Notes: a model not told the origin generated them from the letters alone. DNA of 64,000 nt from Thermoplasmatales archaeon (GCA_027310185.1 DAIDBH010000008.1:1-64000); one strand, 5' to 3'. Positions 1 through 64,000 are shown, counted from the stretch's first letter. Made by a program: numbers and translations.

Positions 1-170
1 TTTCGACAGCCTTCTATTCACCCTTCTTTCAGGGTATTATGTCGAATCGAAGGGCAGTCAATCTAGTTAGCGACCTCCTGGGTCAAGTTTTAGAACGACT
101 GCCTCTCCGACTCTCACGCTGACACCGTCATGTCAACGCGGCCAAAAGAACTTTTTTCATGACATCTAGG
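1..170. other. GC-rich non-coding tract with three stacked hairpins; possibly the end of an IS110-family element lying outside the window
   Basis: Inverted repeats ttcgaca(2-8)/tgtcgaa(40-46), accct(20-24)/agggt(31-35), gggcagtc(52-59)/gactgcct(97-104), gacc/ggtc (72-84) and tgaca/tgtca (120-135). The IS assignment is inference only. Confidence 0.35.
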
Positions 171-559
171 CTTTACAATACCATTCTAAAATAGTGGTTC
201 TATATAAGAGTTAAACATTTCAGATGTTCTATTTGCTGGTGACTGAACCCTTTTTGAATAATTTTCCATGCTATCTGGATCAAACTCTGTATCTCCCTGA
301 TATCTATATCCCATCATTCTATTATAATGGAGTGAAATTAATCTGTTAAACCTGAAAAAGCAGGCCATAGTAGGATTATTATGCCCTGAATTCAAAGTAA
401 ATGCTATGTTATTATAACAAAATAAGTATAAGTGACCTCTTCGATGAAGTTTTCAAAGGAAAATAGAGACAGTATTTTGTGATTGATCCACTTTTATTTG
501 CAAATAAATCAATATACTGAAATGCCTTTCCTGCACTTCTGAATAAACTGCATCATAGG

Positions 560-840
560 TACGGATAGCGGTAGAAGGCTGAACATTCGTGTAATAACCA
601 TGGTGAAGGTTCTTTATTTTTAGAATCTGTACAGTCTTACAGATTAACAGGGAGAGAAGGGGGTTCTTGACAGTATCTCATACATGAAGCTTCATAGATT
701 GCCCTGACACCGGATGCAAGAACCATATGTCTATTCCAGAAAAGATTATCAAAGACCACTAAGGAAAGAATCATGTAGAATGAATTACACATACAGCTTG
801 AAACTAATGAGATCAAAGTTAAGAATGGATCTGCAAAGAA
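560..840 (+). pseudogene. IS5-family transposase remnant (N-terminal part, multiple stops and frameshifts)
   Basis: Manual translation gives MVKVLYF*NLYSLTD*QGEKGVLDSISYM and, after a shift, PDARTICLFQKRLSKTTKERIM*NELHIQLETNEIKVKNGSA. These resemble the IS5 segments LQxLYNLSDE and PDxxTIWLFRERL. Confidence 0.7.
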
Positions 841-955
841 TGAACTGGACTGAAGAAAATGCCATGTCATGTACGAATCGTCATGATGTCCAGAATCTAT
901 ATATTATATGATAAACACGTAATAAAAGTATTAGGTCTTACGGGTATGGCATCAT

Positions 956-2266
956 GTGTTCGATGCATTGGATGATAGCAGGCTCAAGAAGGTACATCTC
1001 AGGATCACCGCCCTATCTTCCGGTGGAAGCTTCCTTGATGGGTATGATATATCCATAATATCAGTCGCCATCCTGATATTGCAGTCACAGTTTTCCCTCA
1101 GCCCCATTGATGTAACCCTGCTTCTTGGTTCTACAATACTTGGAATGATCTTTGGCGGTGTCTTCATCGGTTATATTACAGATCTAAGGGGAAGAAGATA
1201 CGTATACATGTGGGACATGGCATTCTTCATATTTTTCACAGTTCTTACAGCAGTTTCCACTGACTATCTTCAGCTGCTTCTCTTCAGGCTTCTCCTCGGC
1301 ATTGCAATAGGTGCGGATTATGCAATTACACCCACGATCATAGCGGAATTCTCACCGATGAAGCACAGGGGAAAACTGCTCAGCCTCTCCGGGGCTGCCT
1401 GGTTCATAGGAGCTTTTGCATCATACGGAATTGGCACCATCCTCATACCTCTCGGAAACATATCATGGAGGTACATGTTCCTGATCGGGATAGTTCCTGC
1501 CATGATCATCCTCATACTGAGACGTGATGTGCCTGAATCACCGAGATGGCTTCTTTCTCACGGAGAAAATAAGAGGGCTAATGAATCAATGAAGGAGATC
1601 GACATTAACGCCTATGTGGATGCACCTGTGACACACAGCAGGACAAGGATCGGTGATCTCTTCAGGAAAAAATACATTGCTGCCACTGCCTTCATATCCA
1701 TATTCTGGTTTGCACTGGATGCAGTAACATATGTGATCGCACTGGATGGCCCATCTGTCCTGCAGGGCCTCGGCATAAGTTCAGACGCAGCTTCCGGCTA
1801 TGCAACAGTCATTGCATTCCTGGCAATAATTGGGGCTGTTATCGCCATTCTTCTCGTCGATACCACAGGAAGAAAGAACCTTACGGTGGCAGGATTCGCA
1901 GGCATGGTAATTACGCTCCTGCTTGCAGCGGTCATTTTTGATTATTTTCCCGCTGTTATTTACATCGTGCTCCTGTTCGTCGTCTTTGAGATCAGCCAGG
2001 AGCTGGGACCAGGCATCACCAACTCCATCTATCCCCAGGAACTGTATGCCACCGATATAAGATCCACGGCACAGGGTTTTGGAACAACCATAAGCAGGGT
2101 CGGAGCACTCTTTGGCATATTCGCCTTTTCCTTTGTCTGGGATGCTTACGGAATCGGTACAGGCATGATCTTCCTTGCAGTGATATCAGCAATAGGTCTT
2201 GCAGTAACCATCTGGCTGGGAAACGAAACTGCAGGGAAGTCCCTTGAGGAACTTAGCGGAAACTAG
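956..2266 (+). CDS. MFS transporter (sugar porter-like)
   Basis: About 12 hydrophobic segments; DGYD in TM1, DLRGRR loop, PESPRWL, C-terminal ETAGKSLEE. Confidence 0.92.
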   Translation: MFDALDDSRLKKVHLRITALSSGGSFLDGYDISIISVAILILQSQFSLSPIDVTLLLGSTILGMIFGGVFIGYITDLRGRRYVYMWDMAFFIFFTVLTAVSTDYLQLLLFRLLLGIAIGADYAITPTIIAEFSPMKHRGKLLSLSGAAWFIGAFASYGIGTILIPLGNISWRYMFLIGIVPAMIILILRRDVPESPRWLLSHGENKRANESMKEIDINAYVDAPVTHSRTRIGDLFRKKYIAATAFISIFWFALDAVTYVIALDGPSVLQGLGISSDAASGYATVIAFLAIIGAVIAILLVDTTGRKNLTVAGFAGMVITLLLAAVIFDYFPAVIYIVLLFVVFEISQELGPGITNSIYPQELYATDIRSTAQGFGTTISRVGALFGIFAFSFVWDAYGIGTGMIFLAVISAIGLAVTIWLGNETAGKSLEELSGN

Positions 2267-2268
2267 CT

Positions 2269-3018
2269 TCAATGATCAGACTCAATGAGCTTGATCACAA
2301 TATCAGGACGATCGGAACCTATGGCATCAACGCCTGCATTCAGGGACTCTGAGATGCCGCTTATATCATCAGGTGCCCAGACACTCACCTGGAGACCTCC
2401 CTTATGGCACCTGTCAACGTATGATGATGTCAGGCCCTCATAGTTTATTGCAATGATATTGCAGCCACACTGCTTCACCATGTATATCGGGTCAACTGGA
2501 AACCCTGCAATAAGGGCACCGCATTTAATGCCAGGAAATCTGTTCTTCATCATGAGGAGCGCATCATGGAAGAAGGATATGATCACGCTTCTGTCTAGTA
2601 ATTCCGGCCGTTTTGTGAATAATTTTATCAGTGAGCCGGCCGTCTCCATGGATTTCAATTCTATTACCAAAGGAATGTATATGGCATCAAATAACTCTTC
2701 CAGCATGGGTATATCTTCCTTCCCACCCACCTTGATCTTCTTTAGTTCTGATGTTTCCAGGTCTCTTACCTTCATGTCAATCCCGGCTGTCCTCTTCAGG
2801 TCAGGATCATGTATAACTGCAAGATTTCCGTCCTTCGTGATCTGAACATCACATTCCACTGCATCAACACCAAGCTTCTCCACTCCCTTGAAAGCAGACA
2901 TTGTATTTTCACTGAACAGGTCTCCGCCTCCCCTGTGTGCTATCACCAATATTTCTTTTCCCCTGTATATGTGCGTCACATATTCACGATCCGGAACTGG
3001 ATATATAGGATTGTGCAA
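2269..3018 (-). CDS. Glycerophosphodiester phosphodiesterase (GDPD) family; true start may be slightly downstream
   Basis: IAHRGG, ENT, ECDVQITKDG, IHD, ELK and SDRPD motifs. Confidence 0.92.
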   Translation of the reverse strand: MHNPIYPVPDREYVTHIYRGKEILVIAHRGGGDLFSENTMSAFKGVEKLGVDAVECDVQITKDGNLAVIHDPDLKRTAGIDMKVRDLETSELKKIKVGGKEDIPMLEELFDAIYIPLVIELKSMETAGSLIKLFTKRPELLDRSVIISFFHDALLMMKNRFPGIKCGALIAGFPVDPIYMVKQCGCNIIAINYEGLTSSYVDRCHKGGLQVSVWAPDDISGISESLNAGVDAIGSDRPDIVIKLIESDH

Positions 3019-3229
3019 GCAACTTAAATGATTCCAGGAGAAGAACGAAAATGATATATCTCATGGATTGAACTGATGTCTCCATCAACAGAGATTCACA
3101 TGCACTTCTCAAATAACTTCAAAGATCTTTCCTTACATGGGTTCACTCACTTTCGCTCATGATGATATGACCTGCAATTGATGGAAATCTGAGCCAAAAT
3201 CCTTTAAGTTGAAAGAACATGAACCATAC

Positions 3230-4150
3230 ATGACGCTTGATCCTGCAATGAAAAAAGTACTTGAAATATATAAGGACATGAACCTACCCAAACTGTATGA
3301 CATGAAGATAGACCAGCTAAGGAGCATGATGAGCAGCAGTCTTCCGCAGGAGAGTGACAGCGTCAAGAGTGTTGAGGATCTGTCATTCACCAGTGGAGAA
3401 AATACCATTCCGTGCAGGCTTTACACACCGGAAAGTCCAGGGAAGAGCATGATCATATATTTCCACGGAGGCGGTTTCATCTGGGGCGGCATTGAATCCT
3501 CAGATCCACTGTGCAGGAGAATAGCAAATATTTCTGAAGCAAAGGTCCTCTCTGTTGGGTACCGCCATGCACCGGAAAATAAGTTTCCTTCCCCCGTGGA
3601 TGATGGATTCAACGCATTCCTCTGGGCCTGCAACAATTCAGAGAAGCTTGGCATAGACCGCACAAAAATTGTACTTGCCGGTGACAGTTCAGGTGGGAAT
3701 ATTGCTGCCACAGCCTGTCTTAAACTGAAGGATACTGGTCATGAACTACCGATGATGCAGGTGCTCTTCTACCCGTTCACCGGCCCAGATTTTTTCTCTG
3801 AGTCCATGCGTGAATTCAGTGAAGGATATTTTCTAACACAGCAAGAACTGAAATGGATCGGAGACAGTTACCTTAATTCCAGGAGTGAAGCACTCGATCC
3901 ATACTTTGCCCCTGTTCTTCATGAACATCTCGAAGGACTGCCGGAGGCGCTTATCGTAACTGCGGAGTACGATCCACTGAGGGACCAGGGGGAGATGTAT
4001 GCCTCCAGGCTCTATTCTGCCGGTGTTCCTGTAACATCAATAAGGGCAAATGGCATGATCCATGGCTTCACCGGATTGTTTACCATATCACCTGCAGCTA
4101 ACTCAATTATAACCATGGTTTACAGCGTTGTTCGTGCAAGAATGAAGTGA
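3230..4150 (+). CDS. Alpha/beta-hydrolase esterase (HSL family)
   Basis: HGGGF oxyanion motif, GDSSG nucleophile, DPLRD, HGF. Start placed at ATG 3230, about 25 bp after a TATA-like CTTTAAG. Confidence 0.92.
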   Translation: MTLDPAMKKVLEIYKDMNLPKLYDMKIDQLRSMMSSSLPQESDSVKSVEDLSFTSGENTIPCRLYTPESPGKSMIIYFHGGGFIWGGIESSDPLCRRIANISEAKVLSVGYRHAPENKFPSPVDDGFNAFLWACNNSEKLGIDRTKIVLAGDSSGGNIAATACLKLKDTGHELPMMQVLFYPFTGPDFFSESMREFSEGYFLTQQELKWIGDSYLNSRSEALDPYFAPVLHEHLEGLPEALIVTAEYDPLRDQGEMYASRLYSAGVPVTSIRANGMIHGFTGLFTISPAANSIITMVYSVVRARMK

Positions 4151-4378
4151 ATATTGAAACACGGACTTCTTTTCATATGTCAGGAAATTGATGTATATTA
4201 TCAAGATTATATCAATGTAAAAAATAAAAATTCGAGAGCTTATCCAATACGATTCAAGAATGAACCAGAGAAACGATATAGATTGTCGATATTTCTTAAA
4301 GTTAATTCATACAATAATAGCTACAAAAGAGGTAGCCATAATCAGGCATATGATGAGTAGATTATGAAAAAGAAGAAT

Positions 4379-5638
4379 TTAGAATTCATTTTCCTCTCTT
4401 TTTAAATTCTTTAACGAATTTGATTTCGACGAGTTATGATCAATGTCTAGATTTCTTGGTATAGCCTTCACTGAGTCAATTTCTATAGTAAATACAGGTA
4501 TTTCTGGTATGTTTGCAATTCCTGAAATGTTTCCGTATAACTTTACAAGGTTATGTAAACTATTAGTCAATTGAGTTTCTCTCTTTTTCCAATTACGCTC
4601 CATAGTAGCCTTTTCCTTTTGTATATCACTAAGGGTTGTTAACACAGGAAGAGCAGCTCCTTCCATAAAACTTCTGAATTCATTACCCAGAACGAAGTTA
4701 TACAAAATTCCTTCCTTTTCAGTTCGATCTATATTGGCTCTTTTCAGTTCAAAAACTTTTAGAATGTTAGATCGAAGAAGATGGGAAATTGGATCGAGAA
4801 GCTGAAAATTAGTTATAACAATACCCTTTCTTAAATCAAAACTTTTAACATCCTTTGGTAAGGTTTCTGATACTATGACACCTATATCGCCTTTGACGGA
4901 ATCCCTATCTCCTATAAGCTTTTCAATCCACTTATCGGACCAGCTTTTTGTTTTCTTTGATTCCCATACTATTGTTCCTACAGTCTCTCCAATACTATTC
5001 CTAACAATCTGAATTACATCTGCTCCACTAACACCATGTGGAACTGGACTTATCGAATCATGTGGAAAGAGTAACTTTAGACGCTCTTCAATCAGAAGTT
5101 CCTGAATTTCGCCCTGAGCTTCCTGTGATCCCTGAGATAGTTTTGCCTGCATATCCTGAACTTCTTTTTTTTGACGTTCTATTGTAAGTTTCAGTTGAGA
5201 AATTTCACCTTCGTAGGTCTTTTTGGACAATTCCTCAATGGTTTTTTCCCAATCTTTTCGTCTTTTTTCAACTTCCTGTTCAACCTTAAGAGGCAGTTGC
5301 TTTTCTTTTAATTCTATTTCACGGCTTTTCTTTAAAATCTCTAATTCCTTATTGCTCGCCTCCTCTAACTTTGACTCAAGGTCTCTAACTGTATCGTCTT
5401 TTTCCTTGATTTCTTTAGAAATCTTCTCTCTTTCCTCATCTATTGCCTTTTTTACAGTTTCTTTCTCAATTCTTTCTGTTTCCTTTTTTAATCTAATCTC
5501 TAACTCATCATTCAGTTCATGTTTCAGAGTGTCTGTAAGTGAAAATTCCTTTCCACATTTAGGACACACAACAGTCATTGCACTAATACCGCTTTCCTCT
5601 TTGCTTATGTTTGATTTCACCATTTTACATCCCTTCAA
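4379..5638 (-). CDS. DUF2130-like protein (CxxC, coiled coil, PD-(D/E)XK-like domain)
   Basis: CPKCG, long E/K-rich coil, GSQEAQGE, GADV..WESKKTKSWSDKWIEKL. Confidence 0.8.
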   Translation of the reverse strand: MKGCKMVKSNISKEESGISAMTVVCPKCGKEFSLTDTLKHELNDELEIRLKKETERIEKETVKKAIDEEREKISKEIKEKDDTVRDLESKLEEASNKELEILKKSREIELKEKQLPLKVEQEVEKRRKDWEKTIEELSKKTYEGEISQLKLTIERQKKEVQDMQAKLSQGSQEAQGEIQELLIEERLKLLFPHDSISPVPHGVSGADVIQIVRNSIGETVGTIVWESKKTKSWSDKWIEKLIGDRDSVKGDIGVIVSETLPKDVKSFDLRKGIVITNFQLLDPISHLLRSNILKVFELKRANIDRTEKEGILYNFVLGNEFRSFMEGAALPVLTTLSDIQKEKATMERNWKKRETQLTNSLHNLVKLYGNISGIANIPEIPVFTIEIDSVKAIPRNLDIDHNSSKSNSLKNLKREENEF

Positions 5639-5935
5639 ACTGTCTTTGCATTATCAAAACGATTGAATAGATAAAAAGTATTCTATCGATAAGTTAGAGG
5701 AAACAGTATGGTATTTGACTGTTACCTTTATTCCTATGTACTAGGTTCCCTCAGTTTTCAACAAATGAAGATAGGCATTATAATCCAATTATCTGAATAA
5801 TATGAGGGACTTACTAGCTGTAAATCAGTATACTTCATCTTTTGGCTATCATGCGAAACTATTTTGCCAAGGAATTCCATAATTAACAGGGTTCTCTTAT
5901 CAATAATGTTACAGTATTAATATTGTTAAGGTAAT

Positions 5936-6556
5936 CTATAGCTTTTCCATAGCACTTATCGAAATGTCTCTTAAATGATTTTCTAGGTCTAGAACTTCCA
6001 CATCACTCTGTGATTGAATTAGCTTTAAGAGCCAAAGCCCTTCAGGAATTAATGGAAATTTATATTTAACCATCCCTACTCTTTTACTAAACTCTTTATT
6101 TTCACGTTTCTCTTTGAATTCATCTACCGCCTTTAAAGCATAATATATTAGTTCTTCATAGTTGATTATTGTAATTCCTTTTTCTTCCATTTCTTTCCTA
6201 AGGTCATCCCACTTTTTTTTGGGCGTCCATACCATAACGAAAATATTTATAAGATCCTTAACTCTAAGTTTTTCGTATCTTTCTTGTGCCAGACTCTTTA
6301 TATCAGTTGAATTTTCAATATTAAACTTTTCAAATATTTTATGTTTCATTTTTTCATATTCACTAGCAGGTGCTATTTCACATTCGGCATGAACAATGAT
6401 CAGCCCATTTTCATGAATCCTAAACCCTAAAACATCCGCCTCGTTTCTACCACCTTTTTTCATAGAACTTAAAGGAACATTTGTTTCAGTTGAATATCCC
6501 TTAATTGAGATAAATTCAGCCACAAGTTCTTCCAACCAATTCTTTGTTATTGCCAT
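5936..6556 (-). CDS. Hypothetical protein with restriction-endonuclease-like PD-(D/E)XK signature
   Basis: LEELVAEF..KGY, EADVLG, HAECE (ExE instead of ExK). Confidence 0.6.
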   Translation of the reverse strand: MAITKNWLEELVAEFISIKGYSTETNVPLSSMKKGGRNEADVLGFRIHENGLIIVHAECEIAPASEYEKMKHKIFEKFNIENSTDIKSLAQERYEKLRVKDLINIFVMVWTPKKKWDDLRKEMEEKGITIINYEELIYYALKAVDEFKEKRENKEFSKRVGMVKYKFPLIPEGLWLLKLIQSQSDVEVLDLENHLRDISISAMEKL

Positions 6557-6832
6557 TTAAATAGCATATATACATTTAACTTAATGATTTATGTTACCCC
6601 ATATATCGTTGTAATCACTAATATCTCATCATATAGGGCAAGACCACTGCTTTGGAAATATGTAAGTTCCCCGGAAAGATCGACGGAAAAATGTCTGTGC
6701 AACAACAGAATAAACTTGAATTGATACTTTCCAAGGAATATTGTATGATTTATGGCTAGCAAGCATGATTTTATATGAAGCTGAAATAGAATTATAGTTA
6801 ACTACTAATATTTATATATAAATTAAAAATTA

Positions 6833-7054
6833 GTGAACATGAATTATTTAGAGTATATTTCTGTTTTATCTTATGCCCTTGGTGGGTTTACCTTGATCTT
6901 TGGACTTATCATGAATTTCTTTCTCCCTGACTCATTCAACGGGAATGTTGAATTTACTGTTACAATCATACTTTTTGCTGGGTTTATAGTTACCGCGATG
7001 GTAAGCAAAGGAAAAGCAGATCCTGCTGATAATTTTGCAAGAAAGACATCTTGA
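6833..7054 (+). CDS. Small two-TM membrane protein
   Basis: Two hydrophobic stretches; TATA-like TTTATATA upstream. Confidence 0.5.
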   Translation: MNMNYLEYISVLSYALGGFTLIFGLIMNFFLPDSFNGNVEFTVTIILFAGFIVTAMVSKGKADPADNFARKTS

Positions 7055-7511
7055 ATTCATAAGTCTTAATTATTGATTCATATCAAAGGCTTCACCAGTT
7101 CCAAGGTAGTGGTTTTTTTCCCATAGAGTTTTTCCAAATTCAAAAACTGAAACCTTTTTCATTACATCGTGCTCATTATTCACGATTCTTTACAATACTG
7201 GCTGGTATGGACTTTACAGGTAGATTGAAGCGCCTGGTGATTCCTCAAAAGATTGCATTCATGAAGAGAATATTCTAATTATCCATCTCATGGTGATGAC
7301 TGCGCAGAGAGTTAGCACTGGATTTCCTGACAGAAAGGCTAATACTGCTAGACCTCAGATGAAAATAAGGATGGAATGACATATTTAAAAGTGTTTCTGT
7401 GCGGTTGAAACTCGCTGAAATAATTTCACATGTATTGTGAAAGATGTCTTGCTAAGGGTAGGATTGTTTTGGAAATCCTCAAATATTTGTTGATAATATA
7501 GTATAATACTT

Positions 7512-8948
7512 ATGTCTCAACATAACTTTATAGACAGGATTGAAGAAATGAAAATCCTGGAAAATGAGCTAAACAAATATGGTGCATCACTGTGCATAAT
7601 ATACGGTAGAAGGAGGGTTGGGAAAACAGAATTGATCAGCAGATTCACAGGCAATCGTGGCGTTTACTTTCTTGCCACAACTGAAGGGGATCGGGAAAAC
7701 ATAAATAGCTTCAAGGCAATAATTTCAAAGTTTCTTGGAGATGACAGCATTCTCAGGGCAAGCTTTAATGACTGGCTCTCGCTTTTTACTGTTCTGGCAT
7801 CAAGTAGTTCGTTTCAGTCAAGAGCAAGAGATTCAAAGATCATAATTGCCATAGATGAATTCCCATACCTTATGGAGGCCAACAGGGCAATCCCATCGGT
7901 TTTCCAGAAATTATATGACACCATACTGAAGCAGATGAATGTAATGTTGATCCTTTCAGGCTCATCCATTAGCATGATGGAAAATGAAGTATTATCCTAT
8001 AGGAGTCCACTCTACGGCAGAAGAAGTGCTCAGTTGAAGATACATCCACTGAAATTCAGGTATATATCTGAATTTGTAAGTTATGGCTTTGAAGATTTAT
8101 GCAATACATATTTTGTCTTTGGTGGTATACCAGACTATCTGCAGAAACTTGAACCCCGTAAGAATTTCTGGGAAAATGTGTCAGGAAACATGCTTTCAAG
8201 GGGTGAATCACTCTATGAAGAAGCTGAGTTTCTGCTTAGAACTGAATTCAGGGAACCCAGGAATTACATGCTGATTCTCAGATCCATATCACAGGGAAAT
8301 CATACACTGGGAGAAATTTGCGATTTTTCAGGCCTGGACAAGAGCATGGTTTCCAAATATCTTGACGTTCTGTTATCACTGGAGTTGATTATTTCAGAGA
8401 GGCCCTTCGGTGCTTCCGAGAAGTTCAAGAGAAAGTTATACTGGATATCTGACTCATACCTGAAGTTCTGGTTCAGGTACGTATTGCCCCATAAGAGCGA
8501 GATTGAAAGTTCTCACAGCAAAGAGGTTCTTAAAAATATAAAGGATGATTTTTCTACTTTTGCCGGTGAGCAGTTTGAGAACCTGATGAAGGAACTCATA
8601 AGTGATGGTATATTGGGAGGGCCATTCGATACTGTTTCCAGGTGGTGGGGCAGGAGTGTGCATGGTAAGAAAGGCAAGGATATGGAGGAGATAGATATTG
8701 TTGCGTACTCTACAACCCGTGAAGAATTGCTCTTAGCTGAATGCAAGTGGACAGGAAGTCCTGTTTCAATGGGAGTTGTTGATGCCCTGATAAGAAAATC
8801 AGAAACATTGAAAGAGCAATTTCCGGGAAAAAAATACAGGTACGCAGTTTTTTCAAAAAGTGGATTCCGTGAAGTTAAATCGGAACTGAACAAGGATGTT
8901 ATATTGATGGATCTTGCAGATATAGAACATCAGCTTTACGGGAAATGA
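7512..8948 (+). CDS. Archaeal AAA ATPase with C-terminal DUF234 nuclease-like domain
   Basis: YGRRRVGKT Walker A, IDEFPYL Walker B, SPLYGRR, FGGIP, EIDIV..ECKW. Confidence 0.9.
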   Translation: MSQHNFIDRIEEMKILENELNKYGASLCIIYGRRRVGKTELISRFTGNRGVYFLATTEGDRENINSFKAIISKFLGDDSILRASFNDWLSLFTVLASSSSFQSRARDSKIIIAIDEFPYLMEANRAIPSVFQKLYDTILKQMNVMLILSGSSISMMENEVLSYRSPLYGRRSAQLKIHPLKFRYISEFVSYGFEDLCNTYFVFGGIPDYLQKLEPRKNFWENVSGNMLSRGESLYEEAEFLLRTEFREPRNYMLILRSISQGNHTLGEICDFSGLDKSMVSKYLDVLLSLELIISERPFGASEKFKRKLYWISDSYLKFWFRYVLPHKSEIESSHSKEVLKNIKDDFSTFAGEQFENLMKELISDGILGGPFDTVSRWWGRSVHGKKGKDMEEIDIVAYSTTREELLLAECKWTGSPVSMGVVDALIRKSETLKEQFPGKKYRYAVFSKSGFREVKSELNKDVILMDLADIEHQLYGK

Positions 8949-8995
8949 AAAATATGCAGTTGAACCTGGAATTCCTGTAAAGCCATGGTGCACTC

Positions 8996-9365
8996 TCACT
9001 GATCCGCCCAGGATTCCATGACTTCCATTATCTCCTTCATATCAGGCAGTTCATCCATGACTATATTTTTCAGCTCTTTGTTCATGTACCCTTCCTGCAT
9101 CCTAACTTCACCAGCAAATTCTTCCCTGCTGAATGATATATTATAGAAACCAAGTTTCCTGTTCACCATTTCCCTGTTGAATTTTATTCCTTTCACCTTA
9201 ATAAGGAAGAACAGGTCATAAATATCCCTTGGTTTTTTCCCCGTATATATTGCCTTTACCTTTTCGGATGCAACCTCTTCCAGTGACATGCAGGATAGAA
9301 CTCTTACAGGTAAATTATATTCAGGAAAGTCAAATTTCAGCGAAATGGGATTATCAATTTTCCCA
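8996..9365 (-). pseudogene. AbiEii-type nucleotidyltransferase toxin, C-terminal fragment
   Basis: SLEEVASEKVKAI..KPRDIYDL motif; the N-terminal GGT/SxDLD region is absent. Confidence 0.75.
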
Positions 9366-9699
9366 GATCGTAATAGTTGATTGAATTTTGGGTACTCACA
9401 CATTCGACGTTTTCTGGAACCTGATAGGATATATTGTGGAACAGTAATGCAGAATTCAATGATGTGTATGAAGGGGAAACCAGCTGTGATGCTATGATGA
9501 AATCATCCTCAATAATTGATATCCGGCCATTTATGAGCCTGGTTGCAAGACCGTTTTTAACAAGCCTGTTAATATAGACAAGTGATATATTTCTATTCTT
9601 GTTTATAAGATTTGAAAACTCCTGGCTATTGTAAACACTAACACCTGAATTTAAGGCCATGTCTCGAATTTTAAATAGTGATAGTTTTTTCGTTGTCAC
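9337..9699 (-). pseudogene. AbiEi-type antitoxin/regulator, truncated N-terminal part
   Basis: Winged-helix N-terminus, IASQLVSPSYTSLNSALLFH..QVP; ends abruptly inside the toxin fragment. Confidence 0.75.
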
Positions 9700-10060
9700 A
9701 CTCCTATAACAATATTGTTATACTGATGTGATACAATAATCCTTTCGAAGACAGTTTATCAATACATTCGTTATACGGATATTTCCTGCGACATAGAATC
9801 TTATAATATAGCAGAATCGTGTTTCCGAATATGGTTACCAGATCAAATCATTTCTTCTTATTACAGATAATGAAGATAATATATCTGACCACAGAAACAG
9901 GGATAAATGTTCCAGGGGATGTATCCTTCATGATTACACAACATTTGAGACGCTATGCTTAAACATCATGAAAAGTTAAATGTTTCCAAAGAATTTAAAA
10001 TTAAAACGCTTTCTTGAGCTTGTATATGATATACAGAATTATGCGTGAGACTAAGATTCC

Positions 10061-10495
10061 TCAAATATTTGAAATGAATGGGTTGATAATTTTCAGGCCA
10101 GGTATTTTATGGAAGTCCTTCTCATTTTCAGTTATTATCTGGTTTATTCCATGTTCTTTCATGGTTTCTGACATCAAGGTATCTAAAAAAGGAGACCTGA
10201 AAGCAAGGGAACTCTTCAGGGCGTTTTTCACTGTGATCTCATTATAAGTTATTTTTATCCAGTTTTCAGAATCTGCAAAAGACTCAACTATGACCATGGC
10301 CGAATGCTCACTAACATCAAGCTTGCGTGTCATTGCATTATACAATTCCACCAGGACCTGATTGGATATGATCCCCTTCTTCTTCCCTAAAAAAACATCC
10401 TCTACTATTTTTTTGCAAATTTTCCTCTTAACTGGTTCATTGAGATCATATGCATAGAACAAAATATTTGTGTCGTAAAAAGGATCATCTTTCAT
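10061..10495 (-). CDS. vapC: PIN-domain VapC toxin
   Basis: YDTNIL, QVLVEL, FLDTL, TENEKDF acidic tetrad. Confidence 0.88.
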   Translation of the reverse strand: MKDDPFYDTNILFYAYDLNEPVKRKICKKIVEDVFLGKKKGIISNQVLVELYNAMTRKLDVSEHSAMVIVESFADSENWIKITYNEITVKNALKSSLAFRSPFLDTLMSETMKEHGINQIITENEKDFHKIPGLKIINPFISNI

Positions 10496-10736
10496 AAAGG
10501 TCTTCCCTTTTGAAATCCCACTTCTTCATCATTATTCCATTTTCAAGCAGGTTGAGATTTTCACTGAGCGCATCCTGACTATCCTGCTTAAGCCAGTTTT
10601 CCAGGGCCTCGTTCAATGCCATAGCCAACGATCCCTTCCTGTTGCCGAACTTCAACCTTGCCTTCTCCCTGAACCTTTTTTCTATTGATTCGTCAAGGTT
10701 TACAGTAACTGTTTTTGCCATGTATTCAATATACAT
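10485..10736 (-). CDS. Ribbon-helix-helix antitoxin (VapB-like)
   Basis: KTVTVNLDE beta-ribbon, C-terminal REDLYER; overlaps the vapC start. Confidence 0.8.
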   Translation of the reverse strand: MYIEYMAKTVTVNLDESIEKRFREKARLKFGNRKGSLAMALNEALENWLKQDSQDALSENLNLLENGIMMKKWDFKREDLYER

Positions 10737-10886
10737 TTACATGTTATAAACATTTACATTAATCAATAATACATGTATTTACTTCATATATTTTCTGTTA
10801 AACTGTTTTTCTGATGCTATTTACTACTCCAACTAAGTCAACGTTTCCCATTTCCTCCCATAATACAGGAGTAGGACGGATTTTAG

Positions 10887-10946
10887 ATTGTTAAAAATCA
10901 ATATATTTGACCCATATTGTTATTGCAGCACCTCCCTCCTTCCCAT
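10887..10946. repeat. 60-bp dispersed repeat, copy 1 (copy 2 at 18732-18791)
   Basis: 57/60 identical by manual alignment. Confidence 0.95.
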
Positions 10947-11161
10947 TCCCATCGGGAATAATCGCGTTCTTCCCATGTCTTGTTAATCCTCTCTTTCTCC
11001 ACCTTTTGTGCTATTGTTCCCGGCACTCTCGTTTCGTCAAGGTTTTTTATGAGGTTAAGAATTGTTTCACTATAGGTCTCCCGTCCGTATCTTTTAAGGC
11101 TTTTAAGTAGATCTACAACCGATCTATCCAGTTGAATTGTTGTGACTTCTGATTTTGTCAT
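10898..11161 (-). CDS. Orphan RHH-like antitoxin (TTIQL..RETY family) with a foreign C-terminus
   Basis: Similar to 22330-22563 and 23524-23775; its last 15 aa are encoded by the 60-bp repeat. Confidence 0.65.
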   Translation of the reverse strand: MTKSEVTTIQLDRSVVDLLKSLKRYGRETYSETILNLIKNLDETRVPGTIAQKVEKERINKTWEERDYSRWEWEGGRCCNNNMGQIY

Positions 11162-11344
11162 GATTTGCTATCTGTACTATGTATATAACAGATTATAAAA
11201 CTACTATTGGGAGAAGTCTATTTATTGATGCATATAAAATACCAGCCTTTCTGGCACAGGCTTTTGATAATATATACATAATATCATGATCGAAGTTCAT
11301 GATTAAGATTATGATCAACCTGGACACTGAGTTATAGTAGGGAG

Positions 11345-11385
11345 AATACGCTGGCCAGGGTTTGATCAAAGTCTTAAACGAATAC
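11345..11385. repeat. Degenerate att-like copy of the tRNA-Ala 3' end plus arm
   Basis: aatacgctggccagggtttga matches the core at 14/21 and is followed by tcaaagtcttaaacgaatac, which resembles the arm ttaatgttttaagcgaata. Confidence 0.6.
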
Positions 11386-11437
11386 TTTTAAGTAAACTGT
11401 AATTAACGTAAGATTGTTTATTTTCAGGCTCTAATGA

Positions 11438-11554
11438 TCATCCCAGATAGATAGAATTTAAGCCGGTGGAGAGTGCTAATTTATGAAGCCTTTCATTTCC
11501 GGTGTAAAATTCGTTACATCCAGCTTCAATGGCACTTGAAATCTGTAAGGCATC
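11438..11554 (-). pseudogene. VapC/PIN toxin C-terminal remnant
   Basis: Manual translation DALQISSAIEAGCNEFYTGNERLHKLALSTGLNSIYLG*. Confidence 0.65.
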
Positions 11555-11560
11555 AAGTAC

Positions 11561-11735
11561 CTCCACCAGCACAGATTCACAAGCATTCCTGGCCAAATAA
11601 CTTCAGAGATTCTTCCTGACACGGTTTCAGTCACTTTCGTTCATGATAATATGTCATGCAATTGATGGAAAGCTGCACCAAAATCTTTTAAGCTGAAAAA
11701 ACATGAACCAGAAATGACGCTTGAACCAGATAAGG
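11561..11735 (+). promoter_or_regulatory. Diverged copy of the esterase upstream region, promoter and first codons (homologous to about 3080-3250)
   Basis: Colinear similarity, e.g. tgcaattgatggaaa..ccaaaatc.tttaag.tgaaa.aacatgaacca...atgacgcttga, in both places. Confidence 0.85.
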
Positions 11736-12094
11736 AAAAACAAACACATGAAGCAGGAATCCTAAATAATTCAAGTCTTAACCATTGGTACAAGTTTTTA
11801 CTGTACCTGGGAGGAGCCATCCTTATTATTGGCTTTTATTTCTATCTCCAGTATCCTTTATCCAGCCTTTATGAACCATATTATATTGCAGATAGGGTCA
11901 TTGATTTTGCCATTTTCACAATCTTAATTGGCGCTTCACTCTGGATTCTTGATGAAATATTATACTACAAGGAAACCTATCCAAAACATGGCGTAGATCA
12001 TGAAAAAAATCTTAAAAGATTGATGATTGTGAGATTTATTTCCTGGATAGTAATGTTTGTCATATGGATTGTTTTGGCATTGTTGTTCATATGA
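11714..12094 (+). CDS. Three-TM membrane protein whose N-terminus derives from an esterase start
   Basis: Three hydrophobic segments; begins MTLEPD versus the esterase MTLDPA. Confidence 0.6.
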   Translation: MTLEPDKEKQTHEAGILNNSSLNHWYKFLLYLGGAILIIGFYFYLQYPLSSLYEPYYIADRVIDFAIFTILIGASLWILDEILYYKETYPKHGVDHEKNLKRLMIVRFISWIVMFVIWIVLALLFI

Positions 12095-12217
12095 ATATGA
12101 GATCATAAATTTATCACTCACTATTTTTCAATAAGAATCATGAAGTTACACCATTAATCTGCAAAATATAATAAAAAATAAGGATCCTCTAAAGAATAAA
12201 ACAGAAAAATAGAGTGT

Positions 12218-13600
12218 TTACTCCGGTTCAGCCATTACCAGTATTTCAGGATGTTCTTCCTCCCTGTTGATCTCCTCCAGGGACTTGCCTTTTGTCTCAA
12301 TTCCAAGGAAGATTGTTGCCAGCAGTCCTATTAAAGACAGGGTAGTGAAGAAGAAGAGGCTTGTGCTGAATCCATAATCTGACACAATAAATGGAAATGT
12401 TGTGATTCCAAGTATTGCACCAATCCTGCTCACAGATGTCCCGAATCCCTGCGCAGTTGCCCTGTCTTCAGTTGGAAACAGCTCAACCGGATATACGAAG
12501 TCCGTAGATCCTGGACCTATCGCCTCCGTAATGTAGAATATTAGGAAAAGGGCAAATATCAAGGCACCGGCGGTGACGAATGCTGCCTTGTCTGGTATGT
12601 GTAATGTAACAAGACCAAGTGCAGCCAGTGATACAACCATACCTGAAAAACCGATTATTGTTATTCCCTTCCTGCCAATCCTGTCTATAAGAAGAATTGC
12701 TATGATGACACCAGTAATCGCAAAGAAGTCAAACACCGCTGAACCCAGGACAGCTTCCCTTGCCTTCAACCCCAGGAGTTCCAGGATCGTGGGGCTGAAT
12801 ATGCTTATACCGTAGAATGAAGCATCAAATACGAACCAGAATATTCCAATAAACAGCAGGCTTCTGATGTACTTCCTGCTCAGGAGATCGCGCAATGGAT
12901 TTTTATTATCCCTCTTAATTTCAGCCAGGTTGTCTGTACTTCCGGTCAGCTCAATTTCCACAGCTGATGCCTCCTTCATTCTTCCCTTGTTATTGAGCCA
13001 TCTGGGTGATTCCGGTACATCTCTTCTTAGCACAAGGATTATTGCAGCAGGTATTACACCAAGCAGGAACATGTATCTCCATGACTGTGCTCCGAGTGTT
13101 AAAAGGAAATAGCCTGTAACAGCTGCCAGTACAGCGCCTACATACCATGCGAGGTTATTCAGTAAAAGCAGCTTTCCCCTTGCCCTGACAGGTGAAAACT
13201 CACTTATTATGGTTGTACCAATGGCATAATCAGCACCGAGTCCAAGTCCCAGTATGAATCTCATGATGAAGAGTGAGTCAAAATTCCATGAAAATGCAGT
13301 TGCGATCGTCATGACAATAAACAGTGCCATGTCATACATGTACATCGTCCTTCTTCCATAGAGATCTGTTATGTATCCAAAAAGAATTGCCCCCACAAGC
13401 ATTCCAATGGTAGTGGATGCGGCAATCATTGCCACGCCAAAACTACTGTTGAGCCCAAAAGTTGCCTTCCCCATGACCAGTAGCGCAACTGATATTATGG
13501 CAATGTCATAGCCATCCAGGAATGTTCCGCCCACAGAAAGAGCTGTGATCTTTCTATGCATGGAACCAACCTTTGCGTTATCGAGAACATTATATTCCAT
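12218..13600 (-). CDS. MFS transporter, paralogue of 956-2266
   Basis: GGTFLDGYDI, DLYGRR, PESPRWL, ETKGKSLEE; start taken at MEYNVLD. Confidence 0.92.
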   Translation of the reverse strand: MEYNVLDNAKVGSMHRKITALSVGGTFLDGYDIAIISVALLVMGKATFGLNSSFGVAMIAASTTIGMLVGAILFGYITDLYGRRTMYMYDMALFIVMTIATAFSWNFDSLFIMRFILGLGLGADYAIGTTIISEFSPVRARGKLLLLNNLAWYVGAVLAAVTGYFLLTLGAQSWRYMFLLGVIPAAIILVLRRDVPESPRWLNNKGRMKEASAVEIELTGSTDNLAEIKRDNKNPLRDLLSRKYIRSLLFIGIFWFVFDASFYGISIFSPTILELLGLKAREAVLGSAVFDFFAITGVIIAILLIDRIGRKGITIIGFSGMVVSLAALGLVTLHIPDKAAFVTAGALIFALFLIFYITEAIGPGSTDFVYPVELFPTEDRATAQGFGTSVSRIGAILGITTFPFIVSDYGFSTSLFFFTTLSLIGLLATIFLGIETKGKSLEEINREEEHPEILVMAEPE

Positions 13601-14066
13601 GAGTGCCCATAACATGGGATTATTTAGAAAAAATCCAAATAAAAAATATGCCACAATATAACCTTACTTGCATTACCATAAGAACAATAGAATAGATGAT
13701 ATTGCGAATACACTATTTTAATTGCCACTCAAATGATGATGAAGGAAGAATCCTCTAAAAATCCTGGAGATAACAGGACTTTTCGATGGCTTCTCTTTGG
13801 AATCAGATATGAGACTGCAGTAATACAGTTGAAATTTCGTAGAATACCCCCCTCATATAGGGAGAATGGGCATATTTTCCTCAAAGTTTGGTTTTCGCAA
13901 TCAATAATTAACAAACGAAGTTTTATATGACGAGAATCCTATTTTCCATTTTGTTATTTACCCTATATATGAGACAGTAAACATAATGGATATATGGTGA
14001 AAATTGTTAATTAATCTCCAGTGATCATTAAGAGTAACCTGGAAAATTAAGAAGGTACGTGATCAT

Positions 14067-14825
14067 ATGGAAATAAAATTTTTAGGAAACTGGTCCTCAC
14101 ATTTGGAAGCTGGAAAAAGGAACGTGTCTCTACTTGTAGACAGGCATATTCTGCTGGATTGCGGGCCACATACAATAGAGTCATTACTGGAATCAGGGAT
14201 CAATCCTGATAATTTAGACATGATCCTGATAAGTCACATGCATCTTGACCATTTTGGTGGCCTCGCTGAGATTCTCTGGTATCGCGGTTCTAGAAACATA
14301 AGCGATGAACTTACGATCATGGGCCCGCCAGGAATAAGGAAGAACATTGAAAGGATCCTCCAGATCTATAACAAGCCGGACAATGACCTGTTCAGGGTAA
14401 CAGCAAATTATGTGGAGATCAGTCATAATGGGGATGTACACGAGATCAGGTCAAGGTTTGTTGAGAGCAAGAAAGATGATCATGTGGAGGCTTTTCAGGG
14501 AAACCACATAATTCCCGACAACATTTACAGAATTGAGTATCAGAAGCATGTAATCGCATACACAGGGGATACTGCGTACACTGAAAATATATCCAAAGCG
14601 GGTGAAGGAGCAGATCTGCTTTTCCATGAAATGACATATACAGATAGTGAAAGCAAGATAGCAGAATTCTGGAAACATTCCACATACTCGTCTGCACTGA
14701 AAGGCTTCAGGGAGAGCAGGGCAGGTAAGCTCGTTCCTGTGCACCTTACAGATGGGACCCTCTCCATCCTGAAATCCGGCAATGAAGAAGATATAATTCT
14801 TCCACTTCACGACATAGTATTATAG
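14067..14825 (+). CDS. Metallo-beta-lactamase-fold hydrolase (RNase Z/phosphodiesterase-like)
   Basis: LLDCG, SHMHLDH, YTGDT, HEMT, HST, VHL. Confidence 0.85.
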   Translation: MEIKFLGNWSSHLEAGKRNVSLLVDRHILLDCGPHTIESLLESGINPDNLDMILISHMHLDHFGGLAEILWYRGSRNISDELTIMGPPGIRKNIERILQIYNKPDNDLFRVTANYVEISHNGDVHEIRSRFVESKKDDHVEAFQGNHIIPDNIYRIEYQKHVIAYTGDTAYTENISKAGEGADLLFHEMTYTDSESKIAEFWKHSTYSSALKGFRESRAGKLVPVHLTDGTLSILKSGNEEDIILPLHDIVL

Positions 14826-14858
14826 GAATTTTTCATGATATGAAGGTATTGGATAAAA

Positions 14859-15515
14859 ATGAGCCAGAACTATAAGAGAAGGATATACTTTTTAAGACAT
14901 GGACAGACAGATTGCAACAAGAATGGATTGTGGTACTGCCCGGAGAAGACTCATATCAACGAAACTGGAATGGCACAGGCCCAGGGCATAGCAGATATCA
15001 TAACCAGCATCAATCCTGATAAGGTCTACTGCAGTCCATTCCAGAGATGCATGGACACTGCAAATATTGTCCTCAAAAATCTCCCGAACCATGGCTTTAC
15101 AGTAAGGCAATGCCTTATGGAACGAAATTTCGAAGGCATCGAGGGTTTGACTGAAAAAGACGTCATGGATGAATACGGAGTGTGGATGGAACAATCTCCC
15201 ATAACTGGAAGGATGGACTCGATCCCACGTATTGAAAAAAGTGTCTCATTCAACATAAGAGTCAGAAGCTGCATTGACCAGATAATAGGTGAAACTGGAG
15301 ACTGCGAAAATATACTCATTGTGACCCATGGTGGTGTAATTTATTCATTTGTTTACCAGAAATTGAATATTGATCCAAGACCAGATCCGTTCTATAACTG
15401 CGCGTTGCTTGGCCTGGAGATAGAGAGGAACTCATTCAGGCCCATTCTTTCCATTAACATCAGGAAGGGCTGGTATCGTGGAGCTGAACTTTCTTCCAGT
15501 GACCAGCTTTTGTAA
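14859..15515 (+). CDS. Histidine phosphatase family protein
   Basis: LRHGQT, SPFQRCMDTA, ERNF, VTHGG. Confidence 0.9.
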   Translation: MSQNYKRRIYFLRHGQTDCNKNGLWYCPEKTHINETGMAQAQGIADIITSINPDKVYCSPFQRCMDTANIVLKNLPNHGFTVRQCLMERNFEGIEGLTEKDVMDEYGVWMEQSPITGRMDSIPRIEKSVSFNIRVRSCIDQIIGETGDCENILIVTHGGVIYSFVYQKLNIDPRPDPFYNCALLGLEIERNSFRPILSINIRKGWYRGAELSSSDQLL

Positions 15516-15809
15516 ATCTATGTCCTGTTGCATGTGACCCATGTTCCTATTGTATTTGGGTCATCCTAAAACTATGGTGATTGCAGCCACAAGGTGATCC
15601 TTTCCCTCAAAATTGTTTACCTGCAATTCTGTTTTTGTGACCATTCATCAGGAATTAACATGGAATCAGGGCATCTTCGGGTAATTCTTTGAGTGGTCCA
15701 ATGGAAATAGCGATGACTGCCCTAATCATCATGATATCACAGTGACCAGGCTTATCCCGCCATAAATATTTGTAAAGAACAGGCCTGGAATTGCAGGGAT
15801 TGAAAATAT

Positions 15810-16556
15810 CTAGACAAGTGACAATAATTTTCTTATTAGATCTGCACCTTCTTTCTCTTGCATTTCATTGCTGGAAGAAAACTTCTCTATTATTCCCTCT
15901 TCCATGAACTTTCTAAGGAAGCCAAATTTTGAAAACGTGTATGATATAAGCTCCAGGTTGGGGTTAGAGAATGCATTGCATTTAATCAGCGAAATAATGT
16001 CTCCGCAATCCTTTTCCAGCTTCTCCAATAGACGATCCTTGTCGGGATAATTATCCGACTGCAAATCATGATTTCTGTCCCACGCCGCCTTGAGCTTCAA
16101 TATCATAAGCATAGATACCTCTGGCACAATAACGCTGATTTCTCTTTTAGATAAATATGATACAGATCTGGCTTCTATCTTGAAGTTAAGCCTGGTTAAA
16201 TCCAACATTTCATTCTTCCCATGAAATCTATCCCTCTTTGGTAGAAAGTCAATGTATATATCGCCAGAATTCGATCTTTTCAAAAATATGGTGTTCCCTT
16301 CAGGAACCTTTTCCTTGCTATAGTTTCTTTGCTGATGAAGGTGACTCTGAAGTGCAGTTTTGAAGCGGCTTGTGGCTATGAAATCCATATCAAGTGAGTA
16401 TTTCCATGGGATATAGGAGTGAACTGCCCATCCCCCAACCAAGACAAGGTCACCCTGTTTATATTTGATATTTCCCAGGCTCCACTTGAAGATGTATCTT
16501 AGCTCCTCAATTGAGTCCAGAGCGAGATTTGTTGATCTATTTCCTTTACTTTCCAA
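15810..16556 (-). CDS. Pol-beta-fold nucleotidyltransferase (AbiEii/MenT-like toxin candidate)
   Basis: VLVGGWAV..SLDMDF, IDFL, LKLKA..R, KD..DI. Confidence 0.72.
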   Translation of the reverse strand: MESKGNRSTNLALDSIEELRYIFKWSLGNIKYKQGDLVLVGGWAVHSYIPWKYSLDMDFIATSRFKTALQSHLHQQRNYSKEKVPEGNTIFLKRSNSGDIYIDFLPKRDRFHGKNEMLDLTRLNFKIEARSVSYLSKREISVIVPEVSMLMILKLKAAWDRNHDLQSDNYPDKDRLLEKLEKDCGDIISLIKCNAFSNPNLELISYTFSKFGFLRKFMEEGIIEKFSSSNEMQEKEGADLIRKLLSLV

Positions 16557-17577
16557 ATTTTCTCACCAGATCCTTTGCTGCAATACGCCCATCCATGCCC
16601 AGCCCTGCTAAGTCAAGTATATTCTGGCAGATATCCACTATCCTGATTCCATTAATTTTTGTTGAAGAGCTCATGATGTTTCTATCAGGTACATATATAT
16701 TCAATCTGCAACCACCCATATTCTTCTCAGTAAATAGCCTGAGAACTTCTCTATCTGACGGGTTTGGGAGGTAAATATAAGCCGTATCTTCCCTAACTAT
16801 GGATGATCCATATGAAACGGCGGATGAATGTGATGTAAATGCATAATCTATTCCAAGCTTGTTTAAATTAAGCGATACTTCGTTTATACACTCGGTTGCG
16901 CTGTTGAAGCTTGTATTAATTGTTTCTACCAGAAGGCTTTCAAGAGGCCTTTCCCATGAAACTAAATTAAAAAGCTTATCTATATCCTTGATTCTCAGGC
17001 TGTAATCTGCAGCAACTATTCCTGAGTCCTCAAGCTTATGAATTATGGTATTTGTCCAGCCATATGAAACACCGCTCTTCCTGGAAACCTCAAGTATGCT
17101 ATAAGAGTTACTGGTGATTAAGGAACAGACTGTTTTCCACGCTTTTTCAGAGGCCAGTCTTGACGGGCTTGCCCTCCGGTGTTCTGAGGGAGAATTCGAC
17201 TTTGGTTCTGTTATCAACTGTGACAAGAATGGATACAGTTTCGAAGGAAAGAGGATGATTTCTATACCAAGTCTTGTCGCAAGTTCATCTGTGCTGAATT
17301 TCAATGATTTTCCAGCACAAACTAACCTTATTTTCTCTTTGCCTGTCGACTTCTCATCTATTAAATGTGACAGAACATATATCCTGTAAATTGTGTCTTC
17401 ATTTATTCTTGACCTGATTTCAATCAGCGTAATAGTGTCTTCCGATTCAATCGCCAGATCTACCATCATTTCCCTTTCTCCGACTTTTATTGAATATGGC
17501 CTTGAGATTTTTGCCTCTCGTGATATTCCTAATTTTTCTCGTATAAAATGGTAAACTGGCTCTGGATCTTTAATCAT
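16546..17577 (-). CDS. Winged-helix AbiEi-like regulator/antitoxin with an N-terminal nuclease-like domain
   Basis: VDLAIE..LIEIRS, HTH SILEVSRKSGVSYGWTNTIIHKLEDSG, YAFTSHSSA and QNILDL; overlaps the NTase gene. Confidence 0.65.
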   Translation of the reverse strand: MIKDPEPVYHFIREKLGISREAKISRPYSIKVGEREMMVDLAIESEDTITLIEIRSRINEDTIYRIYVLSHLIDEKSTGKEKIRLVCAGKSLKFSTDELATRLGIEIILFPSKLYPFLSQLITEPKSNSPSEHRRASPSRLASEKAWKTVCSLITSNSYSILEVSRKSGVSYGWTNTIIHKLEDSGIVAADYSLRIKDIDKLFNLVSWERPLESLLVETINTSFNSATECINEVSLNLNKLGIDYAFTSHSSAVSYGSSIVREDTAYIYLPNPSDREVLRLFTEKNMGGCRLNIYVPDRNIMSSSTKINGIRIVDICQNILDLAGLGMDGRIAAKDLVRKFGK

Positions 17578-17588
17578 TTATATAACTG

Positions 17589-17680
17589 TATTCACTGATA
17601 CTTTATTAATTTATCACTGATAGCTATCTGTAGATAGTAATACATTCAATAATTATCACTGATAAGAGTCTAACAGATAG
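17589..17680. promoter_or_regulatory. Operator-like palindrome array upstream of 16546-17577
   Basis: TATCA-C-TGATA at 17612 and 17654, a near-copy at 17589-17600, and CTATCT-GT-AGATAG at 17624-17637. Confidence 0.6.
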
Positions 17681-18327
17681 AAATGAACGAACCTGCATAA
17701 TTGGCTCCGGGTTTAACTGAATATTTTTATGTAGAATGTTCTAGATTTTTCTATGTGCTTCATAGAATCCTGAATTATGGATACTATTAACGATGCTTCT
17801 ACCGGGATAGTTTTAGGAGAGAGTTTAGTAGAGTAGCTTTTGCAATATCATGAATTCTCCTAAAAATTGAATTCTCTAATTAATGTAGATAGATTGCTTT
17901 TTTTCTCAGTCTTTCCTTGGTCTTCTTAAGCTTATGCTTGTTTCATGTTTGTAAACTTACATAAATATATTTTACATTCTCGTTCCTGCACTTTTTGAGA
18001 TTTCGTGAATTGAATAACTTCAATCCATAATGCCCCTGGCCGTGCTTAGTGCAATTATAATATATACAAAATTCATCATTTTAGTCATGAAAAACCATGG
18101 ATAACTTTTATCCAGAATGAACAACTCAGAAATACTAAAGGAAACAAGGGCGAAAACAACTGCAAGTATCAAGGAAAGAGCAGAATGAAAGTGCTTATTT
18201 TATGCGAAATAATGAGATATTTGTATAGATGTGAACAGGGAAACTACATCGATAGAGTGAAATAATATCCACTCATATTTGCTAATCGTTGATTTTAATT
18301 ACTACTCCTCTTATGAAACTGGAAATT

Positions 18328-18552
18328 TCAGCTGCTGTTTCTACTAGCGTTTTTTTGGTAATCCTCATTTTTCTCCCAGTTAATTCTTGCAATAATAGCT
18401 GCAAGACAAGCTACAGTGGTCAGAGATAAAATGGATAGATTCAGAAGAAGTTGACCTGTTCCCAGCCCCAAGCCTTCATAAATGTTAATTGCACCTGCAA
18501 TCATAGCCAGAACCAGTACTGGAACCATAATTCTGTTTGAAACTGGCCTCAT
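18328..18552 (-). CDS. Small two-TM membrane protein
   Basis: Two hydrophobic helices, ATG start. Confidence 0.5.
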   Translation of the reverse strand: MRPVSNRIMVPVLVLAMIAGAINIYEGLGLGTGQLLLNLSILSLTTVACLAAIIARINWEKNEDYQKNASRNSS

Positions 18553-18731
18553 TATCCCACTTTCTATTATATAATATAGTTGAGTTCAATATATCTACTT
18601 ATCCGTTAGATAGTCCCACTAATTTCATTTTATTATACAAGAGTTGATTTTAAATTTCCAGTGTGAATTGTCCCAGTTATGCCAACAATACCCATTGCCT
18701 TTAATAAGACCAAAGCTTGACAAATTTTTCT

Positions 18732-18791
18732 ATTGTTAAAAATCAGTATATCTGGCCCATATTGTTATTGCAGCACCTCCCTCCTTCCCAT
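18732..18791. repeat. 60-bp dispersed repeat, copy 2
   Basis: 57/60 identical to 10887-10946. Confidence 0.95.
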
Positions 18792-19159
18792 CTCATCAAG
18801 GCTGACATTATCATCATTGAAGAACTGAAGAATGAAGTGGATGTCCCGATTTCCTCTGGTTTGAATGTTGTGTTTGCTATCTGGATTCAAAGAGTCCATG
18901 CTATTCCATAACTGCATATGCCAGTAATTATACTGACTGCAAATACCATGTAAGGTCTCCTGTTCTTTATTGGAGACTTTAGCCTGATTATGAACCTTGT
19001 CACAACATCACCAACGAACATTATTGCCAGGAGGTAGAACATTGTGGTTGCAGTAAGACCGAGAACACTTCCATAAATGACCCAGTAGGAGAATATTATG
19101 TAGAATGGAATTGTATAGGCGAATGCTGCTATTAATGCCCAGTTGAACTGCCTGCCTTT
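18743..19159 (-). pseudogene. MFS transporter fragment related to 55958-57169
   Basis: Manual translation QFNWALIAAFAYTIPFYIIFSYWVIYG...YGIAWTL*IQIANTTFKPEEIGTSTSFFSSSMM; in-frame TGA at 18887-18889 and no start. Confidence 0.7.
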
Positions 19160-19310
19160 TTAGAACTAGTGACAGAAAGGAAAGGCAGTTTCAAGAATGG
19201 TCGCTATTATTGCGTCAATAGCAATTAATAACGGCTGCTCACTTTATACCCTGGATAAGCATTTTGAAATTTTTATTGAGAACGGTCTCAAGATGTTCAA
19301 GTAAAGTTAG

Positions 19311-19349
19311 AGTGAAGTGCTAGGGAATTGATTAATCCTTAACTCAGGT
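19311..19349. repeat. Degenerate att-like copy plus arm
   Basis: 14/21 to the core; 28/39 ungapped to the 21977 copy, including ttgattaat..ttaa.tcaggt. Confidence 0.55.
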
Positions 19350-19409
19350 GTGTGCATATTATTTCACAAGTCTATGCTGATTGTAAGAATTTGTGTCCAA
19401 CACCCACAC

Positions 19410-21101
19410 TCATTTTTCATTCTTATCCTCAATACTATTTTTCTTCCTAAAAGGTTCTCTCAGGTATGATATCAGGGCACCTATGAGAGTTATTGTCAAA
19501 GCTACATAGAATACCTTTCTAAGAGAAGACATGAAGGCTGGGGCAAAGATACCTGGAAACCATTTTGTCGCGGAGATTACAGAAAGAGCAGATGGAGAAA
19601 TTTGCGACGAAATATGAAGCAGCGTTACAATTTCATCTATTGGATTAATGCCAAGCAATGCACTGAAAATGGCATCCGTGGGCGGAAGTGATGAAAGTGA
19701 TTTTGCAACTGATGAATTTACACCAGCAGTTGTGAGTCCGGTAAATAGTGTGTGCGGGAGGACAGCCGTCATTGCCACTATAAGTATCGTGAAAAAAATT
19801 CCCATGCTTGCGGTTGATCCTACGTTTCTCAAAGTTGAAAACATCCCTGAAGCTACTCCCCTATCTTCAGGCGGAACAGAAGACATTAATGCTGATGCAT
19901 TTGGTGCGTTGAACATACCGTAACCTGCACCGAAAACAAATAGCAAAGCTGCCATTTCTGCGTACAGAAAATTCGCACTTATGGTGGTGAGCAAGAATAT
20001 GGCAGATGCTGCCATTAGCAGCCCAATAGTTGCTATGCCCCTTGAACCGTGCTTATCAGATAGCCTGCCCCCCACAGGGCCAAATATTGCCATTCCAACT
20101 GTCATTGGCAACATGAATATTCCCGCCCAGAAAGGAACGCTGCTATACGAATAACCATGCAGAGGAAGCCATATCCCCTGCAATAGAAGAATGATCATAA
20201 ACATCATTCCCATCATGCCCATCCCTGTGATCATAGAAGCAAAACTGCCAAGTGCAAATCCACGTATCTTGAACAGGCCTAACCTGAACATAGGCTGTTT
20301 CACCTTTCTTTCAATAAATGGAAAGGCTATGAGCATACCAGTTCCAATAACTAATGCAGCTACAACCCATGGATTTCCCCATCCCATTGAACTAGTTTTG
20401 TATGGAACAAGTCCGTAGGTTACACCTAGAAGGAGTATTACAAGCCCGATGCCAAATGTCAAATTTCCAGTCACATCAAGCTTCTGTACTCTTCCAGGAG
20501 AAGTCTCCTTCAATTTTAAGTATGACCATACTGTTCCAAGGATTCCCACAGGCACACTAATAAGAAATACGTACCTCCAGTTTATCACAGAAAGAACACC
20601 TCCGAGTACGATACCAAGGCTCATTCCTGCGGTAGCTGCAATTTGATTTATGCCCAGTGCAAACCCTCTTTCCTTCTTGGAAAAGTTGTCTGTTATTATT
20701 GCGTTCGAATTTGCCATCAGGAATGCTCCTCCTACAGCCTGAAATATCCTGAATACAATCAGCTCCAATGCTCCGAGGTCTCCCTTACTGGGTGTGAGGA
20801 AAAGCAGTATTGAACCGACAGTGAATATTGCAAATCCTAAATTGAAAAGTTTTACTCTGCCATACATGTCCGAGAGTCTTCCAATTGTAACAAGAATCAC
20901 AGCGGTAACTATCATGTAACCCATCAGAATCCATAGTAGATAGGCAAAAGCTCCCTGCGATAGTGGATTGAGATCTATTCCTTTGAATATGGACGGAAGT
21001 GCAATGAGAAGAATACTTGAGTTTATTGCTGCCATAAGCACACCCATAGTGGTGTTTGAAAGGGCAACCCATTTCTCTTGAATCATATGTATCGTCATCA
21101 T
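19410..21101 (-). CDS. MFS drug:H+ antiporter (DHA2, 14-TMS type)
   Basis: GRLSDMYGR, RIFQAVGGAF, WRYVFLISVPVG, GRLSDKHG. Confidence 0.92.
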   Translation of the reverse strand: MMTIHMIQEKWVALSNTTMGVLMAAINSSILLIALPSIFKGIDLNPLSQGAFAYLLWILMGYMIVTAVILVTIGRLSDMYGRVKLFNLGFAIFTVGSILLFLTPSKGDLGALELIVFRIFQAVGGAFLMANSNAIITDNFSKKERGFALGINQIAATAGMSLGIVLGGVLSVINWRYVFLISVPVGILGTVWSYLKLKETSPGRVQKLDVTGNLTFGIGLVILLLGVTYGLVPYKTSSMGWGNPWVVAALVIGTGMLIAFPFIERKVKQPMFRLGLFKIRGFALGSFASMITGMGMMGMMFMIILLLQGIWLPLHGYSYSSVPFWAGIFMLPMTVGMAIFGPVGGRLSDKHGSRGIATIGLLMAASAIFLLTTISANFLYAEMAALLFVFGAGYGMFNAPNASALMSSVPPEDRGVASGMFSTLRNVGSTASMGIFFTILIVAMTAVLPHTLFTGLTTAGVNSSVAKSLSSLPPTDAIFSALLGINPIDEIVTLLHISSQISPSALSVISATKWFPGIFAPAFMSSLRKVFYVALTITLIGALISYLREPFRKKNSIEDKNEK

Positions 21102-21186
21102 ATATTAACTGGAGCCATAAGGAAATCGTCGAGTATACTCTATATTCTATGAGAAAGATTATTAAAGCACTTGCTTTAATGAAATT

Positions 21187-21867
21187 ATGCAAAAGGTGGT
21201 CATCGAAATTGAAAAAAGTAGCAAGACCCTGAACGCAGAACCAAATGGTGCAATAGAGATTGCTTCAATGATGCAAAATGTTGAATTTTTCAGGGTAATT
21301 TATTTTCTCAGGCAAACGGCTGATGAGTTTTCGATTATTATACAGGTGAAATTTTTGGAGGAGAGTCATGGTGTCGAGGATCTTCCGTTCCTGAATTTCC
21401 CATGGATTAACGTTCAGATTCTTGATTTCAATTCTTTAAATGAAATTTATACAATATTTGTAAAAGGCAATCCACCCATGAATTCCACCGAAACAGATAA
21501 GACCAATACTAAACTCGAAATTTTTCCTTTATCGATTGACATCATCAACGGTAAATACCTCCTTACTTTCCTAACCAATTTAGAAGATATATCAAAATTC
21601 ATTGAGGCCAGAAAGAGTGAGGGGTTTGATTTAAGAGTCTTATCTGTGACAAAGGGAAAACTGCCAATAGGTTCACCACTGGATAGCCTTACGGGTAGGC
21701 AACTCATGGTCCTTAAGGAATCTTACTATTCCGGCTATTACGATATTCCACGAAAGATAAATTCTGATCAGGTAGCAAAAAAACTCGGAATTGTAAACTC
21801 AACATTTGTTACGAGCATTAGAAGAGCAGAGAAGCACATAATGGACGAGCTATTTAAAGGCCATTAA
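21187..21867 (+). CDS. Bat/HTH_10-type transcriptional regulator, divergent from the MFS
   Basis: LTGRQ..L..SY.SGYYDIPRKI...VAKKLGI...T....IRRAE. Confidence 0.85.
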   Translation: MQKVVIEIEKSSKTLNAEPNGAIEIASMMQNVEFFRVIYFLRQTADEFSIIIQVKFLEESHGVEDLPFLNFPWINVQILDFNSLNEIYTIFVKGNPPMNSTETDKTNTKLEIFPLSIDIINGKYLLTFLTNLEDISKFIEARKSEGFDLRVLSVTKGKLPIGSPLDSLTGRQLMVLKESYYSGYYDIPRKINSDQVAKKLGIVNSTFVTSIRRAEKHIMDELFKGH

Positions 21868-21976
21868 TACTGAGAAAACAACAACCTAAATATTCCTTCT
21901 ATTTTAGTGCTGAGGAGACTATAAAAAACGTAGGTATCTTGAATAAATCTATGAGATTGAAATTAAGGATAAAAAC

Positions 21977-22015
21977 AATGGACAGGTTGGAATTTGATTA
22001 ATGTTTAATTCAGGT
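21977..22015. repeat. att-like copy plus arm
   Basis: aatggacaggttggaatttga matches the core at 18/21, followed by ttaatgtttaa. Confidence 0.85.
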
Positions 22016-22025
22016 ATTGCTTTTA

Positions 22026-22340
22026 TTAGTTTAAATTCCTTAATTTTTTTAGTATCACGCTATAAATTTCTCTTTGTTTCTCAGAACTCAGTCTTGTGAT
22101 AATCTTGGAGATCGTATTTTCTGAAACAGTAAAGATGTAATTCAACCTGATTACACTATCTTTTACTGCTCCTTCTGATTTTAGGAATGGGATTCCATCC
22201 ATATTTTTGTTACTTGTTATTCCTGCTATTATGACATTTCCAAGTTCTTCAAACAGTACCACTGCAGGTCTGGTTTTAATTTCAAAAGTGTCGGTGAATT
22301 GAGCTTTAGCTATTACAACATCCCCTGGATTAAATTTCAT
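22026..22340 (-). CDS. PemK/MazF-family toxin
   Basis: PGDVVIA..FTD...KTRPAVVL, ITS, KDSVIRL. Confidence 0.88.
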   Translation of the reverse strand: MKFNPGDVVIAKAQFTDTFEIKTRPAVVLFEELGNVIIAGITSNKNMDGIPFLKSEGAVKDSVIRLNYIFTVSENTISKIITRLSSEKQREIYSVILKKLRNLN

Positions 22341-22563
22341 CCCACGCCTCATCTTCTTTGTTGTCCCAGAGCTCTTTCATTTTATGTTTCTGTGCTTCGT
22401 GTAGAAACTTGTCGTATTGATCCATAGTAGCATTTTTTGTCTCGTTCTCAATCATCCTTTCTATGGTTTCCTCATACGTTTCTCTCGGGTACCTCTTGAT
22501 TTTTTTTAGTTTTGATACTAAATCTTTTCTTAGTTGTATCGTTGTGAAATCTTGTTTTTTCAT
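22330..22563 (-). CDS. Antitoxin (TTIQL..RETY family)
   Basis: Overlaps the toxin start; acidic C-terminus ELWDNKEDEAWD. Confidence 0.8.
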   Translation of the reverse strand: MKKQDFTTIQLRKDLVSKLKKIKRYPRETYEETIERMIENETKNATMDQYDKFLHEAQKHKMKELWDNKEDEAWDEI

Positions 22564-22740
22564 TATATATCACTTATAGCTATTTATAGACTATCTATAG
22601 TGAATATACAACAATTTTGTCTGTCAAAAACTATTGCAAAATTCATTAAATGTCTCATTTCTATCATTATGAAAAAGCAATTAGTCTGATGGAGTTAGTA
22701 TTGTTGTTAACCCTTAAGATTAGAATGATGTTCGAATAAT

Positions 22741-22780
22741 TATAGACCGGTCGGGACTTAATTAATGTTTTAAGCGAATA
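22741..22780. repeat. att-like copy plus arm
   Basis: tatagaccggtcgggacttaa (17/21) followed by ttaatgttttaagcgaata. Confidence 0.88.
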
Positions 22781-23054
22781 TGACCTTCAATCAACAAATG
22801 TATAGATTCTGCGTAATTAAGCGAAAACTAAGTTTCAGGCGATAATTTCATATATTATTATGTATTATAAAATTACAAGGATTCGCAAAAACAAAGATAT
22901 AGATATGTGAGTCTAGAAGTAATGAAAGGTCAGAAAAATGATGGGATGGAATAGTGGATCTGATTGAGGAGTTGGATTGAGTAAAGAACATAGTTACCGC
23001 CACAAATTATGTATTAGAAATGAACTCGCATAATAATGAAACAGGGGATGGTTT

Positions 23055-23297
23055 TTGAATATGAATCGTTTGGAATTTAATGTCTGTAAGAATTGTGGAC
23101 ATTCGGTGGTTAATTTCAATTCCAAATGGTTGCATCACATCTCAAGAAGTAAACTCTTAGGTTTCCCACACTGGCCCTCTGGACATGTAATTACTTTGGA
23201 TTGTAAGTGGGAATGCAAGTGCAATATTCCTGAACCGGATCAGACTAAGCCTTCGAAAACTAAGCTGGTATATCTGGGTAAAAGGACAGACAGGTAG
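23055..23297 (+). CDS. Small Cys/His-rich putative metal-binding protein
   Basis: CKNCGH..HH..CKWECKC..PEP; the only ORF of note between two att copies. Confidence 0.55.
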   Translation: MNMNRLEFNVCKNCGHSVVNFNSKWLHHISRSKLLGFPHWPSGHVITLDCKWECKCNIPEPDQTKPSKTKLVYLGKRTDR

Positions 23298-23358
23298 GAC
23301 ATTTCATCCAGAAATTTGTTCTTATTTGGGGTGCCAATGTGTATTGATAATTTATGTC

Positions 23359-23380
23359 TAATGGACCGGTCGGGATTTGA
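23359..23380. repeat. Perfect 22-bp copy of the tRNA-Ala 3' end (att)
   Basis: taatggaccggtcgggatttga identical to 36510-36531. Confidence 0.95.
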
Positions 23381-23523
23381 TTAAAACATTGAGCGATACT
23401 TTTGCTATAATTGAAAAATAGGGAAATCTCCATTATCTCACAATGATTAAACATTACTCGACACCGATGTCTAAATGGGCTGAAAGACAATAATTATATT
23501 GTGGTTATACATTCGTTATACAA

Positions 23524-23775
23524 TTGATATACATGGATTACACAACTATACAAATTAGCCGATCTACTAGAGAGAAATTGAATGAACTAAGAGCACACAA
23601 AAGAATGACATACGATGAGCTGCTGAATGCACTCATGTCACTAATCCCTGAGGGCGACGAGGAGGGAGTTTACACTGAGGATTTCAGGGCTTCTCTACTT
23701 AGAGGGCTCTTAGATGTTAAAGAGAAAAGGACCCACACCACGGAAGAAGTCAAGAAGCAGTTGGGAATCCAGTGA
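23524..23775 (+). CDS. Antitoxin (TTIQI..TY family)
   Basis: YTTIQISRSTREKL..RMTYDELL; GTGA overlap with the toxin. Confidence 0.82.
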   Translation: MIYMDYTTIQISRSTREKLNELRAHKRMTYDELLNALMSLIPEGDEEGVYTEDFRASLLRGLLDVKEKRTHTTEEVKKQLGIQ

Positions 23776-24026
23776 CAGACTTTGAGGTTGAATATTCATA
23801 CGAATCTCTTTTCCAGCTTAGGAGCCTAGACGTTCCTGTAGCCAAAAGGATTATCCGGAAAATAGAAAGCACAAGAAGCGATCCACACAGGTTCTTTGTG
23901 AGGTTAGTAGGGAGGGTTGAGTACAAGTTACGAGTTGGGGATTACAGAGTGATCGTGGACATAGATGAGAATAGAAGAGTGATAGTCGTCAGATCACTGG
24001 GCCATAGAAAGAACGTCTACAAGTGA
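23772..24026 (+). CDS. relE: RelE/ParE-family toxin
   Basis: YKLRVGDYRVI, GHRKNVY. Confidence 0.9.
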   Translation: MTDFEVEYSYESLFQLRSLDVPVAKRIIRKIESTRSDPHRFFVRLVGRVEYKLRVGDYRVIVDIDENRRVIVVRSLGHRKNVYK

Positions 24027-24167
24027 CCAACTTCATTTCCTAGGTCGCGTTTTTATTACGAAAGTAAATCACGGTCAGAATGGCCCAGTTTGAGTCATAT
24101 GAAAGATTTACTCGTATAGTTTTCTTGAATCAAATAGGGTCTCAAAACATAAGCGTACTTATTATAT

Positions 24168-24647
24168 ATGCGCATATCATATGGTTATTGTGGTATAATG
24201 ACCTGGGAATTTGAACACAGTATCGTAACCAGCGCAAAGAAACAGATAATATGGGAGCTTTATAGCAGAGTAGAATCCTGGACAATATGGGATCATGGAA
24301 TTGAAAGTGTATCCCTTGAAGGAGAATTCAAAGAAGGAGTTAATGGGAAAATCAAGTCAGAAGGACAGGAATTATTAAGCTATAAGATTACTCTTGCCAA
24401 CCCAGATAAGGGTTTCTCTGATGAAACTGTAATTGATAATTTGGGAGCAAAGATAGAGTTTATTCATACTTTTTCAAGTTTGCCAGATGGAAAGACTCAG
24501 CTAACCAACCATATAATAGTTAACTGTCCTGATAAAGAGGAGATGGAAAAGGAGATAGGAAATGGTATATCTTCTGGAGTGCCTAAAACAATGGAGAATG
24601 TTGCAAGAACGGCTGTTTTCATTGAAAAAATATGCAAATTACGGTGA
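24168..24647 (+). CDS. SRPBCC/polyketide-cyclase-like protein
   Basis: WEFEHSI..IWELYS.VESW..WD, FSDET, FIHT. Confidence 0.7.
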   Translation: MRISYGYCGIMTWEFEHSIVTSAKKQIIWELYSRVESWTIWDHGIESVSLEGEFKEGVNGKIKSEGQELLSYKITLANPDKGFSDETVIDNLGAKIEFIHTFSSLPDGKTQLTNHIIVNCPDKEEMEKEIGNGISSGVPKTMENVARTAVFIEKICKLR

Positions 24648-25117
24648 GGTTCAGGCTTATGCCATCACCAAATAAGATCCCTACAAAATTTGAGAAACCT
24701 GACGAAAGCCCGGGTTTTCTACTCTGGCAGACTATGAATCTCTGGCAAAGAAAAATGAGAGCAGCCTTAAGAGAATCGGGACTGACCCATGTACAGTTTG
24801 TACTCTTGGTCTCCACTTTATGGTTGAATGACCATGGGGTGGAAACCACGCAGGTAATGATTGCAAGGTTTGCGCATGCTGATGTTATGATGACATCACA
24901 AGTTTTGCGTTCTCTTGAAGAAAAGGACCTGGTTCTGCGGTTAAAAAACCCAGGTGACACTAGGTCTCATCTAATATCCCCGACAGAAAAAGGGAGAAAT
25001 CTGATTAGAAAATCTATAAAAGTCGTTGAGGATACTGATGGTGCTTTCTTTGCCATATTGGACAATAATATAAGTGAATTCATTGACATGCTTAGAAAAC
25101 TGATTTCTTCTAATTGA
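24632..25117 (+). CDS. MarR-family regulator
   Basis: SPGFLLWQ, LTHVQFVLL, MTSQVLRSLE.K.LV.R, DTRS, TEKG. Confidence 0.9.
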   Translation: MQITVRFRLMPSPNKIPTKFEKPDESPGFLLWQTMNLWQRKMRAALRESGLTHVQFVLLVSTLWLNDHGVETTQVMIARFAHADVMMTSQVLRSLEEKDLVLRLKNPGDTRSHLISPTEKGRNLIRKSIKVVEDTDGAFFAILDNNISEFIDMLRKLISSN

Positions 25118-25321
25118 ATTTCAGGATCATCTAATAGTGCCGCGAGTAAATCGCCTTTGCCATTATTTCCTATGTGTGGTATAGATTGCAGCCCCGGGTA
25201 GATTTACATCAGTCAGGGATTAATTCTCCAAACAAAAAACTGAAGTCACAGCTGCTAGTGATTCAAGTATAAGGTATGAAAGAGGTATTTTGATACTATT
25301 CACAAATTTTTTAATATATGG

Positions 25322-25360
25322 AATGGACCGGTCGGGATTTGATTAATGTTTTAAGGGAAT
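25322..25360. repeat. Distal att of the tRNA-proximal element (21-bp perfect core plus arm)
   Basis: aatggaccggtcgggatttga identical to 36511-36531, followed by ttaatgttttaagggaata. Confidence 0.95.
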
Positions 25361-25570
25361 ACTAACGCTGACTACTTTATAAGAAAAAGAATGGAAAAGA
25401 TATAGCTTACAGTAATACTATATAAGGCGCCTAAAGATTTTTACCTCGTTAGTCTATAAATGAGATAAATGAAAGTGAATAAAAGGTGAACTAATCTAAG
25501 ATTTCCTAATGATGAAATTCATCGTTTGGGGGTTTAAATTGCAAATAGTAGATGGGAGGATAACAAACCT

Positions 25571-26323
25571 ATGTCTGGTTTAGAGGATATATTGGTCAAA
25601 ATAGACGATCAAGAGTACAAGGAGTTTAGAGAATATTATGTCAACAGTAGAAAGCTTGATAGAGAAGCTGTAGAGAGTGGTATCTCAATCCTAAGTAGAG
25701 ATATCAATGAAAAGACACGATTATTGGAGAAAGCTAAGAATGAATTAGATAAAACTATAATTTCGACCTTTGGAGAGGCTTGTGTTAGTTACCATTTGGA
25801 GAAAAAATTAGGAATAATCCTGACGCGTGCAGGCTGGAAAGATAGTCCATTTACTATATCTCAAGGAGTAGACCTAGTAGGAGGAAGCATTTCTGATCTT
25901 TCCAACGTTTCAATCATTTACGTTGAAGTGAAGACTCGTAGAAATTCTTCCTACAGATACCAGACGTTGAAAGACCTTAAGAATCAGCTGACATTAAATC
26001 GCATTGAAGGGAAGTTTAACCTCTCAACTGGCGATTATTCTTACATTGGGATCACTTCTAGGCTCCTTAAGCACATAAGGGAGAATAATATAATCTCACA
26101 GTCCATTGTGAATATTAGAAGAGACTATTTTGACAGACTTGGCGCTGTGGTTGCGGAAAAAAGCAGTCCTTGGCAGTCAATAATAACACAAGCTCATCCT
26201 GGGGACTGCTCTTCAAATAGACCTTGTTATTTATTGCTACTGATATTAGCAGAGCTTGAAACCAGATTTAAAGAGCTATTAGCTATTGAAACCTTTGTTG
26301 ATGAGCATACGGGTGCACCATAA
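25571..26323 (+). CDS. hamA: Hachiman HamA-like nuclease (DUF1837-like)
   Basis: FGEACV..HL, QGVDLVG, YVEVKT; abuts a Ski2-like helicase. Confidence 0.72.
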   Translation: MSGLEDILVKIDDQEYKEFREYYVNSRKLDREAVESGISILSRDINEKTRLLEKAKNELDKTIISTFGEACVSYHLEKKLGIILTRAGWKDSPFTISQGVDLVGGSISDLSNVSIIYVEVKTRRNSSYRYQTLKDLKNQLTLNRIEGKFNLSTGDYSYIGITSRLLKHIRENNIISQSIVNIRRDYFDRLGAVVAEKSSPWQSIITQAHPGDCSSNRPCYLLLLILAELETRFKELLAIETFVDEHTGAP

Positions 26324-29300
26324 ATGTTTGAAAGAACACGAGCCCTTATAGAATCACTCCAGAAAAATTATGCCTTAGGCAGTATGCCAAATGCCCAAAG
26401 ACTACATAAGGATCTGATACAGAGGGCATTGGAACTTTTCATTGAATCAGATATGAAATTCAATAATAGCTCCGGATTAACCGATGAATGGACAGAAATT
26501 GGTACTGAAGGCGCATCTGCAATCTTAAAGTCTGTTGAATTAGCCAATAGATACGATTCAAACGAACAGGTGACAACTAAGATCAACCGAACTTATTTAC
26601 TAAATCTAGCTGCGATGGAATATTATCGATGTGGTAGACATGGAATTGCGGCTGCAATTATTTCTAGACCTGATGCAAAGTTACCCAACAAGGTTGAATC
26701 CTCACCAACCTATACGATAGTAATGTTGCTTCAACTATTTTTTACTTCTAAATACCAGGAAGCTTCGAGATTGAGTAAAGATTACATAGACCAGGTAAAA
26801 CGAAATATTCTTAAAAATACCCAGGAAAAGTCTCATTCCGGATTGAGTGTTATAATTTTACTATCTTTAGTCTTCGTTTACCAGACCTTCATATCGATTG
26901 AACACCAAGTAATTAATGGAGAAAAGAGTGCCGAGGATCCCACATCATTGATGGAAAATTCCATCCAGTTAAGCAAAGACTGTGGGGATCTTGAATATTT
27001 AATGTTCTTGGAGTCGTTGATGAGAACAGTCAAAAGTTTACAATTGTTATCTATCTGGAATATTGGTGAAATACTATGGAAGAATAACCTTCCGCCATTG
27101 TTTAAGGAGTGGGCTAATCATAGAATTCTAGAAAATAAGCCTTTTCTATTCCCTTCACAATATGAAGCAATAATAACACATAATGCGTTGAACAATACGT
27201 ACGAATTAATTACGATGCCTACTGGAGGTGGTAAAACCCTTCTTGCCGAGCTTTTCATCCTAAAATCGCTAATCGATAACCCAAATGGAAAAGTACTTTT
27301 GGTAGTACCTACGCGTTCTTTAGCCTTCGAAGAGAGTTCGGACCTCCGTCGTGCATACGAATGGAAAGGGTCGCCAATTTCTGTTTGTCAGTTGACAGGT
27401 GATGTGGCATTCGATACAAAGAAAGCACTGGAGAACAATAAAGTTATAGTTTTGACTCCAGAAAAATTTGACATCTTGATGCGAAATTCATTCTTTGATT
27501 ATACTGTTGCTGGTTTAGTTGTTGATGAATTTCATGCAATTAGATCATCATACCGGGGAATCAAGATACAGTTATCCATCAAGCGATATTATAAGAGATA
27601 TGGAACGCGAGTTCTCTTTATGAGTGCGATTGTAAGAAATGCTGATTTCAGCTGGCTCAGTAAATGGGTACTTTCACCAGATCCATTCTCAACACAGTGG
27701 AAGCCAACGCCCGCCAGAATAGGAACAGTTTCAATTGACGAGCGCCCTATAGTTACGGTTTCATTCAACGATGGTACTTACAGAGATATCAATATGCCAA
27801 AAGGCTTGAGGCGAAATGCAAGCAACCAAGCTGGAGTGCAAATTGTGAAAACTTTTCTCGAAGAAGAAAAAGATCAAGTATTGCACTATAACATGACATG
27901 GAGAACGTATAAATTTGGTGGTAATAGATTAATAGACCTTGCCGAAGAATATATGCATGCGCTCCCAAACGGTCAGACATTTAATAAGCAAGCCCTCAAA
28001 GAGTTGAGTATCAGATTTTCACGGTTGGCAGGAAAGGAAAATAAGCTGGCGAAGGCCTTCGAAAAGGGCATTGCAGTTCATTGGGGGGAATTGCCTTATG
28101 TTGCAAGAAAAATAGTGGAGAAAGGGATTAGGCAGCGAGCTATAGGTATAATACTTTCAACTTCAACCTTAGCTGAAGGAGTTAATTTACCTATCAAAAC
28201 CGCATATATTCCTAAACTTGCCACAAGAACGAGAAACATGGAGAAAAGTCAATTTCTGAACATAATTGGAAGAGCAGGCAGGCCTTTTTTTCATGCTGAA
28301 GGACAGGTAATAATAGCAATTAATGAGTCTGGAAAAGAAGAGGACCAAACGCCAAAGGAACTTGTCAACGATTACGCGCTGATGAAAAATGAAGATATAG
28401 AACCTATCATAACATCGGCAGTAGAATTTAGTGAAATCCTATGGAAAGCGATCTCAGAATGGAAAATCTGGGAGGAGGGGAAACCCACTCCTGAAGAATC
28501 TTGGGAAGGGACACTTAGCGACGACATAAAAAGAGAGTTTAAAAAATTCTTAGCTTATTTGGAGGCGATTTCGTCAGCTTTGTTAGCGTGTTTAGAGGAA
28601 GGAATTTTGTCAAACATTGATTCAGACTTGATGGACAACCTTATATTTCTCGGTCCTGAAACCAATGAGCAAAAAATAAATGTCAGAAGACTTCTTAATA
28701 TAGTGGAGAAAAGACTCATTTTTTTTGAAACTGTAAATAGGAAAGAAAAGATACTTGTCCTCACTGATTGGGGAAAAATAGTCTATAAAACGGGATTTGG
28801 ACCAGAGACATGTTCCAATCTTAGAAAGCGGTTAAAAGTGATTGCAGAAGACTACAATAGCTTTAAAGTAAAAGGCCAAGAAATAATGAAACCAGATTCT
28901 CGCTCTTATCTTTTTTTTAATGAAATGCTGCATATGTTGAACCTTCCACTCGAACGCTATAACTTTGGAGATGAAAGCTTCGATGACACTGATCATTGGA
29001 TACTAAGAGGTTGGGTATCTGGAGTGCTAACAGAAGATATAGCAAAGAGGAACAAAAAATTGGATGGAGATTTTCTAAGGGCATACACAAAAATTGATGG
29101 CTTTCTTTCAACTTACTCGGCATGGGTTTTCACCGCCTGTTATATAGCTGGAGATTCCCTGTTTGGGAATTCTGAACTCATTCAAAGCATCCACAAACTT
29201 AGCAGATATATTTTGTATGGCCACTATAATGAGGAGATATTAGAACTCCTAGAAAAAGACGTCAATAGAAATCTTCTGAGAGATGATGTTATTGTCCTTT

Positions 29301-29446
29301 ACAAGAATCTTGGAAATTTCAAAGGTTTGTTAGAAGGCAAGTATTCGAAGAACTTTCTCAAGGAAATTTTAGATAGGAGCGATCAAAAAACTAGAATGAT
29401 GGAGGATGAGGTAGTGAGTGCTATTTCTTCGTTGGCAAGCAAATAA
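26324..29446 (+). CDS. hamB: Hachiman HamB-like Ski2/DEAD-DEAH helicase
   Basis: MPTGGGKT, VPTRSL, TPEK, DEFH, MSA, STSTLAEGVNLP, GRAGR, long helical N-terminus. Confidence 0.78.
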   Translation: MFERTRALIESLQKNYALGSMPNAQRLHKDLIQRALELFIESDMKFNNSSGLTDEWTEIGTEGASAILKSVELANRYDSNEQVTTKINRTYLLNLAAMEYYRCGRHGIAAAIISRPDAKLPNKVESSPTYTIVMLLQLFFTSKYQEASRLSKDYIDQVKRNILKNTQEKSHSGLSVIILLSLVFVYQTFISIEHQVINGEKSAEDPTSLMENSIQLSKDCGDLEYLMFLESLMRTVKSLQLLSIWNIGEILWKNNLPPLFKEWANHRILENKPFLFPSQYEAIITHNALNNTYELITMPTGGGKTLLAELFILKSLIDNPNGKVLLVVPTRSLAFEESSDLRRAYEWKGSPISVCQLTGDVAFDTKKALENNKVIVLTPEKFDILMRNSFFDYTVAGLVVDEFHAIRSSYRGIKIQLSIKRYYKRYGTRVLFMSAIVRNADFSWLSKWVLSPDPFSTQWKPTPARIGTVSIDERPIVTVSFNDGTYRDINMPKGLRRNASNQAGVQIVKTFLEEEKDQVLHYNMTWRTYKFGGNRLIDLAEEYMHALPNGQTFNKQALKELSIRFSRLAGKENKLAKAFEKGIAVHWGELPYVARKIVEKGIRQRAIGIILSTSTLAEGVNLPIKTAYIPKLATRTRNMEKSQFLNIIGRAGRPFFHAEGQVIIAINESGKEEDQTPKELVNDYALMKNEDIEPIITSAVEFSEILWKAISEWKIWEEGKPTPEESWEGTLSDDIKREFKKFLAYLEAISSALLACLEEGILSNIDSDLMDNLIFLGPETNEQKINVRRLLNIVEKRLIFFETVNRKEKILVLTDWGKIVYKTGFGPETCSNLRKRLKVIAEDYNSFKVKGQEIMKPDSRSYLFFNEMLHMLNLPLERYNFGDESFDDTDHWILRGWVSGVLTEDIAKRNKKLDGDFLRAYTKIDGFLSTYSAWVFTACYIAGDSLFGNSELIQSIHKLSRYILYGHYNEEILELLEKDVNRNLLRDDVIVLYKNLGNFKGLLEGKYSKNFLKEILDRSDQKTRMMEDEVVSAISSLASK

Positions 29447-29539
29447 TAAATGATAGATTCTATAAATTTTCATATTCCTTTGTGTATAAACAGATTCAGT
29501 GTTTCCGCATGATAGACAAAGATTAGCTATAACTTGAGG

Positions 29540-29960
29540 GACCTATATAGTGCGGTTGAACCTCCCGGTTCTCTCATATTACTCACCAGAAGGTAGGAAA
29601 TCCCCCTCCCCTACAATGTTCCCTGCAATGGTGAAATATGTGCCCGGAGCGAGCTGGAAGTCTTGCGTAGCAAGACCGAGTGGTGTAAGCGTCAGCGGTG
29701 GGTGGTGTGTAACACCACACATACACCACGAGCGGCGAGCACAGGACACCACCCTGAATGAGCGTGGCGAATGAGGGGCTCTTTCGAAGAAAGAGTGCGA
29801 TACGTAAATCAAAAGAGGGGTTAGGGGTGAATTTTGATTGGAGGCGAAGCATGGGGTCCTGTGCTCGGCGTGCAGGCGAGCGGAGGGTACATAGTAAACA
29901 GCGAAGACTCAAAGAGGGGTGGCTGAAAGTCGGGGTGAATTTGAGCCGAAGCATACCAAA
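29540..29960. other. GC-rich structured intergenic tract (origin-like or ncRNA)
   Basis: Hairpins at 29660-29676, 29702-29729 and 29778-29796; 12-bp inverted repeat 29736-29747/29856-29867; imperfect direct repeat 29809-29852/29909-29954. Confidence 0.55.
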
Positions 29961-29995
29961 AGGTATTAAAATCTAAAAGAATATAGAGTTATATT

Positions 29996-30172
29996 ATGAC
30001 CACAGCAAAACAGTCAAGGCTTGTAAGCATACCAAAGTCCGATCTGGATAGCCTTGAGGCTACCATCGAGACTCTTGAGAATGAGTATGTAATGGATCAG
30101 CTGGAAAGGAGCGAGCAGGACATACAGAGTGGAAGAGTCAGAAACGTTAGAGAGTTCCTGAAAGAGCTCTAA
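29996..30172 (+). CDS. 58-aa RelB/Phd-like antitoxin, not in the ORF track
   Basis: MTTAKQSRLVSIPKSDLDSLEATIETLENEYVMDQLERSEQDIQSGRVRNVREFLKEL; AT-rich TATA-like sequence upstream. Confidence 0.75.
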   Translation: MTTAKQSRLVSIPKSDLDSLEATIETLENEYVMDQLERSEQDIQSGRVRNVREFLKEL

Positions 30173-30429
30173 TAATACTTCTTCGCTTCGTCTTTGTGAA
30201 GGATTGCTCTGAGCGTCACTTTCTTTTGCTCTTCGTTTATTTCATACCAAACTTTGAAAGGACCAATTCTGAGCTGCCATAGTCCGTGAAGCTTGCCTCT
30301 CAATGGCTTCCCTGACTGCGGTTCCTGTTCCAGTCTCTCCGCCATGTGTTGCAGCCATTCTTTCTTATCCTTATGGTTCCTGGAGAATTCCTTCTCGAAT
30401 GCTTCCGTGGATTCTACGGTGTAGCTCAT
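30169..30429 (-). CDS. RelE/ParE-family toxin
   Basis: GKPLRGKLHGLWQLRIGPFKVWYEI. Confidence 0.85.
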   Translation of the reverse strand: MSYTVESTEAFEKEFSRNHKDKKEWLQHMAERLEQEPQSGKPLRGKLHGLWQLRIGPFKVWYEINEEQKKVTLRAILHKDEAKKYY

Positions 30430-30452
30430 AAATATTAGCCTCTACTTTGCGC

Positions 30453-33374
30453 TCAATAGTCCTTAAAGCCCATGTAATCTCCCAGCGTGCCTCTCACCTT
30501 TGCCTTTGTAAGTTTGGCATATTCCAATATCTCGCAAGTGGTTGCTCCCTGCTTCTTCATCTGCTCGAATGTGTTCTGGCTGAGCAACACATAGCTCCAG
30601 TTACAGTTCATCCTCTCTTGAGGATCCAGTTCATTCACCTTATCTATCCAATCTATTGCTGCCAGTCTCTTGTTTTGCACGTTCTTGTTGCTCATATCTC
30701 TTTCAGATTTTGTCTCAACCAGGTAAATCTGGTCACATGCCCTGATCATAAAATCAGGATAGTAATGTGCCAACAGTCCGTCGTCCCGGATATAGATGAT
30801 GTTGGCGAAATCGTTGTAGTATTCGTTTATCTTAACAAATGCCTTTACTTTTGAGTCTGCATCTATGAACTCGATGAAGTCCTTCTCAAAACCGCCGCTG
30901 TGAGACGGGTACGCAATCTTTTCGTATATGTTTTTTGCAGCGCTAATCGCGTAAGTTTCCCTTACCCTTATTTCCGGGACTTCCGAGAAATACTTCTTCA
31001 CGATCCTTGCCTCGTTAACCTTGAGACCTTTCATGGAATCGTATACGGCCTGGGCAATGTTACTAACGATGTGCTTGATTATGCTCTGCTGTGTTATCAA
31101 CAGGATGCGCCAGTTGTTGTCCTCGAGAGGATCAAATTCCTCTCCGAACAGCCTGTGTCTTATGTACTCATCCGTAAGCTTGGCGATTAACGCTGAATTC
31201 ACCTGCATCACCGGGAAATCTCTCTGTTTTCTTCCTCTGGCATTGACATGGATCACCGAGACCGCATTTACCACCTTCTGGATGAACGAATTGTAGCTCT
31301 TGGCCGTGAATATATCGGCAGTGACCGTGTATTCTCCGAACGTTGTCTTGACTGTGAGTTCTTCGCTGTAAAAGGTGTCTCCCTTGTTCTTTACCAAAGG
31401 TCTCAATTCTTCCAGTTTCATGGGAAAAGGTGCAAGTTTCTCGATAGAGAAGTCAGGAACCGCCAGTTCTTCCTCCTTCTCCTGCAATATTATGATCCAG
31501 AAAAGGTCATAATCTCTGTGGTTTGGTTTGAGTCCGACCCTGATCAGGTCGCCCACAACCTTTGTATTTGATGGCTCTTCTCCAACTTTGCCAACCATTC
31601 CCGCAAGGACTCTCTCGTAATACTCGATGAATTTTGGATGCTCAACCACACTCAATATGTCGATGTAACTGTCCGGTTCTTCCTTCTTCATCAGGAGTTT
31701 TTCACGATTTTCTGACCTCATGTCGTCATAGTCTGGCCCTCGCCACATCAGCCTCAGACCCCTTCCTATCAGTTGTTCTAGAAGAACGTAAGAAGATGCG
31801 GATCTGAGAGGAACTATCACGCATATGTTATTTACGTCAAATCCTTCCCTGAGCATCAGGACAGAAACTATCACCTTTGGTTTCTCATGTCGGTCTATGT
31901 CAAACAATCTCTGCTCTATTGCCTTCCACTCGTCTTCACTGACGTCGCCTTTCTTGGTGGAATGAATCTCCATTATTTCATCTTCGGAATAGCCCTCTTG
32001 CATCATAAATGTCACAACAAGAGGCACTACCTTAGTATCTTCACAAACAACAAGCATCTTCGGGTATTTTGTTGGATCAAGCTTTGTGAATTTCTCCTCC
32101 AGTATGTTGAGTTTCTTCATTCCGGCTCTTAGCATCAGTTTCTGGCCATCAGAAAGACTGGAAACCTGCCTGCCCTCTCGTTCCGCTTTAAATTCCAAGT
32201 CTTCCAAAGGTATTGCGCCGAACTCCTTCCTCTTGTCGATTGCGACGGTTTTCACAAGCCCTTTCTTTATGGCATCCACAAGTTCGAAGTTGGCCACGAT
32301 GTGCGGAAAGTGGTTTTGTACCCTGCTCTGGCCGCTTCCTGTTACCACATAGGGAGTTGCAGAGAAGTCAACCTGAATGAAACGGCTCTTCTTTTTCTCT
32401 GATATCTTGTCAAGTGCTTCCTGCCACTTCTTCTCCACAATTTCGTCCGATTTCTTCATCTCTCCAAGATGGTGGGCTTCGTCATTGAAAACTACGAGAC
32501 TGGGTAAATTGGCCAGGTAATCCAGTTCCTTGCCTCTGAGATATTGATTGTCCAGTTCCTCCAGCGAGTGTCCCTGTGAATTCCCCGGTGTTATGGGCAG
32601 CAACTCATTTACTGTTATATCTGGCCGATCCAACGGCGATTCTGCGTCCATAACTTCCTCATCCTCTGTCAGCAGGTGCCAATTGGTTATTGCGATCAAG
32701 CCATCACCAGTCACTTTGCCGATTTCTTCCTTCTGTGATACACAGCCCTGGATGAATCCAAAGATCTCGTCCTTGCGTGCTGGAGGAATAAAGAGCTCTT
32801 CAAATTTCCAGAAATCGGACTGCTCAAAATCCCTAGTTCCATCTTCTCTTCGCTTTCCCAGATACGCATCCAACAACCTTTCATAGACAATGATTCCCGG
32901 AGCTATCAGAAGGAAATTCCTTGAATACTCACCGCTTTCGTTTTCTTCGTACTTTGAATTTAGAAATTGCCAGATCATCAGGGCATGAAGGACCCAAGTC
33001 TTTCCAGTCCCTGTGGCCATCTTAACGCAATATTTCGGATGCTCGTACTTATCCCGCTTCAGATCAAGCAGGTCCATTTGAGCTAACAATTCAGGATACA
33101 TTTGAGTATAGATTTCTCTAACACTCTTGAGTTTGAGAATCTCATGGACGTAAATTACATTCAGAATGGCTTGCCATTGGCCATCATGGAAGTTAATGTT
33201 TCTTTCATCGGCGAAAATTCCGTTTGGATCCCAGAATTTCAGAATTTCCTGTGTTATGGGTGTGACTTTCTGCATAAAGTCTCCGGATTTCCACAACGCA
33301 CTGGCTTCTTCGGTTATTCTTTTCGCAAGTTTTAATGGGATATCCTTGGTGCCAAGGGACTTTATGTTTACCAT
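30453..33374 (-). CDS. res: Type III-like restriction subunit (SF2 helicase plus PD-(D/E)XK nuclease)
   Basis: MATGTGKT, NDEAHH, FSATP, LREGFDV, QLIGRGLR, YYPDF..VETK. Confidence 0.88.
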   Translation of the reverse strand: MVNIKSLGTKDIPLKLAKRITEEASALWKSGDFMQKVTPITQEILKFWDPNGIFADERNINFHDGQWQAILNVIYVHEILKLKSVREIYTQMYPELLAQMDLLDLKRDKYEHPKYCVKMATGTGKTWVLHALMIWQFLNSKYEENESGEYSRNFLLIAPGIIVYERLLDAYLGKRREDGTRDFEQSDFWKFEELFIPPARKDEIFGFIQGCVSQKEEIGKVTGDGLIAITNWHLLTEDEEVMDAESPLDRPDITVNELLPITPGNSQGHSLEELDNQYLRGKELDYLANLPSLVVFNDEAHHLGEMKKSDEIVEKKWQEALDKISEKKKSRFIQVDFSATPYVVTGSGQSRVQNHFPHIVANFELVDAIKKGLVKTVAIDKRKEFGAIPLEDLEFKAEREGRQVSSLSDGQKLMLRAGMKKLNILEEKFTKLDPTKYPKMLVVCEDTKVVPLVVTFMMQEGYSEDEIMEIHSTKKGDVSEDEWKAIEQRLFDIDRHEKPKVIVSVLMLREGFDVNNICVIVPLRSASSYVLLEQLIGRGLRLMWRGPDYDDMRSENREKLLMKKEEPDSYIDILSVVEHPKFIEYYERVLAGMVGKVGEEPSNTKVVGDLIRVGLKPNHRDYDLFWIIILQEKEEELAVPDFSIEKLAPFPMKLEELRPLVKNKGDTFYSEELTVKTTFGEYTVTADIFTAKSYNSFIQKVVNAVSVIHVNARGRKQRDFPVMQVNSALIAKLTDEYIRHRLFGEEFDPLEDNNWRILLITQQSIIKHIVSNIAQAVYDSMKGLKVNEARIVKKYFSEVPEIRVRETYAISAAKNIYEKIAYPSHSGGFEKDFIEFIDADSKVKAFVKINEYYNDFANIIYIRDDGLLAHYYPDFMIRACDQIYLVETKSERDMSNKNVQNKRLAAIDWIDKVNELDPQERMNCNWSYVLLSQNTFEQMKKQGATTCEILEYAKLTKAKVRGTLGDYMGFKDY

Positions 33375-35503
33375 CAGCTTACCTCTTTAATCGCCACGCT
33401 TTCAAACCCAAATACGTCCACCGCTTTCACACAGACCTTTCTGATCCCATTAACGTGGGGGACAAGCAGCTTCACTTTCCTGTCAACTTTCGATGCCCCT
33501 TCGTGGTTTTCCCTGTAATCCTGCCATTTGCTCCTGAATACTTTTCCATCATATTCGGGATCGATACTCCAGTACTCGACGAGACTCAACGGGTCTTCCC
33601 CGATGATCTTTTCTAGTTTGTCTTTATCTGACTTATCCAGAGGTAGTGCATCTGGAGACAGTAGAACATAGTTTTCAAGTTCAATCGTTAACTCCTCCTT
33701 ATCGTCTTCCACTGGTTTCTTGAGGATCGGTTTAACAGTGAGGTATTGTAAGGAGCTAAATCTAACGCTGCCTTCCTTTATGAGTTTTTCATAGTCTGCT
33801 TTGTGTTTCAGTTTTTCCAGCAAGTCTGGGGGAATCACCAGTACTTCGAGGTTATCATCATTCAGGCTGTCTATGATCTTACCGATATCCGTTTCGAAGT
33901 TCCATCCCAGAACAACGATCTTTTCCCATCCTCCCATGAAAGAAGCTCTGAGTTCCTGAGCCTTTTTGAGTGTAGCATAACCTGTAATTTTTGTGGGAGA
34001 GTCAACCAATACCAAGGTTTTACTTTGCTTTATATATCCGAGATTGGTGGGAGTGCCTTCTTGCATCGGAAATGGAAGCACACCATACAGGTTAATCACA
34101 ACGTGAGCAAGGTCACCTATACGCCTGAATTGTGATCTTTCAAACTGTTCTTTTTGGTAGTCTCCTATTGATTGATAAAGAAATGGCTTTGCGTCCTGGT
34201 CTATAAGACGTTTTCTTGTGATCATGCAGGCAGGTTTTCCTAGGTCACACATGATCCAGTTCCTTCCTAGTTTCTCTGCAACTGCACCTAGAGTACCAGA
34301 ACCAGAAAAAAAATCTGCAACAAATCCTTTATCCGGTGAAGAAGCATCTATAATTCTATTTAAGAGGCCCATTGGTTTTTGTGTATCATAGTTAACTCTT
34401 TCATTGCTATTAGCTGCTATTGGCGCAACCTCCTCATCCGCCCATATTCTGTCGTCAATCCATAAATCTCCAAGATAATCTCCTTTTTTGTTCTCAAGAT
34501 ATTTCTTTATTCTTGGGGTTCCATTCTTCGTGAAAATAATCAGACCATCTTTTAAGCCCGCGTCAATTCGTTCTTGGCTCCAAATCCAATGCTTCCCGCT
34601 TGGCGGTTCTAACAACTTATCGCCAAAATATCTCGCTTGACCTTGGCCAGATTGAGTAAAATCAAAGCTGCCCCAAAGTTTTCCCGTACCTTCCTCAACA
34701 TATGGATAACTACTGTCCTCTTTGCCTACTGGCAAGTATTGACCTTTAAAATAACAGGAATCAGATTTACTGTAGAATAAAATAGCATCTTTCAAGTTTG
34801 AGAAAACTTTGCTTTGAGCTTTTGCTGCAGTAAGTTTTTTCCAAACAATCTCACTTCTAAAATTATCTTTGCCAAAAACTTCATCCATGATTACTTTAAC
34901 ATAATGGCCAACATGCCAGTCTATATGGAAATAAATTGACCCTTTTTCACTAAGAAGTTCCCTCATAAGGATTAGTCTTGGAACAATCATTTCCAAGTAG
35001 GACTTTGTCCCGTCCTTCCAAGTATCCGAGTAAGCGAACTGTTCTATAACCGAAGGTTTTTGTTCAATGTCTACAGATGGAAGATGTATTTTTGTTCTAT
35101 AGTCTGCCTTGCTGTCAAAAGGTGGGTCAATATAAATCAAATCTATTTTGCCCCTCATAGAGGGAAGCCCTGTATCTGGGTCCCCAGCTAGAAGTGCCTG
35201 CATCGCAAGTAGATTATCACCATATATGAGTCTGTTAAGAAACTCATTGTTATCTTCTTTTTTTACAGCCTGGCCAGTGAACTGAGTTAATCCTCCGACG
35301 GCCTTAGTCGGCAGGACCAATTCATTTGTCTGAAGAGTTATTCTTTGTGTCTTAGAAAGTCCATCGAGGATTCTTTGAGCCTCCTTTTTTCCTCTCTCCA
35401 CTATTTTTGGTAATTCTTCAATTAGTGATTTTCTTTGTCCATTTCCACCTCTTTGAGTAGGATCGCTTTTTTCCTCCAACGAATCAACCATGTAAAACAC
35501 CAC
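33374..35503 (-). CDS. mod: Type III-like DNA amino-methyltransferase (Mod)
   Basis: GDNL, YIDPPF, TQKP, DFFSGSGT (beta-class motif order). Confidence 0.9.
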   Translation of the reverse strand: MVFYMVDSLEEKSDPTQRGGNGQRKSLIEELPKIVERGKKEAQRILDGLSKTQRITLQTNELVLPTKAVGGLTQFTGQAVKKEDNNEFLNRLIYGDNLLAMQALLAGDPDTGLPSMRGKIDLIYIDPPFDSKADYRTKIHLPSVDIEQKPSVIEQFAYSDTWKDGTKSYLEMIVPRLILMRELLSEKGSIYFHIDWHVGHYVKVIMDEVFGKDNFRSEIVWKKLTAAKAQSKVFSNLKDAILFYSKSDSCYFKGQYLPVGKEDSSYPYVEEGTGKLWGSFDFTQSGQGQARYFGDKLLEPPSGKHWIWSQERIDAGLKDGLIIFTKNGTPRIKKYLENKKGDYLGDLWIDDRIWADEEVAPIAANSNERVNYDTQKPMGLLNRIIDASSPDKGFVADFFSGSGTLGAVAEKLGRNWIMCDLGKPACMITRKRLIDQDAKPFLYQSIGDYQKEQFERSQFRRIGDLAHVVINLYGVLPFPMQEGTPTNLGYIKQSKTLVLVDSPTKITGYATLKKAQELRASFMGGWEKIVVLGWNFETDIGKIIDSLNDDNLEVLVIPPDLLEKLKHKADYEKLIKEGSVRFSSLQYLTVKPILKKPVEDDKEELTIELENYVLLSPDALPLDKSDKDKLEKIIGEDPLSLVEYWSIDPEYDGKVFRSKWQDYRENHEGASKVDRKVKLLVPHVNGIRKVCVKAVDVFGFESVAIKEVS

Positions 35504-35518
35504 GATATTGAGTACTAA

Positions 35519-35985
35519 CTAAAGCCTCTTTCTTAACTCTCCAGATACAATAGAAGCATCCGATAATAATATTTGTGACTCCATTGTATAATATCTGCCT
35601 ATCTTCTTCTTGATCAGTGTGATAAGGCCAAGGTTCTGCAAATAATTGACGCTCTGGAAAAACGTTGACTTGCTCACTCCACTGAGCAGCAAATGACTGG
35701 ATGCTGAAACTTCGGAATACGCCCTGTTCGTATCCTGATTCTTGACCAGCGCTGCCAGTATCAGCAGGTCCTGGTCTCCAAGGTTCTTGAGCGTTTCGCC
35801 TTCCACCTCCACGTAAGCCTGCTTCAGTGCTGTCTTGATCGAGTCCTCATCCCATTTATTGCTCCTGCCAAGAATTTCCAGGGCCTTTATTCCGATCCTT
35901 GCGTCACTCCTGTAGTCCCTAACAAGCAGTGCAGACAAGAGACCCAGAGACTCCTTGTCATATTCATTCAGGCCTTCCTTTGCCT
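35519..35985 (-). pseudogene. C-terminal fragment of a Cdc6/Orc1-like AAA+ initiator
   Basis: SDARIGIKAL sensor-2-like helix and a winged-helix end (SKSTFFQSVNYLQNLGLI); no Walker motifs. Confidence 0.6.
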
Positions 35986-36462
35986 TCATAATCGCCAAGA
36001 GATTCCGGTCTGAGGCCTGTGAATGCCATGATCGCTATGGCAACCCTTCCTCCTGAGGTTGCTTTCCTGATTATCCTTGCCTGTTCTTCCTTGCTTGGCA
36101 CACTTTTGTTTGCTATCGTGGGTGTTTCATTCTCGTCGGATGTGTTAACGATTAACTGCAAACGAATTTCATTAAATTTAAGCCATGAGATGATGACTTT
36201 CTTGAACCTCGCAATGTATGATCCTGCTTTGCCCTCCTTTTCAGTTTCCTGACAAAATCCGTAAACTCGTAGCGGAAATCCTTTTCGTTTGATCTGGCTT
36301 TGTTCAAGATTTCCTTTGGCGTTGTCTCTGTAATCTCGCAATAGTGGCCCAAGTTCCTTAGAGCCATCGTAGCAGTTAAGACGGTTTTGCCTTGAGATTC
36401 TCAAACCACATTCGTAAATCCTCATTAAGAAGCAGTTCCTGATACTTCGGCTGCATGGTCAT
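35964..36462 (-). pseudogene. Tyrosine integrase remnant (frameshifted and truncated)
   Basis: Three frames join as MQPKYQELL..WFENLKAK / ALRNLGHYCE..FTDFVRKL / EGKAGSYIARFKK..MAFTGLRPESLGDYEG; the HxxR and Tyr motifs are missing. Confidence 0.85.
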
Positions 36463-36512
36463 GAGTACATAACAAGTTCCGAGAATAAAAAAGGTCAGAT
36501 TAATAAATATAA

Positions 36513-36584
36513 TGGACCGGTCGGGATTTGAACCCGAGGCCTCTTGCTTGCAAAGCAAGCGATCTACCGCTGATCTACCGGCCC
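36513..36584 (-). tRNA. tRNA-Ala(TGC)
   Basis: GGGCCGGTAGATCAGCGGTAGATCGCTTGCTTTGCAAGCAAGAGGCCTCGGGTTCAAATCCCGACCGGTCCA forms a cloverleaf with a G3:U70 pair; no intron. Confidence 0.97.
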
Positions 36585-36716
36585 TTTTCACCAGTATGTG
36601 TTAATACATAATTTAATTTTTGCTTGATTCACCGGAAGAACTGCATATTCCTTCCATATGGTAACATGAACAGGAGTTCAAAAACATAATTAAGAGCGAA
36701 TGACATCATTAGTGAA

Positions 36717-37445
36717 ATGGACATAATCAAGATCGGTGGAAGCCTGCTAACTGACAAGACTGTATACCGGAAATTTTACCAGAAGAAGACGTCTACCATA
36801 ATACAGAAGCTTTCAAGAGTGGACAGATTCATACTTGTTCATGGAGGAGGCTCCTTCGGTCATTATATCAGTGAGAAATACGGCCTGCCCGGACAATCAA
36901 CAGAGGAGAGGATGAAGGCTGCATCCATAGTGAAATACGACATGGCAGACCTGAACCAGAGGATAGTAAGGATGCTGAACAGCGCTGGAAGACCGGCCAT
37001 GGGCATATCACCGTTCTTCCTTGACAGAAATGATTCATTCAATTACGATCTTGTAGGAAAGGTACTGGAAGCTGGTTTCATACCTGTACTTTACGGAGAT
37101 GTGTATTTAAGGGATCATGAAATTGGAATCCTGTCAGGGGATCATATCATGGTTTCACTTGCTGAAATGTTCAGGCCCGAAAGGGCCATCTTTCTTAGTG
37201 ACGTGGATGGTGTTTTTGACAGAGATCCCAAGAAATACAGGGATGCAGCAATGCTCAGGAAGTATTCAACCGAGAAGGTGAATTTCAGTGCAATATCCAA
37301 TGATGTTACAGGTGGCATGGAACTGAAGTTCAGATCCATGATAAACTGCAGGAATGCAGGTGTAAAGACATACTTAATAAACGGGAATTATCCTGAGAGG
37401 ATGGATAGCATAGGGAAAGAAGATTTTGTGGGGACTGAATTTTAA
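36717..37445 (+). CDS. ipk: Isopentenyl phosphate kinase
   Basis: KIGGSLLTDK, VHGGGSFGH, SGD, DVTGGM; next to IDI. Confidence 0.9.
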   Translation: MDIIKIGGSLLTDKTVYRKFYQKKTSTIIQKLSRVDRFILVHGGGSFGHYISEKYGLPGQSTEERMKAASIVKYDMADLNQRIVRMLNSAGRPAMGISPFFLDRNDSFNYDLVGKVLEAGFIPVLYGDVYLRDHEIGILSGDHIMVSLAEMFRPERAIFLSDVDGVFDRDPKKYRDAAMLRKYSTEKVNFSAISNDVTGGMELKFRSMINCRNAGVKTYLINGNYPERMDSIGKEDFVGTEF

Positions 37446-38503
37446 TGATAGAAAACAGGAAGGAGGATCATATAAGGATAGCAGAGGGAAAGGAGGTTAA
37501 TGCGTCCCATAATTACTGGGATGATATCACGCTTATTCACAGGGCCATTCCTGAGGTGAATTATGACGGAATTGACACGAGGGTGGATTTCCATGGAAAC
37601 AGGATAGATTACCCCATACTGATCTCGTCAATGACAGGTGGTACAGATCTTGCCAGGAAGATAAATGAGAACCTTGCATGGGCGGCAGAGAAGTTCCACA
37701 TTCCAATGGGCCTTGGCAGCATGCGGGCAGCAGCTGAAAAGAAGGAGCTTGCAGGTACCTACTCAGTGATCAACAATTACAGTATACCGTTCAAGCTTGC
37801 CAATATAGGGGCACCACAGCTCATAAGGCAGGAGAAGGATGCGATGAGCAGGGAGAAGATAGACTACCTCATGGAACTCATAGATGCAAAATTTCTCATA
37901 ATTCATTTCAATTTTCTCCAGGAGATGATCCAGCCTGAGGGTGACAGGAATGCGAAGGGTGTCATGGAAAAGGTGAGAGAACTTGCGGCAAGCTACCCGG
38001 TTATAGCAAAGGAGACGGGAACAGGCTTCTCAGAAAGGGATATTGACATGCTTATAGATGCGGATGTAAAGGCGATTGATGTGGGTGGATTAGGAGGTAC
38101 AACCTTTGCAGCCATTGAGTATTACAGGGCAGAGAAACAGGGAGAGGGAGAGAAGGCCACAGCAGGCAAGACGTTCTGGAACTGGGGTGTGCCTTCTCCC
38201 ATAAGCCTAAAGATCATAAACGGCAGGATACCTGCCATCGGCAGTGGTGGCCTGAGAAATGGACTGGATCTTGCAAGGGCAATATCCATGGGTGCATCCA
38301 TGGGTGGTTTTGCCAGAACATTGCTGAAAGGGGCAGATGAATCAAGGGAGAGCATTGAAAGGAACATAAGTGCGATCATAAGGGAGCTGAAGATAGCAAT
38401 GTTTCTCACAGGTTCAGACAACGTTGAAAGCCTGAAGAGTGCAGATAAATTTATTCATGGAGAACTGAAGGAGTGGAGTGATTACTATGACAGAAGATTT
38501 TGA
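37445..38503 (+). CDS. fni: Type 2 isopentenyl-diphosphate isomerase
   Basis: RKEDH, SMTGG, GSMR, ANIG, QPEGD, KETG, GGT. Confidence 0.95.
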   Translation: MIENRKEDHIRIAEGKEVNASHNYWDDITLIHRAIPEVNYDGIDTRVDFHGNRIDYPILISSMTGGTDLARKINENLAWAAEKFHIPMGLGSMRAAAEKKELAGTYSVINNYSIPFKLANIGAPQLIRQEKDAMSREKIDYLMELIDAKFLIIHFNFLQEMIQPEGDRNAKGVMEKVRELAASYPVIAKETGTGFSERDIDMLIDADVKAIDVGGLGGTTFAAIEYYRAEKQGEGEKATAGKTFWNWGVPSPISLKIINGRIPAIGSGGLRNGLDLARAISMGASMGGFARTLLKGADESRESIERNISAIIRELKIAMFLTGSDNVESLKSADKFIHGELKEWSDYYDRRF

Positions 38504-39035
38504 GCCACCAAAGGAGGAACTGACAGAGGTTAAATGTCCAGTATGCGGAGAGAGGCTTTATTTCATACAGATGATGACAAACATTGCCTATGAGAAGCAG
38601 ATCCTCATTCAGACCTATTTCTGCAAGAAGTGCCTCTTCAAGAAGAATGAGGTTACACAGATAGAATCAGGTGAACCTGTGAGGGAAAGCCTCCTGATCA
38701 GGAACATGGATGATCTGAGGGTTGTTGTATACAGATCACCTGCGGCTAGGATCGTTATCCCCGAAATAGGAGCAGAGGTTGAGCCTGGGGAGATATCAGA
38801 TGGTGAAATAACAACAGTTGAAGGTGTTGTCACAAGAATTTGGGAAAGAATGTATTCTGCACTCCTTGACTTTGAGGGAACGAAAGAAGAAGAAGAGGTC
38901 GCGAAGGAAAAAATGAAAATGATAGAAAGCTGGAACATATTTCCGTTTACCCTTGTCATTGAGGATGAAAGTGGAATGAGCAGGATACAGAGCAGCAGGG
39001 CAACCATAGAGAAAATTGATGTTGGCTCAGTCTAG
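38478..39035 (+). CDS. ZPR1-type zinc finger protein
   Basis: CPVCG..CKKC, ITTVEG, EDESGMS. Confidence 0.88.
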   Translation: MITMTEDFEPPKEELTEVKCPVCGERLYFIQMMTNIAYEKQILIQTYFCKKCLFKKNEVTQIESGEPVRESLLIRNMDDLRVVVYRSPAARIVIPEIGAEVEPGEISDGEITTVEGVVTRIWERMYSALLDFEGTKEEEEVAKEKMKMIESWNIFPFTLVIEDESGMSRIQSSRATIEKIDVGSV

Positions 39036-39094
39036 TTACAATTTTTTCAACCTCCTGCAACCATGATTTAATAACGCGTACTCAATTCACATCA

Positions 39095-40048
39095 ATGATC
39101 AGCTCAAAGAAGATCCTTATTACAGGAGGAGCCGGATTTATCGGATCCAACATGGCTAACTTATTATCGGAAAACAATGAGATTACGGTGCTTGATGATT
39201 TCAGCGGGGGGACCCTGAAGAATCTTGAGGAATCGAAAGTTGGGAAGCGCATAAAGGTGATCAGGGGAGACATAACAAAGAGGGATTTCTTCTTCAAGCT
39301 CGAGAAGGATTTTGATCTTGTTGTGCATCTCGCAGCAAATTCTGATGTCAGGTCCGGAAGCGAGGATACTGAGATAGACATGCAGACAAATGTTATTGGA
39401 ACGCACAATGTGCTGGAATTCATGAGGAGATCAGATATTAAGCAGCTGCTCTTCTCGTCCACATCCACAGTATACGGGGAGGCGGACATGATACCGACAC
39501 CTGAGAATTACGGACCGGAACTGCCCATATCCCTCTATGGTGCATCCAAGCTTGCCAATGAGGGATACATATGGTCCTATTACCACTATTACAACATAAG
39601 GCCTCTTATTTACAGGTTTGCAAACGTTGTTGGACGCAACTCAACACATGGTGTCATACATGATTTCGTGATAAAACTGCAGAAGAATCCATCAGAACTG
39701 GAGATACTTGGTGACGGCACGCAGGAGAAGTCATACATACATGTTGATGACTGCATCAATGCAATGCTCCATGTGTATGAGAATTCAACTAAAGGTGATG
39801 TTGTGAACCTTGGAAATGATCAGAGAACAAGTGTTAAAACAATTGCACAGGCCGTGTGCAGTGAGATGGGCCTGAAGGATGTCAATTTCAAATATACCGG
39901 CGGATCGGATGGCAGGGGATGGAAGGGAGACATCAAGATAGCACAGCTTGCAACAGAAAAGATAAGGAAGTATGGCTATGTGAACAGGCTGGACAGTGAT
40001 GAGTCCGTTGCTCTTGCTGTAAAGGAAATATATGCCCAGATTTCATGA
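39095..40048 (+). CDS. NAD-dependent epimerase/dehydratase (GalE-like)
   Basis: TGGAGFIGS, SSTSTVYG, YGASK. Confidence 0.92.
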   Translation: MISSKKILITGGAGFIGSNMANLLSENNEITVLDDFSGGTLKNLEESKVGKRIKVIRGDITKRDFFFKLEKDFDLVVHLAANSDVRSGSEDTEIDMQTNVIGTHNVLEFMRRSDIKQLLFSSTSTVYGEADMIPTPENYGPELPISLYGASKLANEGYIWSYYHYYNIRPLIYRFANVVGRNSTHGVIHDFVIKLQKNPSELEILGDGTQEKSYIHVDDCINAMLHVYENSTKGDVVNLGNDQRTSVKTIAQAVCSEMGLKDVNFKYTGGSDGRGWKGDIKIAQLATEKIRKYGYVNRLDSDESVALAVKEIYAQIS

Positions 40049-40223
40049 TTTCCTTTTGTTTTCCAAGATTTTTAGTAATAGATTTTTTTAGCACCTGCAT
40101 CTTAATCAATATTTTCTGAAAAGCAGTATTTTACCTGCTTTTGGTACAAAAAATTAATCTTCCCTCACATGTAAGGGTTGCTTCTCAAATAGAAATTATG
40201 CATTGTTTACTTAGTGAGAAAAA

Positions 40224-40853
40224 ATGAAAACGATTGAAACATGGTTCTATGTAGGACTATTGGCGGTTATCCTGTTATTTGGTGTTGGGATGTATTACGA
40301 GGGGGCGATAAGCCACGCTTCACCTTCAACTTCAACCCAGAGTTCATCAAACGAATATAATATTACCCTGGTGATTACAAACCAGAATTACCTTGCAAGC
40401 GCAGGTCAGAATCAGCCAGCATACTATGTACTTGAGAATGGAAAGTTAATGTCATCTGCCCAGATCTATCTTCCAGGTGATTCACTCATAAGAATGACAA
40501 TAATCAACTACGACACGGGACCTGGAACAACCTCATCAGCATACAGTAAAATCAGTGGAACATTGAACAACACTGAATATGTGTTCAATGATACAAGCGT
40601 GAACACAACAGCTCAAACAGGACACTGGATAAGCTCGGTTCCGTCCTCTGATCTTGCACATTCATTCACAGTACCCAACATGAACCTGAACATAATGGTT
40701 CCATCTGAATCCATAGTGGTCGCTTACTTCCACACACCATCATCTGGTGTATACAACTGGCAGTGTGAAGTGCCCTGTGGTACAGGTGCAAGCGGCTGGG
40801 GAGGAGCAATGGATACCCCAGGCTGGATGCAGGGAGAAATAGTACTTGACTGA
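40224..40853 (+). CDS. Membrane-anchored cupredoxin (sulfocyanin/rusticyanin-like)
   Basis: N-terminal TM, Ser/Thr linker, AHSF and WQCEVPCG..M..GWM. Confidence 0.7.
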   Translation: MKTIETWFYVGLLAVILLFGVGMYYEGAISHASPSTSTQSSSNEYNITLVITNQNYLASAGQNQPAYYVLENGKLMSSAQIYLPGDSLIRMTIINYDTGPGTTSSAYSKISGTLNNTEYVFNDTSVNTTAQTGHWISSVPSSDLAHSFTVPNMNLNIMVPSESIVVAYFHTPSSGVYNWQCEVPCGTGASGWGGAMDTPGWMQGEIVLD

Positions 40854-41002
40854 AGGTACTATTAAACTTATTTTTTAAGACTATTGAAAATTTATCTTTT
40901 CCCTTTAAATCATGGTTATATAATTTCCTCTGTTCTTTTATTATTTCCTGAAATTTTGCAGTTTCCCCAAACTTTTTTTCCTCGATCAGACTATGAGTTG
41001 TC

Positions 41003-42043
41003 ATGTATAATATTAATGACAATCTTTTCACCTGGATTACAGGTGGAATGAGTAAATCCAGGTACAACTTCTGCCTGAGTGGAATGCCAGAGCTGGATCT
41101 TGACTCAATAGGCGTGAAAGTTGATTATGAAGAGTACAGGAAGAGAAGGGAGAACATTGAGAAGGAATTTAATGAACTGATAGGCCAGATGTTTAACGTT
41201 GAAGCGGATCAGGTGCTTTCCACTACTGGTGGCACTGAAGGAATCGCACTGGGCTCAATCTTTCTTCATAAGAACTCAGGTTGCATTGATGTTCCAGTGC
41301 CGGAATACGAGCCTATGTACAGGGTTCCAGAGTCCATGGGCTTCAAGACAGAAAGGGTGAATCCCTATGTTAAACTCAATCCTGGCAGGGATCATTCATT
41401 GAGCACAACCGTACCGAATAATCCAACAGGTGATCTTGAAGGTGACAGGAGCCTGGAAGAATACCTGGATGGAAAGCACGAGGTATATATCGACGAGACA
41501 TTCAGGGAATTCATGTTCCCGGAAAAGCCATACACACTGCTGCATAAATATCCTGAAGCAGTAGTATCCACTACGATGACAAAATTCTTTGGAGGTTCTT
41601 CCTGGAGGGTTGGATGGATGCTCGGTACAGCGAAAAGAATCAGGGAACTGAGAAGTTACAGATCCCTTACAACAGGAAGCACTGCGAGATTTTCACTTTA
41701 CGCCTGCATGAAGATACTGGAGAAGAGGAATGAGGTCCAGAAAATTGTGAAGAATGTCATGGACATAAACAGGAAGACGTTAAAGGAGATGCTTCCCATG
41801 GCAGGTCTTAAGTTCACCACTCCAGACAGGTCGTCCTTCGTATATGTGCACACAGATGAAGATTCATCACCAATGGCATTGGATATGTTATCGAAAGAAG
41901 GTATTTTTGTAAGTCCGGGTAAATATTTCGGCATACCCACTGGATACAGGCTATGCATTACTTCAAGCCCAGATCAGTTCAGGAAGGATCTTGAGAAACT
42001 ATGTGAATATCATGAAGGAAAGAATAAGTCAGGACCTGTTTAG
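41003..42043 (+). CDS. PLP-dependent aminotransferase class I/II
   Basis: PNNPTG, DETF, TKFFG..WRVGW, YRL. Confidence 0.88.
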   Translation: MYNINDNLFTWITGGMSKSRYNFCLSGMPELDLDSIGVKVDYEEYRKRRENIEKEFNELIGQMFNVEADQVLSTTGGTEGIALGSIFLHKNSGCIDVPVPEYEPMYRVPESMGFKTERVNPYVKLNPGRDHSLSTTVPNNPTGDLEGDRSLEEYLDGKHEVYIDETFREFMFPEKPYTLLHKYPEAVVSTTMTKFFGGSSWRVGWMLGTAKRIRELRSYRSLTTGSTARFSLYACMKILEKRNEVQKIVKNVMDINRKTLKEMLPMAGLKFTTPDRSSFVYVHTDEDSSPMALDMLSKEGIFVSPGKYFGIPTGYRLCITSSPDQFRKDLEKLCEYHEGKNKSGPV

Positions 42044-42650
42044 GTGGGAAAAGATAATCTTCACTGACCTGAAGCCTGAAACAGATGTTTTCCTCTACAG
42101 GCAGATGTGTGAGATGCTCATACCTCAGAATGACTGCACAAACAGGTTCCGTATAAAGGCAACAGGAGATATTACAGATTTCTACATAGGCAGTGATGAT
42201 CTCCTGTCACTCAGGTTCATGAAGAGCTTCTTCTCAAGGTTATATTCTCTGAAGTACGAAGAGGAAAAGGAGGATGTAAAGGAAATGAAGGTCTTCAGCA
42301 TGTACAGGGTTACGGGCTACAGGGATGACGGGCCAATAATGGTGCCCTCACTTCTGCAGAATATAGCATTTATACACAATGTTGCCGGGAATGATGTATA
42401 TCTTGATGTGGCTATTTATCACCATAGACGCGGAAAGGCAGGAGTTTCCCTCAGGATCGGTTTCACGGAGGATGATCCTGTGAATAACAAAATCATGAGC
42501 AGCATCCACACCCAGATTGCAAGTTTTTCAAAAAAATCCGGGATTAAGGTAAAAAGGGTACGGAAGAAGGGTGGTTATCACATAAGGAAAGGCATTGATC
42601 CAAGATTCCTTGTTAATTTTGTAAGAATTCCCCTTGATGAGGATATCTGA
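41991..42650 (+). CDS. Hypothetical protein
   Basis: Long ORF filling the gap up to the convergent atpI. Confidence 0.6.
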   Translation: MRNYVNIMKERISQDLFRWEKIIFTDLKPETDVFLYRQMCEMLIPQNDCTNRFRIKATGDITDFYIGSDDLLSLRFMKSFFSRLYSLKYEEEKEDVKEMKVFSMYRVTGYRDDGPIMVPSLLQNIAFIHNVAGNDVYLDVAIYHHRRGKAGVSLRIGFTEDDPVNNKIMSSIHTQIASFSKKSGIKVKRVRKKGGYHIRKGIDPRFLVNFVRIPLDEDI

Positions 42651-42653
42651 TCC

Positions 42654-44582
42654 TCATTCTATTTCATTCACTTCTTCAGTGTATCTTCTCCTTGTTCCAA
42701 AGGGTGTGAACGGCTTACCGTTTCCCCTGTAGAATTTTGAGAAGAATTCAACATACAGCAACCTCACTCCCTGGATGCCGGATTCCACAATTGCCAGCAA
42801 TAGGGCAAACAGCTGTCCTATGATCAGGAGGATCACGCCGAATATTATAAGAACCGGATCATGAAGTGTTGAGATGAAGAATGTGTTCACAAGCTTGGTG
42901 AGAATGACTGACGCAAGGAGTATTCCCATAATCCTCAGGTATGATAGAACATGGCTTATGACAGACGGCAATTCTATGAGCCCTATTCCCTTCTCTGTTG
43001 CAATTATCATCACCACTCCAAGTAACATTGAAGCTATGTCAACATCAGCGAACGGATTTGTAGTCAGGCTCAGGTTCAGCTTATAAATCAGTGAGAGCCC
43101 ATAGATTACTATTCCCCAAACGAAGAGTAGCCATCCTATCTTCCCTATTATCATCTTCTTGTGGTTGTAATAGTAGTCGTTCAGGATGCCAAGTATGAAG
43201 CCGAACGATACCATGAAGACACCGAAATATCCTGTCATCAGGAGTATTTTTGATGTGTACACGATTGGATTGAAGTATGTTATGTGGAATGGTCCTATGG
43301 TTGTGGGCAGGATCGCGAAGCCAAAGAATCCATTGAAGAGTATCCCCACGATGATAGCAACAATTGAGCCTGGTAGCATTGCCTTTGCCAGTATCTGCAA
43401 CTGGTATGGAGAGAATATGGATGTGATGAATCCTGTCATCTTCTTTGGAAGCGGTTTTTTTGGTCCTGTAGAATTGATTCTCCTTATGAGCCAGAGTGAT
43501 AGGAGCAGGATCACTATGCCGAATCCCCAGTCGCCGACCATAATACCGAAGAATATCGGGAAAACGATGGCAAATATTATTGTGGGGTCTATCTCAATAT
43601 CCTGCGGAAGCGAATAGAAACGAATGAACGATTCAAACAGTTTGAACCGTTTTGGATTGTCCTGGAGTGTTGGCCCGATTTCATCAGTTTTTACCCTTTC
43701 TATGATGCAAAGATGATCAGCCTTCTTTTCAACAGCATCTGATATCTTCTGGAACTTCGGTTCAGGAACCCATCCTTCCATGACGAATATACTCTGGGAA
43801 GATGGCATCTTCATTGCTGCCTCTATCTTCTTTGCCTCTATTTCCAGTGCTTCCCTGACAGCAACAATTTCCGAGTAATGCTGATCAGAGAGTTCACCTA
43901 TGCCCGTTTCCAGCTCCTTTATTTTCCCTGTTATATTCTTCTTCAGGTTCAGGAGTTCGTCCCTGATTTCCCCGGGCTTCCCATGCATCTGCATGATATA
44001 CACCGCCTTTCCAGATTGTGAACCAATGCTCTGGGCGAACTCCTTTTCCCCACTCTTCGGTACTGACAGTATGGTGTTCCCGTTAACCCTGTTTACAATG
44101 TAATTCTCGCCGACCTTTCCCTCATAATCTCCCCATATCAGGTATGAAGAGATCACGGAGTTGTTGAAGCAGGACATGTCAATATCAAGGGATTCCAGAG
44201 GTTCCACAATCTCAAGCCTGTTGTCTATGCTCTTCATTTCTGTTTTCAGATCATTTATGGAGTTGACAGCGCTCCTCAGATCTTCACCGATCCTTATTGC
44301 CTCAGCTGCGGCAATTATTTCGTGCACGCTAGAGAATTTCCTCTTTCCTGCTATCTTCCTTGGAGGCAAGAGGTTCTCCATTCCCCTGATCTCATTCATC
44401 AGTTCTATTACCCTGCCTCTTCCCTCTATCTCTGTTGAGGATTTCATCCCCTCCTTATAGGAATCGGTCACGTCCTCGAACTGGATTGATTTCATATCAT
44501 GTAGAAGGGTCAGGAGGCTGGCTGCCTTTTCCCTGTACGCAATTATCCTCATCCTTGCCATTGGCACTGGCTTGAAACCCAT
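42654..44582 (-). CDS. atpI: A1Ao ATP synthase subunit I (a)
   Basis: GWVP, DPT, FFGIMVGDWG, LSYLRI, RLLYVEFFSKFY. Confidence 0.95.
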   Translation of the reverse strand: MGFKPVPMARMRIIAYREKAASLLTLLHDMKSIQFEDVTDSYKEGMKSSTEIEGRGRVIELMNEIRGMENLLPPRKIAGKRKFSSVHEIIAAAEAIRIGEDLRSAVNSINDLKTEMKSIDNRLEIVEPLESLDIDMSCFNNSVISSYLIWGDYEGKVGENYIVNRVNGNTILSVPKSGEKEFAQSIGSQSGKAVYIMQMHGKPGEIRDELLNLKKNITGKIKELETGIGELSDQHYSEIVAVREALEIEAKKIEAAMKMPSSQSIFVMEGWVPEPKFQKISDAVEKKADHLCIIERVKTDEIGPTLQDNPKRFKLFESFIRFYSLPQDIEIDPTIIFAIVFPIFFGIMVGDWGFGIVILLLSLWLIRRINSTGPKKPLPKKMTGFITSIFSPYQLQILAKAMLPGSIVAIIVGILFNGFFGFAILPTTIGPFHITYFNPIVYTSKILLMTGYFGVFMVSFGFILGILNDYYYNHKKMIIGKIGWLLFVWGIVIYGLSLIYKLNLSLTTNPFADVDIASMLLGVVMIIATEKGIGLIELPSVISHVLSYLRIMGILLASVILTKLVNTFFISTLHDPVLIIFGVILLIIGQLFALLLAIVESGIQGVRLLYVEFFSKFYRGNGKPFTPFGTRRRYTEEVNEIE

Positions 44583-44584
44583 CT

Positions 44585-44911
44585 TTATTCACTCACATAA
44601 TCCTTCATGATGCCAAGTAACATATCCACAGCGCTTTTACTGTCAATGTTCAAATTGATTCCGGCAACCTTCTCGTTCTCTTCCTTAACTGTTGCCTGCA
44701 TCAGTTTATCAGATTCTGCCTTCTTTTCCTTTAGCGCAAGTTCATATTTTATCTGTAGGCTGGCTTCCAGATCCTTATATTCCTTCTCTGCTTTTGCCTT
44801 TTCTGCCTCAGTTCTCTCTTTACATTTCTGCTTTTCATCTTCTATTGATCTGTTAACAGACTCTTCCGTCTCCCTTATCTTCCTGATCTTATCAATTCCA
44901 TCTGCATTCAT
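44585..44911 (-). CDS. atpH: A1Ao ATP synthase subunit H (stalk)
   Basis: Charged coiled coil upstream of atpI. Confidence 0.75.
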   Translation of the reverse strand: MNADGIDKIRKIRETEESVNRSIEDEKQKCKERTEAEKAKAEKEYKDLEASLQIKYELALKEKKAESDKLMQATVKEENEKVAGINLNIDSKSAVDMLLGIMKDYVSE

Positions 44912-45009
44912 AATCTCACCAGTGTAAAAAGTACGACAACAATTATTATGATCCTTATGGGAAACATGTATTTCCTCAGCGTGAACAGGATCAGCTGCTG
45001 TCTGTTCAT
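44908..45009 (-). CDS. Unannotated 33-aa single-TM peptide in the ATP synthase operon
   Basis: MNRQQLILFTLRKYMFPIRIIIIVVVLFTLVRL; its stop overlaps the atpH start (ATGA). Confidence 0.5.
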   Translation of the reverse strand: MNRQQLILFTLRKYMFPIRIIIIVVVLFTLVRL

Positions 45010-45019
45010 TTCATTAATG

Positions 45020-45706
45020 CTATACTGCCTGTACTGCCCCCTCCTTATTTTTGTCCTCCTCCTCTGATATCATCTTTTTCTTGACAAATTTTAGCGTTGT
45101 GAATGTGTCTCTTTCCAGTTCGTCAAGTCTCATCCTTATATATTGTGATTGGCTCTTTAACTTTGGTATCATGACGAATTCAATGGCATTAGACCTTCTC
45201 TTTGTCTTGTCAATCTCCATAAGGAGCCTCCTCATGGATTTCTCCTTTTCTACCACTTCTACGAGGCTCCTGAACAGCCGGTCATATGCATCAATGGCAT
45301 CGTCTATTGGTGCTGGAACTGAGATAGCCCTGAATCTTTCTGTCAGAACTGCCTTCTCCATCATTATTCCCAGTTCAGGTATCCTCACACCCATGACGTT
45401 CCTTGCTTTTAATGTTACATCAGCAGACCCTGACATGAATCCATAACTCTCAACCTTCATCCTTCCTTCCCTGACCTCTGCAATGGCCATTTTTTCAAGG
45501 GCATTTTCAACTTCCTTCCTTAAGTTCTCCCGCATTCCCCTTAGATCCTTTGCCATCTTCAGGAATTCCATTATGAGTGCTGATCTCTTCATCTTCAGCA
45601 ATTCATAGCCCCTCTGGGCCAGCTTGATCCTCTTCCTTATCTGGATCAGCTCAATTCTGGTCGGTTTTACATTAAGGTCTGCCAATTGCTCACTTCCATT
45701 TTCCAT
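45020..45706 (-). CDS. atpD: A1Ao ATP synthase subunit D
   Basis: [25 protein letters not shown]. Confidence 0.95.
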
Positions 45707-47066
45707 ATTTCTGTATGAAGTCCTTTTTAAGCCTCTTCATCTCAGTTTCCGGAAGTTCAGAAAGAAGATCATAGCTTATGTTAAGTGTATCCTCTATGGT
45801 CCTGTCTTCATCCAGCTTCTGTGTTACATATTTGCTCTCGAAATTATCTGCAAACTTCAGGTAGCTTTTGTCACTTGAACTCAGTGATTCTTCCCCAACA
45901 ATTGCACTGAGTGACCTGAGGTCCTTTCCTGTTGCATATGCTGAATACAGCTGATCTGCAACACCACGGTGATCCTCTCTTGTTCTTCCCTTGCCAATTC
46001 CCTGGTTCATCAATCTTGAAAGTGATGGTAAAACATCTACTGGAGGATAAACGCCCTTTCTCTGGAGTTCCCTGCTCATAACGATCTGACCTTCTGTTAT
46101 ATATCCCGTAAGATCAGGTATTGGATTTGTTATATCGTCACCTGGCATTGTGAGTATGGGCAGCTGGGTTATTGATCCATTCTTTCCCCTTATCTTTCCA
46201 GCTCTCTCATAAATGGTGCTCAGGTCTGTATACATATATCCGGGATACCCCCTCCTTCCAGGAACTTCCTCTCTTGCTGAGGATATCTCTCTCAGTGATT
46301 CGCAGTAATTTGTCATGTCTGTAAGTATGACCAGCACATGGTATTCTCTCTCATATGCAAGGTATTCTGCAGTTGTAAGAGCAACCCTTGGAAGTATTAT
46401 CCTTTCCATTGATGGATCCGATGATAAGTTCATGAAGATGGCGGCCCTGGAAAGGGCTCCCGTCTTCCTGAATTCATTCATGAAGAAATTTGCCTCTTCA
46501 CTTGTAATACCCATTGCTCCAAACACCACGGCAAAGCTCTCTCCTGTCTTCAGGGTTTTTGCCTGCCTTGCAATCTGGGATGCCAGTACATTGTGTGGGA
46601 GACCGGAGCCTGAGAATATGGGAAGTTTCTGCCCCCTTACCAGCGTGTTCATGCCGTCTATCGTGGATATTCCAGTCTGGATGAATTCCGATGGCTCCTC
46701 CCTTGAATATGGATTTATTGCATCTCCAACGATTTCAACACTCTCCTTGGACAGGAGCTGTGGGCCGTTATCAATCGGTTCTCCCAGTCCGTTGAATATC
46801 CTTCCAAGAACCTCGTCAGAAACCTTGATCCTTGCAGTTTCACCCCTGAATCTTACAGTTGTATTATTGCTGTCCAGGCCTGAGGTGGAGCCGAAAACCT
46901 GTACTATGGCAAGCCCGTTTCTGGTGTCAAGAACCTGGCCTGATTTTATCTCCCCACTGGGTGTCTCTATGGTGACCATTTCGTTATAGCCTGCGTCTGA
47001 AATCCCTTCCACAAAGATCAGCGGACCACTTATTTCACTTATATTCTTGTAACCAACCTTAACCAT
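45690..47066 (-). CDS. atpB: A1Ao ATP synthase subunit B
   Basis: [28 protein letters not shown]. Confidence 0.97.
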
Positions 47067-48820
47067 TACTTTTCACCCCTGATTCTTTTGAGATCTGAAT
47101 CTATACCGCTAACAGCATCATTGAAATACTTCTCAAGATCCTGATCCCTGACCTCCTTTATCCTTGAAATTTTCTCCTTTGATGGTATGTTCTCTATCTG
47201 TGACATTGAGAAGCCCTGATCTATTGTCTTCTCTATCTCATTGGAATAGTGCATGATCAGTTTCATCATCACGATCTGCTTATGCAGGGAGCAGAACTGA
47301 TCCACATCGTCAAAGGCACTCTGCTGCAGGTAATCCTCCCTTATGATCTTTGCAACATCCAGGACTGATTTCTCCCTGTCAGGCAGTGCATCATAACCTA
47401 CCAGCTGCACCACTTCCTGCAGTTCCGATTCCTTTTGAAGTATGTTCATCATCTTGCTGTAAATTGATGGCCATTCCTTGGATATATTATCGCTGAACCA
47501 AGGCAGGAGCTCACTTTCATACAGTGAATAACTGTTCAGCCAGTTTATTGAAGGAAAGTGCCTCCTTGATGCAAGGGATGCGTCCAGTGCCCAGAAAACC
47601 CTTGTTACCCTCAGTGTGTTCTGTGAAACTGGTTCTGATATATCTCCTCCAGGTGGTGAAACTGCTCCCACTATGGTTATTGAGCCATTCCTGTCTGGAT
47701 TTCCCGATATTATGGCGTTCCCAGATCTTTCGTAAAACTCTGAAAGCCTCCTGCCAAGATATGCGGGATATCCCTCCTCTCCTGGCATTTCCTCAAGCCT
47801 GCCTGATATTTCCCTCAGGGCTTCTGCCCATCTTGATGTGCTGTCAGCCATGAGTGCAATTCCATATCCCATGTCCCTGTAATATTCTGCTATGGATATT
47901 CCAGTATAGATACTGGCCTCCCTGGCCGCAACAGGCATGTTTGAGGTGTTTGCAATCAGGATTGTTCTTTCCATCAGTGGCTTTCCACTCTTTGGATCCT
48001 GCAACTCAGGGAAGGTTGTGAGGATTTCAGTCATCTCGTTTCCCCTTTCACCGCATCCAACATAAACGACTATATCACTGTCTGCCCACTTGGACAGCTG
48101 GTGCTGGACCACGGTCTTTCCTGAACCAAATGGACCAGGAACTGCAACTGTTCCACCCTTTGCAACCGGGAAAAATGTATCTATTACCCTCTGTCCTGTT
48201 ACAAGTGGAATGGAAGGTGGCAGTTTTGATTTCACGCCCCTGATGGTTCTCACGGGCCATTCCTGCCTCATGGTTAATTTTCTCTCTCCATTCTTTGTCC
48301 TGATATGCGCATAAACATCGGTGACGGTCATGCTGCCCTCGAGAATCTCTGTGATCTGGCCTTCCAGATCCCGGGGAGCCATTATCCTGTGCTCTATTAG
48401 GGATGTTTCCTGTACTGTGCCCAGGATCTGCCCCGGCTTTACGTCATCACCTTTCTTTACAGCTGGCTTGAACTCCCACTTTGCCTTCAGATCTATGGGG
48501 TTTGCTGTATAACCTCTCCTGATGAAATCTCCACTGCTCTCCCTTATGACGTCCAGAGGTCTCTGGATACCATCATAGATAGATTTAAGCAGTCCCGGCC
48601 CGAGTTCAACTGAAAGTGGCTTTCCGGTCGTTTCAACCTTTTCTCCTGGTTTTATGCCGCTTGTGTCTTCATATACCTGTATCGTGGCCCTGTTACCGTT
48701 CAGCTTTATGATTTCTCCCACAAGGTTGAGTTCACCTACTCTAACCACATCAAACATTTTTTGGTTTTCAATACCTTCCGCGACCACTACTGGACCGGAA
48801 ACTCTGATTATCTTTCCCAA
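47066..48820 (-). CDS. atpA: A1Ao ATP synthase subunit A (no intein)
   Basis: [20 protein letters not shown]. Confidence 0.97.
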
Positions 48821-48824
48821 TTTT

Positions 48825-49154
48825 TCACCTTCCTATATCTACGCCCAATATTCTCTTGGCCATTGTTTCCAAACTTTCTTCTCTGTCCACCCCGGGCAGG
48901 GGAATGAACATGACGAGAGGCTTAAGGGTGCTCTCATAATAATTAAGCAGTCTTGTATCCATTACTGATTTCAGGCTTTCTGATACAAAGATCACTGAAT
49001 AATTCCCGGACTTTTCTATGGATTGAAGTTTTTCCAGTGCTTCCTTGCCCTCAGCCTCGAAAGTGTCCTCTATTCCTATGAGCCTGAAGCCCATTGAGAT
49101 TGATCTTTCCCCAATTACCGCTATTCTGCCTTCATCCTTCTTCTGGTTGATCAT
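48825..49154 (-). CDS. atpF: A1Ao ATP synthase subunit F
   Basis: IAVIGE..GFRLIGI, ILGVDI. Confidence 0.9.
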   Translation of the reverse strand: MINQKKDEGRIAVIGERSISMGFRLIGIEDTFEAEGKEALEKLQSIEKSGNYSVIFVSESLKSVMDTRLLNYYESTLKPLVMFIPLPGVDREESLETMAKRILGVDIGR

Positions 49155-50209
49155 ATATTTACCATCATCTTCCTTATTCTTTCCTTGTCCATACCATATG
49201 CCTTTCCTGCGAATATTATCCTGAGGTTATTCCTTTCATTCTCGAACCTGAGAAGTGTGTTGAATATGGAACCTATTGAATTTGACTGAAGGGAAAATCT
49301 TGGAAGCGTCCTTTCCAGGAGAGTCCTCTTCATGAGTGTCTCAGCTTCCCCGGATGAAATCTCACTTTCGTTTTCCATGCCCTTCGCTCCGTAAAGGTTC
49401 AGGCATTTAATTGCTATATTTTCCGGTTCGCTTGAATTGTACATTTCCCTCAGCTTCTGCATATCTATATTGCCCATATTCATGAGACCATTATCTATTG
49501 CCTCAAAATCCAGTCCGAGGGTCTTTGCTTTTATAAGTGTCATCAGGTTCTTCTGATCCACTTCATCCCTGATAAAAAATCTTGCTGGTTCCTCGTTCCC
49601 AAGAAAATATTTAACACTTTCAAAAAGCCTGGAGTAATATGCAATATCCAGTGAATATAACAGCACGGAAACATCCCTCTCCTTCCTGTACTCATCCAGA
49701 TATTTTAAAAGATATATTCCGTAGCTCAATTTCACAAGATATTTAGAAATTCCCTCAATATCGTTCTCATTTATCATCAATGTATAATCTTCCGGTGTAA
49801 GCACGTTTCCCAGCATACCCACAGGATAGTTGTTCCTGTCAACAACGAAGATATCACTCTTCTTGATATCTTTCCCGAGATACTTTGATGTAATGATATT
49901 CTTTATGCTGTCTATATCCCATCGTGATATGTAGCTCTTAATTGCTTCCCTTCCATTTGCTGGGGGAGATTCGGCAACTTTCAGGACAAGATTCATCATC
50001 CTTCTGTTTGATGCTATCTCAAGAAGCTCGTATGAACTGTAAAGTCCTGACAGTGCCTGAATATGACTGCTGTACGGAGTACCGTCCATTATTCTCAGCA
50101 GGTCAGAAAAACTTTCTGCGTTGATAAGCTCACTGAATGTTTCTTCTTTCAGCAGTTCGTCATTGAGTAGTCTACACTTTGATGCACTTCCGAAAAAAGT
50201 TGCATCCAT
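49151..50209 (-). CDS. atpC: A1Ao ATP synthase subunit C
   Basis: Operon position; WDIDSIK, ENERNNLRII..GK. Confidence 0.85.
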   Translation of the reverse strand: MDATFFGSASKCRLLNDELLKEETFSELINAESFSDLLRIMDGTPYSSHIQALSGLYSSYELLEIASNRRMMNLVLKVAESPPANGREAIKSYISRWDIDSIKNIITSKYLGKDIKKSDIFVVDRNNYPVGMLGNVLTPEDYTLMINENDIEGISKYLVKLSYGIYLLKYLDEYRKERDVSVLLYSLDIAYYSRLFESVKYFLGNEEPARFFIRDEVDQKNLMTLIKAKTLGLDFEAIDNGLMNMGNIDMQKLREMYNSSEPENIAIKCLNLYGAKGMENESEISSGEAETLMKRTLLERTLPRFSLQSNSIGSIFNTLLRFENERNNLRIIFAGKAYGMDKERIRKMMVNI

Positions 50210-50778
50210 TAATCTGCACCCATCTTTTCCATTATCATTTCCTCGATCTTTTCTTTCTGATCGCTCATAATGGAATCAAAAGTCATATTAAGGGTTCTCT
50301 TTCCATCTGATGATGTGGCTAGTATCCCAAGCCTTATCCTTTCTGATTGCTCAAATGTGAACTCTCCATTAACCTTGCTAATAATGTTTTTATCTTCACT
50401 AGAACCCAAAACAGTAAATCCCTTTCCCAGTTTAGAACCGGCCTCTTTTATGGAATACCTGATGAAGTCTTCATATTTCGGGTCCTTCCTGATGGCAGAT
50501 TCCAGGCTGTTAGCCATTTCCCAGAAATCTTCCAGAAGCTTTCTCTTCCTCTCCATTTCTATGGTCTTCCTTGCAATCAGGATCTCATCTTTCGATGTCA
50601 CTTCAATTCTATTTAGGCTCTCCTCGAGCTTTCGTGACATGTTCTTTTCGAGCTCTTCCAGTCTTTCCTGGCTCTTCTCCATTATTTCCTTAAGGTTCTT
50701 TTCACAGTCAGCGGATATTCTATCAATCTCTTCCCTGCTTTTCTTCTCTATCTCTTCTATTATATCCTCTGCTGACAT
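50209..50778 (-). CDS. atpE: A1Ao ATP synthase subunit E
   Basis: Coiled-coil N-terminus, GILATSSDG..NMTFD. Confidence 0.85.
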   Translation of the reverse strand: MSAEDIIEEIEKKSREEIDRISADCEKNLKEIMEKSQERLEELEKNMSRKLEESLNRIEVTSKDEILIARKTIEMERKRKLLEDFWEMANSLESAIRKDPKYEDFIRYSIKEAGSKLGKGFTVLGSSEDKNIISKVNGEFTFEQSERIRLGILATSSDGKRTLNMTFDSIMSDQKEKIEEMIMEKMGAD

Positions 50779-50785
50779 TTTGATA

Positions 50786-51097
50786 TCACAATATGGCTTT
50801 CAGAAGCACGTATCCAAGAACCAACCCTATAATCCACAGGGTTTCCGGTATGACGAAAAATATCAGTACCTGTCCAAACTTCTCCGGTTTCTCAGCTATG
50901 ATGCCCATACCTGATGCCCCTATTCCCTGCTGGGCCATTCCAGTTCCAATCAATCCGCCTGCAATGGCTATGGCTGCCGCAATAGCTTCCAGTGCATAAG
51001 TACTAACCACGTAGTTAGACGAACTGGTTGTCGCCATTGCTGTAACCACAGCACTCCATGCAAACGTTCCAACGCTATAAATCATGAAAATCCTCAA
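50786..51097 (-). CDS. atpK: A1Ao ATP synthase proteolipid K (c); start probably at MATTSS (51037)
   Basis: AQQGIGASG and IPETL with the essential carboxylate. Confidence 0.92.
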   Translation of the reverse strand: MRIFMIYSVGTFAWSAVVTAMATTSSSNYVVSTYALEAIAAAIAIAGGLIGTGMAQQGIGASGMGIIAEKPEKFGQVLIFFVIPETLWIIGLVLGYVLLKAIL

Positions 51098-51213
51098 ACG
51101 CTTATAAAGATGTTTTATTTAAATTTAACCTACGTGAGCGGGGATTCCCCTTTCGCAAGAGAGGGAATGAAAGCGAGCGAAACGCTTATAGTATATTATA
51201 CAGTACAGTAACT

Positions 51214-51636
51214 ATGCCATACGCACTGGATAAAGGTGCACATTCTGTGTATTCATTATATTATCACTTCATCCAGGTCATAAAGTACAGGAGGAATGTA
51301 TTCAGCAATGATGCTATCGTGGATCTCCTCAAGACAAAGATAAGAGAAATATCAGATACATTCAATGTTGATATTCTAGACATAGAATACGATAAGGATC
51401 ACTTCCACATGCTTTTCAAGGCCACACCTCTCCTTAATATTCCACAGTTCATCAATGCAGTCAAAACAATAACATCAAGGGAGATACAGCGTAAGTTCCC
51501 TGAAGTAAAGAAGGATCTGTGGAAGGGAAAGTTCTGGTCCCCTTCATACTTCCTCGCAACATCAGGGCAGGTTACTCTTGATGTTATGAAAGAATATGTT
51601 GATTCACAGGAGGTTAAGCCTCATGAGAACATATAA
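51214..51636 (+). CDS. tnpA: IS200-type HUH transposase
   Basis: DHFHML, FWSPSY, EYVDSQ. Confidence 0.93.
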   Translation: MPYALDKGAHSVYSLYYHFIQVIKYRRNVFSNDAIVDLLKTKIREISDTFNVDILDIEYDKDHFHMLFKATPLLNIPQFINAVKTITSREIQRKFPEVKKDLWKGKFWSPSYFLATSGQVTLDVMKEYVDSQEVKPHENI

Positions 51637-52852
51637 ATTCAGGATTTACCCCTCAGATTCACAGATCACCATACTGAACAATACTCTTGATCTGTGCAGT
51701 GAATTATACAATTCCATGTTACAGCAGCGAATATACGCTTACAGATCGGGGAAGAAGGTCAATTACAAATCTCAGCAGAACGAAATACCTGAAATAAAGA
51801 ATACATTTCCGGAATACCATCATATCCATTCGCTTGTCATACAGGATGTTGCAAGGAGATTAGATAAGGCATATGGCAACTTCTTCAGAAGGGTGGGAGA
51901 GAAGAAGAACGGAAAGAGCATAAAGGCGGGATTTCCAAGATTCAAATCTAAAGACAGGTACAGTTCCATCACATACACCCAGTCTGGATTCAGCATACTG
52001 GATAACGGCCATGTGTGGTTATCAAAGATCGGTGAAGTGAGGATGTTCATGCACCGATCCATTAATGGAGATATCAGGACAATATCAGTAAAACGTGATT
52101 CTGTTGGAGACTGGTTCATAACATTTACTGTTGAGACACATAGCAACAGGGATAAATCGGAAGGAAACGAAATCATGCAGGATTCACAATTCCAACATGT
52201 CAAACCGGTTGGCATAGATATGGGCCTGAAATCCATCATCACCACCAGTGACGGTATACAGATCGATCCTCCCCGTTCTCTGGAAAAATCAGACAAGAAA
52301 CTTTCAAAGGCGCAGAGGAATCTATCCATGAAGAAGAAAGGATCGGGAAAAAGAAGGAAAGCAAAAACAAGGGTGGCAAAGATCCACAGGAAGATAGAGA
52401 GGCAGAGAAATGATTTCGCACATAAACTTTCCAAATACCTTGTGGAAAATCATGATCTCATTGTTTTCGAGTCCCTGAACATAAACGGGATGGTGAAGAA
52501 TCACCATCTTGCAAAAAGCATAATCGATGCAGGATGGAATCATATCATCCAGTATACAACATACAAGGCTGAAAGTGCCGGTAAGGTTGTAATACTGGTC
52601 AATCCCAGGAATACGTCAAGAAAATGCTCAAAATGCGGCAACATTAAACACGATCTGAAACTTTCAGACCGCACATACCACTGCAACACATGTGGTCTTA
52701 CCATAGACAGGGACCTGAATGCAGCAATAAATATCCGCAATATGGGACTGATAAAGATAGGGAGGGGCACTCCCGAATTCACGCCCGTGGAGATCCGAGC
52801 TCTGCCAGCAATGGCAACTCCCGTCGTTGAAACGGGAAGCCCCCTGCGTTAG
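51623..52852 (+). CDS. tnpB: RNA-guided endonuclease TnpB
   Basis: YKFRIYP, GIDMG, FESL, TSRKCSKCG..CNTCG, DRDLNAA. Confidence 0.95.
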   Translation: MRTYKFRIYPSDSQITILNNTLDLCSELYNSMLQQRIYAYRSGKKVNYKSQQNEIPEIKNTFPEYHHIHSLVIQDVARRLDKAYGNFFRRVGEKKNGKSIKAGFPRFKSKDRYSSITYTQSGFSILDNGHVWLSKIGEVRMFMHRSINGDIRTISVKRDSVGDWFITFTVETHSNRDKSEGNEIMQDSQFQHVKPVGIDMGLKSIITTSDGIQIDPPRSLEKSDKKLSKAQRNLSMKKKGSGKRRKAKTRVAKIHRKIERQRNDFAHKLSKYLVENHDLIVFESLNINGMVKNHHLAKSIIDAGWNHIIQYTTYKAESAGKVVILVNPRNTSRKCSKCGNIKHDLKLSDRTYHCNTCGLTIDRDLNAAINIRNMGLIKIGRGTPEFTPVEIRALPAMATPVVETGSPLR

Positions 52853-53005
52853 CCAGGGGAGGATGTCACTTGGAAAACATATTTAAATTCAGCTTATTAT
52901 ATTTGTGGAAATTACTAATAATTGCTGCAGTGTCATATTAATTCACAACAAAAATATAACGAACCAATTAAAAGATGATTATTTTCTTCCGTCAGGTATG
53001 TGAAT

Positions 53006-53284
53006 TCATTGTCCCCTTTTCTTTAAAATACCTACAGCAAATGCAATGAAAAGGAGTATTATTATATCGCCTAATATTATGTAAATGTAAGATGAGCTGA
53101 GGCCGTAAGGAGCAGAACTTGATGTGAACTGCGAAACAGCCTTATGCGCAATGTATGGTGAAATTGCAGCAGTTGAGGTTGAAGCAGATGTGTGTAAATA
53201 CAGACTTCCGGCAAGAGCTGCCATTGAAGTCAGCATTATGCCATTGGTAAAAGGCTTGATAAATTTATTTCTCAGTTTTCCCAT
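53006..53284 (-). CDS. Small membrane protein
   Basis: Two hydrophobic segments, S/T/A-rich linker, basic tail. Confidence 0.55.
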   Translation of the reverse strand: MGKLRNKFIKPFTNGIMLTSMAALAGSLYLHTSASTSTAAISPYIAHKAVSQFTSSSAPYGLSSSYIYIILGDIIILLFIAFAVGILKKRGQ

Positions 53285-53350
53285 GCTTTACAATTGCACC
53301 AAATTAAATATTTTTTTTGTATTTTTGAGTTAATATTTGAACCAGTGATC

Positions 53351-54025
53351 TTATTTAATCAACTTCCCGGTTGCCATCTTCCACATGTAAAGGTCCAGTA
53401 CACCTGGCTTGAGTCCCAGCTGTTCTGAAATCTGGATTACCTGCTGCTCATACTTCATGTATAGCTTTCTATTCAGTGCCTTTCCGGACCTTGCAAAATC
53501 CTCGTCCAGCATCCTTATGATGTGCTTATCAAGTATTGCAAAATCAAATACTCCAGTGTTCCTTAAAAAATGAGATGATTCCTTGTATCCTATTCCCTTC
53601 ACATTCTCCACAAGAAACTCCCTGGCAACCCAGGGATCAGGGTGATTTAACAGTACTGGAAGTTCCGGTATTATCCACCTGTTCTGTGAAATGAATTTAC
53701 CCCGCGTATTATAGAATCTATAATGTGCATTCTTCAGTTTAGCTGTCAGAACTTCCGTGTCGTCCTCTACGAAAGGCTTCAACCCAAGCTCCTTCTGCAT
53801 TTTTATGCCAAGTTCTGCAGATGTATTTGCGGTCAGGAAACAGTAACAGAGCTCAAAAAAAATCTCCTGCCCATCTTTCTCCCTGAATGACCTGAATTCC
53901 TGCACTCTTTCGTTCACCTCATCCCTGAATTTAGAATTGATGAGATCTTCCAGTTCTCTGAACCATATCTTCTGTGTTGATATATTGCTGCCTGACATGT
54001 TACTCTTAACGACTCTATACTGCAT
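53351..54025 (-). CDS. ogg: 8-oxoguanine DNA glycosylase/AP lyase
   Basis: FLTAN, GIGYKESSHFLRN, ILDKH, DLYMW, C-terminal Lys. Confidence 0.9.
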   Translation of the reverse strand: MQYRVVKSNMSGSNISTQKIWFRELEDLINSKFRDEVNERVQEFRSFREKDGQEIFFELCYCFLTANTSAELGIKMQKELGLKPFVEDDTEVLTAKLKNAHYRFYNTRGKFISQNRWIIPELPVLLNHPDPWVAREFLVENVKGIGYKESSHFLRNTGVFDFAILDKHIIRMLDEDFARSGKALNRKLYMKYEQQVIQISEQLGLKPGVLDLYMWKMATGKLIK

Positions 54026-54135
54026 TTATGTGAATTAGTCTTTCTATTCCATTTTACCTCTCCTGATTTACCACTTATATTCCTTCAAGAAATTTACTGC
54101 CAAGTTTTAAAAGGTAAACGTCATTAGTCCTGTAT

Positions 54136-55041
54136 ATGATCATTCACACTGAACCCGAAGATGGAAAGAATCCTGTACTTGAGATCATAAGGGAAAGCCA
54201 GAAGTACCTGCACTTGAATTACTACCTTATTGATGATCCTGAATTCATGAAGGCAATCGAGGACAGGGTATCCCATAAGGTAAATGTCCAGATAATAATA
54301 GACGGCCAGCCATACGAAGGCAGCAGTCATTCCAGTCTTGAGGCACTGAGGAAGACAGGTGCACAGGTTAATCTCTCTCCTTCAAGATTTGATAATACTG
54401 ACGTTTTTGATCATGCAAAATACATGTACAATGAGAAGAGATTCCTGATCGGAACAATGAATCTTACAGATGCTGCATTCAAGAATAACAGGGAGTATTT
54501 TGTGGTAGGAGATGAAAGAAAGGTTCTAAAATCTCTTGGCAGTATATTTGAATCAGACTGGAAGGGTGAAAGAGCTGGTGAAGTGGATAGGAAAGACCTG
54601 ATTGTTTCACCGGATTCTGAAAACAGGATTCTTGGCATACTGAGAGATGGAAAGAAACTTTTCATTGAAACTGAAGAACTTGGTAATGACAGGGTGATTC
54701 TTGACACACTTAAGACGAAGGGAAAGAAACTGAGGATGATACTTCCTTCAAGCCTTTCCGATGAGGACATGAACAACGCAGATGAACTGATGAAGAATGG
54801 TGCAAAAATAAGGGTAATGCCCGCGGAAAAACTGTATATGCATGCCAAGATGATCCATACCGGAAAGTTCGTGTTCATAGGTTCGCAGAATTTCTCATCA
54901 ACCAGTCTTCTCAGGAACAGAGAAGTTGGTATTATGGTTAAGAAATACGGGATGAAGAAGATATTCAATAACAAATTCAAGGAAGACTGGAAAAATTCTG
55001 AAACCATTTCCAGGAAGATGAGGAAAAGTGTAAAAACCTGA
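54136..55041 (+). CDS. Phospholipase D-superfamily protein with two HxK motifs
   Basis: HAKYM..GTMN..NRE and HAKMI..GSQN..NRE. Confidence 0.85.
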   Translation: MIIHTEPEDGKNPVLEIIRESQKYLHLNYYLIDDPEFMKAIEDRVSHKVNVQIIIDGQPYEGSSHSSLEALRKTGAQVNLSPSRFDNTDVFDHAKYMYNEKRFLIGTMNLTDAAFKNNREYFVVGDERKVLKSLGSIFESDWKGERAGEVDRKDLIVSPDSENRILGILRDGKKLFIETEELGNDRVILDTLKTKGKKLRMILPSSLSDEDMNNADELMKNGAKIRVMPAEKLYMHAKMIHTGKFVFIGSQNFSSTSLLRNREVGIMVKKYGMKKIFNNKFKEDWKNSETISRKMRKSVKT

Positions 55042-55224
55042 TTGGACCTCCTTTCAGGTTAAAGCTTCGTTCTAATTTTAGCTTACTTAGTTCTAGTCTT
55101 TAAATCTTTGAACGTTACCTTGCTAAGGAATTGATTTGCCAGAAGCATGCTTGCCGTTTTCAATACAGTAAAAAGTATACCATTTATAAAAATATTAGTT
55201 GTAAATTAAAATGAAAGTAGGGGT

Positions 55225-55842
55225 TTATTTGAATGCGAGATATGCCTTGTTAGCCTTCTCGAATCTCTTGTTCACTGATGCCCAGTCAACATTCTTCATG
55301 AATGCGTCCAGATATGGTGCCCTCTTTGCTCCGTAATCCGTGTAATATGCGTGTTCGTAGACATCAAGAGCCATGACAACTATGGCATTCCATATTCCGT
55401 TTGTGTTGTGTACATCAGCACCGATGTTTCTCAGCTTTCCGGTGTTCAGATCGTATACAAGAAGTGCCCATCCCCTGAATGCTGTACCGGTAGCCTTGAA
55501 ATCTTCAACCCATTTCTCATAGCTTCCGAAATCCTCAGATATCTTCTTTTTCAGTTCTTCTGAGAGGTTCTTCAGCCCATCCTTTTTCAGTGACTCAAAA
55601 TAGATCTCGTGTAGAAGTGAGCCATCATAATTAAAAGTCTCCTCCAGTTTAAGTTCCCTGAATTCGCTGTAGTTCTGATTTGCCTTGCTCCTGTCTGCGC
55701 TTGGGAGTTTCTCCCATATTTCGTTCAATTTTGCGACGTATCCGTTGTAATGCGTCTCAAAGTGGTACTCTATCTGCTGATCTGATATACCGTCCAGTCC
55801 CTTTGGCTTTAATTGATTTTTCTTTTCCCATTTTTCTACCAT
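55225..55842 (-). CDS. sod: Fe/Mn superoxide dismutase
   Basis: HFETHY, LHEIYF, DVYEHAYY. Confidence 0.95.
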   Translation of the reverse strand: MVEKWEKKNQLKPKGLDGISDQQIEYHFETHYNGYVAKLNEIWEKLPSADRSKANQNYSEFRELKLEETFNYDGSLLHEIYFESLKKDGLKNLSEELKKKISEDFGSYEKWVEDFKATGTAFRGWALLVYDLNTGKLRNIGADVHNTNGIWNAIVVMALDVYEHAYYTDYGAKRAPYLDAFMKNVDWASVNKRFEKANKAYLAFK

Positions 55843-55957
55843 TTTTTCACCAGATCAATATTATTTACTGGTTTAAAAATTGTATTGATAATGTTTAAAT
55901 AATTGTTTTTTAAGAATTATTATTTCCAAAATTTTCCTGAATGCAAGGTTTTATTGA

Positions 55958-57169
55958 TCATATTTTCTCTGTTATTGAAGCCGATTCTTCACGACCCTTC
56001 GCCTTGAGTACAAAGTAGAGAGTTGCCAGGATGACAAATATAACCGGTATAACTACCAGGAATGCATTTCTGTAGCCTATTATTTTTATTACCTCACCTG
56101 ATATAAACGGCATAATGGTTCCTATGGCCATCATTATGGAAAAGAAGTAACTATTTGCCATGTTCCTCCGGTTCTCAGGGAAACTCCTTGTTATGGACAT
56201 TACGGAAAGTGGATATGTCAGTCCATGTGGTATGCCGAGGATCAGAAATGCCAGCACGAAATAATCATAGTTTTTTGCTGTTCCGAGGACAAGCAATCCG
56301 ATAGCAGAAAGAATAACGGCTGAAAACATCAATCTTGGCAATCTTTCAGGAACTCTTACAGAAAATACAAGTCTTGAGATGAATGATGTAAGAAAGAACA
56401 GGCTGAATGTGAGATTCACTGTTGAAAGAGATATCTTGAAGTCTGATATGCCAAACAACCCACCATATGTTGTGAGAAAAGCGAAAGGGATGTTATAAGC
56501 AAGAATGTTGAGAAGTGATGATTGAAACCCCCTGTCCTTCAGTACTGTTATATCAAATCCCCTTCTCCTGACACCCATCTCATCAGGGAATTTTATGAAG
56601 AAGGAATCGATCATTCCTATGGCTGGAAGTATTGAGAAGATCAGGAATGATTCCGGAAGTGATACGTAGTGGAGAAGTTCACTCTCAATATATGGTCCCA
56701 TAATCAGGGAAAGACTGAGAGTGAGAGTGTAAATTGAAAGTATTCTCTCCCTCTGCTTCCTATCCTTGAAAAGTGAGGCAGAAGTGATTATATTTGGCAT
56801 TATAGAACCAAGTGTAAAGGATGCAACTGGTAGAATTAGCCATATGGTTAATGGAGTAGAGATATAGAAAAAAGGAAAAACCACTGCATATACTATGGAG
56901 GAAATTATGAAAATCTTCCTTCTTGCCCTGGACTCAACTTTTGCATTTATAAATGTGCTCATTATGAATGTTGTCAGGGATGCAGCTGAAGCCAGGAGTC
57001 CTATTTCAACGTTAGAAAAGAAAAAATAGTATCTTGCCAGGAGCGGTACTGACGTCACATACATATTGTTGCTCGACCGGATGGCAAATGTCATCGAAAG
57101 GATGACCACTATGATTACAGTTACTGTTCTGTGATCGATCTGTTTTACTGTACTTGAATTCTCAGGCAT
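55958..57169 (-). CDS. MFS transporter
   Basis: About 12 TM segments. Confidence 0.85.
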   Translation of the reverse strand: MPENSSTVKQIDHRTVTVIIVVILSMTFAIRSSNNMYVTSVPLLARYYFFFSNVEIGLLASAASLTTFIMSTFINAKVESRARRKIFIISSIVYAVVFPFFYISTPLTIWLILPVASFTLGSIMPNIITSASLFKDRKQRERILSIYTLTLSLSLIMGPYIESELLHYVSLPESFLIFSILPAIGMIDSFFIKFPDEMGVRRRGFDITVLKDRGFQSSLLNILAYNIPFAFLTTYGGLFGISDFKISLSTVNLTFSLFFLTSFISRLVFSVRVPERLPRLMFSAVILSAIGLLVLGTAKNYDYFVLAFLILGIPHGLTYPLSVMSITRSFPENRRNMANSYFFSIMMAIGTIMPFISGEVIKIIGYRNAFLVVIPVIFVILATLYFVLKAKGREESASITEKI

Positions 57170-57824
57170 TAAGTACTGCCCCTTCCAACTTGCTGTAATC
57201 TTCAGGTTCTTCCATTATGGGCTTCATTGATTTCATGATTCCGATTATGAACTCCAGAGGAAATTTATTCGGTAGTTTTTTTGAAACGGTTTCGGCAGCC
57301 TTTTCTGGATTTTTCCTAAACTCCTCCAGTCCTTCGTTGTAAATCTGCTTGAATTCATTTAAAACGCTTCTATCCTCGAATGAAGCTGCGCAGCTTCCTG
57401 GAACGTAAAATCCAGATTTCATTGCCCTTTCCTCCAGTGTAATGCCTTTCATTCCAGACATAGACATAACTACTGCTGAAGTTGCCTTTCCCTTATTCAT
57501 CAATGCTTTTATTTCTTCCATGTTCTCTCCATAAACGAAGTCTACCGGTAAAGCTTCACTCCTTACAATAATCTTCGATAAAACATCACTGGCACCTCCC
57601 TTTCTCAGTACTGCGGTGGTTCCTCTGAAATCAGGGCTGACCATTGATAATCCACTCAGTAATACCATATGAATCGGTAATCTTCTTTTCATGAGTGAGA
57701 TTGAGGAATCAAGGATGATGTCAGAATTACCATCCTTCCCGAATTTTACTTCTATATCCTTGTTCTCAACTGCAAGTAGGGGAAAACAAACTGGTCCAGG
57801 TGCTGTCATTATTTTTATGCCCAT
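57162..57824 (-). CDS. Conserved archaeal protein (DUF3834-like)
   Basis: APGPVCFPL, ILDS, RKGGASDVL, PGSCAA. Confidence 0.6.
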   Translation of the reverse strand: MGIKIMTAPGPVCFPLLAVENKDIEVKFGKDGNSDIILDSSISLMKRRLPIHMVLLSGLSMVSPDFRGTTAVLRKGGASDVLSKIIVRSEALPVDFVYGENMEEIKALMNKGKATSAVVMSMSGMKGITLEERAMKSGFYVPGSCAASFEDRSVLNEFKQIYNEGLEEFRKNPEKAAETVSKKLPNKFPLEFIIGIMKSMKPIMEEPEDYSKLEGAVLNA

Positions 57825-57858
57825 AGATAGTGATTACAAATAAGGATAAATAACTTAG

Positions 57859-58209
57859 TCATAAATTGTTATCAATTGTCATTAGTATATCATCTATCAT
57901 GCCCCTGGCCAGCCTCAATGCCTGATAATGTGATTTAACGAACTCGTGCCCTCTGTCTGTTATCCTGTATATTACTGTCTTCTGATGATCCTCTTCACAG
58001 CTTCCCTCATTTTCTATAAGTCCTTTAGTTTTCAGGTTTTTCAATAAAACATATACTGTGCCTTTTGGAAGTTCTACGCCTATTTTTTCCGTGACTTCCC
58101 TGTTTAATTCATATCCGTAACGTGGTTTGATGCACATTTCCCTTAGGAGGTATATACTGAGCAACCCCCTAAGGATTTTTTCATCGGAAAGATTCATATG
58201 ATGCCACAT
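57859..58209 (-). CDS. PadR-family regulator
   Basis: YGYEL, GTVYVLL..L...GLI, YRITDRG. Confidence 0.88.
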   Translation of the reverse strand: MWHHMNLSDEKILRGLLSIYLLREMCIKPRYGYELNREVTEKIGVELPKGTVYVLLKNLKTKGLIENEGSCEEDHQKTVIYRITDRGHEFVKSHYQALRLARGMIDDILMTIDNNL

Positions 58210-58364
58210 TCTAATAGGTAAACTATTTACTTAAACCTTTTTAATGTTTCTTTATACATTTCCAAGTTAGGTTTCATTTTTAAGAGAGCTTAAAAACATG
58301 GTATGTTTTATTTAATATAACTGATAAACGCTTATTTTATATACATACTATTTATTTCATTGAA

Positions 58365-59570
58365 ATGATTGAAAGAATAAGGGCTACTAACTTTAAGAGT
58401 TTTAAGTCGATCGATGTAAAATTGACTGACCTAAATGTTCTCATAGGTCAAAATTCTTCAGGTAAGTCTAATTTTGTATCTATATTTCAATTCATAAGGG
58501 ATATTTCTACAGTTGGATTGAACAACGCCCTCTCTATGCAGGGAGGTGTTGAGTATCTGTTCAATTTTGACACCACAGCTGATGGCTTCTGTGAAGTTGA
58601 AGTCTTCTTTGACCGCAAAGTAAAATTAAATATACGTGGGAGGTCCAAGAACAAATATGACGGATTAATGAAGATGTCTATGTTATCTTACAAGCTAAGA
58701 CTGACCTCATATAAAAGTGTTAAAAAGATAAAGACTTTTAGAGAAGAGATAAAACTCATGCTATCGTATTCGAAGGAAAAAGATCCAATTAACAAAGAGA
58801 TAATAGTAGTCATGGAGAATGGTAATGTAAATGTGGAAGGTGACAAAGACGAGGTATTGAAGAATATGATGGTCATTCCTATGGGTAAAAGTAGTGAGCT
58901 TTTAACCTTACTTCGTTTGCCTCCATTCATCTTTTTGTTTGATGCAGATTTAAGGGGCGCAATACAAGTTTATGATTTTGATCCGAAACTATCCAAAAAG
59001 GCAATTTCACTAACGGGAAAGATGGCACTGGAACCGGATGGGAGTAATATAGCTCTAGTGCTAAGACATGTTTTGAATGACAATGATGAAAGAAAGAAAT
59101 TTATAAGATATCTCAAGTCCTGTCTCCCATTCATTAACGATATTTCAATTGTTGAACAGATCGATAAGTCGATAATTTTTAAAACTTCTGAAACCTATAA
59201 TTCTAATTCTCAAATTCCAGCCCCTCTAATATCGGATGGAACCGTTGAGATTGTTTCCATAATATATTGTCTCTTTTTTCAACATAACGAACTCATTATC
59301 ATCGAAGAACCGGAAAGAAATATTCATCCCCATCTGATTTCAAGTGTTATGCATTTAATAAGAGAGGCTTCAGACTCTAAACAGATTATCATTACTACAC
59401 ACAGTCCTGAATTATTAAAACAAGTAGATTTGAAGAATATATATATTGTAGATAGAGATAAAAGAGGAGCATCGAAGGTAAATGGTATTGAAAACATCCA
59501 AGAGATAAAGATATTTCTCAGAGATAAAATTGGTGTTGACGAGCTATTTATAGACGGTATTCTAAGATGA
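58365..59570 (+). CDS. ABC/AAA_21-type ATPase (OLD/PARIS-like)
   Basis: NFKSF, GQNSSGKS, ISDGT, IEEPERNIHP, TTHS. Confidence 0.88.
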   Translation: MIERIRATNFKSFKSIDVKLTDLNVLIGQNSSGKSNFVSIFQFIRDISTVGLNNALSMQGGVEYLFNFDTTADGFCEVEVFFDRKVKLNIRGRSKNKYDGLMKMSMLSYKLRLTSYKSVKKIKTFREEIKLMLSYSKEKDPINKEIIVVMENGNVNVEGDKDEVLKNMMVIPMGKSSELLTLLRLPPFIFLFDADLRGAIQVYDFDPKLSKKAISLTGKMALEPDGSNIALVLRHVLNDNDERKKFIRYLKSCLPFINDISIVEQIDKSIIFKTSETYNSNSQIPAPLISDGTVEIVSIIYCLFFQHNELIIIEEPERNIHPHLISSVMHLIREASDSKQIIITTHSPELLKQVDLKNIYIVDRDKRGASKVNGIENIQEIKIFLRDKIGVDELFIDGILR

Positions 59571-59774
59571 TCGTTTTCCTGTTTGTTGAAGGATATTATG
59601 ATAAGTTATTTTTTGAAAATGTTTTAAAAAAAATAGATTTTTGTGTAGATATAAATGTTCAAGAGTATGCTCAGAAACAGCCGAGCAGGATAAATGATTA
59701 TTTAAAATCTATAGTTAAATCAGGGAACGTATATATTTTAATAGCAGACTTAGACCCTGAACAGTACCAATCTA

Positions 59775-61004
59775 GTATAGCGTTTCCTAATTACACTTGC
59801 AATTATTTATACTCAGAAACGATATACAAGCATGGTGTTTCAACGAACAAAGCCTCATGTTGTGCTGAATCCAGAGGAAAAAGCACGTCTCGAGAAGATT
59901 ATCAGATCCGGAAAATCTGAGAAGAGGGAGTATGACAGGGCCAGGATAATCCTCATGGATTATGAGGGTAAAGGCGTGAATGCAATTGCAAGGGAATTAG
60001 ATACCAACAGGACAAGGGTATACCTTGTAATAGACAAGGCTATCTCATTTGGTGTGGAGAAGGCACTGAAGGACTTACCGGGCAGGGGAAGAAACAGGGC
60101 AATTGGCGATGATGAAAGATCCTTCATCATAAAGAGCGCATGCACAAAGCCTTCAGATCTTGGATATACATACGAGGTGTGGACAAACCGATTATTGACG
60201 GAATACATCAGGAAGAATGCACCTGAGGAGTATAATCTCAAGGATATATCCAATGGAACGGTATCAAAGATACTGACAAGGGGCAACATCCGTCCCCATA
60301 AGATCAGATACTACATGGAGAGGACTGATCCTGAGCATGAGAAGAAGCAGGCTGAAGTCCTTCATGTCTACAGGGAAGTAAAGATACTCAGGGAGGAAAA
60401 AGAACCAGGCAGGGAGATGCTGACCGCCATACTGTCATATGATGAGAAGCCAGGCATACAGGCAATCAGCAACATATACCCGGATAAACAGCCTGATGTT
60501 GAAAATGGATTCATATCCAGGAATCATGATTACAGGCGTAACGGGACACTATCACTGATGGCAGGAATTGACCTTGTTTCCGGTCATGTAATACCACTCG
60601 TTGAGGACAGGCACAGGAGCCTGGAGTTTGTGAAATGGCTTGAACTCGTGGACAGTTATTATCCGGAAGATTACCTGATCACAGTTATTCTGGACAACCA
60701 CAGTGTTCACACTTCCAGGGAGACAATGAGGTACCTGTCATCAAGACCATGGAGATTCCACTTTGTATTTACACCAACACATGCCTCATGGCTCAACATA
60801 ATAGAGATGTTTTTCAGCAAGATGGCACGATCCATGCTAAGAGGGATAAGAGTTGAATCAAAGAAAGAGCTGAAGGAAAGGATGCTGAAATACATACAGG
60901 ATCTGAACGATGAACCGGTTGTATTCACCTGGAACTGGAAAATGGATGAGATGGCTGGGGGCATAATGTCGTAATATTGTAAGTGTATTATGGAAACGCT
61001 ATAC
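59775..61004 (+). mobile_element. IS630-family element
   Basis: Imperfect terminal inverted repeats of about 30 bp (gtatagcgtttcc..acactt.caat); TA duplicated at 59773-74 and 61005-06. Confidence 0.93.
59832..60974 (+). CDS. IS630 DDE transposase
   Basis: YDEKPGIQA, LDNHSVH, HASWLNIIEMFF. Confidence 0.95.
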   Translation: MVFQRTKPHVVLNPEEKARLEKIIRSGKSEKREYDRARIILMDYEGKGVNAIARELDTNRTRVYLVIDKAISFGVEKALKDLPGRGRNRAIGDDERSFIIKSACTKPSDLGYTYEVWTNRLLTEYIRKNAPEEYNLKDISNGTVSKILTRGNIRPHKIRYYMERTDPEHEKKQAEVLHVYREVKILREEKEPGREMLTAILSYDEKPGIQAISNIYPDKQPDVENGFISRNHDYRRNGTLSLMAGIDLVSGHVIPLVEDRHRSLEFVKWLELVDSYYPEDYLITVILDNHSVHTSRETMRYLSSRPWRFHFVFTPTHASWLNIIEMFFSKMARSMLRGIRVESKKELKERMLKYIQDLNDEPVVFTWNWKMDEMAGGIMS

Positions 61005-61575
61005 TAGTGCAGAGAGAGTTTCAAAACTTAGGAATTTATATACATCTTTAGATGAGGGAAGTGTAATCATAGTAGAGCCAGAGATTGAGGCATGGTATGT
61101 TGCAGGATTATCAAAAGGAAGTAAAAAAAGACTGGGAATAAAAATTTCTGGAAAGTTAGAATCCTGTACAAAGGAGAAATTCAAGAACACCATTGGAAAA
61201 AAAAGAGACAACACTGACTTTAGGATGGAAATTTTAGAAAATTTTGATGTGGAAATTGCAAAGAAAAACTCGAAATCATTCAAGGAATTTGTAGAATTGT
61301 TTTCAAATATCTGTAAGCCATCAAATTAGACAAAAAATCGATAAAAGAGCTTTTTAAATTATTGACACTTTGGACTCTCATATGGTTAACAAGTTACAAT
61401 TCTATTTTTGAGTGAGTTGTGTACAACTTCTAGAATATTCATTTATTTAAAAATGCTGTCATTAATGCGCTGGAAAATAAACTATTTCCATAGCTTTTGT
61501 GAAATTTCCGTAGAGATGACCCATGTAAAAGTGTGATGAGCCATATAAAATTAAAATTTCAGGTTGGATCTTTCT

Positions 61576-62355
61576 TCAGTCATCTTTGTACAGTGTGTCC
61601 TCGTCTTCCCCTCCTGAAAGGAACAGTGACATCGCTGAATAAACGTCTTCCATCCCAAACATGTTCTTTGAGGATACAGGTATCATCTTGCTGCTCAGAC
61701 CGCTTTCTTCGAAAGAATTCATCACATTATAAAAGAAGTCCTTTCTAAGGTCCACCTTTTCCTCCATAAGGCTGTCCATGAGGTTGTCAACGGAGTTATC
61801 CCACTGGGAGATCGTTTCAAGCTGTTCGTCCTGAAGAATGTCGGACTTGTTCATTATGTACAGCGTTGGCTTGAAGAACCTTGTCATTACCGATGCATAC
61901 ATGAGTTTCTGCGATATGTATCCAGAAGGAATTGATGATATTATGGAATCTCCAATGAAAGCCAGCATTGATTTTTTACCCCCCAGGGAGTCCACTATCA
62001 TTGAACTGGATGATCTCAGCGTGAAAAGTTCTATCTGCCCGGGTGTGTCGAAGATCACGTAGTAGTCTGTGAGTTCATCAAGGAGAGCCTTGATCCTGTC
62101 CACGTTTTCTATTATGAGATCTGAAGCCACAATCTGGGCACCATTTGGGCCGAGGTTGAACTCGCTCATGATGTCGCTTATGGAAATCCATTCCCTTATG
62201 TCAATATCGCTTTCATATGGTATGAATTCTGAGCCTGGGTCGAGATTCACAATGGCCGCATCCATGTTGTTCGTTGTGAGCCAGTCCTTGAATGAAGCGC
62301 AGAATGTAGATTTTCCAGTTCCTGCCGGTCCAGCCACGAAAAGTGCCCCCTTCAT
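61576..62355 (-). CDS. GPN-loop GTPase
   Basis: GPAGTGKST, NLDPG, LGPNG, DTPGQ, NKSD. Confidence 0.93.
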   Translation of the reverse strand: MKGALFVAGPAGTGKSTFCASFKDWLTTNNMDAAIVNLDPGSEFIPYESDIDIREWISISDIMSEFNLGPNGAQIVASDLIIENVDRIKALLDELTDYYVIFDTPGQIELFTLRSSSSMIVDSLGGKKSMLAFIGDSIISSIPSGYISQKLMYASVMTRFFKPTLYIMNKSDILQDEQLETISQWDNSVDNLMDSLMEEKVDLRKDFFYNVMNSFEESGLSSKMIPVSSKNMFGMEDVYSAMSLFLSGGEDEDTLYKDD

Positions 62356-64000
62356 TCCAGGATCTCCTCCTCAAGTTCTCCATAATTATCCAGCGGATTC
62401 TCAATATGTGTTTCAACTCTCTGAATATCCTCGGTGCTGTTGAATGATGTGTCTATTGACCTGAAAATATTCTCTATCCTGTACACCTGCGCCAGTGGCA
62501 GGTTGAAATTCTTCATTAATTTCCTGGTTTCTTCCATGTATTTCACTATTCCTCCCCTGTGTATGGTGAGGATCAAGTTATCATTTCCGCATTTCTGGCA
62601 TTTTCCTGAAAGTGGAATTCTCCTGTATTTTGCATTGCACTTTGTGCAGCGCATTTCCTGCGAGAAGAAGCCCCTGTAGTTTCCGAACATATCAGGAAGA
62701 AAATGTGAATTTATGAGCCTGGACGCGACATCGTCCTGATCCACTGCCCTTATGATCTTTGCAAGGTTTAGCTGTTTCTCAATCTTTTCAGACATTGTTT
62801 CAAGGGTCTTGTATGATGACAGCAAGACACCTGAATTGAGGTCTTTCGTACTGAACTGGAAATCCATTCCCCTGGCAGATCCTGTCTTCTCCACTATGTA
62901 TTTCACTGGTTTCATCATTTCCTCGATCTCTGCTGGCTTGATCCTCTTCCTCGTGGCCTCATAAAATTCAAGTGGATATTCCGATTGTGAATCCACATTC
63001 AGGGCCTCCTTGTCGACCTCATCGGGTTTCAGCAACAGTGTCATGACAAGTGGAGCATCCATGAGCCCTCCTGTGGTAGATGGAAGGAAGTCCTTCGAGA
63101 AATTTAGGAGACCATCCATGAGCAACATTACAGAATCTTCATCACCATCACAGTTCCTTCTCTTTGCAGCGTGGTAGAATGGATGTGCATAACCTCCGTT
63201 AACCCTTGAGAATCCTATGATTCTTCCGGCTATTCCTCCTGATGTATGTGGTGCAAGCCCTATGACAATGTGTCCTATGAGGTCACTTTCATCCCTGCAA
63301 TTATAGAACCTGTCCATTTTATAATACTTTTCCAGCAGGTCATCAACATATTTTGAGACATTTAACAGGTATCTTGCACAGTCCATCGGTATTATTATAT
63401 CCTGTGTAAATAATTCATTCATTCCGGGTTCATATCCGATCTCCCGTGCCTTCTGCTCGGGCAGGAAAACTTCAGAAGACTTGAAATGTGTTATTGGCAC
63501 GTCACTCATATCATACCTGCATGTTCCATCCTTATTCACTGAGACGTTATTCAGTGAGCGGAGTATCCCCTTTTCCAGTGGTTCCACATGTCTTCCCTTG
63601 GACATGACCTTCTTTACTCCTTTGAATTCCTTGAGATCACTGGGGCTAACACCAAGGTTATCCAGCGCTGAATTCCATATCTTTGATAGATCTACCTTGA
63701 TTTTCTCATATGTGCCAGAATCCTTCATTGGTGAGCCACATTCGCTGCATCTCACCTCCGGTCCCACATGATTGCAGTTCGTGCATTTTCTGACATTTAC
63801 CTCAACCTCGTATTTGGAGTGGGATGATTTAGCGGCATCCATGATTGAGCGTCTCGAGGAACCTGTGTTTTCTATTGGAAACAGCGAATGCACCTTGGGC
63901 TTCATCTTTCTCTCTCCTGCTTTCTCCGGTCTTCCAAGCCTTGCACCTATACGCACTGGACCCCTGGGCATTATGGTTATTCCTGCGGTACTGCTTATAT
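62352..64000 (-). CDS. polC: DNA polymerase D large subunit DP2, C-terminal part (gene continues beyond the window)
   Basis: GRPEKA, KDGTCRYD, LAPHTS, HAAKRRNCDGDED, C-terminal Zn finger. Confidence 0.96.
   Translation of the reverse strand, partial: ISSTAGITIMPRGPVRIGARLGRPEKAGERKMKPKVHSLFPIENTGSSRRSIMDAAKSSHSKYEVEVNVRKCTNCNHVGPEVRCSECGSPMKDSGTYEKIKVDLSKIWNSALDNLGVSPSDLKEFKGVKKVMSKGRHVEPLEKGILRSLNNVSVNKDGTCRYDMSDVPITHFKSSEVFLPEQKAREIGYEPGMNELFTQDIIIPMDCARYLLNVSKYVDDLLEKYYKMDRFYNCRDESDLIGHIVIGLAPHTSGGIAGRIIGFSRVNGGYAHPFYHAAKRRNCDGDEDSVMLLMDGLLNFSKDFLPSTTGGLMDAPLVMTLLLKPDEVDKEALNVDSQSEYPLEFYEATRKRIKPAEIEEMMKPVKYIVEKTGSARGMDFQFSTKDLNSGVLLSSYKTLETMSEKIEKQLNLAKIIRAVDQDDVASRLINSHFLPDMFGNYRGFFSQEMRCTKCNAKYRRIPLSGKCQKCGNDNLILTIHRGGIVKYMEETRKLMKNFNLPLAQVYRIENIFRSIDTSFNSTEDIQRVETHIENPLDNYGELEEEILE

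Follow-up and report, generated by a model that had tools for sequence, protein, structure and literature searches.

The window analysed here, a 64,000-nt stretch of DNA from an acid-loving Thermoplasmatales archaeon (GCA_027310185.1 DAIDBH010000008.1:1-64000), contains a stack of gene packets adjoining a tRNA-Ala gene. This locus is probably a tandem accretion array subject to integrase-driven, att-to-att modular exchange, like that of cis-mobilizable elements and integron cassettes. A sequence-only reading of the window had proposed a tRNA-anchored ladder of att sites dividing the island into integrase-less units. The ladder proved real and larger than claimed, with an additional rung at 24079 and a second ladder on another contig of the same genome (C1).

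The att Ladder in the Window

The array is anchored by a tRNA-Ala gene (anticodon TGC, minus strand, 36513–36584; ARAGORN; Rfam tRNA, 72 bits), the 3′ end of which forms the attB core. This 21-base core (plus strand, 36511–36531) comprises 19 tRNA bases and two flanking bases. The 21-mer occurs exactly at 36511, 25322, and 23360, with three mismatches at 21977 and with four at 22741; four matches at ≤3 mismatches were detected in the window, compared to 0.00 expected (100 shuffles). As proposed, the att copies in the window share one orientation, and all non-tRNA copies depart from the tRNA sequence at a common T-loop position (after ...ATTTGA) to continue into a related arm, TTAAnGTTTTAAGnGAATAC. 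The att module is 41 bp long, consisting of the 21-base tRNA-Ala 3′ end and a conserved 20-base arm. Its limit is sharp, with ~0 bits of information beyond the module across 55 non-redundant sites, and direct 41-bp repeats flank every unit. Start-to-start intervals along the window ladder are 11189, 1962, 619, 764, 2666, and 7966 bases.

Individual copies were scored with an own-genome profile (12 clear att copies of the source genome) and an independent profile (43 non-redundant att sites from other genomes only). Four of the six non-tRNA copies originally claimed, all on the plus strand, were clear with the independent profile: 25322–25362 (core 21/21 plus arm, E 5.8e-16), 23360–23400 (core 21/21, arm diverged, E 9.9e-9), 22741–22781 (core 17/21, arm 19/19, E 6.2e-10), and 21977–22017 (core 18/21, arm partly diverged, E 2.4e-4; E 5.7e-6 with the own-genome profile). 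Metagenome contigs diverge into many different flanks at 25320–25323 and 25362–25364, on either side of the first of these.

The two distal copies fared differently. The copy at 11345–11385 (plus strand, core 14/21, arm well kept) was marginal with the own-genome profile (E 0.48) but reached E 1.2e-4 genome-wide with the independent profile, the next background match being at 0.67. Over the 190 bases that follow it, identity to the beginning of att-bounded units in genomes G002 and G013 is 81%, and we accept it on this evidence as a true att copy. The copy at 19311–19348 (plus strand, core 14/21 plus a 17-base arm remnant) had no significance with either profile (own-genome E 99; absent at E ≤ 50 with the independent profile). 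Because positions 19144–19335 are 90% identical to C1:153909–153713, a stretch holding a clear att (C1:153717) to which this copy is homologous, it is a degenerate att by descent, recognisable through homology only. A further decayed copy (24079–24118, plus strand) gives an ungapped alignment with the G012b att at 1758978; it divides in two what had been read as a single 2.0-kb unit (23360–25322).

Distribution among Relatives

The second ladder, with eight copies, is located at the other tRNA-Ala gene of the source genome (contig C1), and parts of units are common to the two arrays. Scanning with the core-plus-arm profile, as had been suggested, yielded 13 non-tRNA copies in the two arrays at E ≤ 2.4e-4 with the other-genome profile, and no further match below E 0.67 in the rest of the 1.88-Mb genome. 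The att module was matched in 17 of the 41 related genomes searched (reversed control pattern: 0/41). A genome collection gave 46 matching stretches, 42 of them titled Thermoplasm-; the others were Cuniculiplasmataceae, Acidiplasma, one "uncultured archaeon", and one "bacterium" MAG. Arrays of 2–9 rungs were present in stretches from 10 relatives.

Units and Their Cargo

The cargo of the packets consists mostly of toxin–antitoxin pairs and defence genes, with a toxin–antitoxin gene in most small units of the source genome. The contents first assigned to the window units largely held (HamB, type III RM, ParE, PemK/MazF, SRPBCC–MarR, MFS–HTH_10). The tRNA-proximal unit (25363–36510, 11.1 kb) is a decayed integrative element with only patchy homology to the 16–21 kb integrase-bearing elements of relatives. 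It contains an integrase remnant, a 159-aa ORF, a type III restriction–modification pair (30453–35503, methyltransferase and restriction enzyme), a ParE-type toxin region (about 29583–30429), and a HamB helicase (26324–29446, E 1.2e-58); the 250-aa ORF upstream of the helicase had no family match.

Two units result from the split. One (24119–25321) encodes SRPBCC (24168–24647) and MarR (24632–25117) proteins, with 75% identity to G013C23:13111-14086; the other (23401–24078) encodes a DUF7557 antitoxin (23524–23775) and a ParE/RelE toxin (23772–24026) and is 82% identical to a 700-bp stand-alone unit, G012b_1758979_1759678. The unit at 22782–23359 holds one 80-aa ORF (23055–23297), for which a family search gave no match. 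It is followed by a unit (22018–22740) with a PemK/MazF toxin (22026–22352) and a DUF7557/VapB-like antitoxin (22330–22563), which over its full length has 89% identity to G008C7_142737_143493, dropping to background at both att cores. The MFS transporter (19410–21101) and HTH_10 regulator (21187–21867) share a unit (19349–21976) that is 87% identical to G002C4_7679_10702 and 388 bases short relative to it; the counterpart is located in a tRNA-Ala(CGC) array, the window unit in a TGC array. Beyond it lie the 3′-end remnant of a PIN (VapC) gene (19144–19310, plus strand), which is the end of a unit also found in the C1 array (93.6% over 172 bases), and a distal 7.8-kb stretch (11386–19143) encoding a sugar transporter, a metallo-beta-lactamase fold protein, a histidine phosphatase, and unassigned ORFs. 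The first 190 bases of this stretch are those matching unit starts in G002 and G013.

Units without an Integrase

The integrase trace in the window is confined to the tRNA-proximal unit, as the first reading had noted, and takes the form of a truncated, frameshifted pseudogene. Across arrays, too, the integrase is borne by the tRNA-adjacent unit only. An integrase match was absent in 54 of the 58 non-redundant units, with att kept on both sides, and 48 of the 58 were ≤4.6 kb. The conserved integrase-side arm was detected at four of nine tRNA-type sites and at none of 69 internal sites (0/69). Since so many units are without an integrase and internal sites are without this arm, the integrase-less units do not appear to be simple internal deletions.

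The array had been proposed to be chronological. The further a rung stands from the tRNA in rank, the more core mismatches it tends to have (rho 0.43, p 0.005, n = 42, from arrays that are not independent); age order is only a trend. Exact cores at the internal positions C1:149591 and G012b:1758978 are at odds with a strict order.

The Integrase and Its Carrier Element

The pseudogene (35982–36462, minus strand) has its start codon 48 bases from the core. It corresponds to residues 1–161 of a 429-aa family member, and its pieces are 70–85% identical to the G012 integrase; it has at least one frameshift, and the catalytic C-terminal part is gone. Intact homologues, which the earlier reading had recommended looking for, were found in G012 (both tRNA-Ala loci) and G011, where the 429-aa genes start ~47 bases from the tRNA. 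In these relatives, the integrase adjoins the tRNA and is borne on 16–21 kb plasmid-like elements that also encode ParA, an Orc1/Cdc6-like protein, a resolvase (PF00239, E 1.6e-44, in the 21-kb element), and mercury and copper resistance genes.

Among 43 aligned integrase homologues, R152, K196, Y270, and Y308 never vary, and at least 90% retain R273 and H300. The integrase profile matches archaeal XerA structures (E 3.6e-7 and 1.3e-5) and IntI4 at E 0.048 only; the best sequence matches are archaeal XerA. An AF2 model (pLDDT 90.3) gave Foldseek probabilities of 1.00 to XerA, IntI4, XerH, Cre, and lambda Int. Pfam PF00589 was not reached by the 429-aa integrase at E ≤ 0.01; the catalytic set (R152, K196, Y270xxR273, H300, Y308) and the fold are those of the tyrosine recombinase superfamily. 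The cognate enzyme is accordingly predicted, from sequence and model, to be a divergent Xer/Cre-like tyrosine recombinase of a distinct 429-aa family, which is specific to Thermoplasmatales. We infer that it acts on the 41-bp att sites.

The trans-acting integrase postulated at the outset does exist outside the small units, intact beside the tRNA in relatives, but is a pseudogene here. The source genome encodes seven PF00589 matches, XerA-like among them; an intact cognate integrase is lacking, and what the genome has instead is a paralogue of 38% identity on contig C17. Because the cognate integrase is a pseudogene, both arrays of this genome are probably frozen unless a paralogue acts on them.

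Modular Sharing between Genomes and Strains

Units of one array recur elsewhere, in further arrays and genomes, and the homology stops at the att cores. Full-length matches bounded by att on both sides were obtained for five unit families across genomes, genera, and families (72.8–94% identity). Unit pairs set against a core baseline are 87–94% identical, while core genes reach only 66–74% between the genomes in question. Identity profiles of shared units step at the cores from 80–98% inside to 25–50% outside; at either end of a unit, background is reached no more than about 50 bases from the core.

The att-to-att strain differences predicted by the reading were observed between G011 and G012. 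The flanks of their arrays are 99.4–99.5% identical, yet one array differs by six att-bounded units; the breakpoint lies inside the core, and the last core base goes with the arm. That array also differs in its integrase element, which is 78–88% identical. Many of the homologies do not coincide with att at their ends, and there are also fused or truncated units (e.g., the composite G011C3_110361). Differential loss from larger transferred arrays could partly account for the different neighbours of shared units. The circular junctions anticipated for small units were not seen in assembled contigs, nor were empty-site junctions; att-to-att joints in these contigs have 19–43 matching letters on the shorter side and may belong to other loci or organisms.

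Proposed Mechanism and Alternatives

We propose that the recombinase carried on the 16–21 kb elements recombines the 41-bp site with the 3′ end of either tRNA-Ala gene. Integration would regenerate the tRNA site and leave a core-plus-arm copy at the distal end, so that repeated integration events would build up the ladder. Since each internal rung is itself a core-plus-arm site, any rung-to-rung stretch would constitute a module. Such a module could be deleted by the integrase, carried out together with an integrase-bearing element as a composite circle (cis mobilisation), or possibly moved alone as an integrase-less circle; here we infer the form in which the small units travel. If integration requires the integrase-side arm, cassette-only circles would be unable to integrate. 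Small self-stabilising cargoes (toxin–antitoxin pairs, regulators, transporters, and defence genes) would accumulate and pass between genomes.

The alternative raised in the sequence-only reading is that all units were once full integrase-bearing elements, with small units as deletion leftovers and att copies as inert scars. Decay of this kind is evident in some units: the proximal unit of the window, with its damaged integrase, retains only patches of the full-element backbone; G023C18 keeps the integrase-side arm without an integrase; L028 has a truncated integrase; and G032C1 has the integrase-neighbour genes, the integrase itself being replaced. It also agrees with the tRNA-island model of serial integration and degeneration outlined in published accounts (10.1101/2020.12.28.424599; PMC5704250). 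As the sole explanation it is rather unlikely, given that internal deletions should retain the integrase-side arm/core junction, which no internal site does, that most units are small and lack any integrase trace, and that the same small att-bounded units occur in unrelated arrays at identities well above those of core genes.

It is quite unlikely that the modularity is a by-product of host homologous recombination after DNA uptake, with the 41-bp repeats and conserved units as substrates and the integrase importing large elements only. Every unit is indeed flanked by such repeats, the identity of units common to genomes suffices for homologous exchange, and a review invokes this process between tandem elements for module exchange (PMC8371274). 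However, with identity at background so close to the cores, only about 41 bp of homology would be available for insertion among foreign neighbours, and the G011/G012 breakpoint lies within the core. Another recombinase might instead act on the 41-bp site, either host XerA or the small serine resolvase of the elements, while the tRNA-adjacent enzyme serves its own element only. The resolvase of the 21-kb element and the XerA-like and other PF00589 proteins of the source genome are candidates, and the tandem tmRNA islands of Dehalococcoides are described as using serine recombinases (PMC3146451). This we consider very unlikely, as the tyrosine recombinase is the sole gene at a fixed core-adjacent position in 3/3 intact elements, its upstream arm is conserved, and the small units have no linked resolvase or Xer gene. 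Integrase-driven exchange between att sites is the reading we retain.

Comparison with Known Systems

Chromosomal integrons have one fixed entry site, an adjacent tyrosine recombinase gene, and a long, unidirectional array whose small modules each have one short recombination site; the modules are rich in toxin–antitoxin pairs and common to different genomes. The tRNA-Ala arrays resemble them in all of these respects save the site itself, which is tRNA-derived and double-stranded rather than an attC. Within the array, the integrase gene occupies a plasmid-like element that separates the tRNA from the older units, whereas an IntI-type integrase would lie beside attI, outside the array; the 429-aa family is distinct, with its best matches to XerA. 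Cassette attC sites are imperfect palindromes and recombine in a folded, single-stranded form; folding of six strands of three sites here excluded such hairpins, with minimum free energies between −0.2 and −3.2 kcal/mol and z from −0.28 to +1.33. Integron cassettes mostly lack promoters and are co-oriented behind a common one, an arrangement ruled out by array genes on both strands. The integron-like stack first envisaged is therefore integron-like in function only.

SSV-type integrases and gene capture in archaeal chromosomes were reportedly treated by She et al. in 2001. These "suicidal" integrases are likewise archaeal and tRNA-targeting, with elements trapped in the chromosome, but are described as carrying att within the integrase gene, so that integration splits it in two (PMC7253208). 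An SSV-type element was ruled out here: after integration the 429-aa ORF is still whole beside the tRNA, starting ~47 bases from the core.

Prochlorococcus tycheposon islands are also tRNA-anchored; incoming elements push older ones inward, leaving partial tRNAs and degraded integrases, and the cargo modules serve niche adaptation (10.1101/2020.12.28.424599). They differ in host domain and integrase lineage, and the portion of that account drawn on here presents the partial tRNAs as scattered remnants rather than as a regular, conserved-arm ladder of small units lacking an integrase (10.1101/2020.12.28.424599).

CIMEs of the ICESt1/ICESt3 type lack integrase and transfer genes, keep att, lie in tandem with an integrase-bearing element at a tRNA 3′ end, and may exit as composites; in the cited account they are ICEs or IMEs that have decayed, and a locus usually has one or two of them (PMC5704250). 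The tRNA-Ala arrays have up to 8–9 rungs, no internal integrase-side arm (0/69), and small units that cross genera.

The tandem tmRNA-targeting genomic islands of Dehalococcoides (ssrA-GIs) include some without integration modules, which their authors proposed to be cis-mobilizable (PMC3146451). As described there, they share with the tRNA-Ala array insertion at the T-loop, tandem units downstream of the gene, direct-repeat ladders of the tRNA-like gene 3′ end, each with an adjoining conserved element-side motif, and an integration module present in some units and absent in others; they differ in being bacterial, in using a serine recombinase (CcrB-like), and in carrying dehalogenase genes (PMC3146451). 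The tRNA-Ala array has an archaeal host, an Xer/Cre-like tyrosine recombinase, two target tRNA-Ala genes, units mostly of 0.6–4.6 kb, and an integrase in the tRNA-adjacent unit only. One-orientation direct repeats of the target 3′ end bound each unit downstream of the gene, the integrase lies beside att in the intact members (two loci in G012, one in G011), and att is present on both sides of integrase-less units (54/58). The locus is a new archaeal variant of the known tandem tRNA/tmRNA island arrays.

Att sites in the window

The only tRNA gene of the window, tRNA-Ala(TGC), is on the minus strand at 36513-36584. A 21-base string, consisting of its last 19 bases and two flanking bases and representing the core of the att site, was found exactly at 36511, 25322, and 23360, and with three and four mismatches at 21977 and 22741, respectively. 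There were four matches with at most three mismatches in the window, compared to none in 100 shuffles. The orientation was identical for every core copy, and each departs from the tRNA after ...ATTTGA into a related arm.

A sequence-only reading of this DNA had proposed two further copies, at 11345 and 19311. The copy at 11345 scored E 0.48 with a profile built from the 12 clear copies of this genome, and E 1.2e-4 across the 1.88-Mb genome with an independent profile of 43 non-redundant sites from other genomes, for which the next background match had E 0.67. As att-bounded units of two other genomes also begin with a match to the 190 bases after 11345, this copy was accepted. The copy at 19311 went undetected by profile (E 99 with the 12 own-genome copies) and was upheld by homology: it sits within a 197-column alignment, 90% identical to C1:153909-153713 (C1 being another contig of this genome), where a clear site is present. 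It is therefore a decayed att copy, with a 17-base arm remnant. The intervals and cargo previously given for the ladder matched our analysis, except that the proposed 2.0-kb unit is divided in two by an additional decayed att at 24079-24118, which aligned without gaps to a clear site in the genome of a relative, G012. The upstream partner of the HamB helicase had no family match.

The distal boundary of the island was not found in the window, as the contig begins inside the island, at a repeat common to the ends of contigs C1, C5, and C18 of the same genome. The distal flank of the G012 locus maps to C18. The island apparently extends left past the last att into positions 1-11344, where no att was recognisable. 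Located there are a PIN gene with its antitoxin (10061-10736), a DUF7557 antitoxin gene (10898-11161), and an ATPase_2/DUF234 gene (7512-8948), which shares 77% identity with the one adjoining the tRNA on C1.

A second ladder and the distribution of the site

Eight core+arm copies form a second ladder in this genome (C1:135516-158738), downstream of the second tRNA-Ala gene (CGC), the 3' half of which is the same as in tRNA-Ala(TGC). They bound an 11.4-kb copper-resistance stretch and seven units (stretches between two att copies) of 1.05-2.6 kb, with PIN, ParE, MarR/SRPBCC, and AAA genes as unit cargo. Both flanks of this ladder were syntenic with the G012 locus, and the content was almost wholly different.

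The conserved block, as determined from 55 non-redundant internal sites of 11 genomes, was exactly 41 bp long (the 21-base core and TTAAnGTTTTAAGnGAATAC), with information content of about zero on either side. A search for dyad symmetry in the att site yielded imperfect repeats only (9 of 12). A 12-base motif, GKATTYGMTTAA, was present three times per full site: in the integrase-side arm (the conserved sequence between the core and the integrase gene of a full element), over the junction of core and arm, and, in inverted form, where the arm ends. Examples are found at 25335-25362 in the window and just upstream of the integrase in a G012 stretch (L014). GKATTYGMTTAA may be the binding element of the integrase.

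The distribution of the site was assessed by scanning 41 related genomes, including this one, with a degenerate 31-base pattern spanning the core/arm joint. The pattern was present in 17 of them; within the genus it matched 10 of the 16 others, within the family 14 of 24, and it also occurred in two other families. A reversed control pattern was present in none of the 41. An exact-match scan of a species-representative genome collection returned 46 stretches, 42 of them titled Thermoplasm-; the other four were titled Cuniculiplasmataceae archaeon, Acidiplasma aeolicum, 'uncultured archaeon', and, for a metagenome-assembled genome (MAG), 'bacterium'. Ladders of 2-9 rungs (att copies) were found in the stretches fetched from 10 relatives, and the att pattern had no matches in viral contigs.

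The integrase and the elements that carry it

The ORFs beside the window tRNA, interrupted by frameshifting, cover the N-terminal part (161 residues) of a protein of 429 aa. G012 has an intact copy at each of its two tRNA-Ala loci, and another relative, G011, has one at its CGC locus; these copies are 70-73% identical to the remnant, and their start lies ~47 bases away from the tRNA. The intact protein had no Pfam match at E <= 0.01, and matched NCBIfam XerA (E 2.8e-9, far under the curated cut-off) and PHROG 1 'integrase' (E 5.9e-5). A PF00589 scan of this genome gave seven matches, none in either array; that model does not reach as far as the divergent integrase of the arrays. No match was obtained by tblastn against plasmid and phage collections. 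The family comprised 1985 proteins at E <= 1e-5 among 8000 candidates scored, and clustering at 50% identity gave 2043 clusters. The 120 family matches listed were 85-97% identical, and the source-named ones among these 120 came from Cuniculiplasma, Acidiplasma, Ferroplasma, or Thermoplasmata/Thermoplasmataceae MAGs.

In 43 aligned members, residues R152, K196, Y270, and Y308 were invariant, and R273 and H300 nearly so. The integrase profile retrieved archaeal XerA structures, and the AF2 model (pLDDT 90.3) matched XerA, IntI4, XerH, Cre, and lambda Int. On this evidence, the integrase is a tyrosine recombinase with the simple Xer/Cre architecture, extended at its C-terminus. It does not belong to the SSV type, as its gene remains uninterrupted upon integration. 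In the model (m407208c04fb1), residues ~339-429 form a confident extension of helices and three strands past the catalytic domain, and the Xer/Cre chains among the fold matches (266-356 residues) are too short to include it.

No intact cognate integrase was found in this genome, the only relative being a 38% identical paralogue on contig C17. This paralogue is intact (444 aa, C17:32145-33479) and adjoins small toxin-antitoxin-like ORFs, with a second N-terminal fragment at 35490-35680, 2 kb off. As for its own att, neither a tRNA nor a direct repeat of at least 18 bases was found within C17:10-60 kb.

The elements carrying an integrase were 16-21 kb long and encoded ParA, an Orc1/Cdc6-like protein, a resolvase, MerA, and CopA, and thus resemble integrative plasmids. 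Homology between the proximal unit of the window and the full elements was limited to patches, namely the 5' end of the integrase, the ParE region, and a block of 460 bases located far from the integrase in G012.

Junctions in metagenome contigs

We aligned the contigs of four metagenome runs, which are blind to rare variants, to window positions 17000-36950. In each metagenome, site 25322 was joined to many different sequences, with breaks exactly at 25320-25323 and 25362-25364. Joints between att sites were also found: 19309/19312 to 25321/25325, 19312 to 36513, 25363 to 36511, 25363 to 25321 (going back 43), and 25362 to 22018. These were rejected as evidence of excision or circles, as the shorter side comprised 19-43 letters at 90% likeness, too little flank to assign, and the same joints may come from other loci (e.g., the C1 array) or other organisms. 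The free-form junction (integrase-side arm, core, arm) was present in one metagenome contig (L028, with a truncated integrase) and nowhere in the genome collection; this exact-match search undercounts, and a free circle looks the same in it as an internal integrase element.

Two further observations concern the proximal part of the island. A type III restriction-modification pair (30435-35525) was skipped by contigs of three metagenome runs; the joint 30434 to 35526, whose shorter side comprises 61 letters in run X5, represents an insertion or deletion without att boundaries. In the four metagenomes, contig depth over the ParE-type toxin region (29654-30319) exceeded that of its neighbours ~30- to 50-fold, and the region directly followed an att in some contigs (joints 25362 to 29791 and 25363 to 29900). 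It may be a free-standing unit elsewhere.

Strain differences and the origin of the units

The flanks of the CGC island were 99.4-99.5% identical between G011 and G012 on both sides, and the distal-most unit of the array was common to both (98.5% identical). Compared with G011, G012 contained an additional 28.9 kb in six att-bounded units, and its integrase element was a different one (78-88% identical); the breakpoint lies inside the core. This is the att-to-att difference among strains that the sequence-only reading had suggested looking for. The C1 array was also compared with contig G002C4 of another relative in search of a precise gain or loss of one unit; this comparison was rejected as evidence, since neighbouring units differ too.

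From the arrays, we cut 64 units and dropped six G011 duplicates of G012 units. Of the remaining 58, 48 were at most 4.6 kb and 10 at least 7.9 kb long. Integrase matches occurred in four of the 58 (three intact genes and the window pseudogene), all adjacent to a tRNA; for the window, this bears out the earlier remark that an integrase trace is confined to the tRNA-proximal unit.

Small units could be what deletion left of full elements, or modules in their own right. Internal deletion of a full element would keep the arm-core junction, as in the window's proximal unit and in G023C18, a contig of a relative. The integrase-side arm was present at four of nine tRNA-type sites and at none of 69 internal sites, so most small units are not simple deletion products. 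Whole units were also found elsewhere with both ends at att: the MazF unit of the window in G008 (89% identity), a 931-bp G012 unit in G019, of another genus (93.8%), another G012 unit in G040, of another family (90-92%, save a 1.35-kb insert), a 1.4-kb G002 unit in G013 (92%), and a 0.78-kb PIN unit in G003, G013, and G023 (72.8-80.4%). At the cores on either side, identity dropped from 80-98% within units to 25-50% outside. Comparing this genome with G008 or G002, core genes adjacent to the islands were only 66-74% identical, and core genes of G012 were 64-72% identical to those of G019, G040, G008, G002, and G013, save a few stretches below 120 bases. As unit identity exceeds core-gene identity and steps at the cores, the units moved between lineages recently, as discrete pieces. 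The MFS unit lies in the TGC array in the window and in the CGC array in G002.

A pure cassette model is nevertheless opposed by several observations. Some units are visibly decayed or fused, among them the patchy proximal unit of the window; many homologies end before att, and some units are composite. In G032, a 3-kb tRNA-proximal unit (C1:146080-149142) keeps homologues of the G012 genes adjoining the integrase, with 870 unrelated bases in place of the integrase and its arm; this unit exemplifies the loss of an integrase up to the core. Contig L028 retains integrase-side arm, core, and arm beside its truncated integrase. Finally, among the assembled contigs, we saw neither circular nor empty-site junctions of small units. 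Cores farther from the tRNA were more decayed (rho 0.43, p 0.005, n = 42, the arrays being related to one another), so that the chronological order of units proposed earlier stands as a trend only.

Proposed mechanism

We propose that the integrase, acting on core+arm sites and the two tRNA-Ala genes, would build and reshuffle the arrays. Integration would recreate the tRNA site and leave a core+arm site distally. Any two rungs would then be direct repeats of a like site, recombination between which would delete or release the stretch between them. Recombination of the tRNA core with a distal rung would release the integrase element plus neighbouring units, and such a composite circle could re-enter via either site. 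A small unit would then lie at the tRNA, with the integrase element farther within the array; both of these arrangements were present, as small tRNA-proximal units in G002, G003, G023, and G032 and as contig L028. Whether a small unit could travel alone would hinge on the need for the integrase-side arm. It is possible, although we find it rather doubtful, that the acidophilic Thermoplasmatales have an independent tRNA-anchored analogue of integrons, in which the 41-bp core+arm is a self-sufficient site for an Xer/Cre-like integrase lacking an arm-binding domain, and minimal circles of site and cargo are captured serially at either tRNA-Ala, excised between any rungs, and traded across genera, with toxin-antitoxin cargo stabilising the stack.

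The scheme offers a concrete, testable mechanism for the shuffling of defence, toxin-antitoxin, and metal-resistance genes among acid-mine archaea, and specifies the site (41 bp), its targets (the two tRNA-Ala genes), and a candidate enzyme from a large, largely unstudied tyrosine recombinase family. If single units move alone, this would be archaeal, tRNA-based cassette capture convergent with integrons. The short site and simple recombinase might become a genetic tool for Thermoplasmatales.

Relation to known systems

The literature searched held no description of this ladder in Thermoplasmatales. In the parts of the text available, a review of archaeal tyrosine recombinases (PMC8371274) refers to elements integrated in tandem and to the loss of integrases, with no mention of such a ladder, and papers on islands of Cuniculiplasma and acidophilic archaea report tRNAs, integrases, and toxin-antitoxin genes and no repeated att sites (PMC5155288, PMC12302457); supplementary island coordinates of the latter two might overlap these loci. 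Published genome papers, in the portions consulted, describe such loci only as 'genomic islands near tRNAs'.

The integron likeness suggested by the sequence-only reading applies in outline. In contrast to integrons, the att sites fold unlike attC, genes lie in both orientations, and the enzyme belongs to a distinct family of Xer/Cre build; the system is thus integron-like in outline and not an integron. The nearest described systems, according to the available portions of their reports, include the tandem tmRNA islands of Dehalococcoides (PMC3146451), where a conserved motif adjoins the repeat and some units lack integration modules, cis-mobilizable elements that undergo accretion (PMC5704250), and tycheposon islands (bioRxiv 10.1101/2020.12.28.424599). 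We rate the system as a new archaeal variant within the known tandem tRNA/tmRNA-island type.
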